IMG/VR virus record: IMGVR_UViG_3300013830_000002
Coordinates: 1 to 64,000 of that record
DNA from: a virus
Lineage: Duplodnaviria; Caudoviricetes
Strand: one strand, 5' to 3'
Length of the DNA stretch: 64,000 nt
Shown here: positions 1 to 64,000 of the stretch, one piece after another
Numbering within the stretch: position 1 is the stretch's first letter
Layout of the letters: every line of letters begins with the position of its first letter
Program-made: the position numbers and the translations under genes
Notes under the pieces: model-generated
What the model saw: only the letters and a program-made list of their open reading frames with translations
Told to the model about the DNA's origin: nothing
Database searches by the model: none

Positions 1-126
1 TGGCAGAACCTGAATGCAAAGAGCTGTAAGCATGGTGAGATTTCTGACAAGGCTGCTGAGTACATTAGAAGCCACCCTCAGAGAAAGACTTTCAACCAAC
101 GTTACAGTACGTTCAAACGTAAGTAA
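1..126 (+). CDS. 3' end of a hypothetical protein (partial)
   Basis: Open frame 1 from the window start to TAA at 124-126. Confidence 0.5.
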   Translation, partial: WQNLNAKSCKHGEISDKAAEYIRSHPQRKTFNQRYSTFKRK

Positions 127-145
127 TGTTTGAAAAAAAAAACAA

Positions 146-180
146 GTGCAGGGAACTGGGTAAAATCCAGTTTTCTGCAC
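146..180 (+). other. Hairpin immediately upstream of the tRNA (processing or termination signal)
   Basis: gtgcagggaactgg-gtaaaat-ccagttttctgcac inverted repeat. Confidence 0.55.
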
Positions 181-185
181 GTTCT

Positions 186-259
186 ATAGGTGTAGTTCAG
201 TTGGTTAGAATACGGCATTTGGGATGCTGTGGTCGCTGGTTCGAGTCCAGTCACCTATA
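186..259 (+). tRNA. tRNA-Pro(TGG)
   Basis: Cloverleaf: acceptor ataggtg/cacctat, D arm, anticodon arm cggca-tt TGG ga-tgctg, T arm gctgg-ttcgagt-ccagt; CCA not encoded. Confidence 0.92.
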
Positions 260-284
260 CAAATGAAAAAAAAAATAAAGCTAA

Positions 285-641
285 ATGGAAGAAGTAAAAA
301 CTCTTAGAATTGCAGTTATAGTAGACATTGGTGAAGATACAATTGTAACATCTGAACCTCTGCAGAATATACATCCTGATGCAGTGCTTGAATGCTGGAG
401 CCCTAACGGTGTAATGACTTTGTTTACTGTCAGGGCATATAACGGATGCATTGTAGAGTATAAGGATGTTATCACTAAGACAGGCATCCTTCCTCCTGTC
501 GGAAGCTTACTTGTAAACAGTACAGACAATACTGACAATGCCTGGTTTGTAAACAGGTATCTTCATGGATATTACAATGATTTGATTAAACAAGTAATGG
601 AAGCATTCGGTATAACTGATTTCAATCTTCCTCACTGCTGA
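285..641 (+). CDS. hypothetical protein
   Basis: 118 aa ORF after an A-rich leader. Confidence 0.7.
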   Translation: MEEVKTLRIAVIVDIGEDTIVTSEPLQNIHPDAVLECWSPNGVMTLFTVRAYNGCIVEYKDVITKTGILPPVGSLLVNSTDNTDNAWFVNRYLHGYYNDLIKQVMEAFGITDFNLPHC

Positions 642-704
642 AGCTGATAAGAAGATAATGCAGTAAGGCAGTGTATAATTAATTATAAAAGTTAAAAAAA
701 AACA

Positions 705-1232
705 ATGGAAAGTAAGTTTTACTTTGGTGGTTTTTACCTACTGGCTGGACTGATAGTAGGTGCTTTAATAGCCACGTTAATCTTTTACAGTCCTGTACAA
801 TCGTCAGTACAGCCTCAGCAACAATCTGTGGAGGTCAAGCATGTTGGCGATAGTGCTGCTGTCAAAAAAGACAGCAGTAAGGTTGCAGTTTTCTCTTCTG
901 TAAGGAGAAGCAATCCTAACAAGGAACTTAATGAGAAAAATCTGTATGCAGAGCTTGTAAAACAAGGGGTCAAGCATCCTAAAATTGTGCTTGCACAAGC
1001 AAAACTTGAAACAGGAAATTTCTCATCTGATGTATGCAAGAGGCGCCATAACCTTTTTGGTCTTAAGCATAGCAATGGTTACTACAGATTCAAACGTTGG
1101 CAGGAGTCGGTTACTGCCTATCGTGACAAAGTGCAATATCGGTACAAAGGTGGTGACTATTTTGCATTCCTTGATAGAATAGGATATGCTGATGAGCCTA
1201 AATACAATGACTATGTCAGGGCTCTGATGTGA
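705..1232 (+). CDS. membrane-anchored glucosaminidase/muramidase (FlgJ/GH73-like)
   Basis: N-terminal TM helix; AQAKLETG, HNLFGLK and GYADEPKY motifs. Confidence 0.85.
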   Translation: MESKFYFGGFYLLAGLIVGALIATLIFYSPVQSSVQPQQQSVEVKHVGDSAAVKKDSSKVAVFSSVRRSNPNKELNEKNLYAELVKQGVKHPKIVLAQAKLETGNFSSDVCKRRHNLFGLKHSNGYYRFKRWQESVTAYRDKVQYRYKGGDYFAFLDRIGYADEPKYNDYVRALM

Positions 1233-1264
1233 TGACAACACAAAAATTAATATAACTTAGGTCT

Positions 1265-1322
1265 AAGGCCCTGTCGATTTTCTTGTTAAAAAGCAAGGAG
1301 ATTGGCAGGGCTTATTTTTTTT
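1265..1322 (+). terminator. intrinsic terminator
   Basis: Long stem gccctgtcgattttcttgtt/agcaaggagattggcagggc followed by a T run. Confidence 0.75.
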
Positions 1323-1374
1323 GTTGTTACTGATAAAGATAAATGAAATAAACATGGATACTTAATTCATTAGT

Positions 1375-1674
1375 ATGAAATCTTCTAAAATCACCAATAT
1401 GACCGATGCTGAAATTGATGCAATGCTCAGTGAAGAAAAACGTAAAATCAATGAGTTATCTGAGCAGATTTGCAGAAATTCAGGAGGAATCAGTGTTCCT
1501 GGACTGCTTGGAATAGTCTTCATTGTGCTGAAGCTCTGTGGAGTAATTAGCTGGCCATGGTGGTGGGTACTTGCTCCTTTCTGGATTCCATTTGTATTGT
1601 TCTTTGGTTTACTTATCATTATCCTTGCATTGTATGCACTTGCATGTTATGCAGGAAAGAAAATCAAGGAATAA
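1375..1674 (+). CDS. small membrane protein
   Basis: LKLCGVISWPWWWVLAPFW, a common phage membrane-protein motif. Confidence 0.75.
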   Translation: MKSSKITNMTDAEIDAMLSEEKRKINELSEQICRNSGGISVPGLLGIVFIVLKLCGVISWPWWWVLAPFWIPFVLFFGLLIIILALYALACYAGKKIKE

Positions 1675-1740
1675 AAGCAATTCCAGAAAAGCTTAACTTT
1701 TTTTGAGTTTAAATGATTCAATTAAAATAACCAACAGATT

Positions 1741-2805
1741 ATGAAAGTCATATCGGTAATTTACACTAATTGTAAATTCAGTGTAGGGGACTCTCTGTAT
1801 AGAGCTGCAAGGTCTATGAAAAACTACTTTTTTGTCACTGATTATGATGGCATAAAAGCAGGTGATTTCATAGTGTCTCCTATGTATGATACCAACATTC
1901 AGGTAGTGAGTGTATTGCTTCAGAAACCTACCGTTAATGGAGCTACAGTGTCCTATGATGGCATTGCACTGAAGCATTTACAGATTAAAAAGCTCAACGG
2001 TAAAGAATTCAACATTAACAACGTTAAAACAGAAAACAAGATGGAAAAGAAATCAATGTTCGATGGTATGTTCGAGAGTTTTAAGGCACAGTTTATTCCT
2101 CAGGAAGAGGTAGGCTTACGTGTTGCCAGTGACTTCAGTATTGTAGTTCCCAACAATGACGGAACCTATACAGGAGTGAAGACAGACGGAACCTTGATAA
2201 GTTATCCTGAGCTTGTGACACTTGACATTCCTGTGCTTTCACTGCTCAAGCCTTTCAATTCAGTTCAGAAAGGGGACATCATCAAGGTAAAGAACACCTA
2301 TTCACTTGTCCTTGAAGTAAAGGATGACAAGACCCTGAAAGTACTTTCCTACAGTGGCTATGTTGCAACAAAGAAGCCAATTACTGACTTTATCATGCAG
2401 ACCAATCTTGTCAGGGTTGTTCTTAACTATGGCAAGCTTTCAGGAGGAAATCCTAGAATGAATCCCATGATGCTTGCCTTTATGAACAGCAAAGAGCATG
2501 AAGGAGAGTCAGGAAGCATGGAGGGATTTATGTTTGCCATGATGATGCAACAGCAAATGCTGATGCAGCAAAAAGGTCAAACTCAGCAACAGGCTTCTGG
2601 TATGATGAACCCGTTTGCAGGGATGAACCCTATGATGCTGGCATTTATGGCTGACAAAAAAGACGGGGGAATCAACATGAAGGATATGCTGATGTATTCA
2701 ATGTTCTGTGGTGGTTTTCCTGGAATGCAGATGATGGATTCTGCTGCACAGGTAAATCCTGCTCCTGCACAAGCAGACAATAATCCAGCTGATGCAGAGG
2801 ATTAA
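1741..2805 (+). CDS. hypothetical protein with Met/Gln-rich C-terminus
   Basis: 354 aa ORF; MNPMMLAFM occurs twice. Confidence 0.8.
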   Translation: MKVISVIYTNCKFSVGDSLYRAARSMKNYFFVTDYDGIKAGDFIVSPMYDTNIQVVSVLLQKPTVNGATVSYDGIALKHLQIKKLNGKEFNINNVKTENKMEKKSMFDGMFESFKAQFIPQEEVGLRVASDFSIVVPNNDGTYTGVKTDGTLISYPELVTLDIPVLSLLKPFNSVQKGDIIKVKNTYSLVLEVKDDKTLKVLSYSGYVATKKPITDFIMQTNLVRVVLNYGKLSGGNPRMNPMMLAFMNSKEHEGESGSMEGFMFAMMMQQQMLMQQKGQTQQQASGMMNPFAGMNPMMLAFMADKKDGGINMKDMLMYSMFCGGFPGMQMMDSAAQVNPAPAQADNNPADAED

Positions 2806-3607
2806 GGAACCAGTACTTTTCTGTGGTGACATTCATGGTCATTTTGATTGGGTTGCCCAATATATTATGAAGAATGATATTAATCATTGCTCCATGATTA
2901 TCTGTGGTGATATAGGCTTAGGCTTTAGCCCAATCAAAAAACAGGTTCAGGAAATGAAGAAATGTGGCTTGGCAGACTGTCTCAAAAGACAGTCTGTTCA
3001 GCTGTATTTAGTCAGAGGAAACCATGATGACCCTTCACTGTTTAACGGAAGGACTCTGATTGAAAGATGTGTCTTCACTGTAAAGGACTATACAGTCCTG
3101 AAATCCGAGCACCACAACATCCTTTGTGTTGGCGGTGGTGTTTCTATGGACAGGATTTGCAGGCAGGCTGACCTTGACGAACAGATTCTTTCATGGCTTG
3201 AGACACACCCAGAAAGTACAAGAACAAAGGCAATGAAACATTGCAGCATAGAATGGTGGCCTGATGAATATCCAGTATTCAATCAGGAAGCAATTGACAG
3301 CCTTGACTGCAAAGTGGACATTGTCTGCTCACATACAGCACCTGAAGTATTTTTGCCTGCTCCCCTTGAAAGTAGTAACTGGTTCAAAAATGACAGTGCC
3401 CTTAAAAATGACTTGATTAGGGAAAGACATACAATGCAGCAGGTTCTGGACAGGCTTATTCTGAAAAAACATCCGATAACCAAGTGGTTTTTCGGGCATT
3501 TTCACAGATACATATCAGTCAGCTATAATAATCTGCATTATGCACTTGATTATTGCTGTCTTGATAGGGCAAGAGATGGTAATTTATGTATTAAGGAGTT
3601 ATTCTAA
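2792..3607 (+). CDS. calcineurin-like metallophosphoesterase
   Basis: GDIHG, CGD, RGNHD, SHT and FGHFH motifs. Confidence 0.9.
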   Translation: MQRIKEPVLFCGDIHGHFDWVAQYIMKNDINHCSMIICGDIGLGFSPIKKQVQEMKKCGLADCLKRQSVQLYLVRGNHDDPSLFNGRTLIERCVFTVKDYTVLKSEHHNILCVGGGVSMDRICRQADLDEQILSWLETHPESTRTKAMKHCSIEWWPDEYPVFNQEAIDSLDCKVDIVCSHTAPEVFLPAPLESSNWFKNDSALKNDLIRERHTMQQVLDRLILKKHPITKWFFGHFHRYISVSYNNLHYALDYCCLDRARDGNLCIKELF

Positions 3608-3919
3608 ATGGAAAAATTGAAACTTGAGAAAAAAGACGTTCCAAAGACTCTGGAAGATTTCGTTGTTAATTTGATTTACAAGACTGACCAAGCTTTTACA
3701 AATGCAAAGAAAGTTCACATGCTGAAATCCAACCCACTTGTTGCATTATGGAGAGATGGTCAACTTACACCTGATTTTCTTGCCAAGGAAATAGAGCTTA
3801 TAAGTAAAAAACAAAGCTCACTTCCAGCAGGAAAAAGAGCAGCTGTTGTTGCCTTTATGAAAGAGGCAATGGCAGAATTTGACAAGATGAACAACGAAAA
3901 CGCTAAAAAGGCAAGTTAA
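3608..3919 (+). CDS. hypothetical protein
   Basis: 103 aa ORF coupled to the upstream stop. Confidence 0.75.
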   Translation: MEKLKLEKKDVPKTLEDFVVNLIYKTDQAFTNAKKVHMLKSNPLVALWRDGQLTPDFLAKEIELISKKQSSLPAGKRAAVVAFMKEAMAEFDKMNNENAKKAS

Positions 3920-3920
3920 A

Positions 3921-4118
3921 ATGGCAAAGCACTATTATGTAATTTGTAAAAAGAAACTGTTTGGGGTGCAGCCTGTAAAGGTTATGACTAATTAGCTGAC
4001 AGCACAGAAATTCTGCAACGAAAACAAAGGTCATATCATTCTTCATCAGAAAGGAGAAGAGAACCTTGAGAAAATGCCTCTTGTCAGTGATGTCCAGACC
4101 CCTGAAACTGAAGCATAA
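3921..4118 (+). CDS. hypothetical protein (1 in-frame TAG)
   Basis: ATG 3921 to TAA 4118 fills the intergenic gap when TAG is read through. Confidence 0.6.
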
Positions 4119-4121
4119 TAC

Positions 4122-4826
4122 ATGAGTGGCATTGAACTGAAGATTACATTAGCAGATGTTGAAGACTGCAAGGACAAACTTGAAGAAGAATCCGATGAAA
4201 ACCCTCATCTTGTTCCTTGGGAAGTATTTACTGTAAAGGAAATGTTCATTATCGGTATGCATACCCGAAAATGGGCAAAGGATATTTTCGTGGCCTACTC
4301 AATAAGAAGGGTGCAAAGGCACATTGTCGAGGAAACTGCTGACGTATGGAATCAGGCAGTGTTTTGGTCTAAGCAGTTTATTTCTGAAAAGGGGGAAGAC
4401 AAAGCAGAAGCTATTGAAGGAGCAGCCTATATTCTCAACAATATGATACTGGAGCCAAAAGACAGTAAGAAACTATGGCTTCTTGCATTCAGGCTTGGTT
4501 ATAATTACAGTACTCAAATTGGTGATGATAATTATGACTGGACTGACATGCTTATGTACTGCAGGTGCAGTAATGATGACTTATGGATAGGCAGGGTTAA
4601 AAGTTATGATGGATGCTGTGTTATTTTAACAGAAGCACATCTTCTTAAATCTGATAACCCTGTACTTGATGGAAAAGTTCCATCAAAAACAGTCTATTAT
4701 GTCATGTTGAACAATGTTGATGAAATGAGGCCTCTTACAACAACTGATTTGAAAAAGTTTCAGGGCAGATACCATATAAATCATTATGGTAGTGCAAAGC
4801 CCATGATAACTCAAAAGATTTAGTAA
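4122..4826 (+). CDS. hypothetical protein
   Basis: ORF ends TAG-TAA; true stop is TAA under code 15. Confidence 0.75.
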
Positions 4827-4845
4827 TTTTTAATCGATTTACAAA

Positions 4846-5547
4846 ATGGAGAATAACGTAGTTTATAAGACTGGCAGTTTTACTGATTATTTGAACAAGG
4901 AGCACAAGTTTGTGGTTTGTGCCGTGCTTGTCAAGCACAAGGATGAGCTTGTTATTGGTAACAAGGTTCTTGTTCCCGATGAATATCTTAAACCTGAACA
5001 GAAGGGTAAGAAAGTTACTGCATTTATTCCTGTCAGGGAATTTGATGATGACGGACACCTTGCTGCTTCAATTTTTATCGGAATCAGTGTATGCAGTCCA
5101 AGAGATAAATTTGACGAGGAACTTGGCAAGAAAATTGCCTATGGAAAAGCTTTGTCCAAGAGAAGTATGCAACGCTGGATTGCTTCAAATCTTGTCGGTT
5201 TGCTTTCATCTGAAGCATTGCTGCAGTTAATTGCTGACAATGAAGTTGCATATATCCAGACAAATCCTGGTGCAGTAATCAAGGGTTATGCAGCTGCAGA
5301 ACAGAAATATAATCTTAAGAATACTGCAGTAAGTGAATACCGCAAGCTTACTGACGAGCAGAAGCAGGTGGTAAATGCTGCTATGAATGGTGAGGATATT
5401 CGTGGCCTTGCAGGTCTTGGATACTTTATGAAGGACAACAACCTTGACCATGCCCTCCCTGCTGATAGTGATGCTAACTATCGTGATGGAGAAGCAATTC
5501 CCATGGACGGTGAGCAAAACGGTGAGCAAAAGGGCACTGCAGCATAA
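4846..5547 (+). CDS. hypothetical protein with Gp49/66-like motif
   Basis: GISVCSPRDKFDEELGKKIA. Confidence 0.7.
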   Translation: MENNVVYKTGSFTDYLNKEHKFVVCAVLVKHKDELVIGNKVLVPDEYLKPEQKGKKVTAFIPVREFDDDGHLAASIFIGISVCSPRDKFDEELGKKIAYGKALSKRSMQRWIASNLVGLLSSEALLQLIADNEVAYIQTNPGAVIKGYAAAEQKYNLKNTAVSEYRKLTDEQKQVVNAAMNGEDIRGLAGLGYFMKDNNLDHALPADSDANYRDGEAIPMDGEQNGEQKGTAA

Positions 5548-5861
5548 TGGCTAAGGAGCTTACTTTCAAAGGAAGATTAGTTGCTAAAAATTAGGACACA
5601 TTTGGTTATATAACCTACGTATTTCTTAATCTGGAGCCAGAAACTCCAGATTAGAAGTATGTAATGTGTGTGCAATTTCCTAATTGGAGTCAGGCAACTA
5701 TTAATTTATATGATGAAGGGTTTGTCCGTGTAAGGTATGTTGTTGCAGGAAAGGACACATGGTTTGATGGAGTATCATATACTCCATATAAGAATACTGA
5801 TGTTCATTTCCTGAAATTTATTCCTGTCAAGGATGACCCAGAAGTAGAACTGACTATATAA
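5547..5861 (+). CDS. hypothetical protein (2 in-frame TAG)
   Basis: TAATG-coupled start at 5547 is in frame with the 5664 ORF. Confidence 0.75.
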
Positions 5862-5901
5862 TTTAGATTATGACACTATTATTTTTAACAGAAACATAAA
5901 G

Positions 5902-6738
5902 ATGGCAGAGAATAAACAGGAACTGCTATATAGCTATATTTGGAAAGGGCCTAAAACAGCTGAGGGGGAGCAATCTGAAATAAGGCTGATGGATTGTGAC
6001 TTTGACCAGCTTCAAAGATATTATCAGCACTGTCAGCAAATGCTTTATAATGACAGTCCAAAAATAAGAGGAAGACTCACTCTTATCAAGGATACTGAAA
6101 AGCAGATACAGAACTGCAGGGCTGAGCTTCTTGTAAGATGGTTAAGGCTCAATAAACATTATACCTATCAGGATTGCTATGATGACATCAGAGCCTTAAT
6201 TGCAAAGAACAAGGATACTCTGACTCAGGAAGTAGTTGAAACATATCCAATCAGTAATATTATGGCAGATATTCCTGATGATTATAAAAGAGTTCCTATC
6301 GGAGCCGTGCTTAAGGCAAGTATGTATGCCTTAGGAGTTCTGGATGTAAGTCATATTACCCTTAATTTCCTGATTAAGCTTGGAATATATCTTACTGCAA
6401 AGGAGATGCAGCAGGATTTATTTGAACGTGACCCCGATACTGGAAAAGCAAGAAACAGGATGGAAATTATCAAGCAACGTGAGAATCTTAATCCATCCAT
6501 TCGTCTTGAGTGCAAGCCAGATGGTCTTAGCTATGCTGAGTTTCATCAGATGTGCAGGCTCAAGACAGATAAGTATGAGCATTTTACAAGTGCCCAACTT
6601 GAGATTTTATCAAAGAAAGTATTATACAGATTCCAGCTCAGATGTGAAGAGCAGGCAAAAAGATGGCAGGAAATTTCTGACCAGATTCTTGAGGTTGCAG
6701 AATATAAGGGCTGGGATGTAACTCGTGAAATACAATAA
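5902..6738 (+). CDS. hypothetical protein
   Basis: 278 aa ORF. Confidence 0.8.
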   Translation: MAENKQELLYSYIWKGPKTAEGEQSEIRLMDCDFDQLQRYYQHCQQMLYNDSPKIRGRLTLIKDTEKQIQNCRAELLVRWLRLNKHYTYQDCYDDIRALIAKNKDTLTQEVVETYPISNIMADIPDDYKRVPIGAVLKASMYALGVLDVSHITLNFLIKLGIYLTAKEMQQDLFERDPDTGKARNRMEIIKQRENLNPSIRLECKPDGLSYAEFHQMCRLKTDKYEHFTSAQLEILSKKVLYRFQLRCEEQAKRWQEISDQILEVAEYKGWDVTREIQ

Positions 6739-8009
6739 TGCAAACACCTGTCAAATAGCTTACAAGAGACGAAAGGCAAGCTGTTTGTGTTGAAAAATGG
6801 AAGCAAAGCAACGGTCATTCTACTATAGTGGGAGCTACCGGATTTGGTAAGACAAGAGTTGCACTGCAAATCATCAAATGGCTGCAATCATTGCATCCAG
6901 AAATTACAATCATTGTCGTAGTACCTACCACAGGATTACAGGAGCAATGGATTGAAGAGCTTGATGAATTTGGCTGTAGCAGAGAGCATGTTGAAGTTTA
7001 TGTTATCAATTCTGTAATAAAAAATACTCATACATGCAATCTTCTTATTCTTGATGAGTGTCACAGGTATGCCAGTGCCGATTTCAAGAAAGTTTTTGAC
7101 ATGGTGACATATAACATGATTCTTTGCCTTACTGCCACATTTGAGAGACTTGATGGTAAGGAAAAACTGATTGCCAAATATGCTCCAGTGGTTGATAAGG
7201 TTTCGATTCAGGAATGCCTTGCAAATAAATGGGTATCCAACTATAAGGAATATGTAGTGGTTATAGAGCCTGATGACCTTGATGAATATGACAAGCTTAC
7301 AGCTGAGTTCATGACTCACTTTGAATTCTTTGATTATGACTTTGGCACTGCCATGTCTATGGTAGGAAAAAATGGCTGGAAAAACCGATATAATTATGCT
7401 AAGGAAATATGCCAGAATTCTGCTTTGGTCCAGGATACCTTTAAAACGGTCACTATTCATGCTATGGGTTTAATGAGAGCAATGCAAGCAAGAAAGAAAT
7501 ATATCTCCAGCCATCCTGAAAAACTTAGGGTTGCTGAAGAAATAATTGCCCATAGACCAAATTCAAAAATCATCACTTTCTGTGCAACGGTAGCTATGGC
7601 TGAGCAAATCCAAGAAGGATATGTCTACACAGGAAAGGACTCCAAGAAAGGGAATCGTGTCACCCTTAATGAGTTCAGTAAAATGAAATCAGGAGTTCTT
7701 AATACTGTCAAAAAGGCCAATGAAGGAATAAATCTTCCTGACCTTGATGTAGGCATTATGCTTGGAGTTGACTCATCAAAGATAAAACATGCTCAGACAA
7801 GAGGCCGTGTAGTAAGGTATCAGGAAGGAAAGAATGCTGAGTATTTTACACTCATTCTGAAAGATACTGTAGAGGTTGAATGGTGGAGAAGGTCACAAGG
7901 AAAGGATTCCTGTGAGGTAATTGACGAGGATAATCTTATGCATGTCCTGAATCATGAGCCTTATGAAACTTACAAAGAACCACTTAAACAGTTTGTCTCA
8001 AACGCATAA
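6738..8009 (+). CDS. superfamily 2 (DEAD/DEAH-like) helicase, TAG at codon 7
   Basis: TAATG-coupled start; ATGFGKT, DECH, LTAT and QTRGRVVR motifs. Confidence 0.9.
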
Positions 8010-8114
8010 AACTCATATATAATTGAGTACTTAACAGATTTATTTTAAAAGCAGGAACAATATCCTGTCTACTAAACTCAGATTAAAGAACATCAATCTT
8101 TAACAGAGTATAAA

Positions 8115-8723
8115 ATGCACACAGACATGCAACTTGAAGAGTAGCTCGCATTCATGGAGAAATATGGAATAACACCTAATGAACTGCTGCTCGTTAAAAT
8201 GATTTTTATATGCAAGGATAACTCCAATGGTAAGGAGTTTATCAAGAGATATTTTAGTCTCCCAGAGAATGTAAGGGAAAGTGCTGTTGACTTACTTACT
8301 TCTTTGTAGAATAAAGGTGTTATCACTAAAGAATATAAAATCCCAGAAAAGGGAGGAAAATTCGTTCCGTATGATGTAATATTCAATAAGAATTTTGAGA
8401 AGCAATTTTTCAGAAGCTCTTTTGATATGGGTAAGGAACTTTTTGACCATTATCCACTCAGTACAATAGTCAACGGTTCTGAGTTCAAACTAAGAAGGGT
8501 TTCAAAGAAATTCAACTCTCTTGAGGATGCTTTCTGGCATTATGGAAAATACATCAACTGGAATGAAGAGAAACATAAGAAAATCCTGCAACTTGTTGAT
8601 GCAGGTAAGGTATCTGGCTATCAATTCAGTACCCTTGACTCATTTATTGTAGATAATGACTGGATAAATCTTGAGGCTCTCAATGATAAAGGTCAGCTTA
8701 TTTCCAACATGAAAATGCTCTAA
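8115..8723 (+). CDS. putative replication-associated protein upstream of dnaB (2 in-frame TAG)
   Basis: ATG 8115 is in frame with the 8427 ORF; wHTH-like L(TAG)NKGVI. Confidence 0.7.
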
Positions 8724-8725
8724 TT

Positions 8726-11139
8726 ATGTCTTTTGGTGAATTCAAAATGCAAAATGAAAGTAATACTCAGCAACCAAGCATGTTTGAGCAGATTATGACG
8801 GAAGTAAGAAGAGGCATGGAGCATAAGAATCAGGGAACTTCAATGGGATTACCTAAACTTGAAGGAGTTATTGATGGTGTTACCAAGAGTAATTATACTT
8901 TGATTGTAAGTAACTCTGGTTCTGGTAAAACATCCTTAGCTCTTTATTCGATGGTTTATCGTCCTTTGATGGAGCATTTGCATGATGATAATTTCAAGGT
9001 ACTTTATGTATCTCTTGAAATGTCAGCAATGTCAATGTTTATTAAGCTTATGTCTATCTACATTTTTGAGAAATTCGGAAAGAAACTTTCTTATAAGGAA
9101 ATTCTGTCAAGAAAGAAAGGATATGTTCTGGATGAAGAAGGATATAAGATGGTTCAGCAATGCAAGGAATTTGTTGAAGCAGTAGAGAATAAAATTGAGT
9201 TTTATGACAAGAATGTCAATGCTAGTTCTCTTTATGCAATTCTTTGTGACCGTCTTGAGAAAATGGGTACCTTTACTGTAACGGAAACTCGTAAACTATA
9301 TACACCAAATAATCCTGATTTGTTGTATTTAGTTGTTATTGACCATATAGCTTTGGTACGACCACAAAATGGCCATACTTTAAAGCAAGAAATAGATTTA
9401 ACTTCAAGTTATTTAGTAACCCTCAGGGAAATGTGTGGAATATCTCCTGTTGTGATTCAGCAAACCAACAGGGATAATGGTAATATTGAGAGGTATAAAG
9501 CAGGGAAGTCTGCGTTCACTTTGAATGATGCCAAAGATTCAGGGAATACTAAAAAAACAGTCACATTTTATATAAATAAAGTCACTAGATATAAAAATAT
9601 CCGTTATTTTTAGTTTGGTTTTTAATAAAAATAGTTATTATTGTAGTAGATAATTCTATTAATTAAAATCACACTAAAATGAAAAAACAAGAAGGAATTT
9701 ATGGAAGTATAAGAGTTAATAGAACTAAGTATATAGCTAAATATTAGGAACTTTATAATTTAGGACTAAATGACTCAAAAATAGCCAGAATATTAAAAGT
9801 AAGCTATGTAACAACTAGGGCTTGGAGAATAAAATTAAAGTTACCAAAATTGTTTGAATATGGGAGAAGCTTTGACGTGACTAAATTCAAAAGGCTATAT
9901 GATAAAGGTTATAACTATAGTCAAATTGCCAAACAGCTTGGAATATCAGATTCAACTGCACAGGAATACGGGGCAAGTCACGGTATGAAAGCAAGACCTA
10001 AATTTTATAACGACAAACCACTAAACGATACTGAGTTTTAGGTTTTCTTAGGTACAGTTCTTGGAGATGCTTACCTTGGTAAGAGTAAAACATTAAATAG
10101 TGCTTTTTGTTCATTTAACCATAGTCTAAAATAGCAAAATTATTGTCTATGGAAGTATGAACAATTAAAGAGATTCTGTCCAAGAGGTCCTGTATTTTTA
10201 GAAATATATGATAAGAGAACCAAAAATACTTATTACCAAGTATCTGTTAAAACAAAAGTAACTCCAGCTTTTGGTGTTTATTATAATAGCTTTTACAAAG
10301 ACAAAAAGAAATACATTGATGAGTCTTTATTTTCAAAAATAGAAGCTCTTGGGCTGGCAGTATGGTTTATGGATGACGGGTGTAAGACTTCCTATTCGTA
10401 CAGCATAGCTACAAATTGCTTTACCGATAATGATTTGAAAATTATTACGAGAGTTCTAAAGAGCAAATTTGATTTAGACTTTACTATATGTAAAAGCCAT
10501 ATTTTATATCTTCATGCTGCATGTAAAGAAAGATTTGAAAAAATTATAACTCCGTATATTCATAATGATTGTTTATATAAAATGCACAATGGTATTCGTA
10601 AAACTCCGCTAAACAGGGTAAATCCAGGTGAGGAAGTTCCTGTGCTAAACCCTTTGGAAACAGAGGAAAAAGCTAAACGACTAACTGTGATGCCTAACGA
10701 GAAAGACGAGGCTATAAAAACAGACACGAAAACGGGGCACTGCATTGAGTAAAACTTGTGAAAGTTTGAAATTTGTCAAAGATATAGTCTGAACTGTACA
10801 TATACATAAAGGTACAGAAGTCAAGGATAAAGAGCCTTGGATATAACAATTTGTGTAAATGACTGCAATCAAATGCTGGCAGTATTTGACCCTTTTAAAG
10901 AGGGCTTAAAGACATATAGAGGATATGATATTGAAGAACTTGGAGAAAGGTTCAGGGTTATTATGGTTTTGAAAAATAGGTTTGGTGAGTCTAATGTAGA
11001 AGTAGGTGTCAATTTCTTTGGAGAAATCAACTATTTCATGGAACTTCCCACTCCTGACAAAATCTCTGACTATTCAAAATATCAGCAACCAGATTATATT
11101 ACACAATTACTTAACACCACACTGCACATTCCTGTATGA
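8726..11139 (+). CDS. dnaB: DnaB-like replicative helicase, split by a group I intron (exons about 8726-9549 and 10854-11139)
   Basis: SGSGKT, VSLEM, VIDH, QQTNR; the joined sequence reads DSGNT-VNDCNQMLAVF...LKNRFG. Confidence 0.88.
9550..10853 (+). mobile_element. group I intron in dnaB
   Basis: R-like ctaaacgacta, S-like aagatatagtc, 3' tail gataaagagcc...aacaatttG like the other introns; boundary uncertain by 1-2 nt. Confidence 0.85.
9679..10752 (+). CDS. intron-encoded HTH + LAGLIDADG homing endonuclease (3 TAG)
   Basis: Track fragments join into one frame; FLGTVLGDA and LAVWFMDDG. Confidence 0.85.
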
Positions 11140-11660
11140 AAAAGAATAAAGATACAAGTCTGATTGTTACAAATCTTAAGACCTCTGAAGCACAGGTTTT
11201 TCCTACTGTTCAATAGGCAGCTAAGGAACTTAACCTGACAGAGAGGTCTTTGATAATCAGAGCTACTAAAGAATCTGTCATAAAGAATATTAAGTATCAA
11301 TGGCAGAACCCTTCAACAAGAAGGTCCTATCTAGGCAGAAAATCCAGAAGAAAAGGGAACCACTGGGAACTCGAAATCATAAATGCTTTAAAAGAAGCAG
11401 GATATGATGGATGTGTTTCTTCAAGAAGTGAATCCAAGCGAATGGATGATGCAAAGATAGATATTGTAGATACAAAAAATGAACTTCCATGTTATATTCA
11501 GGCAAAGAATACAAGGTCACTTCCTAACTATCATAAGATTGAACAATCTTGTCCAAGGAAAGACAAGCCTTTTGTCATTGCCTGCAAGCAGGAGGGAAAG
11601 CATCCACCAATAGTAATGATGCCAATAGATTTTTTCTATAGTTTAATCAATAAAAAGTGA
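11136..11660 (+). CDS. Holliday junction resolvase-like PD-(D/E)XK nuclease with N-terminal NUMOD1/HTH (1 TAG)
   Basis: RRKGNHWE, KIDIV, IQAK; N-terminal FPTVQ(Q)AAKELNL. Confidence 0.75.
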
Positions 11661-11881
11661 TTGCATTAGTTTATATTTTATGTATGCTGATACTGATGTG
11701 GGTATGTGGAATATATACTGCCACATATAATCATATTATGAAATGTGATACAGCTACGGCATATAAAATCTATAGCCAATCCAAATTACCATTTGTTGAG
11801 TGGTCAGATAAAATAGCTCTTCTTACAGGGATAATATCTCTAATGATTGGAGCTGGATTTCTTGATTATATAGCATGGTAA
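11657..11881 (+). CDS. small membrane protein
   Basis: Two hydrophobic segments. Confidence 0.6.
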   Translation: MIALVYILCMLILMWVCGIYTATYNHIMKCDTATAYKIYSQSKLPFVEWSDKIALLTGIISLMIGAGFLDYIAW

Positions 11882-12162
11882 GAATCTGTATTTGCTATAA
11901 TGATTAGTCTAAGGAGCTTGCTAAAACTTTTCAGGTTTATCTTGAAGGCTTAGACGGCATAGCACTTGAGTGCTATAATGAGGATAATGCAAGGGAGAGA
12001 AAGAAAGCTTTTGCAATAAAATCCCATTTTGCTGCCCGTGCAACTCCTTTTTGTGGAATCTATCAAAATGGAAAGGCCATTAAGGGCTTTTACTCTGAGG
12101 TAGAAGAATGTACACAGGATAATATAGGAAAGTATCTTACTACTTTCAGTTCAGATAAATAA
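11875..12162 (+). CDS. hypothetical protein, possibly thioredoxin-like fold (1 TAG)
   Basis: ATG 11875 to TAA 12162 open with TAG read-through; ATPFCGIY. Confidence 0.65.
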
Positions 12163-12186
12163 ATTTAATTGAAAACTTTATAGCTG

Positions 12187-12513
12187 ATGACTATTGAAGA
12201 GTTCAACAGGACTGTTGCCCTGCAACAAACAATTGCAACAGAATTCCAGCCTATTGCCAAGCTTGTGAACGACAAGGAGCAATTTGGCAAGCTTGACCAT
12301 CTTACCAAGGATTTAATCCTTATTCAAGCTAACCAGATGAATGCTCTTCTCGGAACCCTGCAAGTGAGACTTGGTTTAGGTGCTGGAAAGGTAAAAGAGG
12401 CTCTTGCACAGCAGAAAGCTCAGAAAAAAGCAGGAGAAAAAGAAGCTCCTGCTGCAGAAACACCAGAAAAGAAGAGTGATGAAGCAACCAAAAGGACTGT
12501 GGAGACCAAATAA
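12187..12513 (+). CDS. helical protein, crAss001_48-like
   Basis: F..L...KDLILIQANQMNALLGTLQVRL pattern. Confidence 0.6.
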   Translation: MTIEEFNRTVALQQTIATEFQPIAKLVNDKEQFGKLDHLTKDLILIQANQMNALLGTLQVRLGLGAGKVKEALAQQKAQKKAGEKEAPAAETPEKKSDEATKRTVETK

Positions 12514-13348
12514 CTTTCTTGATAGGGCAGACCCGTTGCTCAAGCAATTCATGCTTGATGTCCATAAATATCCTGTTCTTCCCATGAATGAGGTTAGAGA
12601 ACTCATTGCAAAAGCACATGAGGGAGACCTGAAAGCCAGAAATAAGGTCATGGAATCCAATTACAGACTTGTTATCAGGATTGCAAAGGAATTTCAAAGC
12701 AGGAACATGGATATTAATGACTTTATCCAGGAAGGCATGATTGGGCTTGCAGAAGCTATTGACAAGTTTAATCTTAACAAGGGAGTGCCATTTCCACATT
12801 TTGCGTCATGGTATATAAAAATGAGAATACTGAAATATATCTGGTGGAATCAGACTACAGTCAGAATTCCTGAAAACCAGCGTGAAGGCATGAAAAAGCT
12901 TTTTACTATCAGTACAAAATATATATCAAGACATGGGATAATTCCTTCGATAGAAAAGCTTATGGAAGAATCTGGACTTACTGAAGAAGTTGTACAGAAT
13001 TACTACAAGCTTTTTGATAGTGGAAAACTCAAGACTTCTGTTATTTTGAAAGATAATGAATTTGAGGCAGCAGCTGCAACCAAAGAATTTGATGCTCCTG
13101 ATAATGTTGCTGAGAGAAATATAGCAAGGGAAAAGATAGCACAATGTCTTGACACTCTTAAACCTCATCAAAAAAGATTTTTGCAAGAGTATTATGGCAT
13201 AGACACTGTGCAGGTTCCTGTCAAGGAAATGGCCCGTAGAAGAGGGCACTCTGTTGAAAGTATAAGGCAGAGGAGAGCACGTCTGATTGAAAAGCTGAGA
13301 AAATATTGCTCAGCTGATTTGTCAGCATATTTAGATATTGAATTTTAA
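12479..13348 (+). CDS. RNA polymerase sigma-70 family factor
   Basis: NYRLVIRIAK, DFIQEGMIGL, region 4 ESIRQRRARLIEKLR. Confidence 0.9.
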   Translation: MKQPKGLWRPNNFLDRADPLLKQFMLDVHKYPVLPMNEVRELIAKAHEGDLKARNKVMESNYRLVIRIAKEFQSRNMDINDFIQEGMIGLAEAIDKFNLNKGVPFPHFASWYIKMRILKYIWWNQTTVRIPENQREGMKKLFTISTKYISRHGIIPSIEKLMEESGLTEEVVQNYYKLFDSGKLKTSVILKDNEFEAAAATKEFDAPDNVAERNIAREKIAQCLDTLKPHQKRFLQEYYGIDTVQVPVKEMARRRGHSVESIRQRRARLIEKLRKYCSADLSAYLDIEF

Positions 13349-13369
13349 TTGATTTTTTTTTATAATAGT

Positions 13370-15471
13370 ATGGCAAACTGCTCAATCGTAATGGGAGTTA
13401 GTGGTACTGGCAAATCAACCAGTATTAAAACTCTTGACCCAAAAGAAACAATTGTTATCAATGTATTAGGTAAAAGATTGCCCTTCAAAGGTAGTGGCAA
13501 ACTTTATAACAAAGATAACAAAAACCTGTTTCAGATAGAGGACTATAATGCATTGATTCAAATGCTGAAAACGATTGATAAAGGTGCTGCTTATGTTAAA
13601 AATGTAGTTGTTGACGATAAAAATCCTATATTTTCAATAAAACATTATTGTATGAGACACAAAATTAATCATAATGAAATATTAACCCTTTATAAATAGG
13701 GATTAAATGATAATGAAATTGCACGACAGCTTGGATTATCTGTTAATGGTGTAAGGTATGTAAGATTAAATAAACTCCATCTTCCAAGAAATGTTAAAGA
13801 CGATACTTTAACTTCTGAAATGAAATCTATTATAGTAGGTACATTATTAGGAGATGCTTGGGTAGGATATGTTCACAAGCAGTGTATCTGTCCAAAGTAT
13901 CAAACAGTACACTGTAAGGCATAGGAAAAGTATACATTAACCATATATAAGAAGCTCCGTTCTATAATGACAAACCATGTAATACATTATAAAGAAAAAA
14001 CTATTAGTATTAGAGGTAAAAAATGTAAGGTATAGTCAACCATACTTATTGCCAGTAGAAATATTAAAAGTTTAATTCCTTATAGACAGGCTTTTTATCC
14101 TAAAGGAAAGAAGATAATTCCTGTTGACTTTATTAAGGATAAATTTACAACTGAGAGCTTAGCTTATTGGTTTATGGATGATGGAAGTCATGATAAAAAT
14201 TCCAATTCTTTTATTTTTAATACTCAATGCTTTGAATACGCTAACTTATAGGATTTCATTGAGTTTTTATACAATAAATTTAATTTGGAATTCACTATTA
14301 AAAAAAAGGATAAAAACATTATATCTTAGACATAAGTGCAATAACTTGTTCGTAAATCTTATACATGACTATATTACTGAAGATATGAAGTATAAAATTG
14401 TGTCGTCGTTAAACTCCGTTAAACAGAAGAACTCCTAATGGACAATTCTGTGCTAAACCTTCTGGTAACAGAAGAAAATGCCAAACGACTAGAGATGATG
14501 CCTGTTAACGGCTATAAAATTCTCCACGAAAGCGGGGCACTGCTGTTATAGTAAACAGTTAAAGATATAGTCTAAACTATATAGCAATATATAGAGCTGA
14601 AAATAAAGAGTTTCAGGATAAAACAAAAGGCAATTTATATAATGCGTAAGGAGTACTTTAAAAGGGCAAAAGAGACTGGATACGGTAAATTAGTGTGTTA
14701 AATTTCAATGTCTGAGTTCTTTTATTTGTAGAAAAATCGTTATTATTGTTGATAGATTATATATTAACTAACAAACAACAATTATGAAATTTACATATAG
14801 AGATACTACAATATATTTGAAACGAAAACATGACAGATTTGCCGTCTTATGTAGGAATATATAAGATGATTACAAACCAATAACGGGGAAGACTGAGATG
14901 TTAATCCCGTGATAAGTACAGAAACTAAAAAGTCTGTACCATCGTACAGCGTAGAGACTGAACCTACTTAGTAGAATAAAATGTCTCCAAGAGTGGTTTG
15001 AACCCCAACTGAAATAAGTGGGTGAATAGGTACGCGGAGCTATAGTAAAATGAAACTATAGAAATACGGATAAAAAGCCGTATGATAACAAAACTGAAAT
15101 ATACGGAATTAGCCCAACATTTTCAAAATATCATCCAAACTTGTGAGATGTTAAGAGACGACCTCAATGTATTCTTTATGATGCATGTTGAGGAAGTTAC
15201 AAGTGATAATACTGTTATAGGTTATCAGCTGTCAACAATCGGAAAGTTATTATTACAGCAATATAATCCAGTGGAATGTGTGCCAATGGTACTGTTTTCT
15301 GCTGTAAAATATAATGATAAAGGACAGGCAGAATTTGGTTTCTATACTCACAGGTGCAAGCAGGGAACTGTGGAGATTCCTGCAAAATCTCCTGATGGTA
15401 TGTTTGAACAGGACTTCATACCAAATGACTTAGGTCTGGTAGTGAAGGCAATGAATGAGTATTATGGCTGA
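13370..15471 (+). CDS. AAA/P-loop ATPase (Sak4/AAA_24-like) split by two group I introns; exons 13370-13618, 14630-14686, 15097-15471
   Basis: GVSGTGKS; spliced product VVVDD|AIYIMRKEYFKRAKETGYG|KYTELAQHFQ. Confidence 0.9.
13619..14629 (+). mobile_element. group I intron 1 in AAA ATPase
   Basis: Exon ends in U, intron ends in G; ccaaacgacta and aagatatagtc core elements. Confidence 0.88.
13652..14438 (+). pseudogene. intron-encoded HTH + LAGLIDADG endonuclease with several TAG and an apparent frameshift near 14300-14316
   Basis: IVGTLLGDA, LAYWFMDDG; the C-terminus continues in another frame after A runs. Confidence 0.72.
14687..15096 (+). mobile_element. group I intron 2 in AAA ATPase (compact, with GIY-YIG remnant)
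   Basis: U|...G boundaries restore the frame; 3' tail gataacaaaactG is identical to polA intron 1. Confidence 0.85.
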
Positions 15472-15567
15472 TAAAAGTCAAACTCATAGGGCAGGAAGTG
15501 AAGAGCTTTCTGGCTATTATTATAGATAAATTATTTTCTAAAGAATTTCATTTTAAAGTAGTTAAAA

Positions 15568-15945
15568 ATGGAAATGAGCAATGCAATGTTAGGAGCAACC
15601 ATTAAGAGAATTGCAAAGAGTGTTGCCCCGTTTAGTAAGCAAATCGAGAGACTGGAAGCAAAGAAAGCATCTTTTGCTGAGAAGATTGATACAGAAATTG
15701 AGTCAATCAAGAAGGTTAAGGACCTTCAGGAAAAGCCTGTTGTTGAGCTTACTGGTTATACTCTTGAGGAGCTTGTTAACATCAAGAGAGTTGAGGCTGG
15801 CACTGACAAGGATGGCAAGACCATATTCAAGACAGTGATTGAACTCAAATATCCTGAAACAGTGCTTCCTCCTGAGCCTGCCGAAAAAGGACAGGCAGCA
15901 GAAGCTGAGGAAGCTCCTGAAGACCTTCCATTCAACAATGATTAA
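15568..15945 (+). CDS. hypothetical coiled-coil protein with acidic DLPF tail
   Basis: 125 aa ORF. Confidence 0.8.
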   Translation: MEMSNAMLGATIKRIAKSVAPFSKQIERLEAKKASFAEKIDTEIESIKKVKDLQEKPVVELTGYTLEELVNIKRVEAGTDKDGKTIFKTVIELKYPETVLPPEPAEKGQAAEAEEAPEDLPFNND

Positions 15946-16086
15946 TCAGCACTTATAACTGATAGAATATAAAGCCTGCCATACTCTGAAAGATGTTATA
16001 AAAACATGGATATAGCAGGATATGTTTAACAGATAAAAACCATTTGACAAGATGCACAAAACTTAGTGATTTTAATTTAGACAAAA

Positions 16087-17010
16087 ATGTCTGTAAAGAA
16101 TTTGACTTTTATGGCCTTTGCTAAAGGCGAAATTTCTTCTGAAGGTGCTAACTTCAAGCGTTACATTGGTGTAGGCTCAGTTCAATTACTTGGTATCAGC
16201 CCAACCAAAGCACAGCTTGAGGGGATTCTCAATACAACCATTGACAATGAGCCAAGCTATGTAAGTGAGGTTGACCGTGATGGAAAGAAGATTCCTTCTG
16301 CACGAGTTGAACTTATTTTCAAGACTGTTCCTGAAAACAATGACGGAATTGAGGATATTATCCGTGTGAGCCTGTTTGTCAACAAGGAATACCGTTTCAA
16401 TCGTGACAATACCAAGGTTCAGGTTATGGATATTTATGGTCGTACTGCATGGGTTACACAAGAGCAGCTTAAAAACCATGAAATCCCTATGTACAGCAAT
16501 GGTCCTGCAAACCTTGACAAGGATTATCGTCCTGTATTTAGAGGTGAGGAGGCACTGACTCAGTTCTTCATTGCTTTCCTTAACATTCCTTCTCCTCAGG
16601 TTTATAAGGATAAGAAATGGGTTGATGCTCCTGACAAGAGCAAGAGTCTAGCCCGTTTTGACCACATTGAGAACCTGTTCAATGGTGACTTCAAGGAGTT
16701 ACAGGAAGCATGGCAGTTCCAGAAGGACAATAAGGTAAAGGTTCTGTTTGGTGTCCGTACCAATAGTGAGGGTCATCAGTATCAGGATTTCTATAATAGA
16801 ATGTTCCTCAAGAATGGTGCTACTTCTTATGACCGTCTTGAGAAGGATGTTGAGCAGGCAAAGGAAGCAGGTGCTTATCCCAATACTGAGTTCAGGATTG
16901 AGCCACTTCAGGAGTATACTGTAAAGGCTACAAATCTTGATGCTCAGCAGCCAGACCCTGCAAACAATCCTTTCGGAAATCCTGACGACAATCCATTCTT
17001 TCAGAAGTAA
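16087..17010 (+). CDS. putative single-stranded DNA-binding protein
   Basis: Lies between the ATPase and primase; acidic/aromatic tail DDNPFF. Confidence 0.55.
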   Translation: MSVKNLTFMAFAKGEISSEGANFKRYIGVGSVQLLGISPTKAQLEGILNTTIDNEPSYVSEVDRDGKKIPSARVELIFKTVPENNDGIEDIIRVSLFVNKEYRFNRDNTKVQVMDIYGRTAWVTQEQLKNHEIPMYSNGPANLDKDYRPVFRGEEALTQFFIAFLNIPSPQVYKDKKWVDAPDKSKSLARFDHIENLFNGDFKELQEAWQFQKDNKVKVLFGVRTNSEGHQYQDFYNRMFLKNGATSYDRLEKDVEQAKEAGAYPNTEFRIEPLQEYTVKATNLDAQQPDPANNPFGNPDDNPFFQK

Positions 17011-18014
17011 TGAAAACACTCATGGCATTCAGTAAGGGAAGAGACTCCTTTTCTGATGAAGAGATTCTTGATAAAATCCCTGAAACAGAATTGGCAGCTC
17101 TATATCTGAATATTTCTAGATTGCCATGTACTATAAGCAACCCGATAAGGAAAGACAAACGTCCTTCCTTCGGGTTGTATACCACTCCTGACGGAAGGGT
17201 ACGATACCGTGATTTTGCCACTAATGAAAGTGGAACTTTAATTGAATTCCTGTGTGAGTATTTCGGAATGACAAAAGAGCAACTTAAAGCAAAAATCTTC
17301 AAGGAGATTACACAAAAAGGAACAATCAGTACAGTAAAAGTTGCTACTGTTTATTCTGAAATAAAAGATAAGTCCAATCCAAGGCAATCACATTTGGAAT
17401 GTAAGACACGAAAATGGCAAAAAAGAGATATTGAATATTGGAAATCCTTTGGCATTCCTGTTAACTGGCTGAAATGGGCAGAAGTCTATCCAATAAGTCA
17501 TACTATTATTACTGTAGGTGACAAACGATATGTATTCGGAACAGACCCACTTGCCTATGTCTTTGTTGAACATAAAGAAGGAAATACCACCTTAAAGGTG
17601 TATCAGCCGTTAAACAAAAACGGAAGGAAATGGCTCAATAAAAATGACAAGTCAGTTATAGGATTATGGACAAAGGTTCCACCTATGGCAGATAAAATCG
17701 TTATCTGCTCATCACTGAAAGATGCTTTGTGCCTGTCTGCCAATACTGGTATTCCTGCCATTTATATTCAAGGTGAGGGTTACAGTATTTCAAAGACAGC
17801 ACAAAAGAGTTTACGAAGCAGGTACAAGCATATTTATATCCTGCTGGACAATGATAAACCCGGTCTTGCTGATGCAGAAAAACTGGCAGCAGAGACTGGA
17901 TTCACAAACATTATCCTTCCTGAAGTGGAAGGAACAAAGGACATCAGTGATATTTATCATAAGTGGCAAGACCCTGTGAAATTCACTGAATTTATTAATA
18001 AACTTTTTAAATAA
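17010..18014 (+). CDS. DnaG-like (TOPRIM) DNA primase
   Basis: NPIRKDKRPSF, SSLKD, LDNDKPG, KDISD. Confidence 0.88.
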   Translation: MKTLMAFSKGRDSFSDEEILDKIPETELAALYLNISRLPCTISNPIRKDKRPSFGLYTTPDGRVRYRDFATNESGTLIEFLCEYFGMTKEQLKAKIFKEITQKGTISTVKVATVYSEIKDKSNPRQSHLECKTRKWQKRDIEYWKSFGIPVNWLKWAEVYPISHTIITVGDKRYVFGTDPLAYVFVEHKEGNTTLKVYQPLNKNGRKWLNKNDKSVIGLWTKVPPMADKIVICSSLKDALCLSANTGIPAIYIQGEGYSISKTAQKSLRSRYKHIYILLDNDKPGLADAEKLAAETGFTNIILPEVEGTKDISDIYHKWQDPVKFTEFINKLFK

Positions 18015-18022
18015 TTAAGAAA

Positions 18023-18703
18023 ATGGAAGCAAGAAACATTAAAGTTATTCTCACTAGAAGTCAGCAAAGTGTTGTTATTAAAAGTGCAGCTACAACACTG
18101 AAGGAATTAAAGGCAGACCTTGACAAGGCCCATATCGATTATAGTGGTATGACTTTCCATGAAGGTCTTTCACATACTGACATGCGTGATGATAACGCAG
18201 TTCTTCCTACAAACCTGCCCTGGAAAGGACAGATAACAAACAATCTCGTATTTATGTTATCAGAACCAAGAAAGAAAATCAGAAATGGTGCTATTGCAAG
18301 TCGTTCTGAGGCTTATGCATTTATCAAGAAAAATAATCTTGGCGAGGCATTTGCAGCAAAGTACAATGTAAAGAACTACACCAATGGCAAGACTGCAGAT
18401 TTGATTGAATTCTGCAACATAACAGGTAAAAAGGCAGCTCCTGTAAAGAAGACTGTTCCTACAAAGAAAACTGCTGAAAAGAAAGTTGCTAATCAAAAGC
18501 CTGTGAATGCAACAAAGTCTGCTGCAAAACCTGCTAATACAGCAAAGCTTACAGAGAATAATCTTTTGCAGAATCTTGTGTCAGTGCTTATCAAGAAAGG
18601 CATCGTAACAAAGGATGAAGTTCAGACTGGTGAAACTACTCCCGTAACCAATGTAAGTTTCACAGATGCTGAATGCAAAGAAATGTTCAAGGGAATTAAC
18701 TAA
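18023..18703 (+). CDS. putative ubiquitin-like (beta-grasp) precursor protein
   Basis: About 89 aa N-domain with strand-strand-helix pattern (TTLKELK) ending LVFML...KKIRNG, then a tail; heads an operon with E2, JAB and E1. Confidence 0.6.
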   Translation: MEARNIKVILTRSQQSVVIKSAATTLKELKADLDKAHIDYSGMTFHEGLSHTDMRDDNAVLPTNLPWKGQITNNLVFMLSEPRKKIRNGAIASRSEAYAFIKKNNLGEAFAAKYNVKNYTNGKTADLIEFCNITGKKAAPVKKTVPTKKTAEKKVANQKPVNATKSAAKPANTAKLTENNLLQNLVSVLIKKGIVTKDEVQTGETTPVTNVSFTDAECKEMFKGIN

Positions 18704-18711
18704 TCACATTA

Positions 18712-18755
18712 AAGGGAGTGGAAGGTAGAAATTATCTTCTGCTCCCTTATTTTTT
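18712..18755 (+). terminator. terminator/attenuator hairpin between the Ubl and E2-like genes
   Basis: aagggagtggaaggta-gaaat-tatcttctgctccctt followed by a T run. Confidence 0.7.
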
Positions 18756-18786
18756 ATTTATTTACTTACTTTTCACTATTTACAAG

Positions 18787-20052
18787 ATGATAGTATTGAA
18801 AGATGCAATTGCACGAATTCATGATAAAGTCAAAGAATTAAGCTTTGGCAGTTGCAACATGGATAAAATGCAAAAGGCTGTTAATGTAATAACTGATTAT
18901 TTTGGAGAGGATAGAGTGGATTTCCAAGATAATGTAGAGGACTATATCAGGTCCTGTATTGATAATGAAATAGCTTGGATGCCTAACTTTATGAGCATTA
19001 ATTTGCTTAATTTCAACTCTGCAGTTCCTAATTCTGATTACAGGGTATCTAGGAATACTAAACTTGAGGAAGCTTTTCAACATGATGAATTCCTTGATTG
19101 GTTTGTTTCCAAAATAACCGTTGCTGCCTGTCAATCATTGCCTTTATATGCAATAATTATCAGATTCAATGATGTAATTGTCAGTAATGGTAAGGGTGAT
19201 AAGGCTCTTATTCAAGAAATTTATGTAAAAGTTCCATTAAAATATAATGGTAATCTGTATAGTGGTATGTGGTGGCTAAGGACTACATATAGTTATTATC
19301 ATTGGCGAAATAATTATGCCCACAGCCATCTGAGCAGAATTTCTACCAGACAAGCTCCAACGTGGAAAAACCCTTGCACTGGTGATGGTCCTATAAACCT
19401 TACAATGGATTCCTTGAGGACACACCCAACAGATGACCTATGGGCATTGTTCTGCTATGAACTTGAAGAGTGTATAAAGGTTGAAAGTCTTGCTGGAGGT
19501 CCCTATATCAGGATAGGTGAACTTTGTGAAGGAGAAGTTACTGTCTATTCGGATTTGGGCATAACAGAAGCTTTCCCTTGGGATAGTACAGTAGAAAAAG
19601 AATTGATTCAAAATGTGATTAATTCTGGAAAACTTGAGTTCAAATGGGAAAACGGTGCTTATTCGGTATGTAACAGTGTAGCTGACCTGATAACTATAGT
19701 GAGTACTGAATTCTTCAAAATATGTAAAGAGCATAGAGAAAATTCATCACTTCCAATGATTTCTGCATATAGAAGCGACTTCTGTAATGCAGTTATATCA
19801 GGTCAAAATATAAAGATAGTATCAGAGTGCAGTGAGCTTACTCATGCAGTAGACTTAAACAATACTGTATTGTTTGCATTCAAGGGTGCCCCTGTAAAAT
19901 TAAGGATTCTTGATGTGGACGATGTGAGCACTAAAAACACAAAGACGTTTCTTAAAGTGCCATACGTAGCATCCATTATTTCAAAAATAAACAACTTAGC
20001 AAATTATTATTATGGAAACAACAAAACAAGAGCCAAAATTAAGACTGCTTAA
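18787..20052 (+). CDS. putative prokaryotic E2-like conjugating enzyme domain protein
   Basis: YAHSHL...WKNPCTGDGPI (HxH followed by Cys), ESLAGGPY; operon context; ATG 18787 follows the hairpin. Confidence 0.6.
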   Translation: MIVLKDAIARIHDKVKELSFGSCNMDKMQKAVNVITDYFGEDRVDFQDNVEDYIRSCIDNEIAWMPNFMSINLLNFNSAVPNSDYRVSRNTKLEEAFQHDEFLDWFVSKITVAACQSLPLYAIIIRFNDVIVSNGKGDKALIQEIYVKVPLKYNGNLYSGMWWLRTTYSYYHWRNNYAHSHLSRISTRQAPTWKNPCTGDGPINLTMDSLRTHPTDDLWALFCYELEECIKVESLAGGPYIRIGELCEGEVTVYSDLGITEAFPWDSTVEKELIQNVINSGKLEFKWENGAYSVCNSVADLITIVSTEFFKICKEHRENSSLPMISAYRSDFCNAVISGQNIKIVSECSELTHAVDLNNTVLFAFKGAPVKLRILDVDDVSTKNTKTFLKVPYVASIISKINNLANYYYGNNKTRAKIKTA

Positions 20053-22397
20053 AAATGAAGACCAGAAATTCAAGCTTGTCATTCCAAAGGAAATGGAACA
20101 GAAAATCAGGATTGCCTGTGCCAGGCTTCCTGAGAATGAGTGGTCAGGTGTTTTGTTCTATAATGTAAAAGGCTCCTTTGAAAAAGGTACACTGAAAATA
20201 CTCTGCAGAGATTTCCTCGTTATGGACATAGGAAGTGCTGCCTATACCGAGTGGAGTACCAATGCAGATATTATCTCCTATATGTGCCAGGAAGACCTAA
20301 CAGATTGCCAGATGGGCCTGATTCATTCTCACGACAAAATGGCTAAACTAATTAAAGTAGCATAAATTTTGATAACATTTAGTTGTGTTTTCTTTAAAAA
20401 TTCGATATTATTAGCATAGATAAAAGTTTTAATTAAAATTTATTATAGTATGGTAAACATTAAAAATTATGCTGAGCAAATTAATACCTTACATGAATAG
20501 GGAAAATCTGCTCTGGAAATTTCTAAAATTTTAGGATTAAAGTATTCATAGCCTATTTATAATTACTTTAAGAAATAGGGATGGAAAAGACTATCACGAG
20601 ATTAGTATATTGCACGTCACTAGTATAAAATAAATAATTCTTTTTTTGAGGTTATAGATACTGAAGAAAAAGCTTATATTTTAGGATTTATATGTGCTGA
20701 TGGACATGTGGATGCTAAAGCTCATAGAATAGTAATTGCCATTTAGGAAAATGATGTAGAAATACTAGAAAAAATAAAAACTGCATTAAATTCATCACAT
20801 CCTATTGTAAAACATATTTAGAAAAAAAATCCGTATAAAAATTCCAGTAATAAGACATTATTTTAGTGTTCAGTATCTTTTAACGGTAAAAAATTAGTAG
20901 CTCCTCTTGTACAAATGGGAATAAGTGGTAAAAAAACTTATTCTTTAGATGGAAATATAATAAAATATATCCCAGATGAGTTAATGAGACATTTTCTTAG
21001 GGGTTATTTTGATGGGGATGGGTGTATAAGTTTTGATAAAAGGTATAAATCTGGACCTAAAAGTGTTATACATGTGGCTGGAAATTATGATTTTCTAAAT
21101 AATAGTTTCAATAAATATTTTCCTACTAAATGTACATTAAAATTATATAAAAAGAGTAAACAATGCTATGATTATACTATTTAGAATAAAAAAGAAGTAC
21201 TAAAATTTTTAGCTTTTTTATATAATGATGCTAAAATATATTTACAAAGAAAATACAACATCTATCAATATGCAATGTGGTCATTTAAAACTGAGTTAAT
21301 TGCTGGAAACTCCTACTTCATAGAACTTATGAAGGGACAATCAGCAGCCAATCCTTTGGTTAAATGCCTTAGGCAGGTTCAGAGACTAGCAGATGAAACT
21401 ATAAAGAATCCTTTTGAAGATTCTTCTATAGAATATAATTCTGCCACGAATGCTCAGCACTTAGATAACCTAAGTGAAGATATAGTCCGAACTATATAGT
21501 AATATATAGAAGTAAAGGATAAAGAGCCTTTATAACAACAAAATGGCATTTTTCAGTGGAACTGATTTAAGCACCCTTAGAGAAGAAGGAAATGACAGAA
21601 ACAATGTTGTCAGCCTGATTGTAAATAATGAAGGCAAATATGTTGCATCATTGACAAGAAAAATCCATGCTGAAGGTATCTGCAAGCAAACTTGCTCATA
21701 TCCTTTCTTCGGAGATGGGGATAGGTCTTTCAATGAATCCTTTGAGACTGAAGACAATTATGTTGAGTATTTTGACCTTGAAATAGTCAAACCTGTTCTA
21801 GAAGAAAGTCATAAGGATTTCAATGACAGGCTTTCATTACTTATAGCTGCCAAGAATAATCCAGCAAAACAGACTAAATTCGGCCCAAATGTAGTTGAGG
21901 TAGATGACCTTAACTCAGAATGGACACCAAAAACAAAATATGGTGACTATCCTATTGGGGATTATGGTACTGAGAAACCTGTAAGTACAACCCATATTAA
22001 ATACTCTTTAGATGACGAAGGGCTGAAGGATGTTACTGATTCCAAGGAATATAAAGAGCTTATTGAAAGATATGCTTTGAAACTTGTCAGTGGTTGGATT
22101 ATGGCTGAACCAAGTAAAAACCTGAATGCAGATTCATTTGCACAAAAGAATATGGTTGGGGCCTGTAAGAAAATGTTTGGCACTTCAACAGAGAAGGGGT
22201 CACCATTTTGGAATTGGGCATCATGTTATGTTGACTATATTATCAATGATACTGACGAGGATATACTCGATTTTATTGATGACTCTGACAAGGAAGCTGT
22301 GTTTGCTACAAGTCTACATGAAAGGCTTGAGAAAATTCCTTCACAAAATAACTATATTAAAACACTTATTGAAATAATAGAAGATTATGAGTATTGA
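20012..22397 (+). CDS. JAB/MPN (JAMM) metalloprotease split by a group I intron; exons 20012-20344 and 21546-22397
   Basis: EWSG; splicing gives HSH-DKMAAFF-SGTD, an exact HxH-x7-S-x2-D motif. Confidence 0.9.
20345..21545 (+). mobile_element. group I intron in the JAB protease gene
   Basis: P aattgctggaaa, Q aatcagcagc, R gttcagagacta, S aagatatagtcc; U|...G boundaries. Confidence 0.92.
20450..21502 (+). CDS. intron-encoded HTH + LAGLIDADG endonuclease (about 10 TAG)
   Basis: AYILGFICADG and FLRGYFDGDG in one frame with TAG read-through; the ORF runs through the ribozyme core. Confidence 0.85.
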
Positions 22398-23157
22398 TGA
22401 AATAGATTCAAACATTCAGGCTCTTGAAAATACAGAGTCTGTAAATCCAGAAACATCAAGATTCAGCAGTGCTGAATGGTTCAAGGTTGCCCAGAAACAA
22501 TCCATCTGTGTTTGTGGAGTAGGTGGTATAGGTTCATGGGCTGCATTCATGCTTTCAAGGCTTAACCCGAAGAAACTTATAATGATTGACCCTGATGTGG
22601 TTGAAGACCATAACCTTGGAGGCCAATTTTATTCATCAGATGATATTAGTCAGTATAAAGCTGATGCAATGGCTAAAATAATTCAGAAATTCAGTGGTTT
22701 CAAGAAGGTAGAATGTTTTCATAGTCTTGTAACGTCGGCAACAAAGGTTCCACCTGTTGTGCTCGGAGGATTTGACAACATGAAAGCAAGAAAGGCTCTC
22801 TATGAAGCATGGAAGGCAAACCTTCTAAGCCAGCCTGCTACTGTTGACAAGAAGAAATTCCTTCTTATTGATGGAAGGCTTTCAGCTGAGCAGCTTCAGG
22901 TGTTTTGCTTTACAGGAGCCGATGATTACTATATGGCAGAATATGAGAAAAACTGGCTCTTCTCTGATGATGAGGCAGAATCAACAGTCTGCTCATATAA
23001 GCAAACTTCGTATTGTGCAAATCTGATAGGCTCTTTGATGGCCAATCTTTTTGTTAATTGGTGTACTAATCAGTGTGATGGGCTTCTCATTGACAGGGCA
23101 TTACCTTTTATGACTGAATATGAGGCTTCACAAATGTTTCTAAGAGAACAAGTATGA
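22387..23157 (+). CDS. ThiF/E1-like ubiquitin-activating adenylyltransferase
   Basis: SRF, GVGGIGSW, DPDVVEDHNLGGQ, FDNMKAR, DGRL, candidate catalytic Cys in VCSYKQT. Confidence 0.9.
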   Translation: MSIDEIDSNIQALENTESVNPETSRFSSAEWFKVAQKQSICVCGVGGIGSWAAFMLSRLNPKKLIMIDPDVVEDHNLGGQFYSSDDISQYKADAMAKIIQKFSGFKKVECFHSLVTSATKVPPVVLGGFDNMKARKALYEAWKANLLSQPATVDKKKFLLIDGRLSAEQLQVFCFTGADDYYMAEYEKNWLFSDDEAESTVCSYKQTSYCANLIGSLMANLFVNWCTNQCDGLLIDRALPFMTEYEASQMFLREQV

Positions 23158-23831
23158 ACAGGGTAGGAATGAACATAGATGAATATGTATGTAGACTGTT
23201 TTCAAATCAGTACAGTGAGACACACAATATAGTCAGTAATGACAACAGAACACTTGGATTTCTTCATTTTTACCCACATAGGGGATGTATGTGGATTCCG
23301 CCAAGAATTCTTAATAGAGTTCCACTTACTAGCAATAATTCTGAAGAACTTCAACATGAGATAGTAGTGCCTGTAGTTACTAACAATATAAATGACGGAA
23401 AATCATTATGGTCAATAATAAGGAAACTGGATAATACGAGGGCATTCCTTCCCAACTTTAATATCTATACGTTTGATAGTATGGTATTCTCAGAAGACAG
23501 ACAGATTCTGAGTATGCCACTTGTGAAGGTAACTCGTGTAAAAACAAAGAGCACAAGGGATGACTCTGATATATATGTCCTGCATCTTTCATGCCCGACT
23601 ATTTGTTTCAACCAGACATTGTTTACTGATAATAAATACAAGGGTTATCGAAACTTTGTGGTGAATAAAGTGCTACCTTTATTGACAAAAAAGTTCTATG
23701 ATGAGCGTGTCAATATTCTTATTCGTTCAGACCTGAATGAGCTGATTACTTATGTTAAAGAACCTGAACCTGATGATGATATTGATACTGAGTGCATAAA
23801 GAACATAAAATACAATTTGAACATTGTCTGA
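23154..23831 (+). CDS. hypothetical protein
   Basis: ATGA-coupled to E1. Confidence 0.75.
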   Translation: MNRVGMNIDEYVCRLFSNQYSETHNIVSNDNRTLGFLHFYPHRGCMWIPPRILNRVPLTSNNSEELQHEIVVPVVTNNINDGKSLWSIIRKLDNTRAFLPNFNIYTFDSMVFSEDRQILSMPLVKVTRVKTKSTRDDSDIYVLHLSCPTICFNQTLFTDNKYKGYRNFVVNKVLPLLTKKFYDERVNILIRSDLNELITYVKEPEPDDDIDTECIKNIKYNLNIV

Positions 23832-23834
23832 AAT

Positions 23835-24500
23835 ATGACACAGAAAGAATTTTTTGGTGACTGGAGTCCTTACATAGATTTCCAGTCACTGAACAGAGCT
23901 CTTGTACATATTCAAAGAGAGGGTAATTTTCTTCCTTCAGCTGACAAGGTTTTTGAGGTATTCAAGGTATGCAAGCCTGATGACATAACAATGGTCTGGC
24001 TTGGGCAAGACCCTTATCCACAAAAAGACGTTGCCACAGGACTTGCATTTGCCAATAAAGCAAGCACTCCTGAAGACAGAATATCACCTTCACTGAATGT
24101 GCTGAAAGAAGCCATGATTAATTTTGAGATAAATCATGCAACTATTGTATTTGACGACAGTCTGATGCATCTTGCCAAGCAGGGAGTAATGCTGCTTAAC
24201 AGTTCATTGACTGTAAAGCCTTATTCTCCTGGCTCACATGCATTCTACTGGAGACCGTTCATGAGATTCTTTGTAAAGAAGTTCTCTGAAACTCATCCAG
24301 GAATGCCGTGGATTCTGTTTGGCAAACAAGCACAGAGCTTTGAAAAGGACATTAATCCGAATTGTGGAATTTTCAAAGCTGAACACCCTGCTTCACTTGC
24401 AAGAAAGCATGAAAAGCTTCCCTATACCCTCTTTGCTAATGTCAATAAATATCTTTTTGACAGAAATGGTATAAGGATAAGATGGTATGATGAACTTTAA
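23835..24500 (+). CDS. ung: uracil-DNA glycosylase (family 1)
   Basis: GQDPYP, ATGLAF, LLN, HPASL. Confidence 0.92.
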   Translation: MTQKEFFGDWSPYIDFQSLNRALVHIQREGNFLPSADKVFEVFKVCKPDDITMVWLGQDPYPQKDVATGLAFANKASTPEDRISPSLNVLKEAMINFEINHATIVFDDSLMHLAKQGVMLLNSSLTVKPYSPGSHAFYWRPFMRFFVKKFSETHPGMPWILFGKQAQSFEKDINPNCGIFKAEHPASLARKHEKLPYTLFANVNKYLFDRNGIRIRWYDEL

Positions 24501-24512
24501 AGTTTTTCTGAC

Positions 24513-25574
24513 ATGGCATTTGCCGATTTAGGATTAAAGATTCCTGAAGCTGACTATCATGCAAGGAGTGAAATCTCCTATAGCCAGCTTCAGAATTTTG
24601 ACAGGGAGGGATTTGATTATCTTGACCATAAGGATGATGGTCTTGATACCCCCTATTTGACATTTGGTTCAATGGTTGACTGCCTGATTACTCAACCAGA
24701 AGGAACCTTTGACAAGGAATTTGTAGCTTGTGAAATTACTATTACAGATTCTATAGCAGCAATCATAAAAGCTATTGCTGACAGCACTGATGACACAGTA
24801 ACCCAGTTTGCCCTTGTAGAAGATGATGTTATTCTGCAGGCAGCAAAAGATGCAAACTGGTACAATAACTGGAAGGATGCTACAAGAGTAAGCAAAATCA
24901 GGGAACAGGGAAGTGAGTATTTCAATTTCCTGAAGAAAAATAGTAATAAAACTGTTGTATCCAAGGAGGATATGGACGATGCAAAAGCATGTGCTGATGC
25001 TTTGAAAAATGACTCAATCACAGGAGCTATATTTGCAACTACTACAAATGCTAATATTGAACAGGTTTATCAACTTCAGCTTCTTGGAAAGTTCAATTAC
25101 ACACAGGCTACGGATGGAGTGGCTGAGGATGTATCAATTCCTGTTAAAGGAATGTTAGATTTTGTAGTAGTGGACAATACTAACAAAACTATTCAGCCTT
25201 ATGACTTGAAAACTTCAAAAAGTGTATACACATTTGAAGACAGTTTCTATAAATACAGATATTACCTGCAGGCAGAAATGTATACGGAATTGCTTAAACA
25301 AGCAATAGCCACAACTGAACAATACAAAGATTATACAATACTTCCTTACAAGTTTATTGTTGTTGACAGAGTTCATAAGAAACCAGTAGTATTTCTATGG
25401 AATACAACGTCCAATATAAAGGATAAATATGGCCAAGTTCGTAAGGCCTGCAAGAAGCTTGCATTTGATTTTCATAATGCCCTTACAGGAGCCAACCTTC
25501 CTTATGAATGGGAGCATGAAATAAAAGATGGAAAGAATTCTGCTGTTACAATACAGAATTACTACACTGCTTAA
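24513..25574 (+). CDS. PD-(D/E)XK exonuclease (RecE/DUF3799-like)
   Basis: ISYSQL, FGSMVD, KGMLD...YDLKT, YYLQAEMY. Confidence 0.82.
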   Translation: MAFADLGLKIPEADYHARSEISYSQLQNFDREGFDYLDHKDDGLDTPYLTFGSMVDCLITQPEGTFDKEFVACEITITDSIAAIIKAIADSTDDTVTQFALVEDDVILQAAKDANWYNNWKDATRVSKIREQGSEYFNFLKKNSNKTVVSKEDMDDAKACADALKNDSITGAIFATTTNANIEQVYQLQLLGKFNYTQATDGVAEDVSIPVKGMLDFVVVDNTNKTIQPYDLKTSKSVYTFEDSFYKYRYYLQAEMYTELLKQAIATTEQYKDYTILPYKFIVVDRVHKKPVVFLWNTTSNIKDKYGQVRKACKKLAFDFHNALTGANLPYEWEHEIKDGKNSAVTIQNYYTA

Positions 25575-25585
25575 ATAACATACTG

Positions 25586-26080
25586 ATGAAAATTAAAGTA
25601 AAACTTTTAGAGGCAGGAGCACTTCCTGAAATTATTAAAAAGGGTGACTGGATTGACCTTCGTTCAAGATTCGACTATAATGGCCAGGCTCCAAAAACAG
25701 CCCTCGATGGAAGTATTGTCTTTGATACATAGATAATCAAGCTTGGGGTAGCCATGAAACTGCCAAAAGGGTTTGAGGCTATTGTAGTATCACGAAGTGG
25801 AACTTTCAAGCATTATGGATGTATCCAGACTAATGCCTCTGGAGTAATTGACAATACTTACTCAGGAAATGATGATGAGTGGGGTTATCCTGCTACTTTT
25901 CTGAAAGCAGGACATATATCTGCTGGAGACAGAGTCTGCCAGTTCAGAATTCAGCTGAGCCAGAAAGCTACTATGTGGCAAAAACTAAAATGGCTGTTCA
26001 GCAAAAAGATAGAAATTGTAGCAGTGGATAAATTAGATAAGGTAAACCGTGGTGGTTTTGGTAAATCAGGTAAGAAATAA
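25586..26080 (+). CDS. dut: dUTPase (1 TAG)
   Basis: GDWIDL (motif 1) upstream of the TAG; SRSG, GVIDNTY, QFRI, RGGFGKSG. Confidence 0.9.
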
Positions 26081-26082
26081 TT

Positions 26083-26490
26083 ATGGCTTTTATCAAATTC
26101 AATAATAAAATAGACTCTTTAAAACTAGTAATAGTAACGTTATTTGCAGATAAAAAACCTTTCAATTTCGTAATTGATACTGGAAGTAATATATCTCACA
26201 TAAGTATTCCTTCTGCGAAGAAACTTCCAAATGCTATATCTATTGCTGCATAGGATAAACAGGTAGGAGGGATAAGTGGCTCTGTAAATGCAACAGGAAA
26301 AATAAAGCAGACATTTGTCAATGATGTATTCAAGTTCACTCATGAGTTTTTTGTAACTAATCTAGACAGTTTAGTGAGAGATATTTACGAATGTTCTAGA
26401 ATTAAAGTTGACGGTATTTTAGGCACTGATTTCCTGATTAAGTACAGATGTCATTTAGATTTCAAGAAAAACCGACTTCATCTTGGATAA
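26083..26490 (+). CDS. retropepsin-like aspartic protease (1 TAG; absent from the ORF track)
   Basis: FVIDTGS and DGILGTDFL motifs in one frame. Confidence 0.85.
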
Positions 26491-26493
26491 TTT

Positions 26494-29400
26494 ATGATAT
26501 ATCTTGTTACTAAAAATCAGGAATTGTTTGAAAATTCTAACTATAAAATTATAACTCCCGAGGAAAGTCTAAAGATGCTTAGTAGTTTGAAAGTTATAGG
26601 ATTTGATACTGAAACTGAAGGGCTTGATTGCCATACAAAAGCTCTTCTTTCTTTACAGTTAGGATGCTATGATTGGCAAGTTGTAGTAGATTGCAAAACT
26701 ATCAATCCTCTGATTTATAAGGAGTTATTTGAATCTTCTGAGCATCTTTTTCTTGGGTGGAACTTGAAATTCGATACCAAATTTCTTTACAAATATAAAA
26801 TAGTTCCAAAGAATCTGTATGATGGATTTCTGGCAGAAAAGTTGTTATGGCTTGGCTATCCGTCAGGACTTCATTCACTAAGTCTAAAACATGCAGCTGA
26901 AACGTATATAGGATACGAAATGGATAAAACAGTTCGAGGTCAGATTATTTGGAAGGGGCTATGTGAGGAAACTATTATTTATGCTGCAAATGATGTTAAA
27001 TATCTTGAAAAAATTATTATTAAGCAAAGGGAGGCCCTTAGAGAAAAGGGATTATTAACAGCGATTGACGTTGAAAATAGGTTTTTGTTGCCTCTTTCCT
27101 ATATGGAGTATTGTGGCATTAAAGTTGATGTCAAGAAATGGAAAGAAAAGATGGCTAAAGACAATGCCGGGGAAAAAGCAGCTAAGAAAGCTTGCGATGA
27201 ATGGCTTTTGAAAGCAGTCAATGAAGGAATTACTGATGAAATAATGTATGTGATTTATCAAGGAAACACTGTTCCCCTTGATAGTATTGACATGTCCAAG
27301 ATGACTCCTTCTGAAATAGAAAACATCAAAAGTAGGGCATATCCAATAAAATCGAAGGTAGATTTATCTGAATTTAGAAAATACATTACTATAGACAGAC
27401 AAGGAACGCTGTTTGATGATTTTGGTAATGTAAATGAAAATCCCTATGATTTAACTCCAAAAATATCAATTAATTGGAACAGTGCAAAACAGCTTATTCC
27501 ACTGTTTAAAAAGTTTGGAGTAAATGTTGAAGTAGATGATAAAGAAAAGGGTGGAAAGAAAGACAGTATTGATGCTAAAGTGCTTAAACCACAAAAAGCA
27601 AAATGTTCCTTGATTCCACTTTACCTTGATTACAGAGAAGCTGTAAAAGTGACCTCTACTTATGGAGAAAATTTTCTTAAGCAAATTAATCCTGTCAGTG
27701 GAAGAATACATACTAATTACACCTAGTTAGGTGCTGATACAACTAGGATTACTTCAGGCGGTAAGGACAAAGCTGCAAAAGTTGAATATATTAATTTATT
27801 AAATCTTCCATCAGATGAAGAAACCAGGTCATGCTTTGTGGCTGAACCTGGAAACTCTTGGATTTCAATTGATTACTCAGGGCAAGAAACTTATTTAATG
27901 GCTTCCATTGCCAATGATAAAGCAATTATTAAGGAATTGACCGAAGGAAGCGGAGATAAGAGATTGTTTCCCTATATAGTAATATATAGTAAAAAACTGG
28001 GAAAAATCGGTAGAAAAATTGAAAAATTTTAATTATGAAATTTGCGGAATGTTTACAAAAATTTAATTTATAGCAAGCGGTTGAAATGATGAGAAAAGGC
28101 TACAAATAGGCAGAAATAGGAAAAGTATTTGAAATAGAAGCTCAAAGAGTGAGTGATTGTTTTAAATACTATAATGTACATTTTGATAAAAGAGGGATGT
28201 ATATCAATGACACATATTTTGATGTAATTAACACAGAAGAAAAAGCTTATTTGCTCGGATTTCTTGTGGCCGATGGCTGCTGTAGATTAGAAAAAAGAAA
28301 GAATAAAGTTACAAAACGTATAGCTTTTAATAATACTATTGATGATAAAGAGGCTATAGAAGCATTACATAATAATATATGCCCTAATGCTGCATTAACA
28401 GTTAAAAAGTACACATTTAATAGAAGGAAAACTCCTCAGTATACATTATAGTGGACATCTCCCTATATGTTTGATGTCCTACAAGAAAAATATAATATAG
28501 GGCCTCATAAAACTTTGGATAAAGATTTCTTTATTCCAGAAAATGTTATACCTGAGACCTTATGGAGACATTTTATTAGAGGGTTCTTTGACGGAGACGG
28601 GCATGTTGGTAGCTGTACAATTGAATTTGTATTTACTTCTAAACCATTTATGTAGTAGATAATGCACTTCTTTAGTAATTTTCATTATAGAACTTATCAT
28701 ATACAGGGAAAAACCACTGATTACTGGAAAGTAGTAATTCCTGCTGAAGATAAGATTAAAAAAGTTATACGAGACTTCTTTTATAAAGATGCTACTCTAT
28801 ATTTAAAGAGAAAATATGAAGCTTTCTATACCGAGATAACCTATGGCTTGAGTAATAGAGTCATAGAGATTGTAGAGCATAGGGCTGAATAAATATAATG
28901 CCCCACGAGTCCCCAGCTCCTGCTAGTCAGGATGAAAATTTATGCCGAGCTACAGAGAGAGTTCAAGTATCTGTAGAACTATCAGATAAAAAACTGATAG
29001 GATAACAAAACTGATTCATAGTTTAACTGCCTATATGAGTTACCCACAAATTCCACGAGATACTCCTATTAAGGATATAAAGAAATTGTTTCATAATTTG
29101 CGTCAAGAGGCCAAAGGGATTGAGTTCGCAATTAATTACGGCGGAGACGCAAATACAATTTCAAGAAATAAAGGAATTCCTCTTGATGAGGCAAAGAAAG
29201 TATATAATAACTATATGTCAGGTTTTAAAGGACTTAAGGCATATCAGGAATTTAGAAGAAAAGATTGGTTTAATAAAGGATATATTTTACTGAGCCCCTT
29301 AACTGGTCATAAAGCTTTTATTTATGATTATGAGGAGCTCAAGAAACTAAAAGCAAGTTTTTCAGAACCAGGATTTTGGGATTATTATAGGGAAATGAAG

Positions 29401-30610
29401 GCAACTTCACCATCATGTCAGACTGTACAGAATGTAAGGCATTTTTTCAAGAGAAAATCTGCATCTGAAAAGCAGTCTATTAATTATCCAATTCAGGCAG
29501 CAGGTTCGATGTGCCTGAGGATGAGCATGATTTATTTCTTTCAGTGGCTTAGAGAAAACAATTTATTATTTAAGGTACTTATTTGTGTAAGTCCCTACGA
29601 TAAGCAATTTTGTTGTAGTAAAACAATGTTAACTGCTTGAAACTCTTAAAGATTTAAATACAAAAATGTTGTAAAACATAACTGTAAAAATATTAAATAT
29701 GATAACAATAGACAATAAGCAACTTTATAATTTTACAGAAGGTCAGACTCAAGTATTCTTAACTTCTCAGTTGGGAGACGGCTGTATTACCACTTCAAAT
29801 AGTGGTAGCACTTACTATTTATCTAATTGCAAGTATAAAGAATATCTTGAGTTTAAAAAACAATTAATAGGAAAAGGTCGAATAAAAAAGCAACTTAGAA
29901 ATGGATACTCTCAGACTCCTATATGGCTATACTATGGAGGAGCTTGGGAGCATCTCTCTGATATTAAAAATATGGAATTATCTGAAAGACTGGCTAATCT
30001 GGATGAATTGGGTTTAGCACTTTGGTTTTATGATGATGGAAGTCTTCATAAAAGAGACTGCTATTATAATTTAAATACTCAAAAGTTTAGCTTTGATGAA
30101 CATGAAAAGGTTCTTGTCCCATATTTTAATAGTATTGGATTAACAGCTCATATTAGAATTGATAAAAGTCATAGTCATCCTTTATACTATTTAGGATTTA
30201 ATAAATATGAAGGAGCTTATGATATACATTTGTTACTCCAAAAGTTTCCTGTTAATTGCTATTCCTATAAATTATGGAGCTCAGAGACTATCCAGAAATG
30301 GAGTAAACTTCAAGAGAGGTTGAAAAGCATTGGCAGAGTATTAACTCCTAGACAGAAATCTGTAATTTGGAGAACTCTGTAAGATATAGTCCGAACTTAC
30401 TGGAGACAGTAAGAGAATATATGGATTCGATATATTCGTAACATATTGGAAATTAATTGTGAGGCCCCAAAAGAAATTGCTCAAAAAGTAGCAGAAAAAC
30501 TGCATGAGTGTATGGTAAAGGCAGGAGCAATATTCTGTACAAGATGTAAGCTTGATGCTGATATATCCTTTAATAGTGATGGTACTTTACCAGACCATTG
30601 GGTACATTAA
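26494..30610 (+). CDS. polA: DNA polymerase family A, 1 TAG and two group I introns; exons 26494-27957, 29014-29601, 30449-30610
   Basis: Exonuclease FDTET; RIHTNYT(TAG)LG; motif A IDYSGQE; GD|IHSLTA; motif B RQEAKGIEFAINYG; motif C PYD|EI. Confidence 0.93.
27958..29013 (+). mobile_element. group I intron 1 in polA
   Basis: U|...actG boundaries restore GSGDIHSLTA. Confidence 0.88.
28035..28892 (+). CDS. intron-encoded LAGLIDADG endonuclease (5 TAG)
   Basis: AYLLGFLVADG and FIRGFFDGDG; three track fragments share one frame. Confidence 0.87.
29602..30448 (+). mobile_element. group I intron 2 in polA
   Basis: aactgcttgaaac, ctcagagacta, aagatatagtcc; splits motif C D|E. Confidence 0.9.
29699..30382 (+). 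CDS. intron-encoded LAGLIDADG endonuclease (no TAG)
   Basis: TSQLGDG, LALWFYDDG. Confidence 0.85.
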   Translation: MITIDNKQLYNFTEGQTQVFLTSQLGDGCITTSNSGSTYYLSNCKYKEYLEFKKQLIGKGRIKKQLRNGYSQTPIWLYYGGAWEHLSDIKNMELSERLANLDELGLALWFYDDGSLHKRDCYYNLNTQKFSFDEHEKVLVPYFNSIGLTAHIRIDKSHSHPLYYLGFNKYEGAYDIHLLLQKFPVNCYSYKLWSSETIQKWSKLQERLKSIGRVLTPRQKSVIWRTL

Positions 30611-30642
30611 ACTCTAATTATTAATTTATGATATAGTAGCAG

Positions 30643-30825
30643 ATGAGTGGAATTAAGATTAGTTCTAAAACAAAGGCTAAAGAAACTCTGAAACTAGCTA
30701 ATCATCTAATGTCATATCTTTTTGAGCAAGAGTATGGTGAATTAAGTAACTGTACTACTTCTCAAAAGAAAATCCTTAAAGATGCTTTATTAGTTTTAAA
30801 CTCTATAGTCAGTAAAAGTAAGTAA
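30643..30825 (+). CDS. hypothetical protein
   Basis: 60 aa ORF. Confidence 0.55.
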   Translation: MSGIKISSKTKAKETLKLANHLMSYLFEQEYGELSNCTTSQKKILKDALLVLNSIVSKSK

Positions 30826-30993
30826 GTGCATGATAAAAATATTAGCTAATGACTGAGTTTGTGAAAAATGGTAAGAGACTGAAGTCTATTGCTGAGTGCC
30901 ATAAGATATGTTACTCTTGCAATAGACTTCAATTTTGTTTAAGTGATAAATGGTGTGATAAGTGTTATGAATAATCATAATTAAGGAAATGAT

Positions 30994-31197
30994 ATGCAAT
31001 ATATTTATGTTTTAGATTATTCTACTCCTAGTAGAGTAACTATAAAAGTATCTGATGATATAAATGTAGAAGAAAAGATTGATGATATTCTTAGTATAAA
31101 TCATCTAAAAGCTAGTGAATGTTCTTGGATGGTTAGTAATAAACCTTTATATGATGAAGTAGCTGTAGGCATTTTTAATGTAAATATAATTATGTAA
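30994..31197 (+). CDS. hypothetical protein
   Basis: 67 aa ORF. Confidence 0.6.
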   Translation: MQYIYVLDYSTPSRVTIKVSDDINVEEKIDDILSINHLKASECSWMVSNKPLYDEVAVGIFNVNIIM

Positions 31198-31416
31198 TTA
31201 AACTAATATAGTAAAAGGTTTAATAATGTTTGGTTTTGGTTTAATAATAGGTTTCATTATAGGAATAATCTATATGAATAGCAGTAATGATAATGATAAT
31301 TTAGCATGAGTAATAATGAACTTTCGGATAATGAAGCTAGAGGTTGTGGATGCTTAATAATATTTTGTTTATATTATTTTAGCAGTAGTTATTCAAAATA
31401 TAATATTATATTAATT

Positions 31417-31881
31417 ATGACAGGAGAAGAATATTGGAATCTTAAAAGAGGTAGTAATGTTACTGTAGAAACTCCTTTTAGTTATTTTACAGAAGGACAA
31501 GTACTTAGAGTAGAATATGTAGATAACATGCATCAACAGGTATTTCTTAGAGATACTTCTGCATCTTTAGGTGACCAAGTAAAGATAGTTTCTACTTTAT
31601 TTATGCTTGATTTCTTTGTTACAGGAGGTGAATTACCTAATAAAAAGAATGATAAAGTACTTGAGTTGCCCTTTAAAGTAGGTGATAAAGTATGGTTTAT
31701 AGTAAACAATGAAGTACATGAGGGAACATTGACAGAATGTAATATAACAATAAACCAAGATGGCACACAAATATGTTACAATGTTCTGTATTATAATCGT
31801 ATTCATTGTAAAGTAGAAGCTAAAGGAATTGCAAGTAGCAAGTTATTTAAAACTAAAACAGAATTATTAGCATCATTATGA
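31417..31881 (+). CDS. hypothetical protein (SH3-like, LPFKVGDKVW)
   Basis: Likely start at 31417 within the track ORF. Confidence 0.65.
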   Translation: MTGEEYWNLKRGSNVTVETPFSYFTEGQVLRVEYVDNMHQQVFLRDTSASLGDQVKIVSTLFMLDFFVTGGELPNKKNDKVLELPFKVGDKVWFIVNNEVHEGTLTECNITINQDGTQICYNVLYYNRIHCKVEAKGIASSKLFKTKTELLASL

Positions 31882-32471
31882 TTGATATTAAAAATATAAA
31901 AGGAAAACTTTTTCAACATATATGTACAGGAGAAATAAGAAAAGTAGTATATGCTGATGATGATTGTGTAACATTATGTGACAAGTCCAGATATTCTATA
32001 TGTTATACAGTAGATTTTTTAAAGTTTTGGAAGCCTTATGAAGAAGATGATAAAGTATTAAAGGATATAAAAATTGGGCAACTATATCAGCATACTCCTA
32101 CAGGAATAGTTAGGAGAGTATTCTATGTTGGTAAGAATTATGTAGCACTACAAAATAATTCTAATTATTCTCGGTGCCTTATAAAAGATTTTTTAAAGTT
32201 CTGGAAGCCCTATTATAAAGTTTCTGATGCTTCTAATGATAAAGTAAATCACCCTTCTCATTATACATGGCTTAAAGATTTATGTGGTATTGAAGTAATT
32301 GATATTACAAGACACATGGACTTTAATCTTGGCAATAGCATTAAGTATATTCTTCGTTCTGGACATAAGAAAGAAGAAGGATATACTGATAAACAAAAGA
32401 CTATAGAAGACCTTAAGAAGGCTATATGGTATATTAATGATGAAATCAGTATGTTGCAAAAGGAGAATTAA
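31878..32471 (+). CDS. DUF3310/SaV-like protein with duplicated N-terminal domain
   Basis: VNHPSHY, IEVIDI, FNLGNSIKY, EDLKKAIWY. Confidence 0.8.
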   Translation: MIDIKNIKGKLFQHICTGEIRKVVYADDDCVTLCDKSRYSICYTVDFLKFWKPYEEDDKVLKDIKIGQLYQHTPTGIVRRVFYVGKNYVALQNNSNYSRCLIKDFLKFWKPYYKVSDASNDKVNHPSHYTWLKDLCGIEVIDITRHMDFNLGNSIKYILRSGHKKEEGYTDKQKTIEDLKKAIWYINDEISMLQKEN

Positions 32472-32649
32472 CTATGAGAAAATGGATGATTTTCCTGATG
32501 TGGGTTATGACCTAGAGAAAAATGTGTGGTTTGTACCAGAAGATATGATAAACAATAAATAAGCTAATAATGTAGGTACTATAGTTACTATAATCACTAT
32601 TGCATCTATAGTAGCTATAGTATCTATCACTACTTTAAATTTACAAATC

Positions 32650-32937
32650 ATGGAAGATGATATAAAGACTATTGCATCTGATGGAATTGATAAAACTACT
32701 CGTAGAATCAATGCTATAAAGTTTATGTTAAAGGTTATACAAGATAGAGAGTATCATTTGCATTTCTGTCTTAATGGTAAAACTACTTTTACAGGAGAGG
32801 CTGGAAGAGTTGAGCATGACTTATTGTGTAGTTGTAAAGAAGATATACTTAATAGACTAAGCAAAATGCTCAAGGAAGAGGAAACTAGACTTGATACCTA
32901 CTATTACTTACTAGCAGCAGAAAATAAGAAAAAGTAA
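32650..32937 (+). CDS. hypothetical protein
   Basis: 95 aa ORF. Confidence 0.6.
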   Translation: MEDDIKTIASDGIDKTTRRINAIKFMLKVIQDREYHLHFCLNGKTTFTGEAGRVEHDLLCSCKEDILNRLSKMLKEEETRLDTYYYLLAAENKKK

Positions 32938-32951
32938 AGAAATTATAAATT

Positions 32952-33407
32952 ATGGAAGTAATAACAACAACAGTTTTTAAAGCTTTTGATGGAAAAATAT
33001 TCAAAAGCAAAGGAGAATGTGAAAAATATGAATTCTCAAAGAAAGAAATAGAAGAGAATATAAAATACTTTAAGGTTTACTATCAACCAGAATTAACAGA
33101 AACAGGCTACTTCCAAAGAATAATGTTTGTAGCAGTTTATAGTGAGTTTCATCATCTTGATATAGTAACTAATTACTGTATAAAGAAATTTGGGTACTTA
33201 GGTCCTTCAGTACAAGGTTATGGTTTTCAAAAGTATTTTGAAATAGATAATATAAAGAAAGAAGAATTTTTTGAAAAGCAAGTTTCTCCTTTTAACAAAG
33301 AAATTGTAGCTTCGAGATTTTTAATCTTATCTCCCAAAGAACTTGAAGATTACTTCCCAAAAGATTCAATATATTTTGATTATATGAAAGAATGGGGATT
33401 TAAGTAA
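32952..33407 (+). CDS. hypothetical protein
   Basis: FKAFDGKIF...CEKYE phage motif. Confidence 0.75.
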   Translation: MEVITTTVFKAFDGKIFKSKGECEKYEFSKKEIEENIKYFKVYYQPELTETGYFQRIMFVAVYSEFHHLDIVTNYCIKKFGYLGPSVQGYGFQKYFEIDNIKKEEFFEKQVSPFNKEIVASRFLILSPKELEDYFPKDSIYFDYMKEWGFK

Positions 33408-33444
33408 TATCATATTATACAAAAAACATTAAAGTAAATAAACT

Positions 33445-34305
33445 ATGAAGATAATTGAACCAAAGGTAGAACTCTTGAGTGAGATAGGCATCTCTCTAGA
33501 GTCTCATATAGCAAGATGCAGTAGAATTTGCTATGGACATGAGGATAAGGAACCTAATCAAGAGGCTGATGAAAAGATGGTAGATGGTCTTATTAAAAGA
33601 GGACATCTATCAATGCTTAGGCATGCAAGTATGTATATTAGTCACTTAGAGGATATTCCTCAATATTTTTTTGAGCATATTAGAAATTCAGATTACTGGA
33701 AGTATGATTTAAAATATGGATATGCTTCTACAAACCTTCAAGAGTTTATGCAACAAGAAGTTGAGAAGGAGCCAGTAACAGTTGAAAGCAATGAACATGT
33801 TTTAGAGGAATGTTCAAAGAATCCAGAGCTTTTTGAACTCTATAGAATGACTTTCTGTATTACTACGCAGATTTCTACTAGTAGAGAGCTTAATAGATGT
33901 AGTCCAAATGCAATTGCAGAAAGGAGTACCAGATATTGCTCTTCAAAGGATGGCTTACTGATATGCAGACCTTGGTGGCTCAAAAGCTCAAAAGAAGATA
34001 TTGTAGAGGAGTGCTGCCCACTTAATGATTGTTCATATTATGAAGCAATGTCAAACATTGAGTTAGCTTATAAAATCCTTATTCATGATGGCATGAAACC
34101 AGAGGATGCAAGAGGTATTCTACCATTAGATACTGCTACTAAGGTTATCTATACTTATAGTATAAGAGAATGGCAGCACATCTTAGACCTTAGACTATAT
34201 GATAAGACTGGCATAGCACATCCAAATGTTCATGTAGTTATGCAGATGGTTAAAGACCAGATTAATAACTTTGCTAAAGAACATAATATTGATTACCAAG
34301 TGTAA
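33445..34305 (+). CDS. thyX: ThyX-like flavin-dependent thymidylate synthase paralogue (atypical motif)
   Basis: RICY, GHLSM, ERSTRYC, PEDARGILP; RHR motif replaced by RCS. Confidence 0.75.
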   Translation: MKIIEPKVELLSEIGISLESHIARCSRICYGHEDKEPNQEADEKMVDGLIKRGHLSMLRHASMYISHLEDIPQYFFEHIRNSDYWKYDLKYGYASTNLQEFMQQEVEKEPVTVESNEHVLEECSKNPELFELYRMTFCITTQISTSRELNRCSPNAIAERSTRYCSSKDGLLICRPWWLKSSKEDIVEECCPLNDCSYYEAMSNIELAYKILIHDGMKPEDARGILPLDTATKVIYTYSIREWQHILDLRLYDKTGIAHPNVHVVMQMVKDQINNFAKEHNIDYQV

Positions 34306-34608
34306 ATAATAAAACTATGAAATACATATTATATATTATATTCTTATTAGGCTATATATTTTTTGCAATATCTATTTTTACAAGTAAGGATAGTGCAAGT
34401 AGTGATTTTGCAATGTTTGGATTATTAACTTCACTTTATTGTCCTTTTGCAATAGCTATATGTAAATTGTATAATATAGGTTAACATAGGTGAAGGAGAA
34501 TGATGAAAGATAGTGTAATGTGGAGTATTCTTGCTGTAATAGGGATAATTTGTTTCTATATAACAATAAAGCTATTCTTTGATGATAATGATTAAAGTTG
34601 AATAAGTT

Positions 34609-34926
34609 ATGAATCATTTCCAAATAACTCTTAGGGAGTATAAAGATGATGGATTCGTGGGTCATGTACAAATGGGTACTGATATAAAATATCCAAATGA
34701 TAAACGTGTATATATACGTGACCTGTATATAATTAAAGCCTTTAGACACAAGGGTTGGGGCACTAAATTGATGTGTAGACTTCTTGATACTTGTAAGAAA
34801 TTAGATATTCATCAAGTATATTTATGGTGCTTGCCAAAACTAATTTCTTTCTATAAAGATTTTGGAGCTGAAGATACACATCTAATCAGTAAGGGGTATC
34901 ATTTCATGAAGATAAAAATCAAATAA
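34609..34926 (+). CDS. GNAT family acetyltransferase
   Basis: FRHKGWGTKLM, FYKDFG. Confidence 0.82.
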   Translation: MNHFQITLREYKDDGFVGHVQMGTDIKYPNDKRVYIRDLYIIKAFRHKGWGTKLMCRLLDTCKKLDIHQVYLWCLPKLISFYKDFGAEDTHLISKGYHFMKIKIK

Positions 34927-34939
34927 ATATCAATAAGTT

Positions 34940-35353
34940 ATGAAAGATGAGCAAAAAGTCTACATTAGAGGTAATGCAAAGAGATATAAGGAGGTAATTA
35001 AAACTCTGACAGATTTAGGAGGTCACATTTCTTATTCTTTCTATGATGGAAAGAATGAGAATGTGTATTATTTTATAGGTCCTGATGGAGAGATAAGTAG
35101 TGTATCTAAAGAAGAAAGTACACTATATTCCTTTATTAAGGAGTTCTATAAGGAAATCACATTGTCAAAATTGAAGCCAAAGGTAGGCAGTGCATATTTC
35201 TGTATTAATACATTTGGAAAAGTAGTAGTAAAAGAATGGGAGGACTCAGAAGATGATAATTTACTCTATAAATTTGGTAACTGCTTTATCACTGATAATG
35301 AAGCTGAGAAAGTTAGAAGTAAAATCTTTAATATGCTAAATTATGAAAGATGA
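34940..35353 (+). CDS. hypothetical protein, paralogue A
   Basis: MKDEQKVY...YKFGNCF. Confidence 0.8.
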   Translation: MKDEQKVYIRGNAKRYKEVIKTLTDLGGHISYSFYDGKNENVYYFIGPDGEISSVSKEESTLYSFIKEFYKEITLSKLKPKVGSAYFCINTFGKVVVKEWEDSEDDNLLYKFGNCFITDNEAEKVRSKIFNMLNYER

Positions 35354-35747
35354 GCAAAAAGTATATCTTAAAGGAGACTCAGAAAGAGGTGATGAAGTTA
35401 TTAAAATCCTTGAAGGTTTAGGAGGTAATAACCCAGAATGCCATACAGGAAATCTTGAAGAGGCTCTATACTATATAAACCCAAGAGGCACAATAGTATG
35501 TGTATTTGAATATGATTACTCGGAATATTCATTAGTTAAGGAGTTTTATAAAGAAGTTAAGCTACCAAGATGGAAGCCAAAAAGTAATGAGTGCTATTAC
35601 TTTATTGAGGATAGAGGAAAGACAATACAAAGTATGTGGGCTAACACGAATACAGATAATTTACGTTATAAATTTGGTAACTGTTTTAGAACACCAAAAG
35701 AAGCAGAAACAGTAAGTAATAAAATTAAAGAAATACTAAATCAGTAA
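35343..35747 (+). CDS. hypothetical protein, paralogue B
   Basis: MKDEQKVY...YKFGNCF. Confidence 0.8.
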   Translation: MKDEQKVYLKGDSERGDEVIKILEGLGGNNPECHTGNLEEALYYINPRGTIVCVFEYDYSEYSLVKEFYKEVKLPRWKPKSNECYYFIEDRGKTIQSMWANTNTDNLRYKFGNCFRTPKEAETVSNKIKEILNQ

Positions 35748-35817
35748 GTATATCAGTATTAATATTCATTATCAGAATAATAGTAGGTTACATATTGCTT
35801 GCAATCTGCTATTATCT

Positions 35818-36279
35818 TTGGAACAAATTAATGGAATAACTATGATTACACTAAAGTATTGGAACAGCCTGTCTACTGATTGTAGAAAAGCTATAGTTAG
35901 AATAATAAGCAATAATTCTGACCATGATAATGAGATAGTCCTACCCTACCATCATAGCTTTGACTATGATATTACAGGAAAGAAACTAAAGGCTTATCTC
36001 AGTAGGATATTCCTTACTAAGGATAAGAAGCTTAGGGTATTCACTGAGCTTTTGCCTACCTTTGCACCTTCAGAAAGAACTATTAAAAGAGTTCAGAAAA
36101 AGCAGGTAAAAAACAATTATCCTGTAATGCACAGATACTACTTTAGAATGTACACTGAAAGTGACCCTGAGGATGGAGAGACTGTATGGGAGGATGCCTA
36201 TAGTGAGTCTGAAGCTAGAAATATGGTATATGATGACTTTCATAGTATTGCTGAACTTGATTTAATAAAAGTAGTGTAA
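35818..36279 (+). CDS. hypothetical protein
   Basis: ORF; start may be an internal ATG. Confidence 0.7.
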   Translation: MEQINGITMITLKYWNSLSTDCRKAIVRIISNNSDHDNEIVLPYHHSFDYDITGKKLKAYLSRIFLTKDKKLRVFTELLPTFAPSERTIKRVQKKQVKNNYPVMHRYYFRMYTESDPEDGETVWEDAYSESEARNMVYDDFHSIAELDLIKVV

Positions 36280-36319
36280 GTTTAGATTTATATGTTATAT
36301 CTCTTAATAAACATAATAT

Positions 36320-36517
36320 ATGGCAAAAAACTATAAAAACTATGCTGTGGGGGATAAGGTAATTATTCTTCACAGTCACATTGATGATATTGGTCAAACT
36401 GGTGTAATTACAGAGGTAAGGCATAGTTTCTGTAAGATAGAAATTGCTGGAAAGGAAAGAAACCATACCTACGGCCAATTCAAGAAAGTTTCAGATGAAA
36501 AAGTAACAGATAAATAA
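36320..36517 (+). CDS. small KOW/SH3-like protein
   Basis: VGDKVII...GQTGVITEV. Confidence 0.65.
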   Translation: MAKNYKNYAVGDKVIILHSHIDDIGQTGVITEVRHSFCKIEIAGKERNHTYGQFKKVSDEKVTDK

Positions 36518-36529
36518 TTTCTGCCAGAA

Positions 36530-37390
36530 ATGATAGAAAGTGGATATTATCCTCCAGATATAAATAGAATAGAGGGTGAAGAGTGGAAGCCTTGCCCTGA
36601 ATTTGAAACAAAGTATCTTGTAAGCAACAAAGGAAGAATCTATAGTTGCGGTACTTATAATACTTGTAAAAGAGGGCTTCTAAAGCTACATCAGAAGCAT
36701 GGGAGGAATGGATATATGCAAGCAAGATTCTACGATAATGGTAGAGCTAAGACTATAGAAATTCATAGACTTGTTGCATTAGCCTTTATTCCTAATCCAG
36801 ATAATCTTCCTATGATTAATCATATCAATGAAGATAAAACAGATAACAGAGTAGAAAATCTTGAGTGGTGTGATAATCGGTATAATATAAGATATAGTAA
36901 TGCAGTCCCTGTAGATGTGTATAAGGAAGATGGAACCTTTATAGAATCTATTTCTGCAATTACAGATGCTTCTATTAAGTATAATATACCTGTCTCTAAC
37001 ATAAGTAGATGTTGCAAACATAAGAATGGCTATACTAATCATTTACAGTTTAGATACAAGGGAGAACCTTTCTGTTCTAAGATTAGAATTAACAGAAAAT
37101 CTATAGAATATCATATTTATCATGGAATACATTCGAGAGAGTTCTACTTTCATAAGATACTTCAATATTCTCTACAGGGAAAATTTATAAAGGAGTTTCC
37201 ATCTGTTGCTGAAGCATATAAAGAGACTGGTGTAGCGAGGTCAAATATAAGAAAATGCTGCAAAGGAAATATTTGTACCTCTGGTGGATTTATATTTTTC
37301 TATAATACTCCTACAAGGGAAGAGCTGGATAAAAGAATAGAAAGAATTAATAGCAAAAGAAATAAGCTAAAGATAGAGAAATATGTATAA
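36530..37390 (+). CDS. free-standing NUMOD4-HNH-NUMOD1 homing endonuclease
   Basis: EEWKP..YLVSNKGRI, HRLVALAFIPNP, INHINEDKTDNRVENLEW. Confidence 0.9.
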   Translation: MIESGYYPPDINRIEGEEWKPCPEFETKYLVSNKGRIYSCGTYNTCKRGLLKLHQKHGRNGYMQARFYDNGRAKTIEIHRLVALAFIPNPDNLPMINHINEDKTDNRVENLEWCDNRYNIRYSNAVPVDVYKEDGTFIESISAITDASIKYNIPVSNISRCCKHKNGYTNHLQFRYKGEPFCSKIRINRKSIEYHIYHGIHSREFYFHKILQYSLQGKFIKEFPSVAEAYKETGVARSNIRKCCKGNICTSGGFIFFYNTPTREELDKRIERINSKRNKLKIEKYV

Positions 37391-37847
37391 TAACTATGAT
37401 TATCCAATGGGTGCTGATACTCCAGATGCCCTTTGGAACCAAGAAGACCCTCCTGAAGTAGAAGTAGATGTTACTGCTTCACATACTGTCAGCAGGGATA
37501 CAACAATAACTACTACAGATTATACAGATACTTTTGAAAATGGTTTTGAATGTGGTGATTTGAATGGTGATTATGAAAGTCAACATAAAGGACCTATTGA
37601 GCTTATTAATATTCTACAAGAAGAGTTACTTCCTGAGTATAATAAGCTAAAGGAGAAAATAACTTTCTTTAAGCATCTTCGTCATAAAAACATGATGGCA
37701 GAACCTGTTAATGGAAGTTATATAAATCCTAAGATAAAATCTGCAGAACCTACACAAAGAGAATATAGAAGATTTCATTATCTTGCTGGCATTCTTGAAG
37801 ATTGTAAAGGTTGGGTAGAAGATGAATCTGAAGTAGTAATGAATTAA
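37383..37847 (+). CDS. hypothetical protein
   Basis: YPMGADTPDALWNQ start. Confidence 0.75.
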   Translation: MYNNYDYPMGADTPDALWNQEDPPEVEVDVTASHTVSRDTTITTTDYTDTFENGFECGDLNGDYESQHKGPIELINILQEELLPEYNKLKEKITFFKHLRHKNMMAEPVNGSYINPKIKSAEPTQREYRRFHYLAGILEDCKGWVEDESEVVMN

Positions 37848-37851
37848 TTAG

Positions 37852-38082
37852 ATGAATTTACTAGGAATTATAGCATTCATAATAATGGCATTACTGCTGA
37901 TTTTCTTTATTTCAATATTTACAGTCAGAAAATGTCCAAGGTGTGGAGGTTCAATGTATTGTATTTATACTGAAAAGGGAGTAAGTGGCAGTACACTATT
38001 TTCAATTTGGAAATGTGACAGTTGCGGATATATTGAAACAATTCACACGATTAATACAGGTATAGGCAATGACAGACATTGA
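37852..38082 (+). CDS. membrane-anchored Zn-ribbon protein
   Basis: TM helix, CPRC...CDSC. Confidence 0.7.
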   Translation: MNLLGIIAFIIMALLLIFFISIFTVRKCPRCGGSMYCIYTEKGVSGSTLFSIWKCDSCGYIETIHTINTGIGNDRH

Positions 38083-38536
38083 ATATGATTTTTTATCTCC
38101 TGGAGACACTATTATAAATGAAGGCAGTATTTCGAGAAACCTGCCTGCTGAGTTGCAAATACCGAATCTTGTAGTATACATCAGAGATATTGATGGAAGT
38201 TTTGCTACTCTAGTATTTAATGGCAAATCCTATCAGAATATTCCAAGGCGGGAAATAACTGCCTGTTTTTCAATGGGAAGTTGCAAGAGATACAATGAAT
38301 CCCTGAAGTGGGAAGCCTACGATAAGGATAATTGGTACTTCAAGACGAAATTAGGGTACATCGAGATTTTAAAACATAAAGACTATTGGATTGCTTCATT
38401 TTCCAATATGTTTATAAACAAAAGTAATGACCTTGATGAGTTGAAAAGAGTTGCCATTGAGTGGGTAAAAGATAAAGCAGCTGAACTCATTACTGATATG
38501 AGGGTTGCACTTAATAATATTTTACAAACAAAATAA
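38069..38536 (+). CDS. hypothetical protein
   Basis: 155 aa ORF. Confidence 0.7.
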   Translation: MTDIEYDFLSPGDTIINEGSISRNLPAELQIPNLVVYIRDIDGSFATLVFNGKSYQNIPRREITACFSMGSCKRYNESLKWEAYDKDNWYFKTKLGYIEILKHKDYWIASFSNMFINKSNDLDELKRVAIEWVKDKAAELITDMRVALNNILQTK

Positions 38537-38539
38537 ATT

Positions 38540-38833
38540 ATGTTCTACATTAATCAAAAGAAAGTAAAGGAAGCAATGGAAAAGCTTCCTGATTTGAAGA
38601 AAACTGCAGAAATGATGTCAAGCCCTGATTATAAGGAAAGATTCAAGGCTGAATACTATCAGTTGTACATCAGATACTACAAACTTCTTTCGATGGTGCT
38701 TAGCTGGGATGCAGGAACTCTTCAATTTACACCTACATGCCCACGTTCAACTTATGACGAACAGCTAAAGTATATGGAAGGTTATATGAATGTACTTGAA
38801 GCAAGGGCAAAAATGGAGAATATAGACCTGTAA
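38540..38833 (+). CDS. crAss001_48-like helical protein
   Basis: DYKERFKAEYYQL...QLKYMEGYMNVLEARA. Confidence 0.75.
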   Translation: MFYINQKKVKEAMEKLPDLKKTAEMMSSPDYKERFKAEYYQLYIRYYKLLSMVLSWDAGTLQFTPTCPRSTYDEQLKYMEGYMNVLEARAKMENIDL

Positions 38834-38850
38834 ATATAAAAAAAGAAACA

Positions 38851-39528
38851 ATGTCAAATAAAGTATTTTTAGGAGGTACTTGTAATGGTTCAACATGGAG
38901 AGATGAACTTATTCAAATGCTGAAGATAGATTACTTTAATCCTGTTGTACCTGACTGGACTCCTGAATGTCAGCAGAAAGAAATTGCTGAAAAGCAAATA
39001 TGCAAGATTCATCTGTATGTAATTACTCCACAGCAGAAAGGTCTCTTCACTCCTGCAGAAATCATTGATTCTTCCCATAATAAACAAGTGCTTACTGTTG
39101 TAGGAATGATAGGTGATTTTGATGAAGCTATGAAACGTTCAGTAAAGGCTGTTTGTGACATGGCCAAAAAGAATGGAGCTATTATCTGTGGTAGTGTTAT
39201 TGGGATAGGATATGTACTTAATGCATTTAAGTATACAGATATTAAATTCCGTAACAGACTACTTAGTCTTGGATGGAAAGAAACTGTTCACATTCATACT
39301 GATGTGGTTTATATAAAGTATGAACATAAGAATCCTGATTTAGATTTGACTTTATCAGGCGGTGGAGACATTATGTATCTTAATGGTAAACTCTACTGTG
39401 GAACTCTTGGAAATATACCAATTCCTACTCCAAATGACCTTGATAATATTCTGTATAGTTTAGGCTATTTTGCATCAGGGGACAAGTATGTTATGAGAGA
39501 GAACTTTAAACAAATGTTATCTAACTGA
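38851..39528 (+). CDS. nucleoside 2-deoxyribosyltransferase-like domain protein
   Basis: VFLGGTCNGSTWR, YFNPVVPDW. Confidence 0.75.
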   Translation: MSNKVFLGGTCNGSTWRDELIQMLKIDYFNPVVPDWTPECQQKEIAEKQICKIHLYVITPQQKGLFTPAEIIDSSHNKQVLTVVGMIGDFDEAMKRSVKAVCDMAKKNGAIICGSVIGIGYVLNAFKYTDIKFRNRLLSLGWKETVHIHTDVVYIKYEHKNPDLDLTLSGGGDIMYLNGKLYCGTLGNIPIPTPNDLDNILYSLGYFASGDKYVMRENFKQMLSN

Positions 39529-40028
39529 TGAAAAAATACATTTTTATAGACCTTGATGGTACACTTATAAATACTGTTTCAGGCAAGACTTTTGCAGAGG
39601 ATGTCACTGACTTCAGAATCAGAAAAAATGTTCTTGACAAACTTAAGGAAATGAAACCTGAATTTATATTTATAGTCACCAACCAAGGAGGTATTCCTAA
39701 GTATACAACTGAAGGAGACTTCAGAGCCAAGCTTTCAGCAATAGCAAAGTTCACTGGATTATATACCCGTGTTCCTACTCAGGCAATGTATTGTGCCTCT
39801 ATGGATAAGGACAATCCATATAGGAAGCCTAACACAGGGATGCTTGAAACGTTGCTTAAAACCTATGTCAAGAAAGTTCCTGATTTCAAGGAGATGTTGA
39901 TGATAGGAGATGCTTCTAGCAAGGAAGGGCAATTCTCTGACAGTGACAAGAAAACGGCAGAAAACTTCAAGATTGATTATATCGACGTTAAAGATTTTCT
40001 GAAAGAAGAACCAAAAGATGAAGTATAA
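39528..40028 (+). CDS. HAD-IIIA phosphatase (polynucleotide 3'-phosphatase-like)
   Basis: DLDGTL, VTNQGG, RKPNTGM, IGD...SDSD. Confidence 0.88.
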   Translation: MKKYIFIDLDGTLINTVSGKTFAEDVTDFRIRKNVLDKLKEMKPEFIFIVTNQGGIPKYTTEGDFRAKLSAIAKFTGLYTRVPTQAMYCASMDKDNPYRKPNTGMLETLLKTYVKKVPDFKEMLMIGDASSKEGQFSDSDKKTAENFKIDYIDVKDFLKEEPKDEV

Positions 40029-40078
40029 ATATGATATGCAATTTTATAAATTAACATGGTTATTTAAAGGAATGCAAT

Positions 40079-40267
40079 ATGGAAACAACAAATAAGTCAC
40101 ATAGAAACAATATATTCTGGATATTTGCTATGGTAGTGGTAGTTGCTTTTGCCTCTGTAAAAATAGCAGAAATCAAGTCTGGTGAAGATACCGGAATTCA
40201 ATATCAGCAGATATACCAGAAGCTCAACACTATTGAAAATAAAATTGACACTTTAAGATTTGACTGA
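40079..40267 (+). CDS. small membrane protein
   Basis: TM helix. Confidence 0.6.
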   Translation: METTNKSHRNNIFWIFAMVVVVAFASVKIAEIKSGEDTGIQYQQIYQKLNTIENKIDTLRFD

Positions 40268-40275
40268 TTAATAAC

Positions 40276-40578
40276 ATGAAGAAACTAGTATTGATAATTG
40301 TATTTACAATTCTATTATCTGCAGTTTTTATAGGTGCTATATTATATGTGGACTATAAAATCAAGGACAAGGGAAATACATATCTTATAGAATATGCAGT
40401 TTATTACCCTGATGGGCCACAAGTATTCAGTGATTATTCAAAAGGGAAAATAGACTATTACAGTGAAAGAGGTTCCAATAAACTGCTCTATATAGGCAAG
40501 AAATCAGGTGATTTGGAAGGAATTTCCACAACTTGCCCTGTAAAGATAATCAAATACAGGAAAATAACAAATAATTAA
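40276..40578 (+). CDS. membrane-anchored hypothetical protein
   Basis: N-terminal TM helix. Confidence 0.65.
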   Translation: MKKLVLIIVFTILLSAVFIGAILYVDYKIKDKGNTYLIEYAVYYPDGPQVFSDYSKGKIDYYSERGSNKLLYIGKKSGDLEGISTTCPVKIIKYRKITNN

Positions 40579-40586
40579 ATGCTGAT

Positions 40587-40700
40587 ATGACATTTGCAGA
40601 AGCAATTAAAGCTGTCTATGAAAGCAAAAAAGTAGTCCTCCCAGAATGAAAGGGCTACTGGTTTTTAGGTAAAGAAAGGATTGGAAAACAATTTAACTAA
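40587..40700 (+). pseudogene. truncated DUF2829/Tad2-like remnant with in-frame TGA
   Basis: MTFAEAIKAVYESKKVVLPE*KGYWF. Confidence 0.45.
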
Positions 40701-40718
40701 TAAAAAAAAATAACGATT

Positions 40719-41222
40719 ATGAAAAAGTTTTTGATTTTAATGATGTGCTTATTGTCACTTACATTCATGACTTCTTGTAAAGAGCATTTTTCTGATGGTG
40801 AAAGAGTTGGTACAGTGGTAAAATTCTCTAAAGCAGGAGTTATCTGGGATTCATGGGATGGCGATTTAAATCTTACTGCCACAGGAATGAACACGTCAGG
40901 AGAGCCATTTGCATTCTCTTTTGATAATGATAGAAATGACCAGGACTCACTGATTAATCTGTTGGTTGATGCTCAGAGATATGGCTGGAAAGTAAAAATT
41001 ATCTATCATCAGGTTTGAGGATTGAAAAATATCTGCAAGAATCGTGGTGAAAGTGATTACTTTGTTGATGATGTTGAAGTGCTTGACAAGAACTTTGCCA
41101 AACCTCTTGGTGGAATAAGTTCTAAGTCAGAACCTGTCACAAAAGGAAGAGTTGTTGATACTGTTTGGGTAGTTATTGATAAAAGCCAGCTCCCTAAAAA
41201 AGGTAATCATGAATGCAAATGA
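40719..41222 (+). CDS. lipoprotein interrupted by an in-frame TGA (41016-41018)
   Basis: Lipobox MTSC; both track fragments are in the same frame. Confidence 0.65.
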
Positions 41223-41347
41223 TAATATCCTTGATTTAAGAAGGCCCCTTGAGACAAATGACCCTAATTTAATTAGAGCTACTATAATTGTAGACAAGTG
41301 GGCAAACAGATATTTCAGATACTGCTAAGATTTTTAACAAAAATAAC

Positions 41348-42178
41348 ATGAAATTACTTCATCAATCAATTGAATTACTTCCTCAAGAACAAAATCTTGA
41401 GGAAGTTTACAAGAAAATAGAGCTTGTTGGAAGAACCTGTTATCAATCAGAATCTCATATAGGAGAAAAGCCTGCAAAGGATTTTGTTGACAGGATGATT
41501 AAGGCTCAGCATTTCTCTCCAGTAGAACATGGTACAATTTATCTTACTATACCTTATGGCTCAGAGGAAGTTAGTTGGTATGATAAGAACCCGTTTTCTA
41601 GAGTAACTTACTCTAAGGTAATAGATACTGGAGAAAAAAGAGCTCATATAACTACTAATCTCAGAGTTATTGCCGAATCTGGTCGATGGCTAGATTTAAA
41701 AAGGTACAGTTGTGCATGTTCTGAATTTCACATGAGAAGAGTTACTGTAAAGTGCATTACAAACAGACAGATTGCCAATGAGCTTGTAAGACACAGAGCC
41801 TTTTCTTTTATGCAAGAAAGTACCCGTTTCTGTAACTACTCTAAAGAAAAATTTGGTAATCATCTTACATTCATTATTCCTTCAAATATTCAAACTGACG
41901 ATGATATAAATCAAGAAATTTTAAATGCTTGGAAAAATACTGAGATGTCTTATCTGAAAGTAACTAGTGAATTTCATGCAAGACCTCAAGATGCAGCTCA
42001 GATTCTTCCATTAGGATTAAAAACCACAATTTATATGACTGGTTTCTTAGATGATTCAGGATGGAAGAATTTTATGAGTCTTAGATATTTTGAGAGTACT
42101 GGTCCAGTCCATCCTCTGATGAAGGAATTAAGCACTCTTATTTATAACAAAATGAAAAAAGAAGGATGGATTTCTTAA
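41348..42178 (+). CDS. thyX: flavin-dependent thymidylate synthase
   Basis: HFSPVEH, ELVRHRAFSFMQESTRFC. Confidence 0.92.
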   Translation: MKLLHQSIELLPQEQNLEEVYKKIELVGRTCYQSESHIGEKPAKDFVDRMIKAQHFSPVEHGTIYLTIPYGSEEVSWYDKNPFSRVTYSKVIDTGEKRAHITTNLRVIAESGRWLDLKRYSCACSEFHMRRVTVKCITNRQIANELVRHRAFSFMQESTRFCNYSKEKFGNHLTFIIPSNIQTDDDINQEILNAWKNTEMSYLKVTSEFHARPQDAAQILPLGLKTTIYMTGFLDDSGWKNFMSLRYFESTGPVHPLMKELSTLIYNKMKKEGWIS

Positions 42179-42543
42179 GGACTCTTCTTATTGATTTTCC
42201 AATCTTGCTGATAGTAGTGCTTGTCACAGGTGCTATTAGGTCAAAATTGGAAGGAAATTTTATTTGGTAATGGATAAGAATTATATTTTAGATTTGTATA
42301 AAAGTGGCTTGAATGTTGAAGACATTGCAGACGAAACAGGATATGAGGAAACTAAAATCCTGGAAGTAATAGATGAGTACGAAGGATTGGATTAAATAAA
42401 AGCAAATGAAAGATTGTTCATACTTTGTTATCCTTTCAATTTAATGGCCTTTCATCAGGAATTTCCTGATGTAATGGTTCATAAGAATTCAATGGGAACA
42501 TTACTTTATATGCCAGATTTAAATAATAATAAGAAAGAAAGAA

Positions 42544-43416
42544 ATGAGTAAAAAATTTGATTGCTGTTTTTGGACTGACGGGTCATACAGGCCTTCTAAA
42601 AATACCGGTGGAATAGGGGTTATTGAAGTCATTGATGGTAATGTAGTCTGGAAGCACTCTGAAGGATTTACAAATACTACCAATAACAGAATGGAAATGA
42701 GGGCATTGATAGTTGCTCTTGAACAAATCACCGAGCACATGAACTCAGTGATTATCTATTCTGATTCGCAGTATTGTCTTGGCTGTATCAACAAAAACTG
42801 GAAACGGGAGAAAAATACTGAAATGTGGCATGAGTTTGATGCTGCTCTGCATAGAGCACATCAGAAATGCAAATATATATCATTCAGGTATACCAAAGGA
42901 CATGATACAGATGAGTTCAATAACCTTGTTGACAAACTTGCAACTGAAGCAAGTGCTACTGTGACAGAGACTGCAGAAGTAGACAATGTAAACAAACTTG
43001 CAGTAATCCTGTGCAGGGGTATTCAAGGCTCAGGCAAGTCAACATGGGCAAAGAACTATTGCAGTGAGCATCCCGGCACAATAAGAGTAAATAGGGATGA
43101 TATAAGGGCAATGTTCAGTCAGAAATGGTCAAAAGAATTTGAGGAAATTGTCAAGCATACCGAGCTTCAGGCTTTACAGAAAGCTCTGTCTGTAGGTTAT
43201 AGTGTAGTAATCGATGATGTCTCGAACATGAGCTCATACACTATAAAGAACATTAAGTCTATTGTTCCTGAAGGAGTGAAAATCATCTATCAGGATTTCT
43301 TTGATATTTCTCTTGAAGAGTGTATTGAAAGGGATTCAAAAAGAGAACATCCAATAGGTGAGGAAATAATCAGGAATACTTACGAAAGGTATAAGGATAT
43401 TATTGATAAAAAATGA
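42544..43416 (+). CDS. RNase HI - polynucleotide kinase (AAA_33) fusion
   Basis: TDGS, TNNRMEM, SDSQY, KGH..NNLVDKLA; then GIQGSGKSTW, NRDDIR, ECIERD. Confidence 0.88.
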   Translation: MSKKFDCCFWTDGSYRPSKNTGGIGVIEVIDGNVVWKHSEGFTNTTNNRMEMRALIVALEQITEHMNSVIIYSDSQYCLGCINKNWKREKNTEMWHEFDAALHRAHQKCKYISFRYTKGHDTDEFNNLVDKLATEASATVTETAEVDNVNKLAVILCRGIQGSGKSTWAKNYCSEHPGTIRVNRDDIRAMFSQKWSKEFEEIVKHTELQALQKALSVGYSVVIDDVSNMSSYTIKNIKSIVPEGVKIIYQDFFDISLEECIERDSKREHPIGEEIIRNTYERYKDIIDKK

Positions 43417-43598
43417 TAGAACAGGTAACATTGTATGCTATTAAAACTCCACAAGGCTGGGCAACTCCTAATCATAGAGACACTAACCGTATTCAAAATG
43501 CCCAGTTTTATGGAAGGATTGGTACTGCTAAAACACGTTCAGAAGTTAAATATGGACAGGGAAAAGTAGTACCAATAAAGGCAACTTTAGAATACTAA
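43413..43598 (+). CDS. hypothetical protein
   Basis: ATGA-coupled ORF. Confidence 0.6.
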   Translation: MIEQVTLYAIKTPQGWATPNHRDTNRIQNAQFYGRIGTAKTRSEVKYGQGKVVPIKATLEY

Positions 43599-43601
43599 AA
43601 T

Positions 43602-44762
43602 ATGCAATTTGAAAAAGCATGTAAAAGACTCATCATCAGGGATGCCTTTTGGGGTATCCTGATGCTGGGGCTTAATAAGGAACATACAACAAAAGTAGAA
43701 ACACTTGCAGTTGCTAAGGAAGGAATTGGCTTAAAGCTTCTTATCAATGATGATTTCTGGAACTCATTAAATGATGCAGAACAAACAGCAATTCTGTTAC
43801 ACGAATTACATCATATTTGCTTTGGGCACATGCTTATGAGTCCAGATTTTCCTGACCATGAAAAGTTCAATTTAGCTTGTGATGCAGAAGTCAATCAATA
43901 TATTGAAGGACTTCCTCAAAACGATGGTCATGTTGATATTAAGCTACTTGGTCTGCCTGAAAAACAAGGAGCAAAATGGTATTATGAACATTGGCCAAGC
44001 AAACCAAAAGCCAGTGGTGATGGAAGTGATTCAAGTGGAAGTAGTGACGGTGAATTTTCACCCAACTTGATTGATGACCACTCTGCTTGGAAAGAATTTG
44101 AAAGAGCTTCTGATTCTCAAAAAGAGTTAATTAAAGCTCAAGTAGAAGGAATCATCAAACAAGCTGCTGAACAGACTCAAAAGTCAAGAGGAAAAATACC
44201 TGCTTATCTTAAAGAATATATTGATAATCTGCTTAAAGAAAGACCACGAATATACAACTGGAAAGCACAGTTCAGAAGAATGCTTGGAACTGAAATAGAC
44301 ACTACTATCAGAAGAACTCATAAAAGAGAGTCAAAAAGATTTGATTTTTCACCAGGAATTAAATTCAATCGAAAGATAAGTATTCTAGTAGCAATTGATA
44401 CTTCTGGCAGTGTTTCAGATGAAGAACTCTCAGAGTTTTTCAGCGAGATAATGTATATCAAAAGAGCAGGTGCAAAGGTAACTGTCTTAGAGTTTGATGC
44501 TGATGTTCATAGCGTTTGGGAATTCAAAGGATTTCAAAATATAAAAATTACAGGCAGAGGAGGAACTGATTTTGAACCTCCTGTTGATTGGTATAGACAA
44601 CATAGAAAAGATTATACTATGTTTGTAATGTTTACTGATGGTTATGCTCCAATAAACAATTTAAATGTTCCAAATAACAACATGACATGGGTTATAACTT
44701 CTTCTGGAGAAAGGAAGGATTATCCAGGGAAAGTAATCTATATTCCTGCTAAAGAAAATTAA
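43602..44762 (+). CDS. metallopeptidase + vWA domain protein (DUF2201-like)
   Basis: HELHH, AIDTSGSV (MIDAS), GRGGTDF, FTDGY. Confidence 0.9.
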   Translation: MQFEKACKRLIIRDAFWGILMLGLNKEHTTKVETLAVAKEGIGLKLLINDDFWNSLNDAEQTAILLHELHHICFGHMLMSPDFPDHEKFNLACDAEVNQYIEGLPQNDGHVDIKLLGLPEKQGAKWYYEHWPSKPKASGDGSDSSGSSDGEFSPNLIDDHSAWKEFERASDSQKELIKAQVEGIIKQAAEQTQKSRGKIPAYLKEYIDNLLKERPRIYNWKAQFRRMLGTEIDTTIRRTHKRESKRFDFSPGIKFNRKISILVAIDTSGSVSDEELSEFFSEIMYIKRAGAKVTVLEFDADVHSVWEFKGFQNIKITGRGGTDFEPPVDWYRQHRKDYTMFVMFTDGYAPINNLNVPNNNMTWVITSSGERKDYPGKVIYIPAKEN

Positions 44763-44792
44763 GATGTTTAATTATAATTTTTACAACAAAAA

Positions 44793-47488
44793 ATGAAAGA
44801 ATTAACATTAGGAGAATTCTCTAAAATCTTAAGTTACATGATTGATAACAATCACAGACTTATTGATGCTGGGGATACCCCAATTGCTGTTAATATTGAA
44901 GGTGAAGCTGGTATAGGTAAAACTTCCGTAGTTGAGGCAGTAGCAAGAGAAAAGAAAATGACATTCGTAAAAGTCTGTTTGAGTCAGATAGAAGAGACCG
45001 CTGACCTTGTTGGATTTCCATACAAGGAATATCTTATTAAACTTAACGGAGAAGAGAAATGGATTTCTGCTGATTTATTAAAGGACATGAATTGTGACTT
45101 TGAAACTACAAATAAATCACGAATGTCTTATGCAGTTCCTTCTTGGGTTCCAACTGAAGAAAATCCTAATGGAACTATGCTGGTTTTGGATGATTACTCG
45201 CGTGCTAGTTCTATGCTATTACAAGCTGTGATGGAGCTTATTAATACTGGTTCATATATTTCATGGAAGCTACCAAAGTACACTAATATAGTCCTCACTT
45301 CAAATCCTGATTCGGGAGAATACTCAGTTCAGACCCTTGATAATGCTCAGAAGTCTTAAAATTTAAAATGTAATAAAATCTAGAAAAGGGACCAAATAAT
45401 TGCTGTTAGTACTTGTTATTTTTAAAATAAATCGGTATTATTATCATAGATAAATTATATAAATTCTAATAATTATATTATGATAATAGACAAAATATTA
45501 AATTATAAACAAGGTATATATGGCTTATTTATAGCTAACCATATTTATGTAGGTAGTTCCATTAATTTAGGGGCAAGATTACGTAGTCATAGAAATTATC
45601 TACTACACAAGAAACATGATAACCAGTACTTACAGAGAGCAGTTAATAAGTATGGACTTAACATGCTGACATATAAAATTCTGGAATTTTGTCCAGGAAT
45701 ATCCATTATGGATTTAAGGAAAAGAGAACTTTACTACATTAATTTATACCATGCCGACCTGAATCTAAAGAAGGACCCTACTACAGAACAAAATTGTCTT
45801 ACCACAAGTAGGACAGTTTACTAGTATGACTAGTATGGGCACCTAGTATAGAAATGGGTATCCATAAGTGAGGCCGCTAGACATTTTAAAGTTAATGTAA
45901 GTAATATTGTATGTTGTTGTTCTAAACCAAAACGATAGCAGTGGTGCAAAGGATTTTTGTGGTCTTATAAATATCCATATCCATTTAAACTTCCTTAGCT
46001 TATTTATTTATTTAATTTAGATGGAAAATTTGCTGGAGAATATACATCTACTTCACAAATAGCTGAAAAAGTATTTTCTGATATAGATAGAAAAACTGTC
46101 TTATCTCAACTTAAGAAAAAAATAGACTCTGGTATACCATATAAAGAGTATTATCTTTCTACCTCAAAAACATTCTCGGTAACAAAAGATATGTTAAAAC
46201 GGCATCCAGTTAAACAGCTATAGATGATTATTTAGATACCAATCCGACAATCTATATTTATAATAAATAGAGTGAGCTTATAGGTATATCTAAATTTAAT
46301 GATTTAAAACATTCTCATATAATCAGAATTAGAATAAAAAATGGTACTTCATATAAATACTCTCTAGTTAAGCGTGAACCAGGAACATTTCAATCCCCTA
46401 CTAGGAGATTTAAATGTAAAGTTCAGGATAGATTTACTGGAGAAATTTTTATATATGATACAACGGCAGAAGCTGCAGTAGTTCTCTTTAATGATAAAAA
46501 ATAGTTAGGTAATATCAGAAAACATGTTAAATTACATACTCCTTTTAGAGGATATTATTTTTGGGACTTATAAAATTCTGTGAATTGCTGGAACATCCTT
46601 AGAGCCTCTACAGTACATTAATTTTAATTAAAAAACTTTGAAAAGTTAGAGGATTGGACAATCAGCAGCCAAGTCTATCAGGGATGGTAGAAAGGTTCAA
46701 CGCATAATACACACGGTCTAGTTCAGACTATGAAGTAACACGAGTGCAGAACCCTATTTTATAGGTGATGATATATGCTGAACTGTATAGAAATATACAG
46801 AAATTGAGATAAAAACCTCAATGATAACATAATGCGACTTGTGACCTTTAATGGTAAGTTCGATATTCAACAGTGGGCTAAATGGGCAGAGAATTTTGGT
46901 ATTGATGGTAGGGCAATTAACTTTGCTCTCTATTATAACACAGAATTATTTGAACCTAAGAATAATGTAGTTGTTGCAAATGCAAGAAATTACACTACTT
47001 TCTGTAGGGCAATTGCTGGACTTCCAAAATGGAATGATGAGAAGACTCTTGAAATAATCCTTGAAATTGCTTCAGGATGCTTTCTTGACAAAGACCAAGT
47101 AGTTGGAACTCTCTTCACTCAGTTTATCAATAACAATCTTGATAAACTTATTTCACCAGAGAGGCTTCTTAATGGTGAATGGGAAGTAGTAAAGCAGGAA
47201 ATTCTTAACTGTGTTTATGCTAATGGTAATACAAGCTCCTATAATTATAAGGCAAATATTGCAAATATTCTTGGAACTCGTTTCATGAATTATTGCAATA
47301 AGTATCTTGGCACAGACAAAGCTGACTCAAAGAAAGTTGCAGACAGGATTGATAAGTTTGTTACTTCTGATATTCAGCTTTTCAGTCAGGATATTATGTA
47401 CAATATAGTCAAGACTATATGTAGCAATCATACAAGTCTTACAAACAGATGGTTTTTAAATAAGAACATTAGACAAATAGCAATCTGA
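44793..47488 (+). CDS. MoxR-like AAA+ ATPase split by a group I intron; exons 44793-45356 and 46835-47488
   Basis: GEAGIGKT, LDDYSRA, TSNP; spliced LDNAQKS|RLV restores the Arg finger. Confidence 0.88.
45357..46834 (+). mobile_element. group I intron in MoxR ATPase
   Basis: P aattgctggaa, Q aatcagcagcc, R gttcaacgcata, S gatgatatatgc; ends in G. Confidence 0.88.
45480..46573 (+). CDS. intron-encoded GIY-YIG/NUMOD1 endonuclease, many TAG, apparent frameshift near 46210
   Basis: GIY...YVGSS..L..R; VY(TAG)YD...SISEAARH. Confidence 0.78.
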
Positions 47489-48672
47489 TGCAACACAACA
47501 AACTTAGTCTTTATGGATATGAAGGATATTAGATAATACCCTTCACTGGTTATTTCTTTAACAAGGACAACTGGAATCGTAGTTCATATCGTACAAAATT
47601 CATTTAGGATTATGGGATAGTCTGGGCAGGAAGAAAGTCCTGTCCGTTTATCCTCAGAACAGAAATTTCCAAAGCTATCATAGAGGCTTTAACCTCTTAT
47701 AAGGATAAAGAAGAAAAATTTATGAAGCTTGATGCTGTAAAGGGTAAAGAGTATATCCCAAAACAGGGAGATACTCTTTATTTTGACAAAAAATGTAAAA
47801 TTCCAAGAATAAAAATTGAGGGAATCTGGAATCGGACTACTAAAATAGAAAAAGCTGATATTGTAGTTATTCCCAAGATAGAGGGCTATCAGAAATTAAG
47901 TGACTATCTTATTTTCTGTGATGAAAATGCAAAGGTTTTATATCTCGGAAATGTTGACTCGAAGCTAAGTGACCACCTATCAGAAGGAATGACAATACAG
48001 CAGCTCCACAGTATTGCATTTCTTGGAAGTTCCTTTGCAGGCAACAGGGCTGCTGAAGACGAAAATTATCAAAGAGCAAAGGCATCCAAACTTATCTATA
48101 AAGGTGACTTGGTTGCTTTTCCTGAAGGCAACACTTATGCTTATGATATAATTGATGGTATTATACCTAAATTTATCTTTGAAAATAAGCTGATTTCTCT
48201 AATAGACCGGCCTGATGAAAAATTTGACGCAGAAGCTGTTGATGGAATAATCTCATTACTGGAAAGTAAGGATGATGAGTCTGTAAAAATGGGAATGAGA
48301 ACTTTGGCCAATATGGATTATACTCACTATATCAGTATTGCAAGATATATTTTGCATAGAACTGAGCATAACTGGAATAACCATAAGCCTTTCAATAGTG
48401 CTGCTAATTTTATGCTTGACAGCATCTACAAAGGAACCAGGTCAACAACACCTTTCTCTGATGTTACAAAGGAAGAGTTTGAGTTATGTAAGCCTATTAT
48501 TGAATCAATAATGAAAGGTGAGCTTAGGGATACTGTTAGTTATCTTTGTGACAGTACAAATTTAAAGCTGGATTTTACATACGATGTGAAGGTCAGCTAT
48601 CCAGAAAATAAGCCTGATAAGTCAGGATTCTCTGATGAAGATGTAAAGGAAATGTTTGAAGGAGTGGAGTAA
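47488..48672 (+). CDS. hypothetical protein (2 TAG) downstream of MoxR
   Basis: TGATG-coupled start is in frame with the 47722 ORF. Confidence 0.75.
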
Positions 48673-49481
48673 TGAAATTCATTGATAATAAAGTAATACT
48701 TTTGAATCCTTCTGGTTTTGAAAGTGCCTTACCTAAAATTTCTGCAAACAAGAATGTCACAGATATTTCTAACAATAAGACACTCTCATTAGCTGTAGAT
48801 TATCTGAGAATTCCATTAAAAGAATTCGATGAAAATCAAATGTTTGAAAATTTCATGTGGGATGTTGAACCAGGTATAAGAATAATCAAAAAACCTGATT
48901 TTGTGTATATTACAGCTTGCCAGAATCTTATTACTCATAATCTTGAGAAATACAAGATAAATGCAATGCTTTATCCTGATAACTTTGAAAAGTTTTATAC
49001 ATTTAAGGTAAAATGTTCTAAGAAAGCATTCAGGGTAATGGAAGAATTGCATGAAAAGCTCACAATAGAGTTATTTACACTGTATGCTCACATAGATTAC
49101 AAGAAACCCCTCGAAGTTATTCCACCAAAATTCATCACTGATGAAGTTGAGAATACTGAGTTCACAGAAGAGGATGTTGCTCCTGACAGGGTAATCATGA
49201 CAATCATGCAGAAAAAATATTCTGCTGAAACCATGATAGCTGCAAGCAACTATATTGCAGAAGAAGCCTGCTTTAAGCAGCTTTGTACAATGCACCCAGA
49301 TAAACATTCTGAATATGAGGAATCTCTTTTATCAGAACAAATTTCCCTGACTGTATATGTATCAACCTGGGAAAGTGAGATATTACAAAAACATGATTCT
49401 ATCAGAAATAAGGAAGTCCTGCAAATATTGGATTCCATGAAAGAAGCTATAACTGAGAAGAATAATGATAAAAACAATTGA
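48672..49481 (+). CDS. hypothetical protein, possibly a degenerate ThyX-fold paralogue
   Basis: Colinear weak similarity to both thyX copies; no catalytic motif. Confidence 0.55.
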   Translation: MKFIDNKVILLNPSGFESALPKISANKNVTDISNNKTLSLAVDYLRIPLKEFDENQMFENFMWDVEPGIRIIKKPDFVYITACQNLITHNLEKYKINAMLYPDNFEKFYTFKVKCSKKAFRVMEELHEKLTIELFTLYAHIDYKKPLEVIPPKFITDEVENTEFTEEDVAPDRVIMTIMQKKYSAETMIAASNYIAEEACFKQLCTMHPDKHSEYEESLLSEQISLTVYVSTWESEILQKHDSIRNKEVLQILDSMKEAITEKNNDKNN

Positions 49482-49722
49482 AAAATTTGGGGCAACATGG
49501 TGTGGGCCCTGTAGACAATTGGATAAGGTACTACTTGAAGTACCCGACACTATTAAAGTTATTCATCACGATGCTGATGAGGAACCAGATTTATTCGATG
49601 ATAAGAAAATCAGGAATGTGCCTGTGCTTATTTTTGAAGATGAAAGTGGTGCTGAGAAAGAAAGGCTTACCGGAGCAGTACCATACTCAAAAATTGACGA
49701 AATCATTAAAAAATATGCCTGA
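49465..49722 (+). CDS. thioredoxin
   Basis: WCGPC, IRNVPVL. Confidence 0.9.
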   Translation: MIKTIEKFGATWCGPCRQLDKVLLEVPDTIKVIHHDADEEPDLFDDKKIRNVPVLIFEDESGAEKERLTGAVPYSKIDEIIKKYA

Positions 49723-50050
49723 TGAACAAACTTGTTAGATTTCATTAAGTCTTTATAACAGGCTTAGAGAGCTTGGAATTATTGACTCTTCAGACACGAG
49801 AGAGGCAAATGCTGGTACAAGCGATTATTCCAAACATACTATACAACCCTGGTCAATATGGATTGACTATAAACTTAATCCATTTGATGCTGATATAGTA
49901 AAAAGAATCCTCAGGAAAAAGGGTAATACCCATGAGGAAATAAGAGCCAACAGAAAACTGGATTATCAAAAGATTATTCATATCTGCAAAGAAAGACTAA
50001 GACAATTGGATTGTAATTATGAAACAGAAAAAAGACAAGTGGAAGGATGA
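49715..50050 (+). CDS. SaV/DUF3310-related protein (1 TAG)
   Basis: SDYSKHTIQPW, FDADIVKRILR, DYQKIIH. Confidence 0.7.
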
Positions 50051-50168
50051 TTCTGATGAGCTAAGGCAACCTAAGCATCGTAAAATCAAGGAAAAAAGGC
50101 ATCATAAACCATCAATTTATGATGACTTTAATGATGAATAGTATGATGTAAATGGAAAATTCTATTAA
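50019..50168 (+). CDS. small charged hypothetical protein (1 TAG)
   Basis: ATG 50019 to TAA 50168. Confidence 0.45.
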
Positions 50169-50182
50169 ATTTTAACATAAAA

Positions 50183-50256
50183 AAGCTTGGTTTATCTGTA
50201 GAAAATCGGTATGATTGAAACTACTCCTTGTGGTATTTTACAGATAAACCAAGCTT
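50183..50256. promoter_or_regulatory. 18-bp perfect inverted repeat overlapping a promoter-like motif upstream of nrdD
   Basis: aagcttggtttatctgta ... tacagataaaccaagctt. Confidence 0.65.
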
Positions 50257-50314
50257 ATTTTTTAGATATTTTAAAACAAAAACAGATGCTTATCAAATAC
50301 AAGTAAATTATTTT

Positions 50315-52507
50315 ATGAGCAATCAAATCAATGTAGTGAAAAGGGATGGAACACATGTCCCCTTTTCTTATTAGAAAATTGAAAATGTGTTAGTAAAAGC
50401 CTTTAATGCAGTAGGTAAAAATCCAGTACCGACAGAATGGTTGCAATCTCTTCTTGATAGTATACACATCAGAGATAACATGCCAGTTGAAGACATTCAA
50501 ACAGAAGTTCAAAAAGCTTTAATGAAGCATGGATGTTACAAAACTGCTGCTGCTTATATTGCTTATAGAGAAGAGCATAAAAATACCAAACTTATAAGAG
50601 ATAAAATCAATTATATCTTGAAGTATAGTGCTTCATCAGGAAATGCGGCTACAAATTCAAATACTGATGCTAATGCCAATAACTCTGTAAAGAATGTTTC
50701 TTCTATTGAACCTGAAGTATTCAAGGACAAAAACAGACTTATTCAAAGACAGCTTATGAAGGATACTTTGAGTAAACTTTATCCTGAATCTGGTTTAGGA
50801 AAACAATACATTGAAGATTTAAATAATCATATATTATATCCCCATGATGAATCTTGCTCACCGATTCCGAAGGCATACTGTGGTGCATATACTTTGTATC
50901 CATTAATACAAGAAGGTGTGGGAAATATTGATGCAGTAACTCCTACTTCACCTAATGATATTCAATCATTTAGTGGTCAAGTTACTAATCTTATTTTTGC
51001 TCTTTCTGCACAAACTAAGGGGGCTGTCGCCGTTGGCGACTACATGATAGCATTGAATTATTATGTTATTAAAGAGTTTGGTCCAAAGTGGTATGACAAG
51101 CTTGATGAAGTCATCTGTAACTCTAATGTAGTTGATGCTAATAAGAGAACTATCAGGCGTGAAATCAAGAAGGGAATGAAACAATTCATATATGGAGTCA
51201 ACCAACCGCAAGGCAATAGAGGATTTCAGAGTCCGTTTACAAATATAAACATTTTCGATAAATATTATTTTCAATCTATGTTTGGGGAGTTCTACTATCC
51301 TGATGGCACCCAAGCTGAATGGAAAGCAGTTGATACTTTGCAAAGAATTTTTGTTGATTTGCTTATAGAAATCAGGACAATAAAACCCTGCACATTTCCT
51401 GTAGTTACTTTTGCACTTCTATATGATGAAAACGGATATAAAGACAAGGAATATGAGCAATTCTGTGCCGATGAGTGGGCTAAAGGAAGCAGCCACTTCC
51501 TGTATCACAGTAACAATGCAGATTCTTTAAGTTCCTGCTGCAGGGTTTCCAACAAAATTACTGAAAATACATTCAGCTCTACTACTGGTATGACAGGTGT
51601 AATGACTGGTTCCTGTAATGTCATTACCCTTAATATAAACAGAATAACACAGGATTATTTCAGAAGTATAACTACCAAGGAAGGAATTGAGAATGAAAAG
51701 AAATATCACTACCAGGGATTGCAAAACTACATTGCAGAAATCCTTGAAAGAGTATACAAGTATCATATTGCATATAAGACAATGTTGTATGAGCTTGAGG
51801 AGCAGGGAATGATTTCATATAGTAAAGCAAACTATCTTTACATTAAGAAACTTTACTCAACCATTGGAGTACTTGGATATTATGAAGCTGCTAAATTCTT
51901 GGGACTTGCTGACAACAGTGACGAATATGTTGATTTTCAAGCTTCCATAATGGGAAGAATCTCCAAAGAGAATAAAGCACATAGTATATATGATAAGAAA
52001 CGTCCGTTTATATTTAATCTTGAAGCTGTTCCTGGAGAAAATTTAGGAGTAAAACTCTACAATTGGGATAAAGCAGATGGATATACAGTCCCTGCTGACC
52101 AAAATCTGTATAACTGTTATTTCTTTAATCCTTGGAAGGAAAATAATGTTCTGACTAAACTGAAAATGCATGGTGGCAGAATTAGTGCTGCAAGTGACGG
52201 AGGGCAAGGATGTCACATTAATCTTGACACACACTTGTCATCTAAGCAATATAAGCAAATAATGGCTGCCGCCAGAAAATATAAATGTAATTACTTTACT
52301 TTCAATATACCTATTTCGGAATGCAAATCATGTGGCCATGTAGTAAATGGCCCTGTTGACAAATGCCCTATATGTGGGTCTACAGATATTGATTATTGGA
52401 CACGAGTAATCGGATTTCTAAGACCTATATCCACATGGGGTAAGGAGCGTCAGGATGAATTCTGGAAAAGGTATTTTGGAAAAGAACGAATACATCCAAA
52501 CAATTAA
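50315..52507 (+). CDS. nrdD: anaerobic ribonucleoside-triphosphate reductase (class III), TAG in the ATP cone
   Basis: VVKRDG ATP cone from 50315; SSCCR; CKSC/CPIC; TRVIGFL glycyl-radical motif. Confidence 0.93.
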
Positions 52508-52976
52508 TTACTTTTACAATGGAAAAAATCAAGACATTCAGAGGCTCAGATATAACTGAGCAAGTAAATGATTTCATAGAGAAGTATGTTGATACTTTGG
52601 TTTATATAAAATATAAACCATTAGTTGCAAATTTTTCTACAGCTGTCGTTGAAACTGCATTGCTTGTTTACATTCCAAAACAGAAATCAAATGAATAGAC
52701 AAGATTTGAAAGACCTTCTTTTGTTTGCACAGTCTCAATCTCTGATGTCAAAACCTGTTACAGAGGTAGTTCCATTATGGGATAAATGGCTTAGGGAATA
52801 CTTTGAGGACTGCGAAGCAGACTATTGGATAGGTCAAAATGATTTATGTTAATGTACTATGACATATTTGGATAAGTATCCTGCTTGCAAGGGCTGCCCA
52901 CTGACTAAGTGGTGTGGCTCTGCTGTAAGCAGTGCAAGATGCTGCAATTCATACTCATCTATACTTAATTGGAAAG

Positions 52977-53183
52977 ATGACAGAGTTTGTGTTGCATGAA
53001 AAAGAAGAAGCCAAGGCACAAGAGTTTATAAGCAAACATAAACTCTGTGCTAAAAGGCATCCGACTACAATAGGGGGTCATATTACCTATAAGTTTACAC
53101 CTACCTCAATCGGGGTAGGTGTTTCCATCTATTGCAGTTTATGTGGAAAAGAAGAAAACATAACTAACTACAGCCTATGGTAA
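52977..53183 (+). CDS. hypothetical protein
   Basis: IGG..TYKFTPTSIG...CSLCG phage motif; start at the internal ATG. Confidence 0.65.
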   Translation: MTEFVLHEKEEAKAQEFISKHKLCAKRHPTTIGGHITYKFTPTSIGVGVSIYCSLCGKEENITNYSLW

Positions 53184-53346
53184 TACTTCTTAGTCTGTTT
53201 TTCTTGTATATGCTTTTTGCCTTGGCTATGATGATAACTTTAGCAGCTTGCCATGAAAACTGGAAGACAGTATTAATCTGGGGAACACTGTGGCCAACTT
53301 ACTTATATAAGTTGGTTAGCAGTATTAATAATAATGTTAATGAATT

Positions 53347-53877
53347 ATGAATATAGCTTTAGTTGCCCATGACGGGCGTAAAAAAGAACTTCTTGAATGG
53401 GTTAAATATAATGCAGAGGCACTGATGAAGCATCAGTTATTTGCAACTGGTACAACTGGAAAGCTCATTCAGGAAATGTTTATAGAAAATGATGATAGTA
53501 ATATGTTTCCTCTTGGAACCTCTGAGAAGAAAACATACTATGAGCAAAAGGTTACAAGGCTTTTATCTGGTCCACTTGGTGGGGACCAACAGATAGGCTC
53601 AATGATAGCAACTGGCAAGATTGATGTACTTATTTTTTTCTGTGATAATCTGCTAATGCAGGGGCATCAAAATGATGTGAGTGCATTATCAAGACTTGCT
53701 TCTCTGTATAATATACCTTTTGCTACCAATAGAACAACTGCAGATATGATTATGACTTCTCCGTTATTTGGAAATCCTGAATATAAGAGAGTCATTCCAG
53801 CTTCTATAGATAACTATGCTAACCGTCAATTAAACACAGCTAATGTTAAGAATAGTAAGAAAGTGGAATAGGCCTGA
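53347..53877 (+). CDS. mgsA: methylglyoxal synthase
   Basis: IALVAHD..K, ATGTTG, SGPLGGDQQIG, H..DV.AL.R; TAG read-through to TGA. Confidence 0.92.
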
Positions 53878-54316
53878 TTACTGTATAGGCAAACTTTATT
53901 TAGACAATAAATATATTTGTGATACTCTTGAAGACACTGACAGAGGACTACATTAGTAGATGTCAGAAGCCGAAATAAAGGCTAAAAAAGTTTATGGAAA
54001 AACTGCTGTTCCTGTAGGAACCTATAAGGTTGATATGACAATATCTCCTAAATTTGCATCGCGGATATGGGGAAAGCATTATAATGGAAAAGTTCCTCAG
54101 TTATTAAATGTGCCTGGATTTGATGGAATTCGTATACATCCTTTGAACACAGCTGCTGATAGCCTCGGATGTATTGGGTTAGGACAAAATAAAATTAAAG
54201 GTAAAATAGTCAATTCTACCAATACCTATTATAATGTAGTAGACAATTATATTATGCCAATAATTAGAAAAAAGGAAAAAGTATTATTAAGGATTGAGAG
54301 AGAATTTTATGTGTGA
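53843..54316 (+). CDS. DUF5675 family protein (2 TAG)
   Basis: IGKLY...CDTLED, TAVPVGTY, GIRIHPLN...SLGCI. Confidence 0.78.
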
Positions 54317-55169
54317 TAATAGAGACTCTAAAGGAAGATTTATAGAGGTACGATAGGAAACACCTGAAGAAAAAGCTAAAAGAATTGCAGCTATAGTAGC
54401 AACTAGACAAGCTAATCCCTCTTATCAAGCCCGTAGAAATTATCCTCAAATTTTTAATTCTTGGAGAGCTTTACAACATACTGTTAAAGGTAAATCTATA
54501 GGCTGTACAACATCTGAATGGAAAAAATTTATAAACTTTTTTAACGATGTAGTTACAACATGGAAGCCAGGATTAGAGTTTCATAGAATAGATACGTCTA
54601 AACCTTTTTCTAAAGATAATTTTACTTGGATGACTCATGAACAAGCCTCAACATAGGATAGAAAAAACTTAGTTTATCTTGATTATAAAGGCGAGAAATT
54701 AACTTTAAAGGATGCTGCTATTAAATATGATTAGCCATATAATGCTTTACGACAACGATATCACAAGGGTAAAAATTATACTGTAGAGTAGATTATATTT
54801 GGCAAAAGCGCCAATCATAATAATAAAAAGGTTAAATAGGCAATTCCTAATAGTTAGAAAGAAAGAGATAAAGCAAGTAAAATGATTGCTTAGTATAAAT
54901 TAAAGGATAAAAAGAAAGGACTGTCAATATGTGATTTTGATATTGATTGGATGATTTCTAATATTTTACGTAAACCGTGCATTTATTGTGGAGATACCCA
55001 TAGAATAGGGGCAGACAGAATAGATAATGAAAAAGGACATACTAAAGATAATGTTGTACCTTGTTGTTATGAATGTAATTGCACAAGAAATAATAATTTC
55101 TCATTTGAAGAAATGAAAATTTTAGGAAAAATTATTAGGTAGATAAAACAAAATAGAAAAAATGATTAA
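54309..55169 (+). CDS. free-standing HNH endonuclease (8 TAG)
   Basis: Open with TAG read-through; HRID...FSKDNF and CIYCG...DRIDNEKGHTKDNVVPCC..CN. Confidence 0.82.
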
Positions 55170-55176
55170 GTGATTT

Positions 55177-56538
55177 ATGTTAATTAGTTTGTCAAAACAG
55201 GGAACATCTGAATATTGCATTGATGTAGTAAAAATTGGTCAGGTGTTTCCGATTGAAAATTCTGATTTTTTAGCTTACACCAAGGTATTTAATGATATTA
55301 TTGTTGTAAGAAAAGACCAAGTGCATGAAGGAGACTTGATGTTCTATGCTTCAAACGAGTGTCAATTAAGCAAAGAGTTTTTGTCTGTGAATAATATGTT
55401 CAGGCATGGGGAGCTTAATACTAACCCAAATCAGACAGGATTCTTTGAAGATACTGGAAGAGTAAGGGCAATCAAGCTCAGAGGAATAAGAAGTTCTGGT
55501 TTTCTGTTTGGACTTCCTGAAATGCAAAAGTTCTGTCCAGAATTTACGGAGGAAGAAATGCAGTAGATTATTAATGTTGACTTTGATACTGTAAAAGACA
55601 AGCTTCTTGTCAAGGCTTATATTCCCTATACAAAAACCCCTCGGTCAAGTAATCAGATAAAAGAAAACAAAGCTGACAAGAAGTATGACCGTCTTGTAGC
55701 TGGAGAATTCCTGTTTCACTATGATACTGGAATGCTTCAGAAAGAGATTTATAAAATCAAACCTGATGATAAAGTAAACATTACTGTCAAACTTCATGGA
55801 ACTTCAGCCATATTTGCAAATGTTCCTGTTAAAGTGTATAGTAAGAATCCTATCATCAGATTTATAAACCTGTTCAGAAAGAAACCAATTTATAAAATAG
55901 CAAACGGTAATCTCTGTGCATCAAGGAGAGTTATCAAGAATAGGTATATAAACAAACATTTGACAAAAGGATTCTATAGTTAGGATATTTGGGAAATATA
56001 TAATAACTGGCTTAAAGACTATATTCCTGCGGGTATGACAATTTACGGTGAAATCTGTGGATTCCTACCTGATGGAAGTCCTATTCAAGGTGCTTATGAT
56101 TATGGTAATAGACCTAAGCACTCCTTCCTTATGATTTATAGAATCACCACTGATGAACAGAATGGAAAAAAAGAATGGGAAATCTCAGAAGTTAAGAAGT
56201 TTACTCTTAACTTAATGAAACTTGTTCCAGAAAACGAAAATCTAAGTATTCATCCTATAGATATTCTTGCGGAAGACTCACTTAGAAATCTTTATCCTGA
56301 TGTTCCTGTGTCAGGGCATTGGAATGAGGAGATAATTGATGCTTTACGAAAAGATGAAAAATTAGGGCTTGAAAAGATGGAACCTCTCTGTAGAAATAAA
56401 GTTCCAAGAGAAGGTATTGTTGTAAGAAAAATTGGTGATGTCATTCCTGAGGCTTGGAAACTAAAAGCAATTGCTTTCCTAAACAAAGAAGCTAAGGAAA
56501 TTGACAAAGGCAATACTAATATGGAAATGAATCAATAA
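55177..56538 (+). CDS. RNA ligase (Rnl2/DRB0094-like; 2 TAG)
   Basis: Three fragments in one frame; TVKLHGTS, IYGEI, REGIV, KLK. Confidence 0.87.
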
Positions 56539-57029
56539 TGTCCTTAAAATATGTTGATGTAGCAGTAACTTTTGCGGAAATACCTGATGAGACAACTCTG
56601 GCAATAAATATATCAAATTGTCCATGTCATTGTGAAGGGTGTCATTCAAGCTATTTAGCTGATGATATTGGCACTGTGCTTACAGAAAGTGAGCTTGAAA
56701 AGTTAATAAAGGACAATGATGGAATTACATGTGTTTGTTTTATGGGTGGGGATGCTGACCCAGAAAGAATAAACCATTTAGCAGAGTTTGTACGAGAAGA
56801 ATTTCCTGACCTTAAAATAGGGTGGTATAGTGGAAGACCTGAGCTTAGCCATGATATTAGGAAAATAAATTTTGACTATCTCAAAATAGGACCATATATA
56901 CCAGCATTGGGACCTTTGAACAAAAGAATTACTAATCAAAGATTATATCTAATCGAACAAAATTATAGTACCTCAAAGTGTATAGTTATGAGGGACATAA
57001 CAAGTAAGTTTTGGAAGAAAAAATGCTAA
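56538..57029 (+). CDS. nrdG: anaerobic RNR activating radical SAM protein
   Basis: CPCHCEGCHS, MGGD, KIGPY. Confidence 0.9.
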   Translation: MSLKYVDVAVTFAEIPDETTLAINISNCPCHCEGCHSSYLADDIGTVLTESELEKLIKDNDGITCVCFMGGDADPERINHLAEFVREEFPDLKIGWYSGRPELSHDIRKINFDYLKIGPYIPALGPLNKRITNQRLYLIEQNYSTSKCIVMRDITSKFWKKKC

Positions 57030-57472
57030 GTAATACAATAAACAACAAAATTATAGAAGCACGCCGTAATTCTGACAGTGTAAGACTTACAGTATTGCAA
57101 CAGATTAAAGCAGCTTTTATGAATAAGGCTACCGAGCCAAAAAGAAAGTCACATGAGCTAACAAGTGATGAGGAAAATAAAATTCTTCTGAAGCTAGTTA
57201 AAGAGCATGAAGACTCAATTAATCAGTATAAAGCAGCAGGAAGGGAAGACCTTGTGAAATCAGAAACAAAAGAGCTTAATATTCTTAATGAATATGCTCC
57301 AAAAATAGCTTCTGCACAAGAAGTAGCGGATTATACAGATTTCTTGCTTGATTCTGAATTTGATGAGCCATCTATGAAAATAATGGGTCAGCTTATGAAG
57401 AAAGTAAAGGAGAAATATTCTACTGCTGATGGTAATGTAGTAAGACAAACATTACAAAAGAGAGTAAAATAA
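57023..57472 (+). CDS. GatB/YqeY domain protein
   Basis: SINQYKAAGREDL...E..IL..Y.P, MGQLM, ADG. Confidence 0.85.
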   Translation: MLSNTINNKIIEARRNSDSVRLTVLQQIKAAFMNKATEPKRKSHELTSDEENKILLKLVKEHEDSINQYKAAGREDLVKSETKELNILNEYAPKIASAQEVADYTDFLLDSEFDEPSMKIMGQLMKKVKEKYSTADGNVVRQTLQKRVK

Positions 57473-57531
57473 AAAAAAATAAGAGGTAACTGGAGAGAGC
57501 AGAAAGCTTTCTCTGGTTGCCTCTTTTTTTT
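57471..57531. terminator. bidirectional terminator between the convergent gene blocks
   Basis: A run, aagaggtaactggagagagc/gctttctctggttgcctctt stem, T run. Confidence 0.85.
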
Positions 57532-57538
57532 GATTTGC

Positions 57539-58351
57539 TTATTTGCTTTTTGAGAATGGAACCACTCCAAAATATGCTCCACATTTTGTACACTTGAATA
57601 TAGGTTCTCCTTGTAGAAAAACACCTATTTTACCACCACATTTAGGGCATATTTCAGGAACAGTTTCACCCTTGTCATTCTTTCTTAGTTTTCCACCTTT
57701 TTTGAATGAAATAAATCTAAGAAGCCCTCCCAGTTTCTGAGAAGGAAGAATAACAGGTTTAGCCACTCTTAAAGCATCAGGCTACTCAACTGTATGCTAG
57801 CTAACATAATCAACTGCGGGCTCAGGGTTAGTATACACTGACTTATAATAGGAATCGAAAGCACTGTCATATACATTTCTGGGTGCTGCATTCCATGCTC
57901 TTACACCAGCACGTTCAGTCCAGTTGAAGAAATTTCTTGTAGAAGGATTCCTGTAGGATTTATTAAGCAAATTTGCCTCATATCCAAGAACTCTGTTATC
58001 TTTATATTTAGCAGGATTCTAAGCCATATCATAAATCATGTCTATTTGTTGTTTGGCATTGTAATTTCTTGGAATCCAAGTTGCTTGAATCAGCCCATAA
58101 TGACTGCCTCTTCTTGCATTATGAATCATTCCACTTTCCTGCATTGCATTAGACAGAACACTTCTTGTAAATTCAAAAGGAACTCCAAGTTCTCTACCTC
58201 TTGTAATAGCATAATTTACAGTATCTCTTACTGCTTGCTCAGAAAGTTTTCCTTTTCTTTTAGAAAGACTTGCATACAGTGCTTTCCAAGCAGCATTAGT
58301 ACCCTCCTAAGCTATAAGGATTCCTCCATTTTTAAATATCAAAAAACTCAT
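57539..58351 (-). CDS. lysozyme-like (phage tail lysozyme) domain + C-terminal Zn ribbon (4 TAG)
   Basis: Open from ATG 58351 with TAG read-through; NAMQESG...HYGLIQ; CPKC/CTKC. Confidence 0.7.
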
Positions 58352-58378
58352 TACTTATATTCTTTTTAGTTAGTATTA

Positions 58379-58406
58379 CTTATCTATTTACAATAATATC
58401 GAATTT
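58379..58406 (-). promoter_or_regulatory. conserved promoter-like motif
   Basis: aaattcgatattattgtaaatagataa on the - strand; matches the motifs inside introns. Confidence 0.6.
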
Positions 58407-58410
58407 AAAC

Positions 58411-58452
58411 AAAAAATCCGAGATAGTTTTTATGCTATCTTGGATTATTTTT
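58411..58452 (-). terminator. intrinsic terminator
   Basis: aatccgagatag/ctatcttggatt stem flanked by A and T runs. Confidence 0.7.
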
Positions 58453-58463
58453 TTATTTTATTC

Positions 58464-61400
58464 TTAACTAGCAGATTTAGTATCTCTTTCATACATTGCC
58501 CAAGAATCTTTCATACTTCTGAAGAAAGCTTGACTTCCAGAGATTGTTTGCTTAAGTGTTTTGCCCCCAAAGAATAAATTATAGCTGTCATTAAGAATTT
58601 TACTTTGCACTTTATAAGTAGCAGGATTTGTTGAATTTCCAAGATATTCTACTATATTTAAAGGACCTTTGAATGTATCATAAGAACTGCCTGCACCTTT
58701 ATATATAAGTTCAACTCCTATATTTGCAAGCATATCCTTACCATCATCATTTTTCTTGTGGTCTTTATACGCTGGGTCTAAGAACATTTTAAACAAGGCA
58801 GAGAAGAACATCATTACCAGCAAATCAGTAAGAAGCCTTCTGTAATTAGCTCTGTTTCTTTCGTTTGCCCAGACAGTATTCTTGAAGTTTTTCCATCCTC
58901 CTGACAAACCGTCATCATCTACTCCGTTTACAAACTCTTTTAATGACTCAGCAAGTGTTTGCTTAATGCCCTATACCATTATAGGACAAGTTTTCATAAC
59001 AGGAACACCAGTGTCTTCTGTAGTTGTATTTCCATTAGGTAAAAAGAACAAAGGCTAGCCATTATAGTCTGTTTCCTGCATAGTCACAAGCTCACTTTGG
59101 CTTATTTGTCTGCCCTTAAAGTAGTTATCAGTAATACCATTCATCCAGGTAGAATAAAAGCAGAAGTTTCTTCCAATAGCAGTTTGCTCATATTTAGCTT
59201 TTGAACTATCATCATAAGCACCATAAATACTCTCTGAAATAGTTTTTATTGCTCTGATTTCTGTAGGAGTGTATGCATCAGGTAAGTCATCAGTATAAGC
59301 CAAATCAGTGCCATTTTCAATATTGAAAGCCCTTATTTTTGAAAAATATAATGACTGCTGTTTTTTATACTCAGGATTTGATGTATCTCCTGAAGCATAA
59401 ACTGAGAATCTTTTGTCCTTTCTCCAATCATATTTAATACGTTTTGTTTTACTGTCCAAAGAATAAGCATCATAGGCTCCATCGTGATGAAGCTTGGCAA
59501 TAAACAAAGTCATTCTGTTTAAATAGTCAGGAGCTCGTAATGTCCAATATAACCAGTTTTCACCATTAAGAATACCATATCTGCTGGATTTTAATCTTTC
59601 TGCTACACGAGCTGCATCAAAGTTGGAAAATCCGTATTTAACATTAAACTGATTAAACATTGTCATAGAATCAAGATTTTTCATGCTATCCTTAAACACC
59701 ATTCCATAGGCAAATGCTACGTCAGAAGCATTAATATCAGTTTGAAACTTAATTGCAGCCATTAAAAAGTTTTCTTGTAATCCCTGCAGAGTATCACGAA
59801 CAGCTCCTGCAGGATTAGCAGGGATGTACAAAGCAGTAACCATTTTTTTAAGAGGTCTTAGATAAGTATCGATAGCTTGTGTTTCTGGAGTCATTATTGA
59901 TTTTCCATAAACATTTTGATTAATGAAATCATCAATAGTCTTAATAGTATGATTTACCCCAGCAGTGTCTCCTTCAGCAACCCCCTTCAAAATGAGTCCA
60001 GTTTCAATGGCTTTTACCCTCATTAAAAGTTTGTTAAATTCATCACATTTAACATCCTCTTGCAAAAAATCAACAAAGATATTTTCAAGATTGGTTTCAA
60101 AATAGGATTCTCCTTTTTCATCAATCATCAAATCTCTTTCTGGTAAACTGGTTTCAGAACGAGTATATTTGTTATAGGTTCTCATCCCAGCAATAGCTTT
60201 ATCCCTGTTTTCAACATCCCCCTTACTTATAAACCCTGCTACCTCATCAATGACTTCCTTAGGATGCTGGGCAAATCTGGCAGTAGTTTTAACCCAGTCA
60301 ACAACCTGTTTTTTAAGTCCTCCATTAAGGGCATTCATTCTATGAGTTGCAGAGGATGCTCTTTGTAAAGGCACAAAAAGATAGTCAGCGGGCATTTCAG
60401 TTCTGAGTTTGCTGTCATTAGGACCTGTTATGTCACAAGGTTTGTGGTGCATATCACATTTGACTCTATAGAACTGGTAAAGTATGTTTTTAAGAAACCT
60501 TCTTTCATAATCCTTTAGGTAGTTTGTATTGCCTTCCTGTTCATAAGGATTTTTTAGAAGAAAAGTATTACTTCCATCGTCAGCCAGCTAGTATAAATTA
60601 TTATATAGACGAGCTTGGTCTCCAATAACTTTTCCTTCAACAGAAGTAAATCCAGCATCAGCATAAAATTGCTTGAATACTGGCATTACATCATCAAAGA
60701 ATCTGTCAAGTACCCTTGCCCTGACATTATCAATGGATTTCTAAAGAAGGTAGCCAACACGTCTGACATTACTGTTATTGATAGAAGTTGTTTTCATGAA
60801 GTATTCCTGCATAACACTGAACTGTTCATTGGTCATCGAAACATCACCATAATATTTTGAAAGGGCTTGTGTAGCTTCTATGTAAAGCTTTGCAATAATA
60901 ATATTTCGGGGACTTCCTTTACCTTGTACAAGGTCAGCTAATGCTTGAGGATTGCTGATGTCAATATTATTACTTTCTGCAATTGAGGTAAGCCTGTCTA
61001 CCAATTGACGAAGCTTCTGCATTTTCTGTTCAACAGTCTCCACTGTCATAAGGCCATCAGTGGTGAGACCTCCTGCATCTTTCTTTCCTTCAAAAATTTC
61101 ACCTAAGTTCTTGATTTCTGTCATATCAGAAACCATTTGATTATTCAAAATGTCTTTCCAGGTTTGATAAACTACTTCCTCAGCAGATACACATTTAATG
61201 TTATTTTTCCTGAAATTATTTTGGATATTAGCTGGAGTATTGCTATTTACAACAGAGATAATCTGCTGCCATACTGGAAGAAGCTGGTCAAATTCATAAC
61301 TTACGGCTTTTTTAGATGAGCCCCCACCCAAGCCAATAACTTGCAGGTTTCCTAATGTAATATCACCCAATGCTTTAGATTCCACTATTTGATTGATAAG

Positions 61401-63071
61401 TGCCATTGTCCTGATAGCATTTATATTTCCATAGGTACTTTTCATCTGAAAACCTAAATTGTTGGAATCAGGTAAATAAAATCCAAGAAGATTATCTCTT
61501 CTTTTGAATTGATACTTTATATCAGGGCTAATTCCAGTAATAGTAAAAACATCTATTTGTCCTTCCTTATTTTTAAACATTATAATATTAGCTTCATCCA
61601 AGGCAGGAATCTCAATTAATTTCCATTTGTAGTTACCATCAGAATCCTTTTCATAATATTTAGAAAATTGTCCTTGAAGATAAGCTGCATCAGGACCTTT
61701 GATATTAAGAGCAAAGAAATCCTTTCCGTAAGCTTCTTGTAAGGCGGTTCTGATAAAGTGAGCACTTTGATTTCCTGAAGAAGCATCAATTATCTTTCCG
61801 ATTCTGGCTTGTATAAGCTTTACTAATTCAGCATTATGGGAGCCTTTTCTAACATCAGACAAGGTAAAGGTTTCCTGTGTTTGAGGAATAGTGATTTCCA
61901 TTTTACCATCTTCTGTTTTGTTGTAGTAAAAATGCTTCCAATTGGCATCAATCCATTCTTCGGCAGTCATCATCATACCCTCAGCCATTACATTTTTTCC
62001 TGGGAAAATATGCTTAAGCTACTCAGACACCTTTACTAAATCAGAGCTTCTTACTGCTTCAGTATTAATATTAGACTCTATAAACTATTTAGCTGCCCTG
62101 TCATATTTATCAAATGTATATTGAGTACCATTATAGGTAACATTTTTCTCCTGCTCAACGTTAATACTCTCTATACCATTAAAATCCTCATCGTATTTTA
62201 TCTGAACAGGGATAATGTGCATTACGATGTAGTTAGTAGAAATACCATGATTTGCAAGCATCTGTTTAAGCAGGGCTAATTGATATTTATACTTCTGCAT
62301 TTTAGCTGCTGACCATGTGTTGAAGGGCTCTGTAGAAGTCTTTACATTATAGAGTTCAATTTCTCCATTTTCCTTTACTACCAGATAATCAATGTGTCCG
62401 AGAATTTTTTCAGTCATTCCTTTCAGTTCAGACTCAAAATTAAGATTTTTAATAACCTTACCACCACCTGTTTTATCTGCTTTTCTTCCATGATTTTTCA
62501 TTACTTCTTTCCAGATGGCACCTTCAGCATCAATAACTTGCTGAGTGGCCTCATCAAAAGCAGTACCTTTAGTTGCTTTTACCCACTCCTCGTAACTACT
62601 TTGATTATCATGCCCCATAATAAGTTTATGAAAAACAGTTGCATTTTCAGCAATGTCCTCCCATTTGCTCTTAATAGTGGACGCCCAAGTTTTCATTTCT
62701 TCTTCTGACTTTCCAGCTTTAATCTGTTGCTCAACAACTCTGGCAATATAGTCATCAGGATTAAGTCTGAACATAAAGGGATTCCCCTCAACATCCTTAA
62801 AGTACTCTGAATCAATAAATGTCTAGGTAGTAAAATGCTCTTTGTCACTTTCCAAGTCAGGACTTCCGTCTATCATGTGCATATTCTGATGGTCCAGTTT
62901 AGCACTCTTTTTAAAGGCAACGATTCTATCATACACAGCTCCTTGAATATCGGCATCATCAAGACTAAACAGAATATCAGTTGCAGTGGCTCCATTATTG
63001 ATAATCTCATTAATCAATTCTGTATATGACTTATATTGCTTTCCATTATATAAATAAATACATTTAGGCAT
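58464..63071 (-). CDS. large (1535 aa) putative virion/cargo protein with a PD-(D/E)XK-like domain (7 TAG)
   Basis: Five track fragments share one frame, linked only by TAG; GHIDYLVV...LYNVKTS. Confidence 0.82.
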
Positions 63072-64000
63072 TGCAGTTCTCTATAATTTTATGGTCTTTA
63101 ATCATCTCTTCTACAGCATTAGTAGCAATACGCTACTTCTACATCTGAGTTGTTACATTATCATTAGTAACCATTTTTTTAATAAACCCGTCAAAACCTA
63201 TATCAGAATCATTTACAGCGGACTTATAATACTCAATATGACCTAATATATCATTCATAGTAGTATTAAATAGCTGTGCATCAAATTCTTTACTTGTTAA
63301 AGTTTGATTATCATCTAGCTATTTAGCTATCATATCGGCTACAGTTTCTTCTGCAATATCACGACGTGCAAGATTAGGATAGCTTCTACGTTTGTAATCC
63401 ATACTAAGCCTGAAATTACCATCATTCATATAAGTCTGAATAATTCTGTCATATTCCTCAGGATTATTTACCTTTATAATTCCAAGTACTATATGTGCAA
63501 CTTCATGGTATAAATCTTTCAAATTAGAGTTGCTGGTATTTATATAAATCTGTCCGTTATATATAAAGGCTCTTGTTCTTTTTAATTTATAGTCAGGAAT
63601 GATGCCTTTAAATTCCTCTTGCAGCTCTGAAAAAGTTCTTTGATTTATTGGAACTCCATACTGTTTTTGAATATGTTTGCAGGCAGCATCCATTATCTGA
63701 GTTACATAATCCCCGATATTTGTATCCCCGATTTTCCGACCATTGACATCAAGTTTGCTTTCTTTGTCTCCTATTTGTCTTAGTGTAACAATAGGAACCC
63801 CAGTTTCTTTATTTGGAATTATCTTCTCAACTATATAATTAAGTTTTTCTGCATTTATAATCTCATTAATATAGCTTTGTATTATATCTTCTGGAATTGC
63901 AGAGATAAGGTCATAGGGTGAACTTCCTTGAAGTTTATTTTTCTGTATATAGTCAGAACATTTAGCTAAAAATGCAGCAGCCTGTTCTGGAGTATATATA
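63064..64000 (-). CDS. C-terminal part of a large protein with a zincin (HExxH) domain (partial; TAG read-through)
   Basis: RAFIYNGQIYIN...LYHEVAH...EETVAD; stop overlaps the next start. Confidence 0.75.

Follow-up and report, generated by a model that had tools for sequence, protein, structure and literature searches.

In eukaryotic fusions of ubiquitin with ribosomal proteins, an N-terminal ubiquitin-like (Ubl) domain is released from a functional C-terminal protein after a Gly. Proteins that are otherwise unrelated may also share a short C-terminal tail, as is the case for the DNA polymerase (gp43) and the late sigma factor gp55 of phage T4, which have the same acidic-hydrophobic end and both bind one hub, the gp45 clamp. 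Likewise, the tail of the RB69 polymerase and the internal beta-binding site of Escherichia coli Pol III alpha both end D-M-F, while SSB as well as gp2.5 and gp4 of phage T7 carry acidic tails with aromatics on flexible linkers, which are shared replisome docking elements. AAA+ machines usually choose their substrates by C-terminal tags, and some vWA-MoxR systems include a third protein. Few viruses of the human gut are as abundant as the crAss-like phages, one of which, crAss001, can be cultivated with Bacteroides intestinalis. We know of no role for their Ubl, E2-like, JAB and E1 genes, and no paper mentioning crAss001 gp79 or a ubiquitin-like system of Crassvirales was found in the literature. 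The BilABCD system has its components in the order Ubl, E2-like, JAB and E1, and BilC cuts the Ubl precursor BilA at Gly97|Ala98 (Chambers et al., bioRxiv 10.1101/2023.09.26.559546).

The same component order is found in the window analysed here, i.e., the whole stretch of 64,000 nucleotides from a crAss-like gut phage at positions 1 to 64,000 of the IMG/VR record IMGVR_UViG_3300013830_000002, with the E2-like and JAB components being putative (all features below are on the + strand). The 226-residue product of positions 18023–18703 (the 18023 protein) is a homologue of crAss001 gp79 according to tblastn, synteny and an AF2 model. The tblastn matches to gp79 genes cover 45 crAss-like phage records (E 3e-38 to 1e-28, 40–52% identity), the homology extends over the N-terminal beta-grasp and the helical domain, and 143 loci of the gp79 family are present in IMG/VR. 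In three phages gp79 is located between the primase gene and the genes for gp78, the metalloprotease and ThiF; in the window the region is flanked by the primase (17010–18014) and an E1-like adenylating enzyme of the ThiF family (22387–23157), which matches PF00899 (7.9e-20) and the PADLOC models for E1-E2 (Cap2; 4.4e-14) and BilD (1.3e-7). The homologue of crAss001 gp78, the proposed E2-like protein (18718–20052), is assigned by synteny, with weak phrog_15310 matches only. Neither this gene nor the two JAB pieces had a match in Pfam, NCBIfam or PADLOC, and the JAB assignment is based on the annotation of the crAss001 homologue gp77 as a metalloprotease. Unlike BilABCD, the gp79 set is phage-encoded and lies within the replication module.

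The 18023 protein consists of a Ubl beta-grasp (aa 1–89), a Gly89-Ala90 junction, a helical domain (94–137), a variable and disordered linker (138–176), helices at 178–202 and the C-terminal tail. Residues 4–80 were modelled by AF2 as a beta-grasp with a pLDDT of 84–93, and Foldseek matched the domain to ubiquitin, SUMO, NEDD8 and DIX (TM to target 0.55–0.73). In an alignment of 40 gp79 sequences, G89 is invariant and A90 is in the consensus. The junction, which consists of an invariant K-K-I-x-x-G followed by Ala, lies in a loop of low pLDDT (aa 84–88). Members of the gp79 family are ubiquitin-like precursors, with an invariant Gly-Ala junction closing the Ubl domain. This junction (18287–18292) is a putative JAB processing site, as suggested by its conservation, the dip in pLDDT and the precedent of BilA. 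Cleavage at the predicted position would release a C-terminal product of approximately 135 residues, bearing the helical domain and, at the end of the variable linker, the conserved tail, whereas BilA loses a single residue. As in the ubiquitin-ribosomal protein fusions, the Ubl is N-terminal; here, however, the C-terminal product is not ribosomal and the cleavage is a prediction.

The tail of the 18023 protein (aa 212–226, 18656–18700, followed by a TAA stop at 18701–18703) has the core F-T-D-A-E-C-K-E-M-F. A second protein of 394 residues, encoded at 47488–48672 and here called protein X, ends in a similar way (aa 380–394, 48625–48669, TAA at 48670–48672) with the core F-S-D-E-D-V-K-E-M-F. 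Both tails are thus located where the preliminary description had placed them, and at the same distance from the C-terminus, the M-F pair being followed by four residues in each. The two proteins are otherwise unrelated, as had also been proposed: they have only the final 13–15 residues in common, BLASTP aligned the 13-residue tail alone and hhalign gave a probability of 0.4%. When the C-termini of the window ORFs were compared in pairs (5,995 pairs; BLOSUM62, anchored at the C-terminus), the two tails scored 44 and the next-best pair 25. When the complete genome (166,778 bp) was translated in six frames and scanned, a check that had been suggested for the proteome, the strict motif turned up only twice. 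When a PSSM was built solely from the gp79 tails of other phages, the tail of protein X scored 14.5, and shuffling predicted 0.05 such windows per proteome; the highest C-terminal score among approximately 1,530 natural non-gp79 ORFs was 6.7. Chance likeness of the two tails is excluded by these tests. The coding DNA of the tails is 58% identical, with 6 of 16 third positions matching. A DNA repeat or a recent gene conversion was considered as the source of the tails and rejected because of this identity and the random appearance of the third positions.

In the gp79 family, the tail has the consensus [FY]-[ST]-D-x-E-[IVL]-x-x-M-F plus 3–7 residues and is near-invariant in 72 crAss gp79 genes; in the 18023 protein, the [IVL] position is taken by Cys. 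The gp79 alignment shows no variation at M221 and F222, and S214 and E217 exceed 90%, the mean conservation being 0.75 in the tail as compared to 0.32–0.45 in the linker. Among 43 close relatives of the 18023 protein, the linker contains indels and substitutions, and the 13-residue core is constant apart from one K-to-R change. The tail is, on these alignments, the hallmark C-terminus of gp79 proteins in Crassvirales, and purifying selection maintains it as a short linear motif. The motif scan found no bearers other than gp79 in crAss001, cr128_1 and bajarodcaudo virus 1, so there is no sign of a multi-client hub outside the present lineage. An internal PSSM match (12.5) occurs in a 615-residue protein without a family match (genome positions 126029–127876). 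The simple degenerate tail pattern is no more common than a reversed control, and 16 IMG/VR matches to the back-translated K-E-M-F-x-G pattern were internal and were dismissed as chance. The tail is reminiscent of the D-E-I-D-D stretch of Pup; a Pfam scan of the 30-residue tails with E-values up to 10 retrieved nothing, Pup-like families included.

Protein X is the third gene of an operon that begins with a DUF2201 protein, a putative metallopeptidase with a vWA-like domain (43602–44762; PF09967 1.5e-19, PF13203 5.4e-14), and continues with a MoxR-like AAA_5 ATPase in two exons. Exon 1 (44793–45359; 66% identity to L121) and exon 2 (46832–47488; 64% identity) correspond to residues 1–188 and 189–400, respectively, of an uninterrupted homologue. 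The exon 2 stop overlaps the start of protein X, and the order DUF2201, AAA_5, X, with overlapping stop and start codons, recurs in L117–L124, which bears out the description of X as a MoxR-operon protein. The proposed start at 47488 is correct only with sense decoding of two in-frame TAG codons, at 47530 and 47605, for which relatives carry Gln and Tyr or Ser. The predicted fold is a phage-specific alpha/beta one with a HEAT/ARM-like stretch at aa 240–321. This stretch was the only part matched by VIA-align (Z approximately 6), Atlas gave HEAT-like leads that were all below 0.9, and BFVD returned solely podovirus and crAss-like proteins, all uncharacterised. Nothing was found in Pfam, PHROG, NCBIfam or PADLOC, nor in the PDB by Foldseek. 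As a conserved, translationally coupled third gene after vWA-like and MoxR-like AAA+ genes, X resembles the third proteins of the known vWA-MoxR systems, from which it differs in its phage-specific fold without named relatives and in a tail that varies between clades.

The expectation that the tails would be conserved among homologues holds for the gp79 family but not for protein X beyond its close relatives. The tail of X is kept across a cluster of 106 members (at least 90% identity), and only relatives at this level carry it. Because a lineage at 85% identity (379 aa) ends directly before the tail, protein X can dispense with it. Relatives at 30–41% identity have different, acidic-hydrophobic tails, and one form, [DE]-[LI]-D-F-S-F, is common to five representatives of the X family in a library clustered at 50% identity. 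As such tails occur in several clades of X and one form is conserved, C-terminal tails appear to be functional in this family. Co-evolution of the two tails within the genome was rejected, since the X tail is equally close to foreign gp79 tails and to that of its own phage; it is therefore one more example of the motif found throughout the family, and what has been kept is the protein sequence alone. A weaker third copy had been noticed at the N-terminus of a small membrane protein, the 1375 protein (M-T-D-A-E-I-D-A-M-L, 1399–1428). This stretch has a PSSM score of 17.0, yet its close relatives, mostly reading T-N-A-E-I-D-N-L-L, score below zero. The look-alike is thus not maintained as a tail motif, and on these comparisons we judge it to lie outside the tail system.

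Helices are predicted by AF2 at aa 215–221 in the first tail, where the helix follows the disordered linker, and at aa 383–390 in the second, where it follows approximately eight exposed residues. The pLDDT is approximately 75 in gp79 and falls from 68 to 52 in protein X. Helix capping of a general kind accounts for much of the motif, and the gp79 tail, which is near the conserved helices 178–202, might pack in cis. By itself, the tail is predicted to form a two-turn helix, one face of which is hydrophobic (F/Y, I/V, M, F), flanked by acidic residues; its grammar is a hydrophobic residue, an S/T-x-x-E capping box and an amphipathic turn ending M-F, usually followed by Gly. The SSB-type tails are different, as they require an aromatic at the extreme C-terminus, whereas here 3–7 residues follow M-F in all tails and the end is predicted to be helical.

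The reading that we favour, with a probability of roughly 50%, is that selection has maintained the shared tail as a docking tag by which both proteins bind one partner. The hydrophobic face of the tethered tail would fit a groove on this single partner protein, and gp79 and protein X may be recruited to one site or compete for it. The preliminary description had suggested that the tail could link the Ubl operon to the vWA/MoxR module. Neither vWA/MoxR as the shared partner nor a general link of this kind is supported: DUF2201 and AAA_5 are absent from crAss001, cr128_1, bajarodcaudo virus 1 and one further complete crAss genome, all of which retain the gp79 tail. The partner would thus not be the phage vWA/MoxR pair but something that is present wherever gp79 occurs; the candidates are the enzymes of the Ubl operon (JAB, E1 and the E2-like protein), other core proteins of crAss phages and hubs of the host.

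A host hub could be the sliding clamp, in which case the tail would be a PIP-like or T4-like motif, holding the C-terminal product of gp79 and protein X at the replication fork by way of the host's beta clamp. A domain, a flexible linker and a C-terminal hydrophobic motif are indeed the architecture of clamp clients. The T4 polymerase ends ...S-L-D-F-L-F-G and gp55 ends ...S-L-D-F-L-Y-E-A-N-D, so that the T4 tails and those described here have a similar [SE]-[LI]-D-x-x-[FY] near the C-terminus; gp79 tails read E-I-D-x-M-F, their gene adjoins the primase in the replication module and one clade of X homologues ends [DE]-[LI]-D-F-S-F. The likeness, however, is a partial match to Q-L-[SD]-L-F or S-L-D-F-L-[FY] that extends over 3–5 residues and lacks the leading Gln of bacterial clamp motifs. 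Also, neither a beta-clamp N domain (PF00712) nor a gp45-type clamp (PF02916) was found in this genome or in the four crAss genomes, so a host clamp would be needed, and no other replication protein bears the motif in the four genomes scanned. Unlike in T4, there is one bearer per genome outside the present lineage and the docking is a prediction. We regard clamp binding as unlikely. It is even less probable that the tail is a recognition tag, through which the JAB protease, the DUF2201 metallopeptidase or an AAA+ protease of the host would process or turn over both proteins. The resemblance of the Gly-Ala junction to the BilC cleavage site of BilA, the predicted metallopeptidases in both operons (JAB from the gp77 annotation, DUF2201 from the DUF2201_N match) and the general use of C-terminal tags in AAA+ substrate choice would fit this. 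The tail and the junction, though, are approximately 125 residues apart and separated by a linker that varies in length, protein X has no comparable junction and DUF2201 is missing where gp79 retains its tail.

Alternatively, each tail could act in cis, folding onto the protein that bears it to form a lid, an autoinhibitory helix or a segment of a small helical domain. The two tails would then resemble each other through convergence on an optimal capped mini-helix, without any common partner. A hydrophobic staple, a capping box and a Gly C-cap are common to many helices, the gp79 helices 178–202 have conserved Leu/Ala on one face and, together with the tail, a fairly high pLDDT, and the tail of X extends only approximately eight residues beyond the folded body of a protein that contains a similar internal helix start (F-S-D...E-E-F). 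The 1375 protein shows that look-alikes can arise. We nevertheless regard folding in cis as rather unlikely, as the natural ORFs scored above have no such C-termini, the identity reaches past the capping box (K-E-M-F-x-G-[VI]) at an equal offset from the stop and the pLDDT of the X tail is low. Moreover, the folds of the two bearers are unrelated, and one lid sequence would hardly suit two different surfaces. That the motif is short and has two bearers only in the present genome would suit a coincidence without function, but this is barely credible in view of the pair statistics and the purifying selection in the gp79 family.

The docking tag could be given a more far-reaching meaning, namely that of a phage "address" that would bring the Ubl precursor or its released product and a MoxR/vWA adaptor to one site, possibly at the host sliding clamp or replisome, and so couple the Ubl cascade to an AAA+ remodeller. 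This is highly speculative and most probably wrong; if true, a bacteriophage would have a functional counterpart of Pup-Mpa or ubiquitin-p97. The second bearer shows that the tag is not confined to one protein scaffold, and hints that a MoxR-module protein may be routed to the same place as gp79. Near-invariant across the gp79 family, the 10-residue tail offers a direct experimental handle on the partner of the phage Ubl system and on the process in which this system takes part.

The C-terminal tails of two proteins encoded in the window are alike. The first protein (226 residues, 18023-18703, +), a homologue of crAss001 Gp79, ends with F-T-D-A-E-C-K-E-M-F-K-G-I-N before a TAA stop, and protein X (394 residues, 47488-48672, +) ends with F-S-D-E-D-V-K-E-M-F-E-G-V-E, also before TAA. 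As the preliminary description had it, the shared motif lies equally far from both termini, with four residues after M-F, and the bearers are otherwise unrelated: only 13 tail residues were aligned by BLASTP, and profile-profile comparison of the two proteins found no relationship. In a C-terminus-anchored comparison of 5,995 pairs of window ORFs the two tails scored 44, the second-best pair scoring 25, and a six-frame scan found the strict pattern twice in the whole genome. With a profile (PSSM) trained solely on gp79 tails of other phages, the tail of X scored 14.5. From residue shuffles of the 195-gene proteome, 0.05 windows with this score are expected in total, and the expectation for C-termini is far lower. 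In a set of 1,602 distinct natural ORFs, the top C-terminal score outside the gp79 family was 6.7. The match is real and significant, not a product of chance. It is also a similarity at the protein level, as the DNA stretches coding for the tails share 58% identity and their third positions look random, which rules out a DNA repeat or recent exchange.

The virus record is 166,778 bp long, the window being its first 64 kb, and the window replication genes match those of crAss-like phages (Crassvirales), including crAss001. TAG is evidently a sense codon in this phage, because many gaps between ORFs close when it is read as glutamine (e.g., 13349-14335, 20369-21502, 45480-46307, 54294-55169 and 58464-63071, the last giving 1,535 aa). 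Gene X has two in-frame TAGs, at 47530-47532 and 47605-47607, where its relatives have Gln and Tyr/Ser, respectively; relatives with 96 and 85% identity (394 and 379 aa) share its start and have Gln at the first site. The start of X proposed earlier, at 47488, holds if the TAGs at 47530 and 47605 are read through and fails otherwise. LAGLIDADG domains occur in the replication module as fusions with, or insertions into, its DnaB-like helicase and Sak4-like genes (9679-10752 and 13349-14335), and the module contains a sigma-factor-like gene (12404-13348; phrog_351, 1.3e-46).

Around the gp79 homologue the gene order is that of crAss001, cr128_1 and bajarodcaudo virus 1, namely primase, gp79 and then hypothetical, metalloprotease-domain and ThiF/E1 genes. 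The E1 of the window was confirmed with PF00899 and the Cap2 and BilD models, and the JAB gene is split by a LAGLIDADG endonuclease ORF (20012-22397). An AlphaFold2 model run with 40 homologues predicts a confident beta-grasp (residues 4-80), a low-confidence loop (84-88), a three-helix domain (94-137), a disordered linker (138-176), two helices (178-202) and a short tail helix (215-221). Structural matches of the beta-grasp are ubiquitin, SUMO, NEDD8 and DIX domains. K84, K85, I86 and G89 are invariant, Ala being next. The Bil system has a JAB peptidase, BilC, that cleaves the ubiquitin-like (Ubl) protein BilA between Gly97 and Ala98 (bioRxiv 10.1101/2023.09.26.559546). It is therefore a fair reading that the gp79 homologue is a Ubl precursor with a predicted cleavage site; while BilA releases one residue, gp79 would release a 135-residue protein.

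Among 72 distinct IMG/VR gp79 genes and three GenBank phages the C-terminal consensus is [SP]-[YF]-[ST]-D-[DA]-E-[IVL]-[DN]-x-M-F, followed by 3-7 residues, with a variant, M-S-[KR]-[SA]-E-I-N-K-M-F, in the crAss001 group. M221 and F222 do not vary, S214 and E217 are conserved above 90%, and mean conservation of the tail is 0.75 versus 0.32-0.45 for the preceding linker. Across 43 sequence clusters that are 82-93% identical to the homologue in the window, linkers differ in both sequence and length (the proteins have 216-232 aa), and the 13-residue tail core is identical except for one K-to-R change. The tail peptide, which follows a floppy linker, is thus under strong purifying selection.

The phage family of X has 221 representatives in a 50%-clustered library. 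The earlier label of X as a MoxR-operon protein is upheld, as in all relatives with a readable neighborhood it comes after DUF2201 (a putative metallopeptidase that also has a vWA-like domain) and a MoxR-like ATPase (AAA_5), and the stop and start codons overlap. The ATPase gene (44793-47488) is in two exons, which align to residues 1-188 and 189-400, respectively, of a homologue that is intact (64-66% identity). Its intron-like insert of ~1.5 kb contains an endonuclease ORF of the GIY-YIG/NUMOD1 type (45480-46307) with eight TAGs, and the gene is split likewise in IMG/VR loci L117 and L119. The confident AlphaFold2 model of X (pLDDT 88.6) has no named fold match, its structural matches being a HEAT/ARM-like stretch (Z ~6) and podovirus and crAss-like proteins that are uncharacterised. 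In relatives, the gene after X (48672-49481; 4129-5037 in locus L121) resembles ThyX, with PF02511 in L121; in the window this gene has no Pfam match and only a weak PHROG one, and a clear ThyX lies at 41288-42178.

All members read of the 106-member X cluster (at least 90% identity) keep G-F-S-D-E-[DE]-[VI]-K-[EG]-M-F-E-G, the residues just before it being variable. The lineage with 85% identity (P0005 and P0292, two sequences on six contigs, both 379 aa) stops just before the tail, relatives with 30-41% identity have other acidic tails, five representatives of one clade in the 50%-clustered library share [DE]-[LI]-D-F-S-F-[AIV]-[NH], and more distant members lack an acidic tail. Thus, the tails of the X family look functional but interchangeable, the gp79-type version being specific to the window phage lineage. 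The tail of X matches foreign gp79 tails as closely as that of its own phage, which marks it as an instance of a motif found family-wide rather than the outcome of local co-evolution. In X homologues P0011-P0014 and P0017 a Cys-Pro-Asp-Cys-Pro box precedes [DE]-[LI]-D-F-S-F.

The motif consists of a hydrophobic staple, an S/T-x-x-E capping box, an amphipathic turn to M-F and, frequently, a Gly cap. It describes a helix of two turns that forms by itself, hydrophobic on one face and acidic on its flank, as tethered docking helices usually are. A putative docking tag is a reasonable interpretation, and for the Ubl family it withstands the refuting condition set in the preliminary description, namely tails that homologues do not conserve. 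Docking peptides that unrelated phage proteins have in common at their C-termini are a known kind of feature; in the literature that could be searched, no description was found of this motif in the part that a phage ubiquitin-like precursor would release. The capping grammar makes convergent look-alikes easier. X itself contains an internal F-S-D...E-E-F helix start, and the N-terminus of the small membrane protein starting at 1375, M-T-D-A-E-I-D-A-M-L (1399-1428), scores 17.0. The preliminary description took the latter for a weaker motif copy. This extension occurs only in relatives with at least 81% identity, mostly as T-N-A-E-I-D-N-L-L with scores below zero, and the widespread membrane-protein family lacks it; we treat it as a capped helix, probably similar by chance. 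Outside the window, a 615-residue protein with no family match (126029-127876, -, of the whole genome G000; locus L128) has S-S-D-Y-E-I-A-V-M-F (12.5) 70 residues before its C-terminus. The crAss001 Gp81 homologue directly upstream of the primase (16087-17010) ends in ...D-D-N-P-F-F-Q-K, an acidic-aromatic tail that recalls SSB-type tails and is a separate tail code in the same module.

As to the partner, gp79 is the only tail bearer in three other complete crAss genomes, and a hub with many clients is, on this distribution, not indicated. The sliding clamp is an attractive guess: the T4 polymerase and gp55 end in S-L-D-F-L-[FY], and the X clade ending in L-D-F-S-F bears a striking likeness to these clamp-binding ends of gp43 and gp55. 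The tail, however, lacks the Gln of the bacterial clamp motif, and no clamp gene was found in this phage or the crAss phages scanned. The vWA/MoxR module, proposed earlier, is not supported as partner, since the gp79 tail is kept, with neither DUF2201 nor AAA_5, in crAss001, cr128_1, bajarodcaudo virus 1 and a fourth complete crAss genome. It follows that the putative partner has to accompany gp79 wherever the latter occurs; candidates are the E2-like, JAB and E1 proteins encoded next to it, some other core protein of the phage, or a protein of the host.
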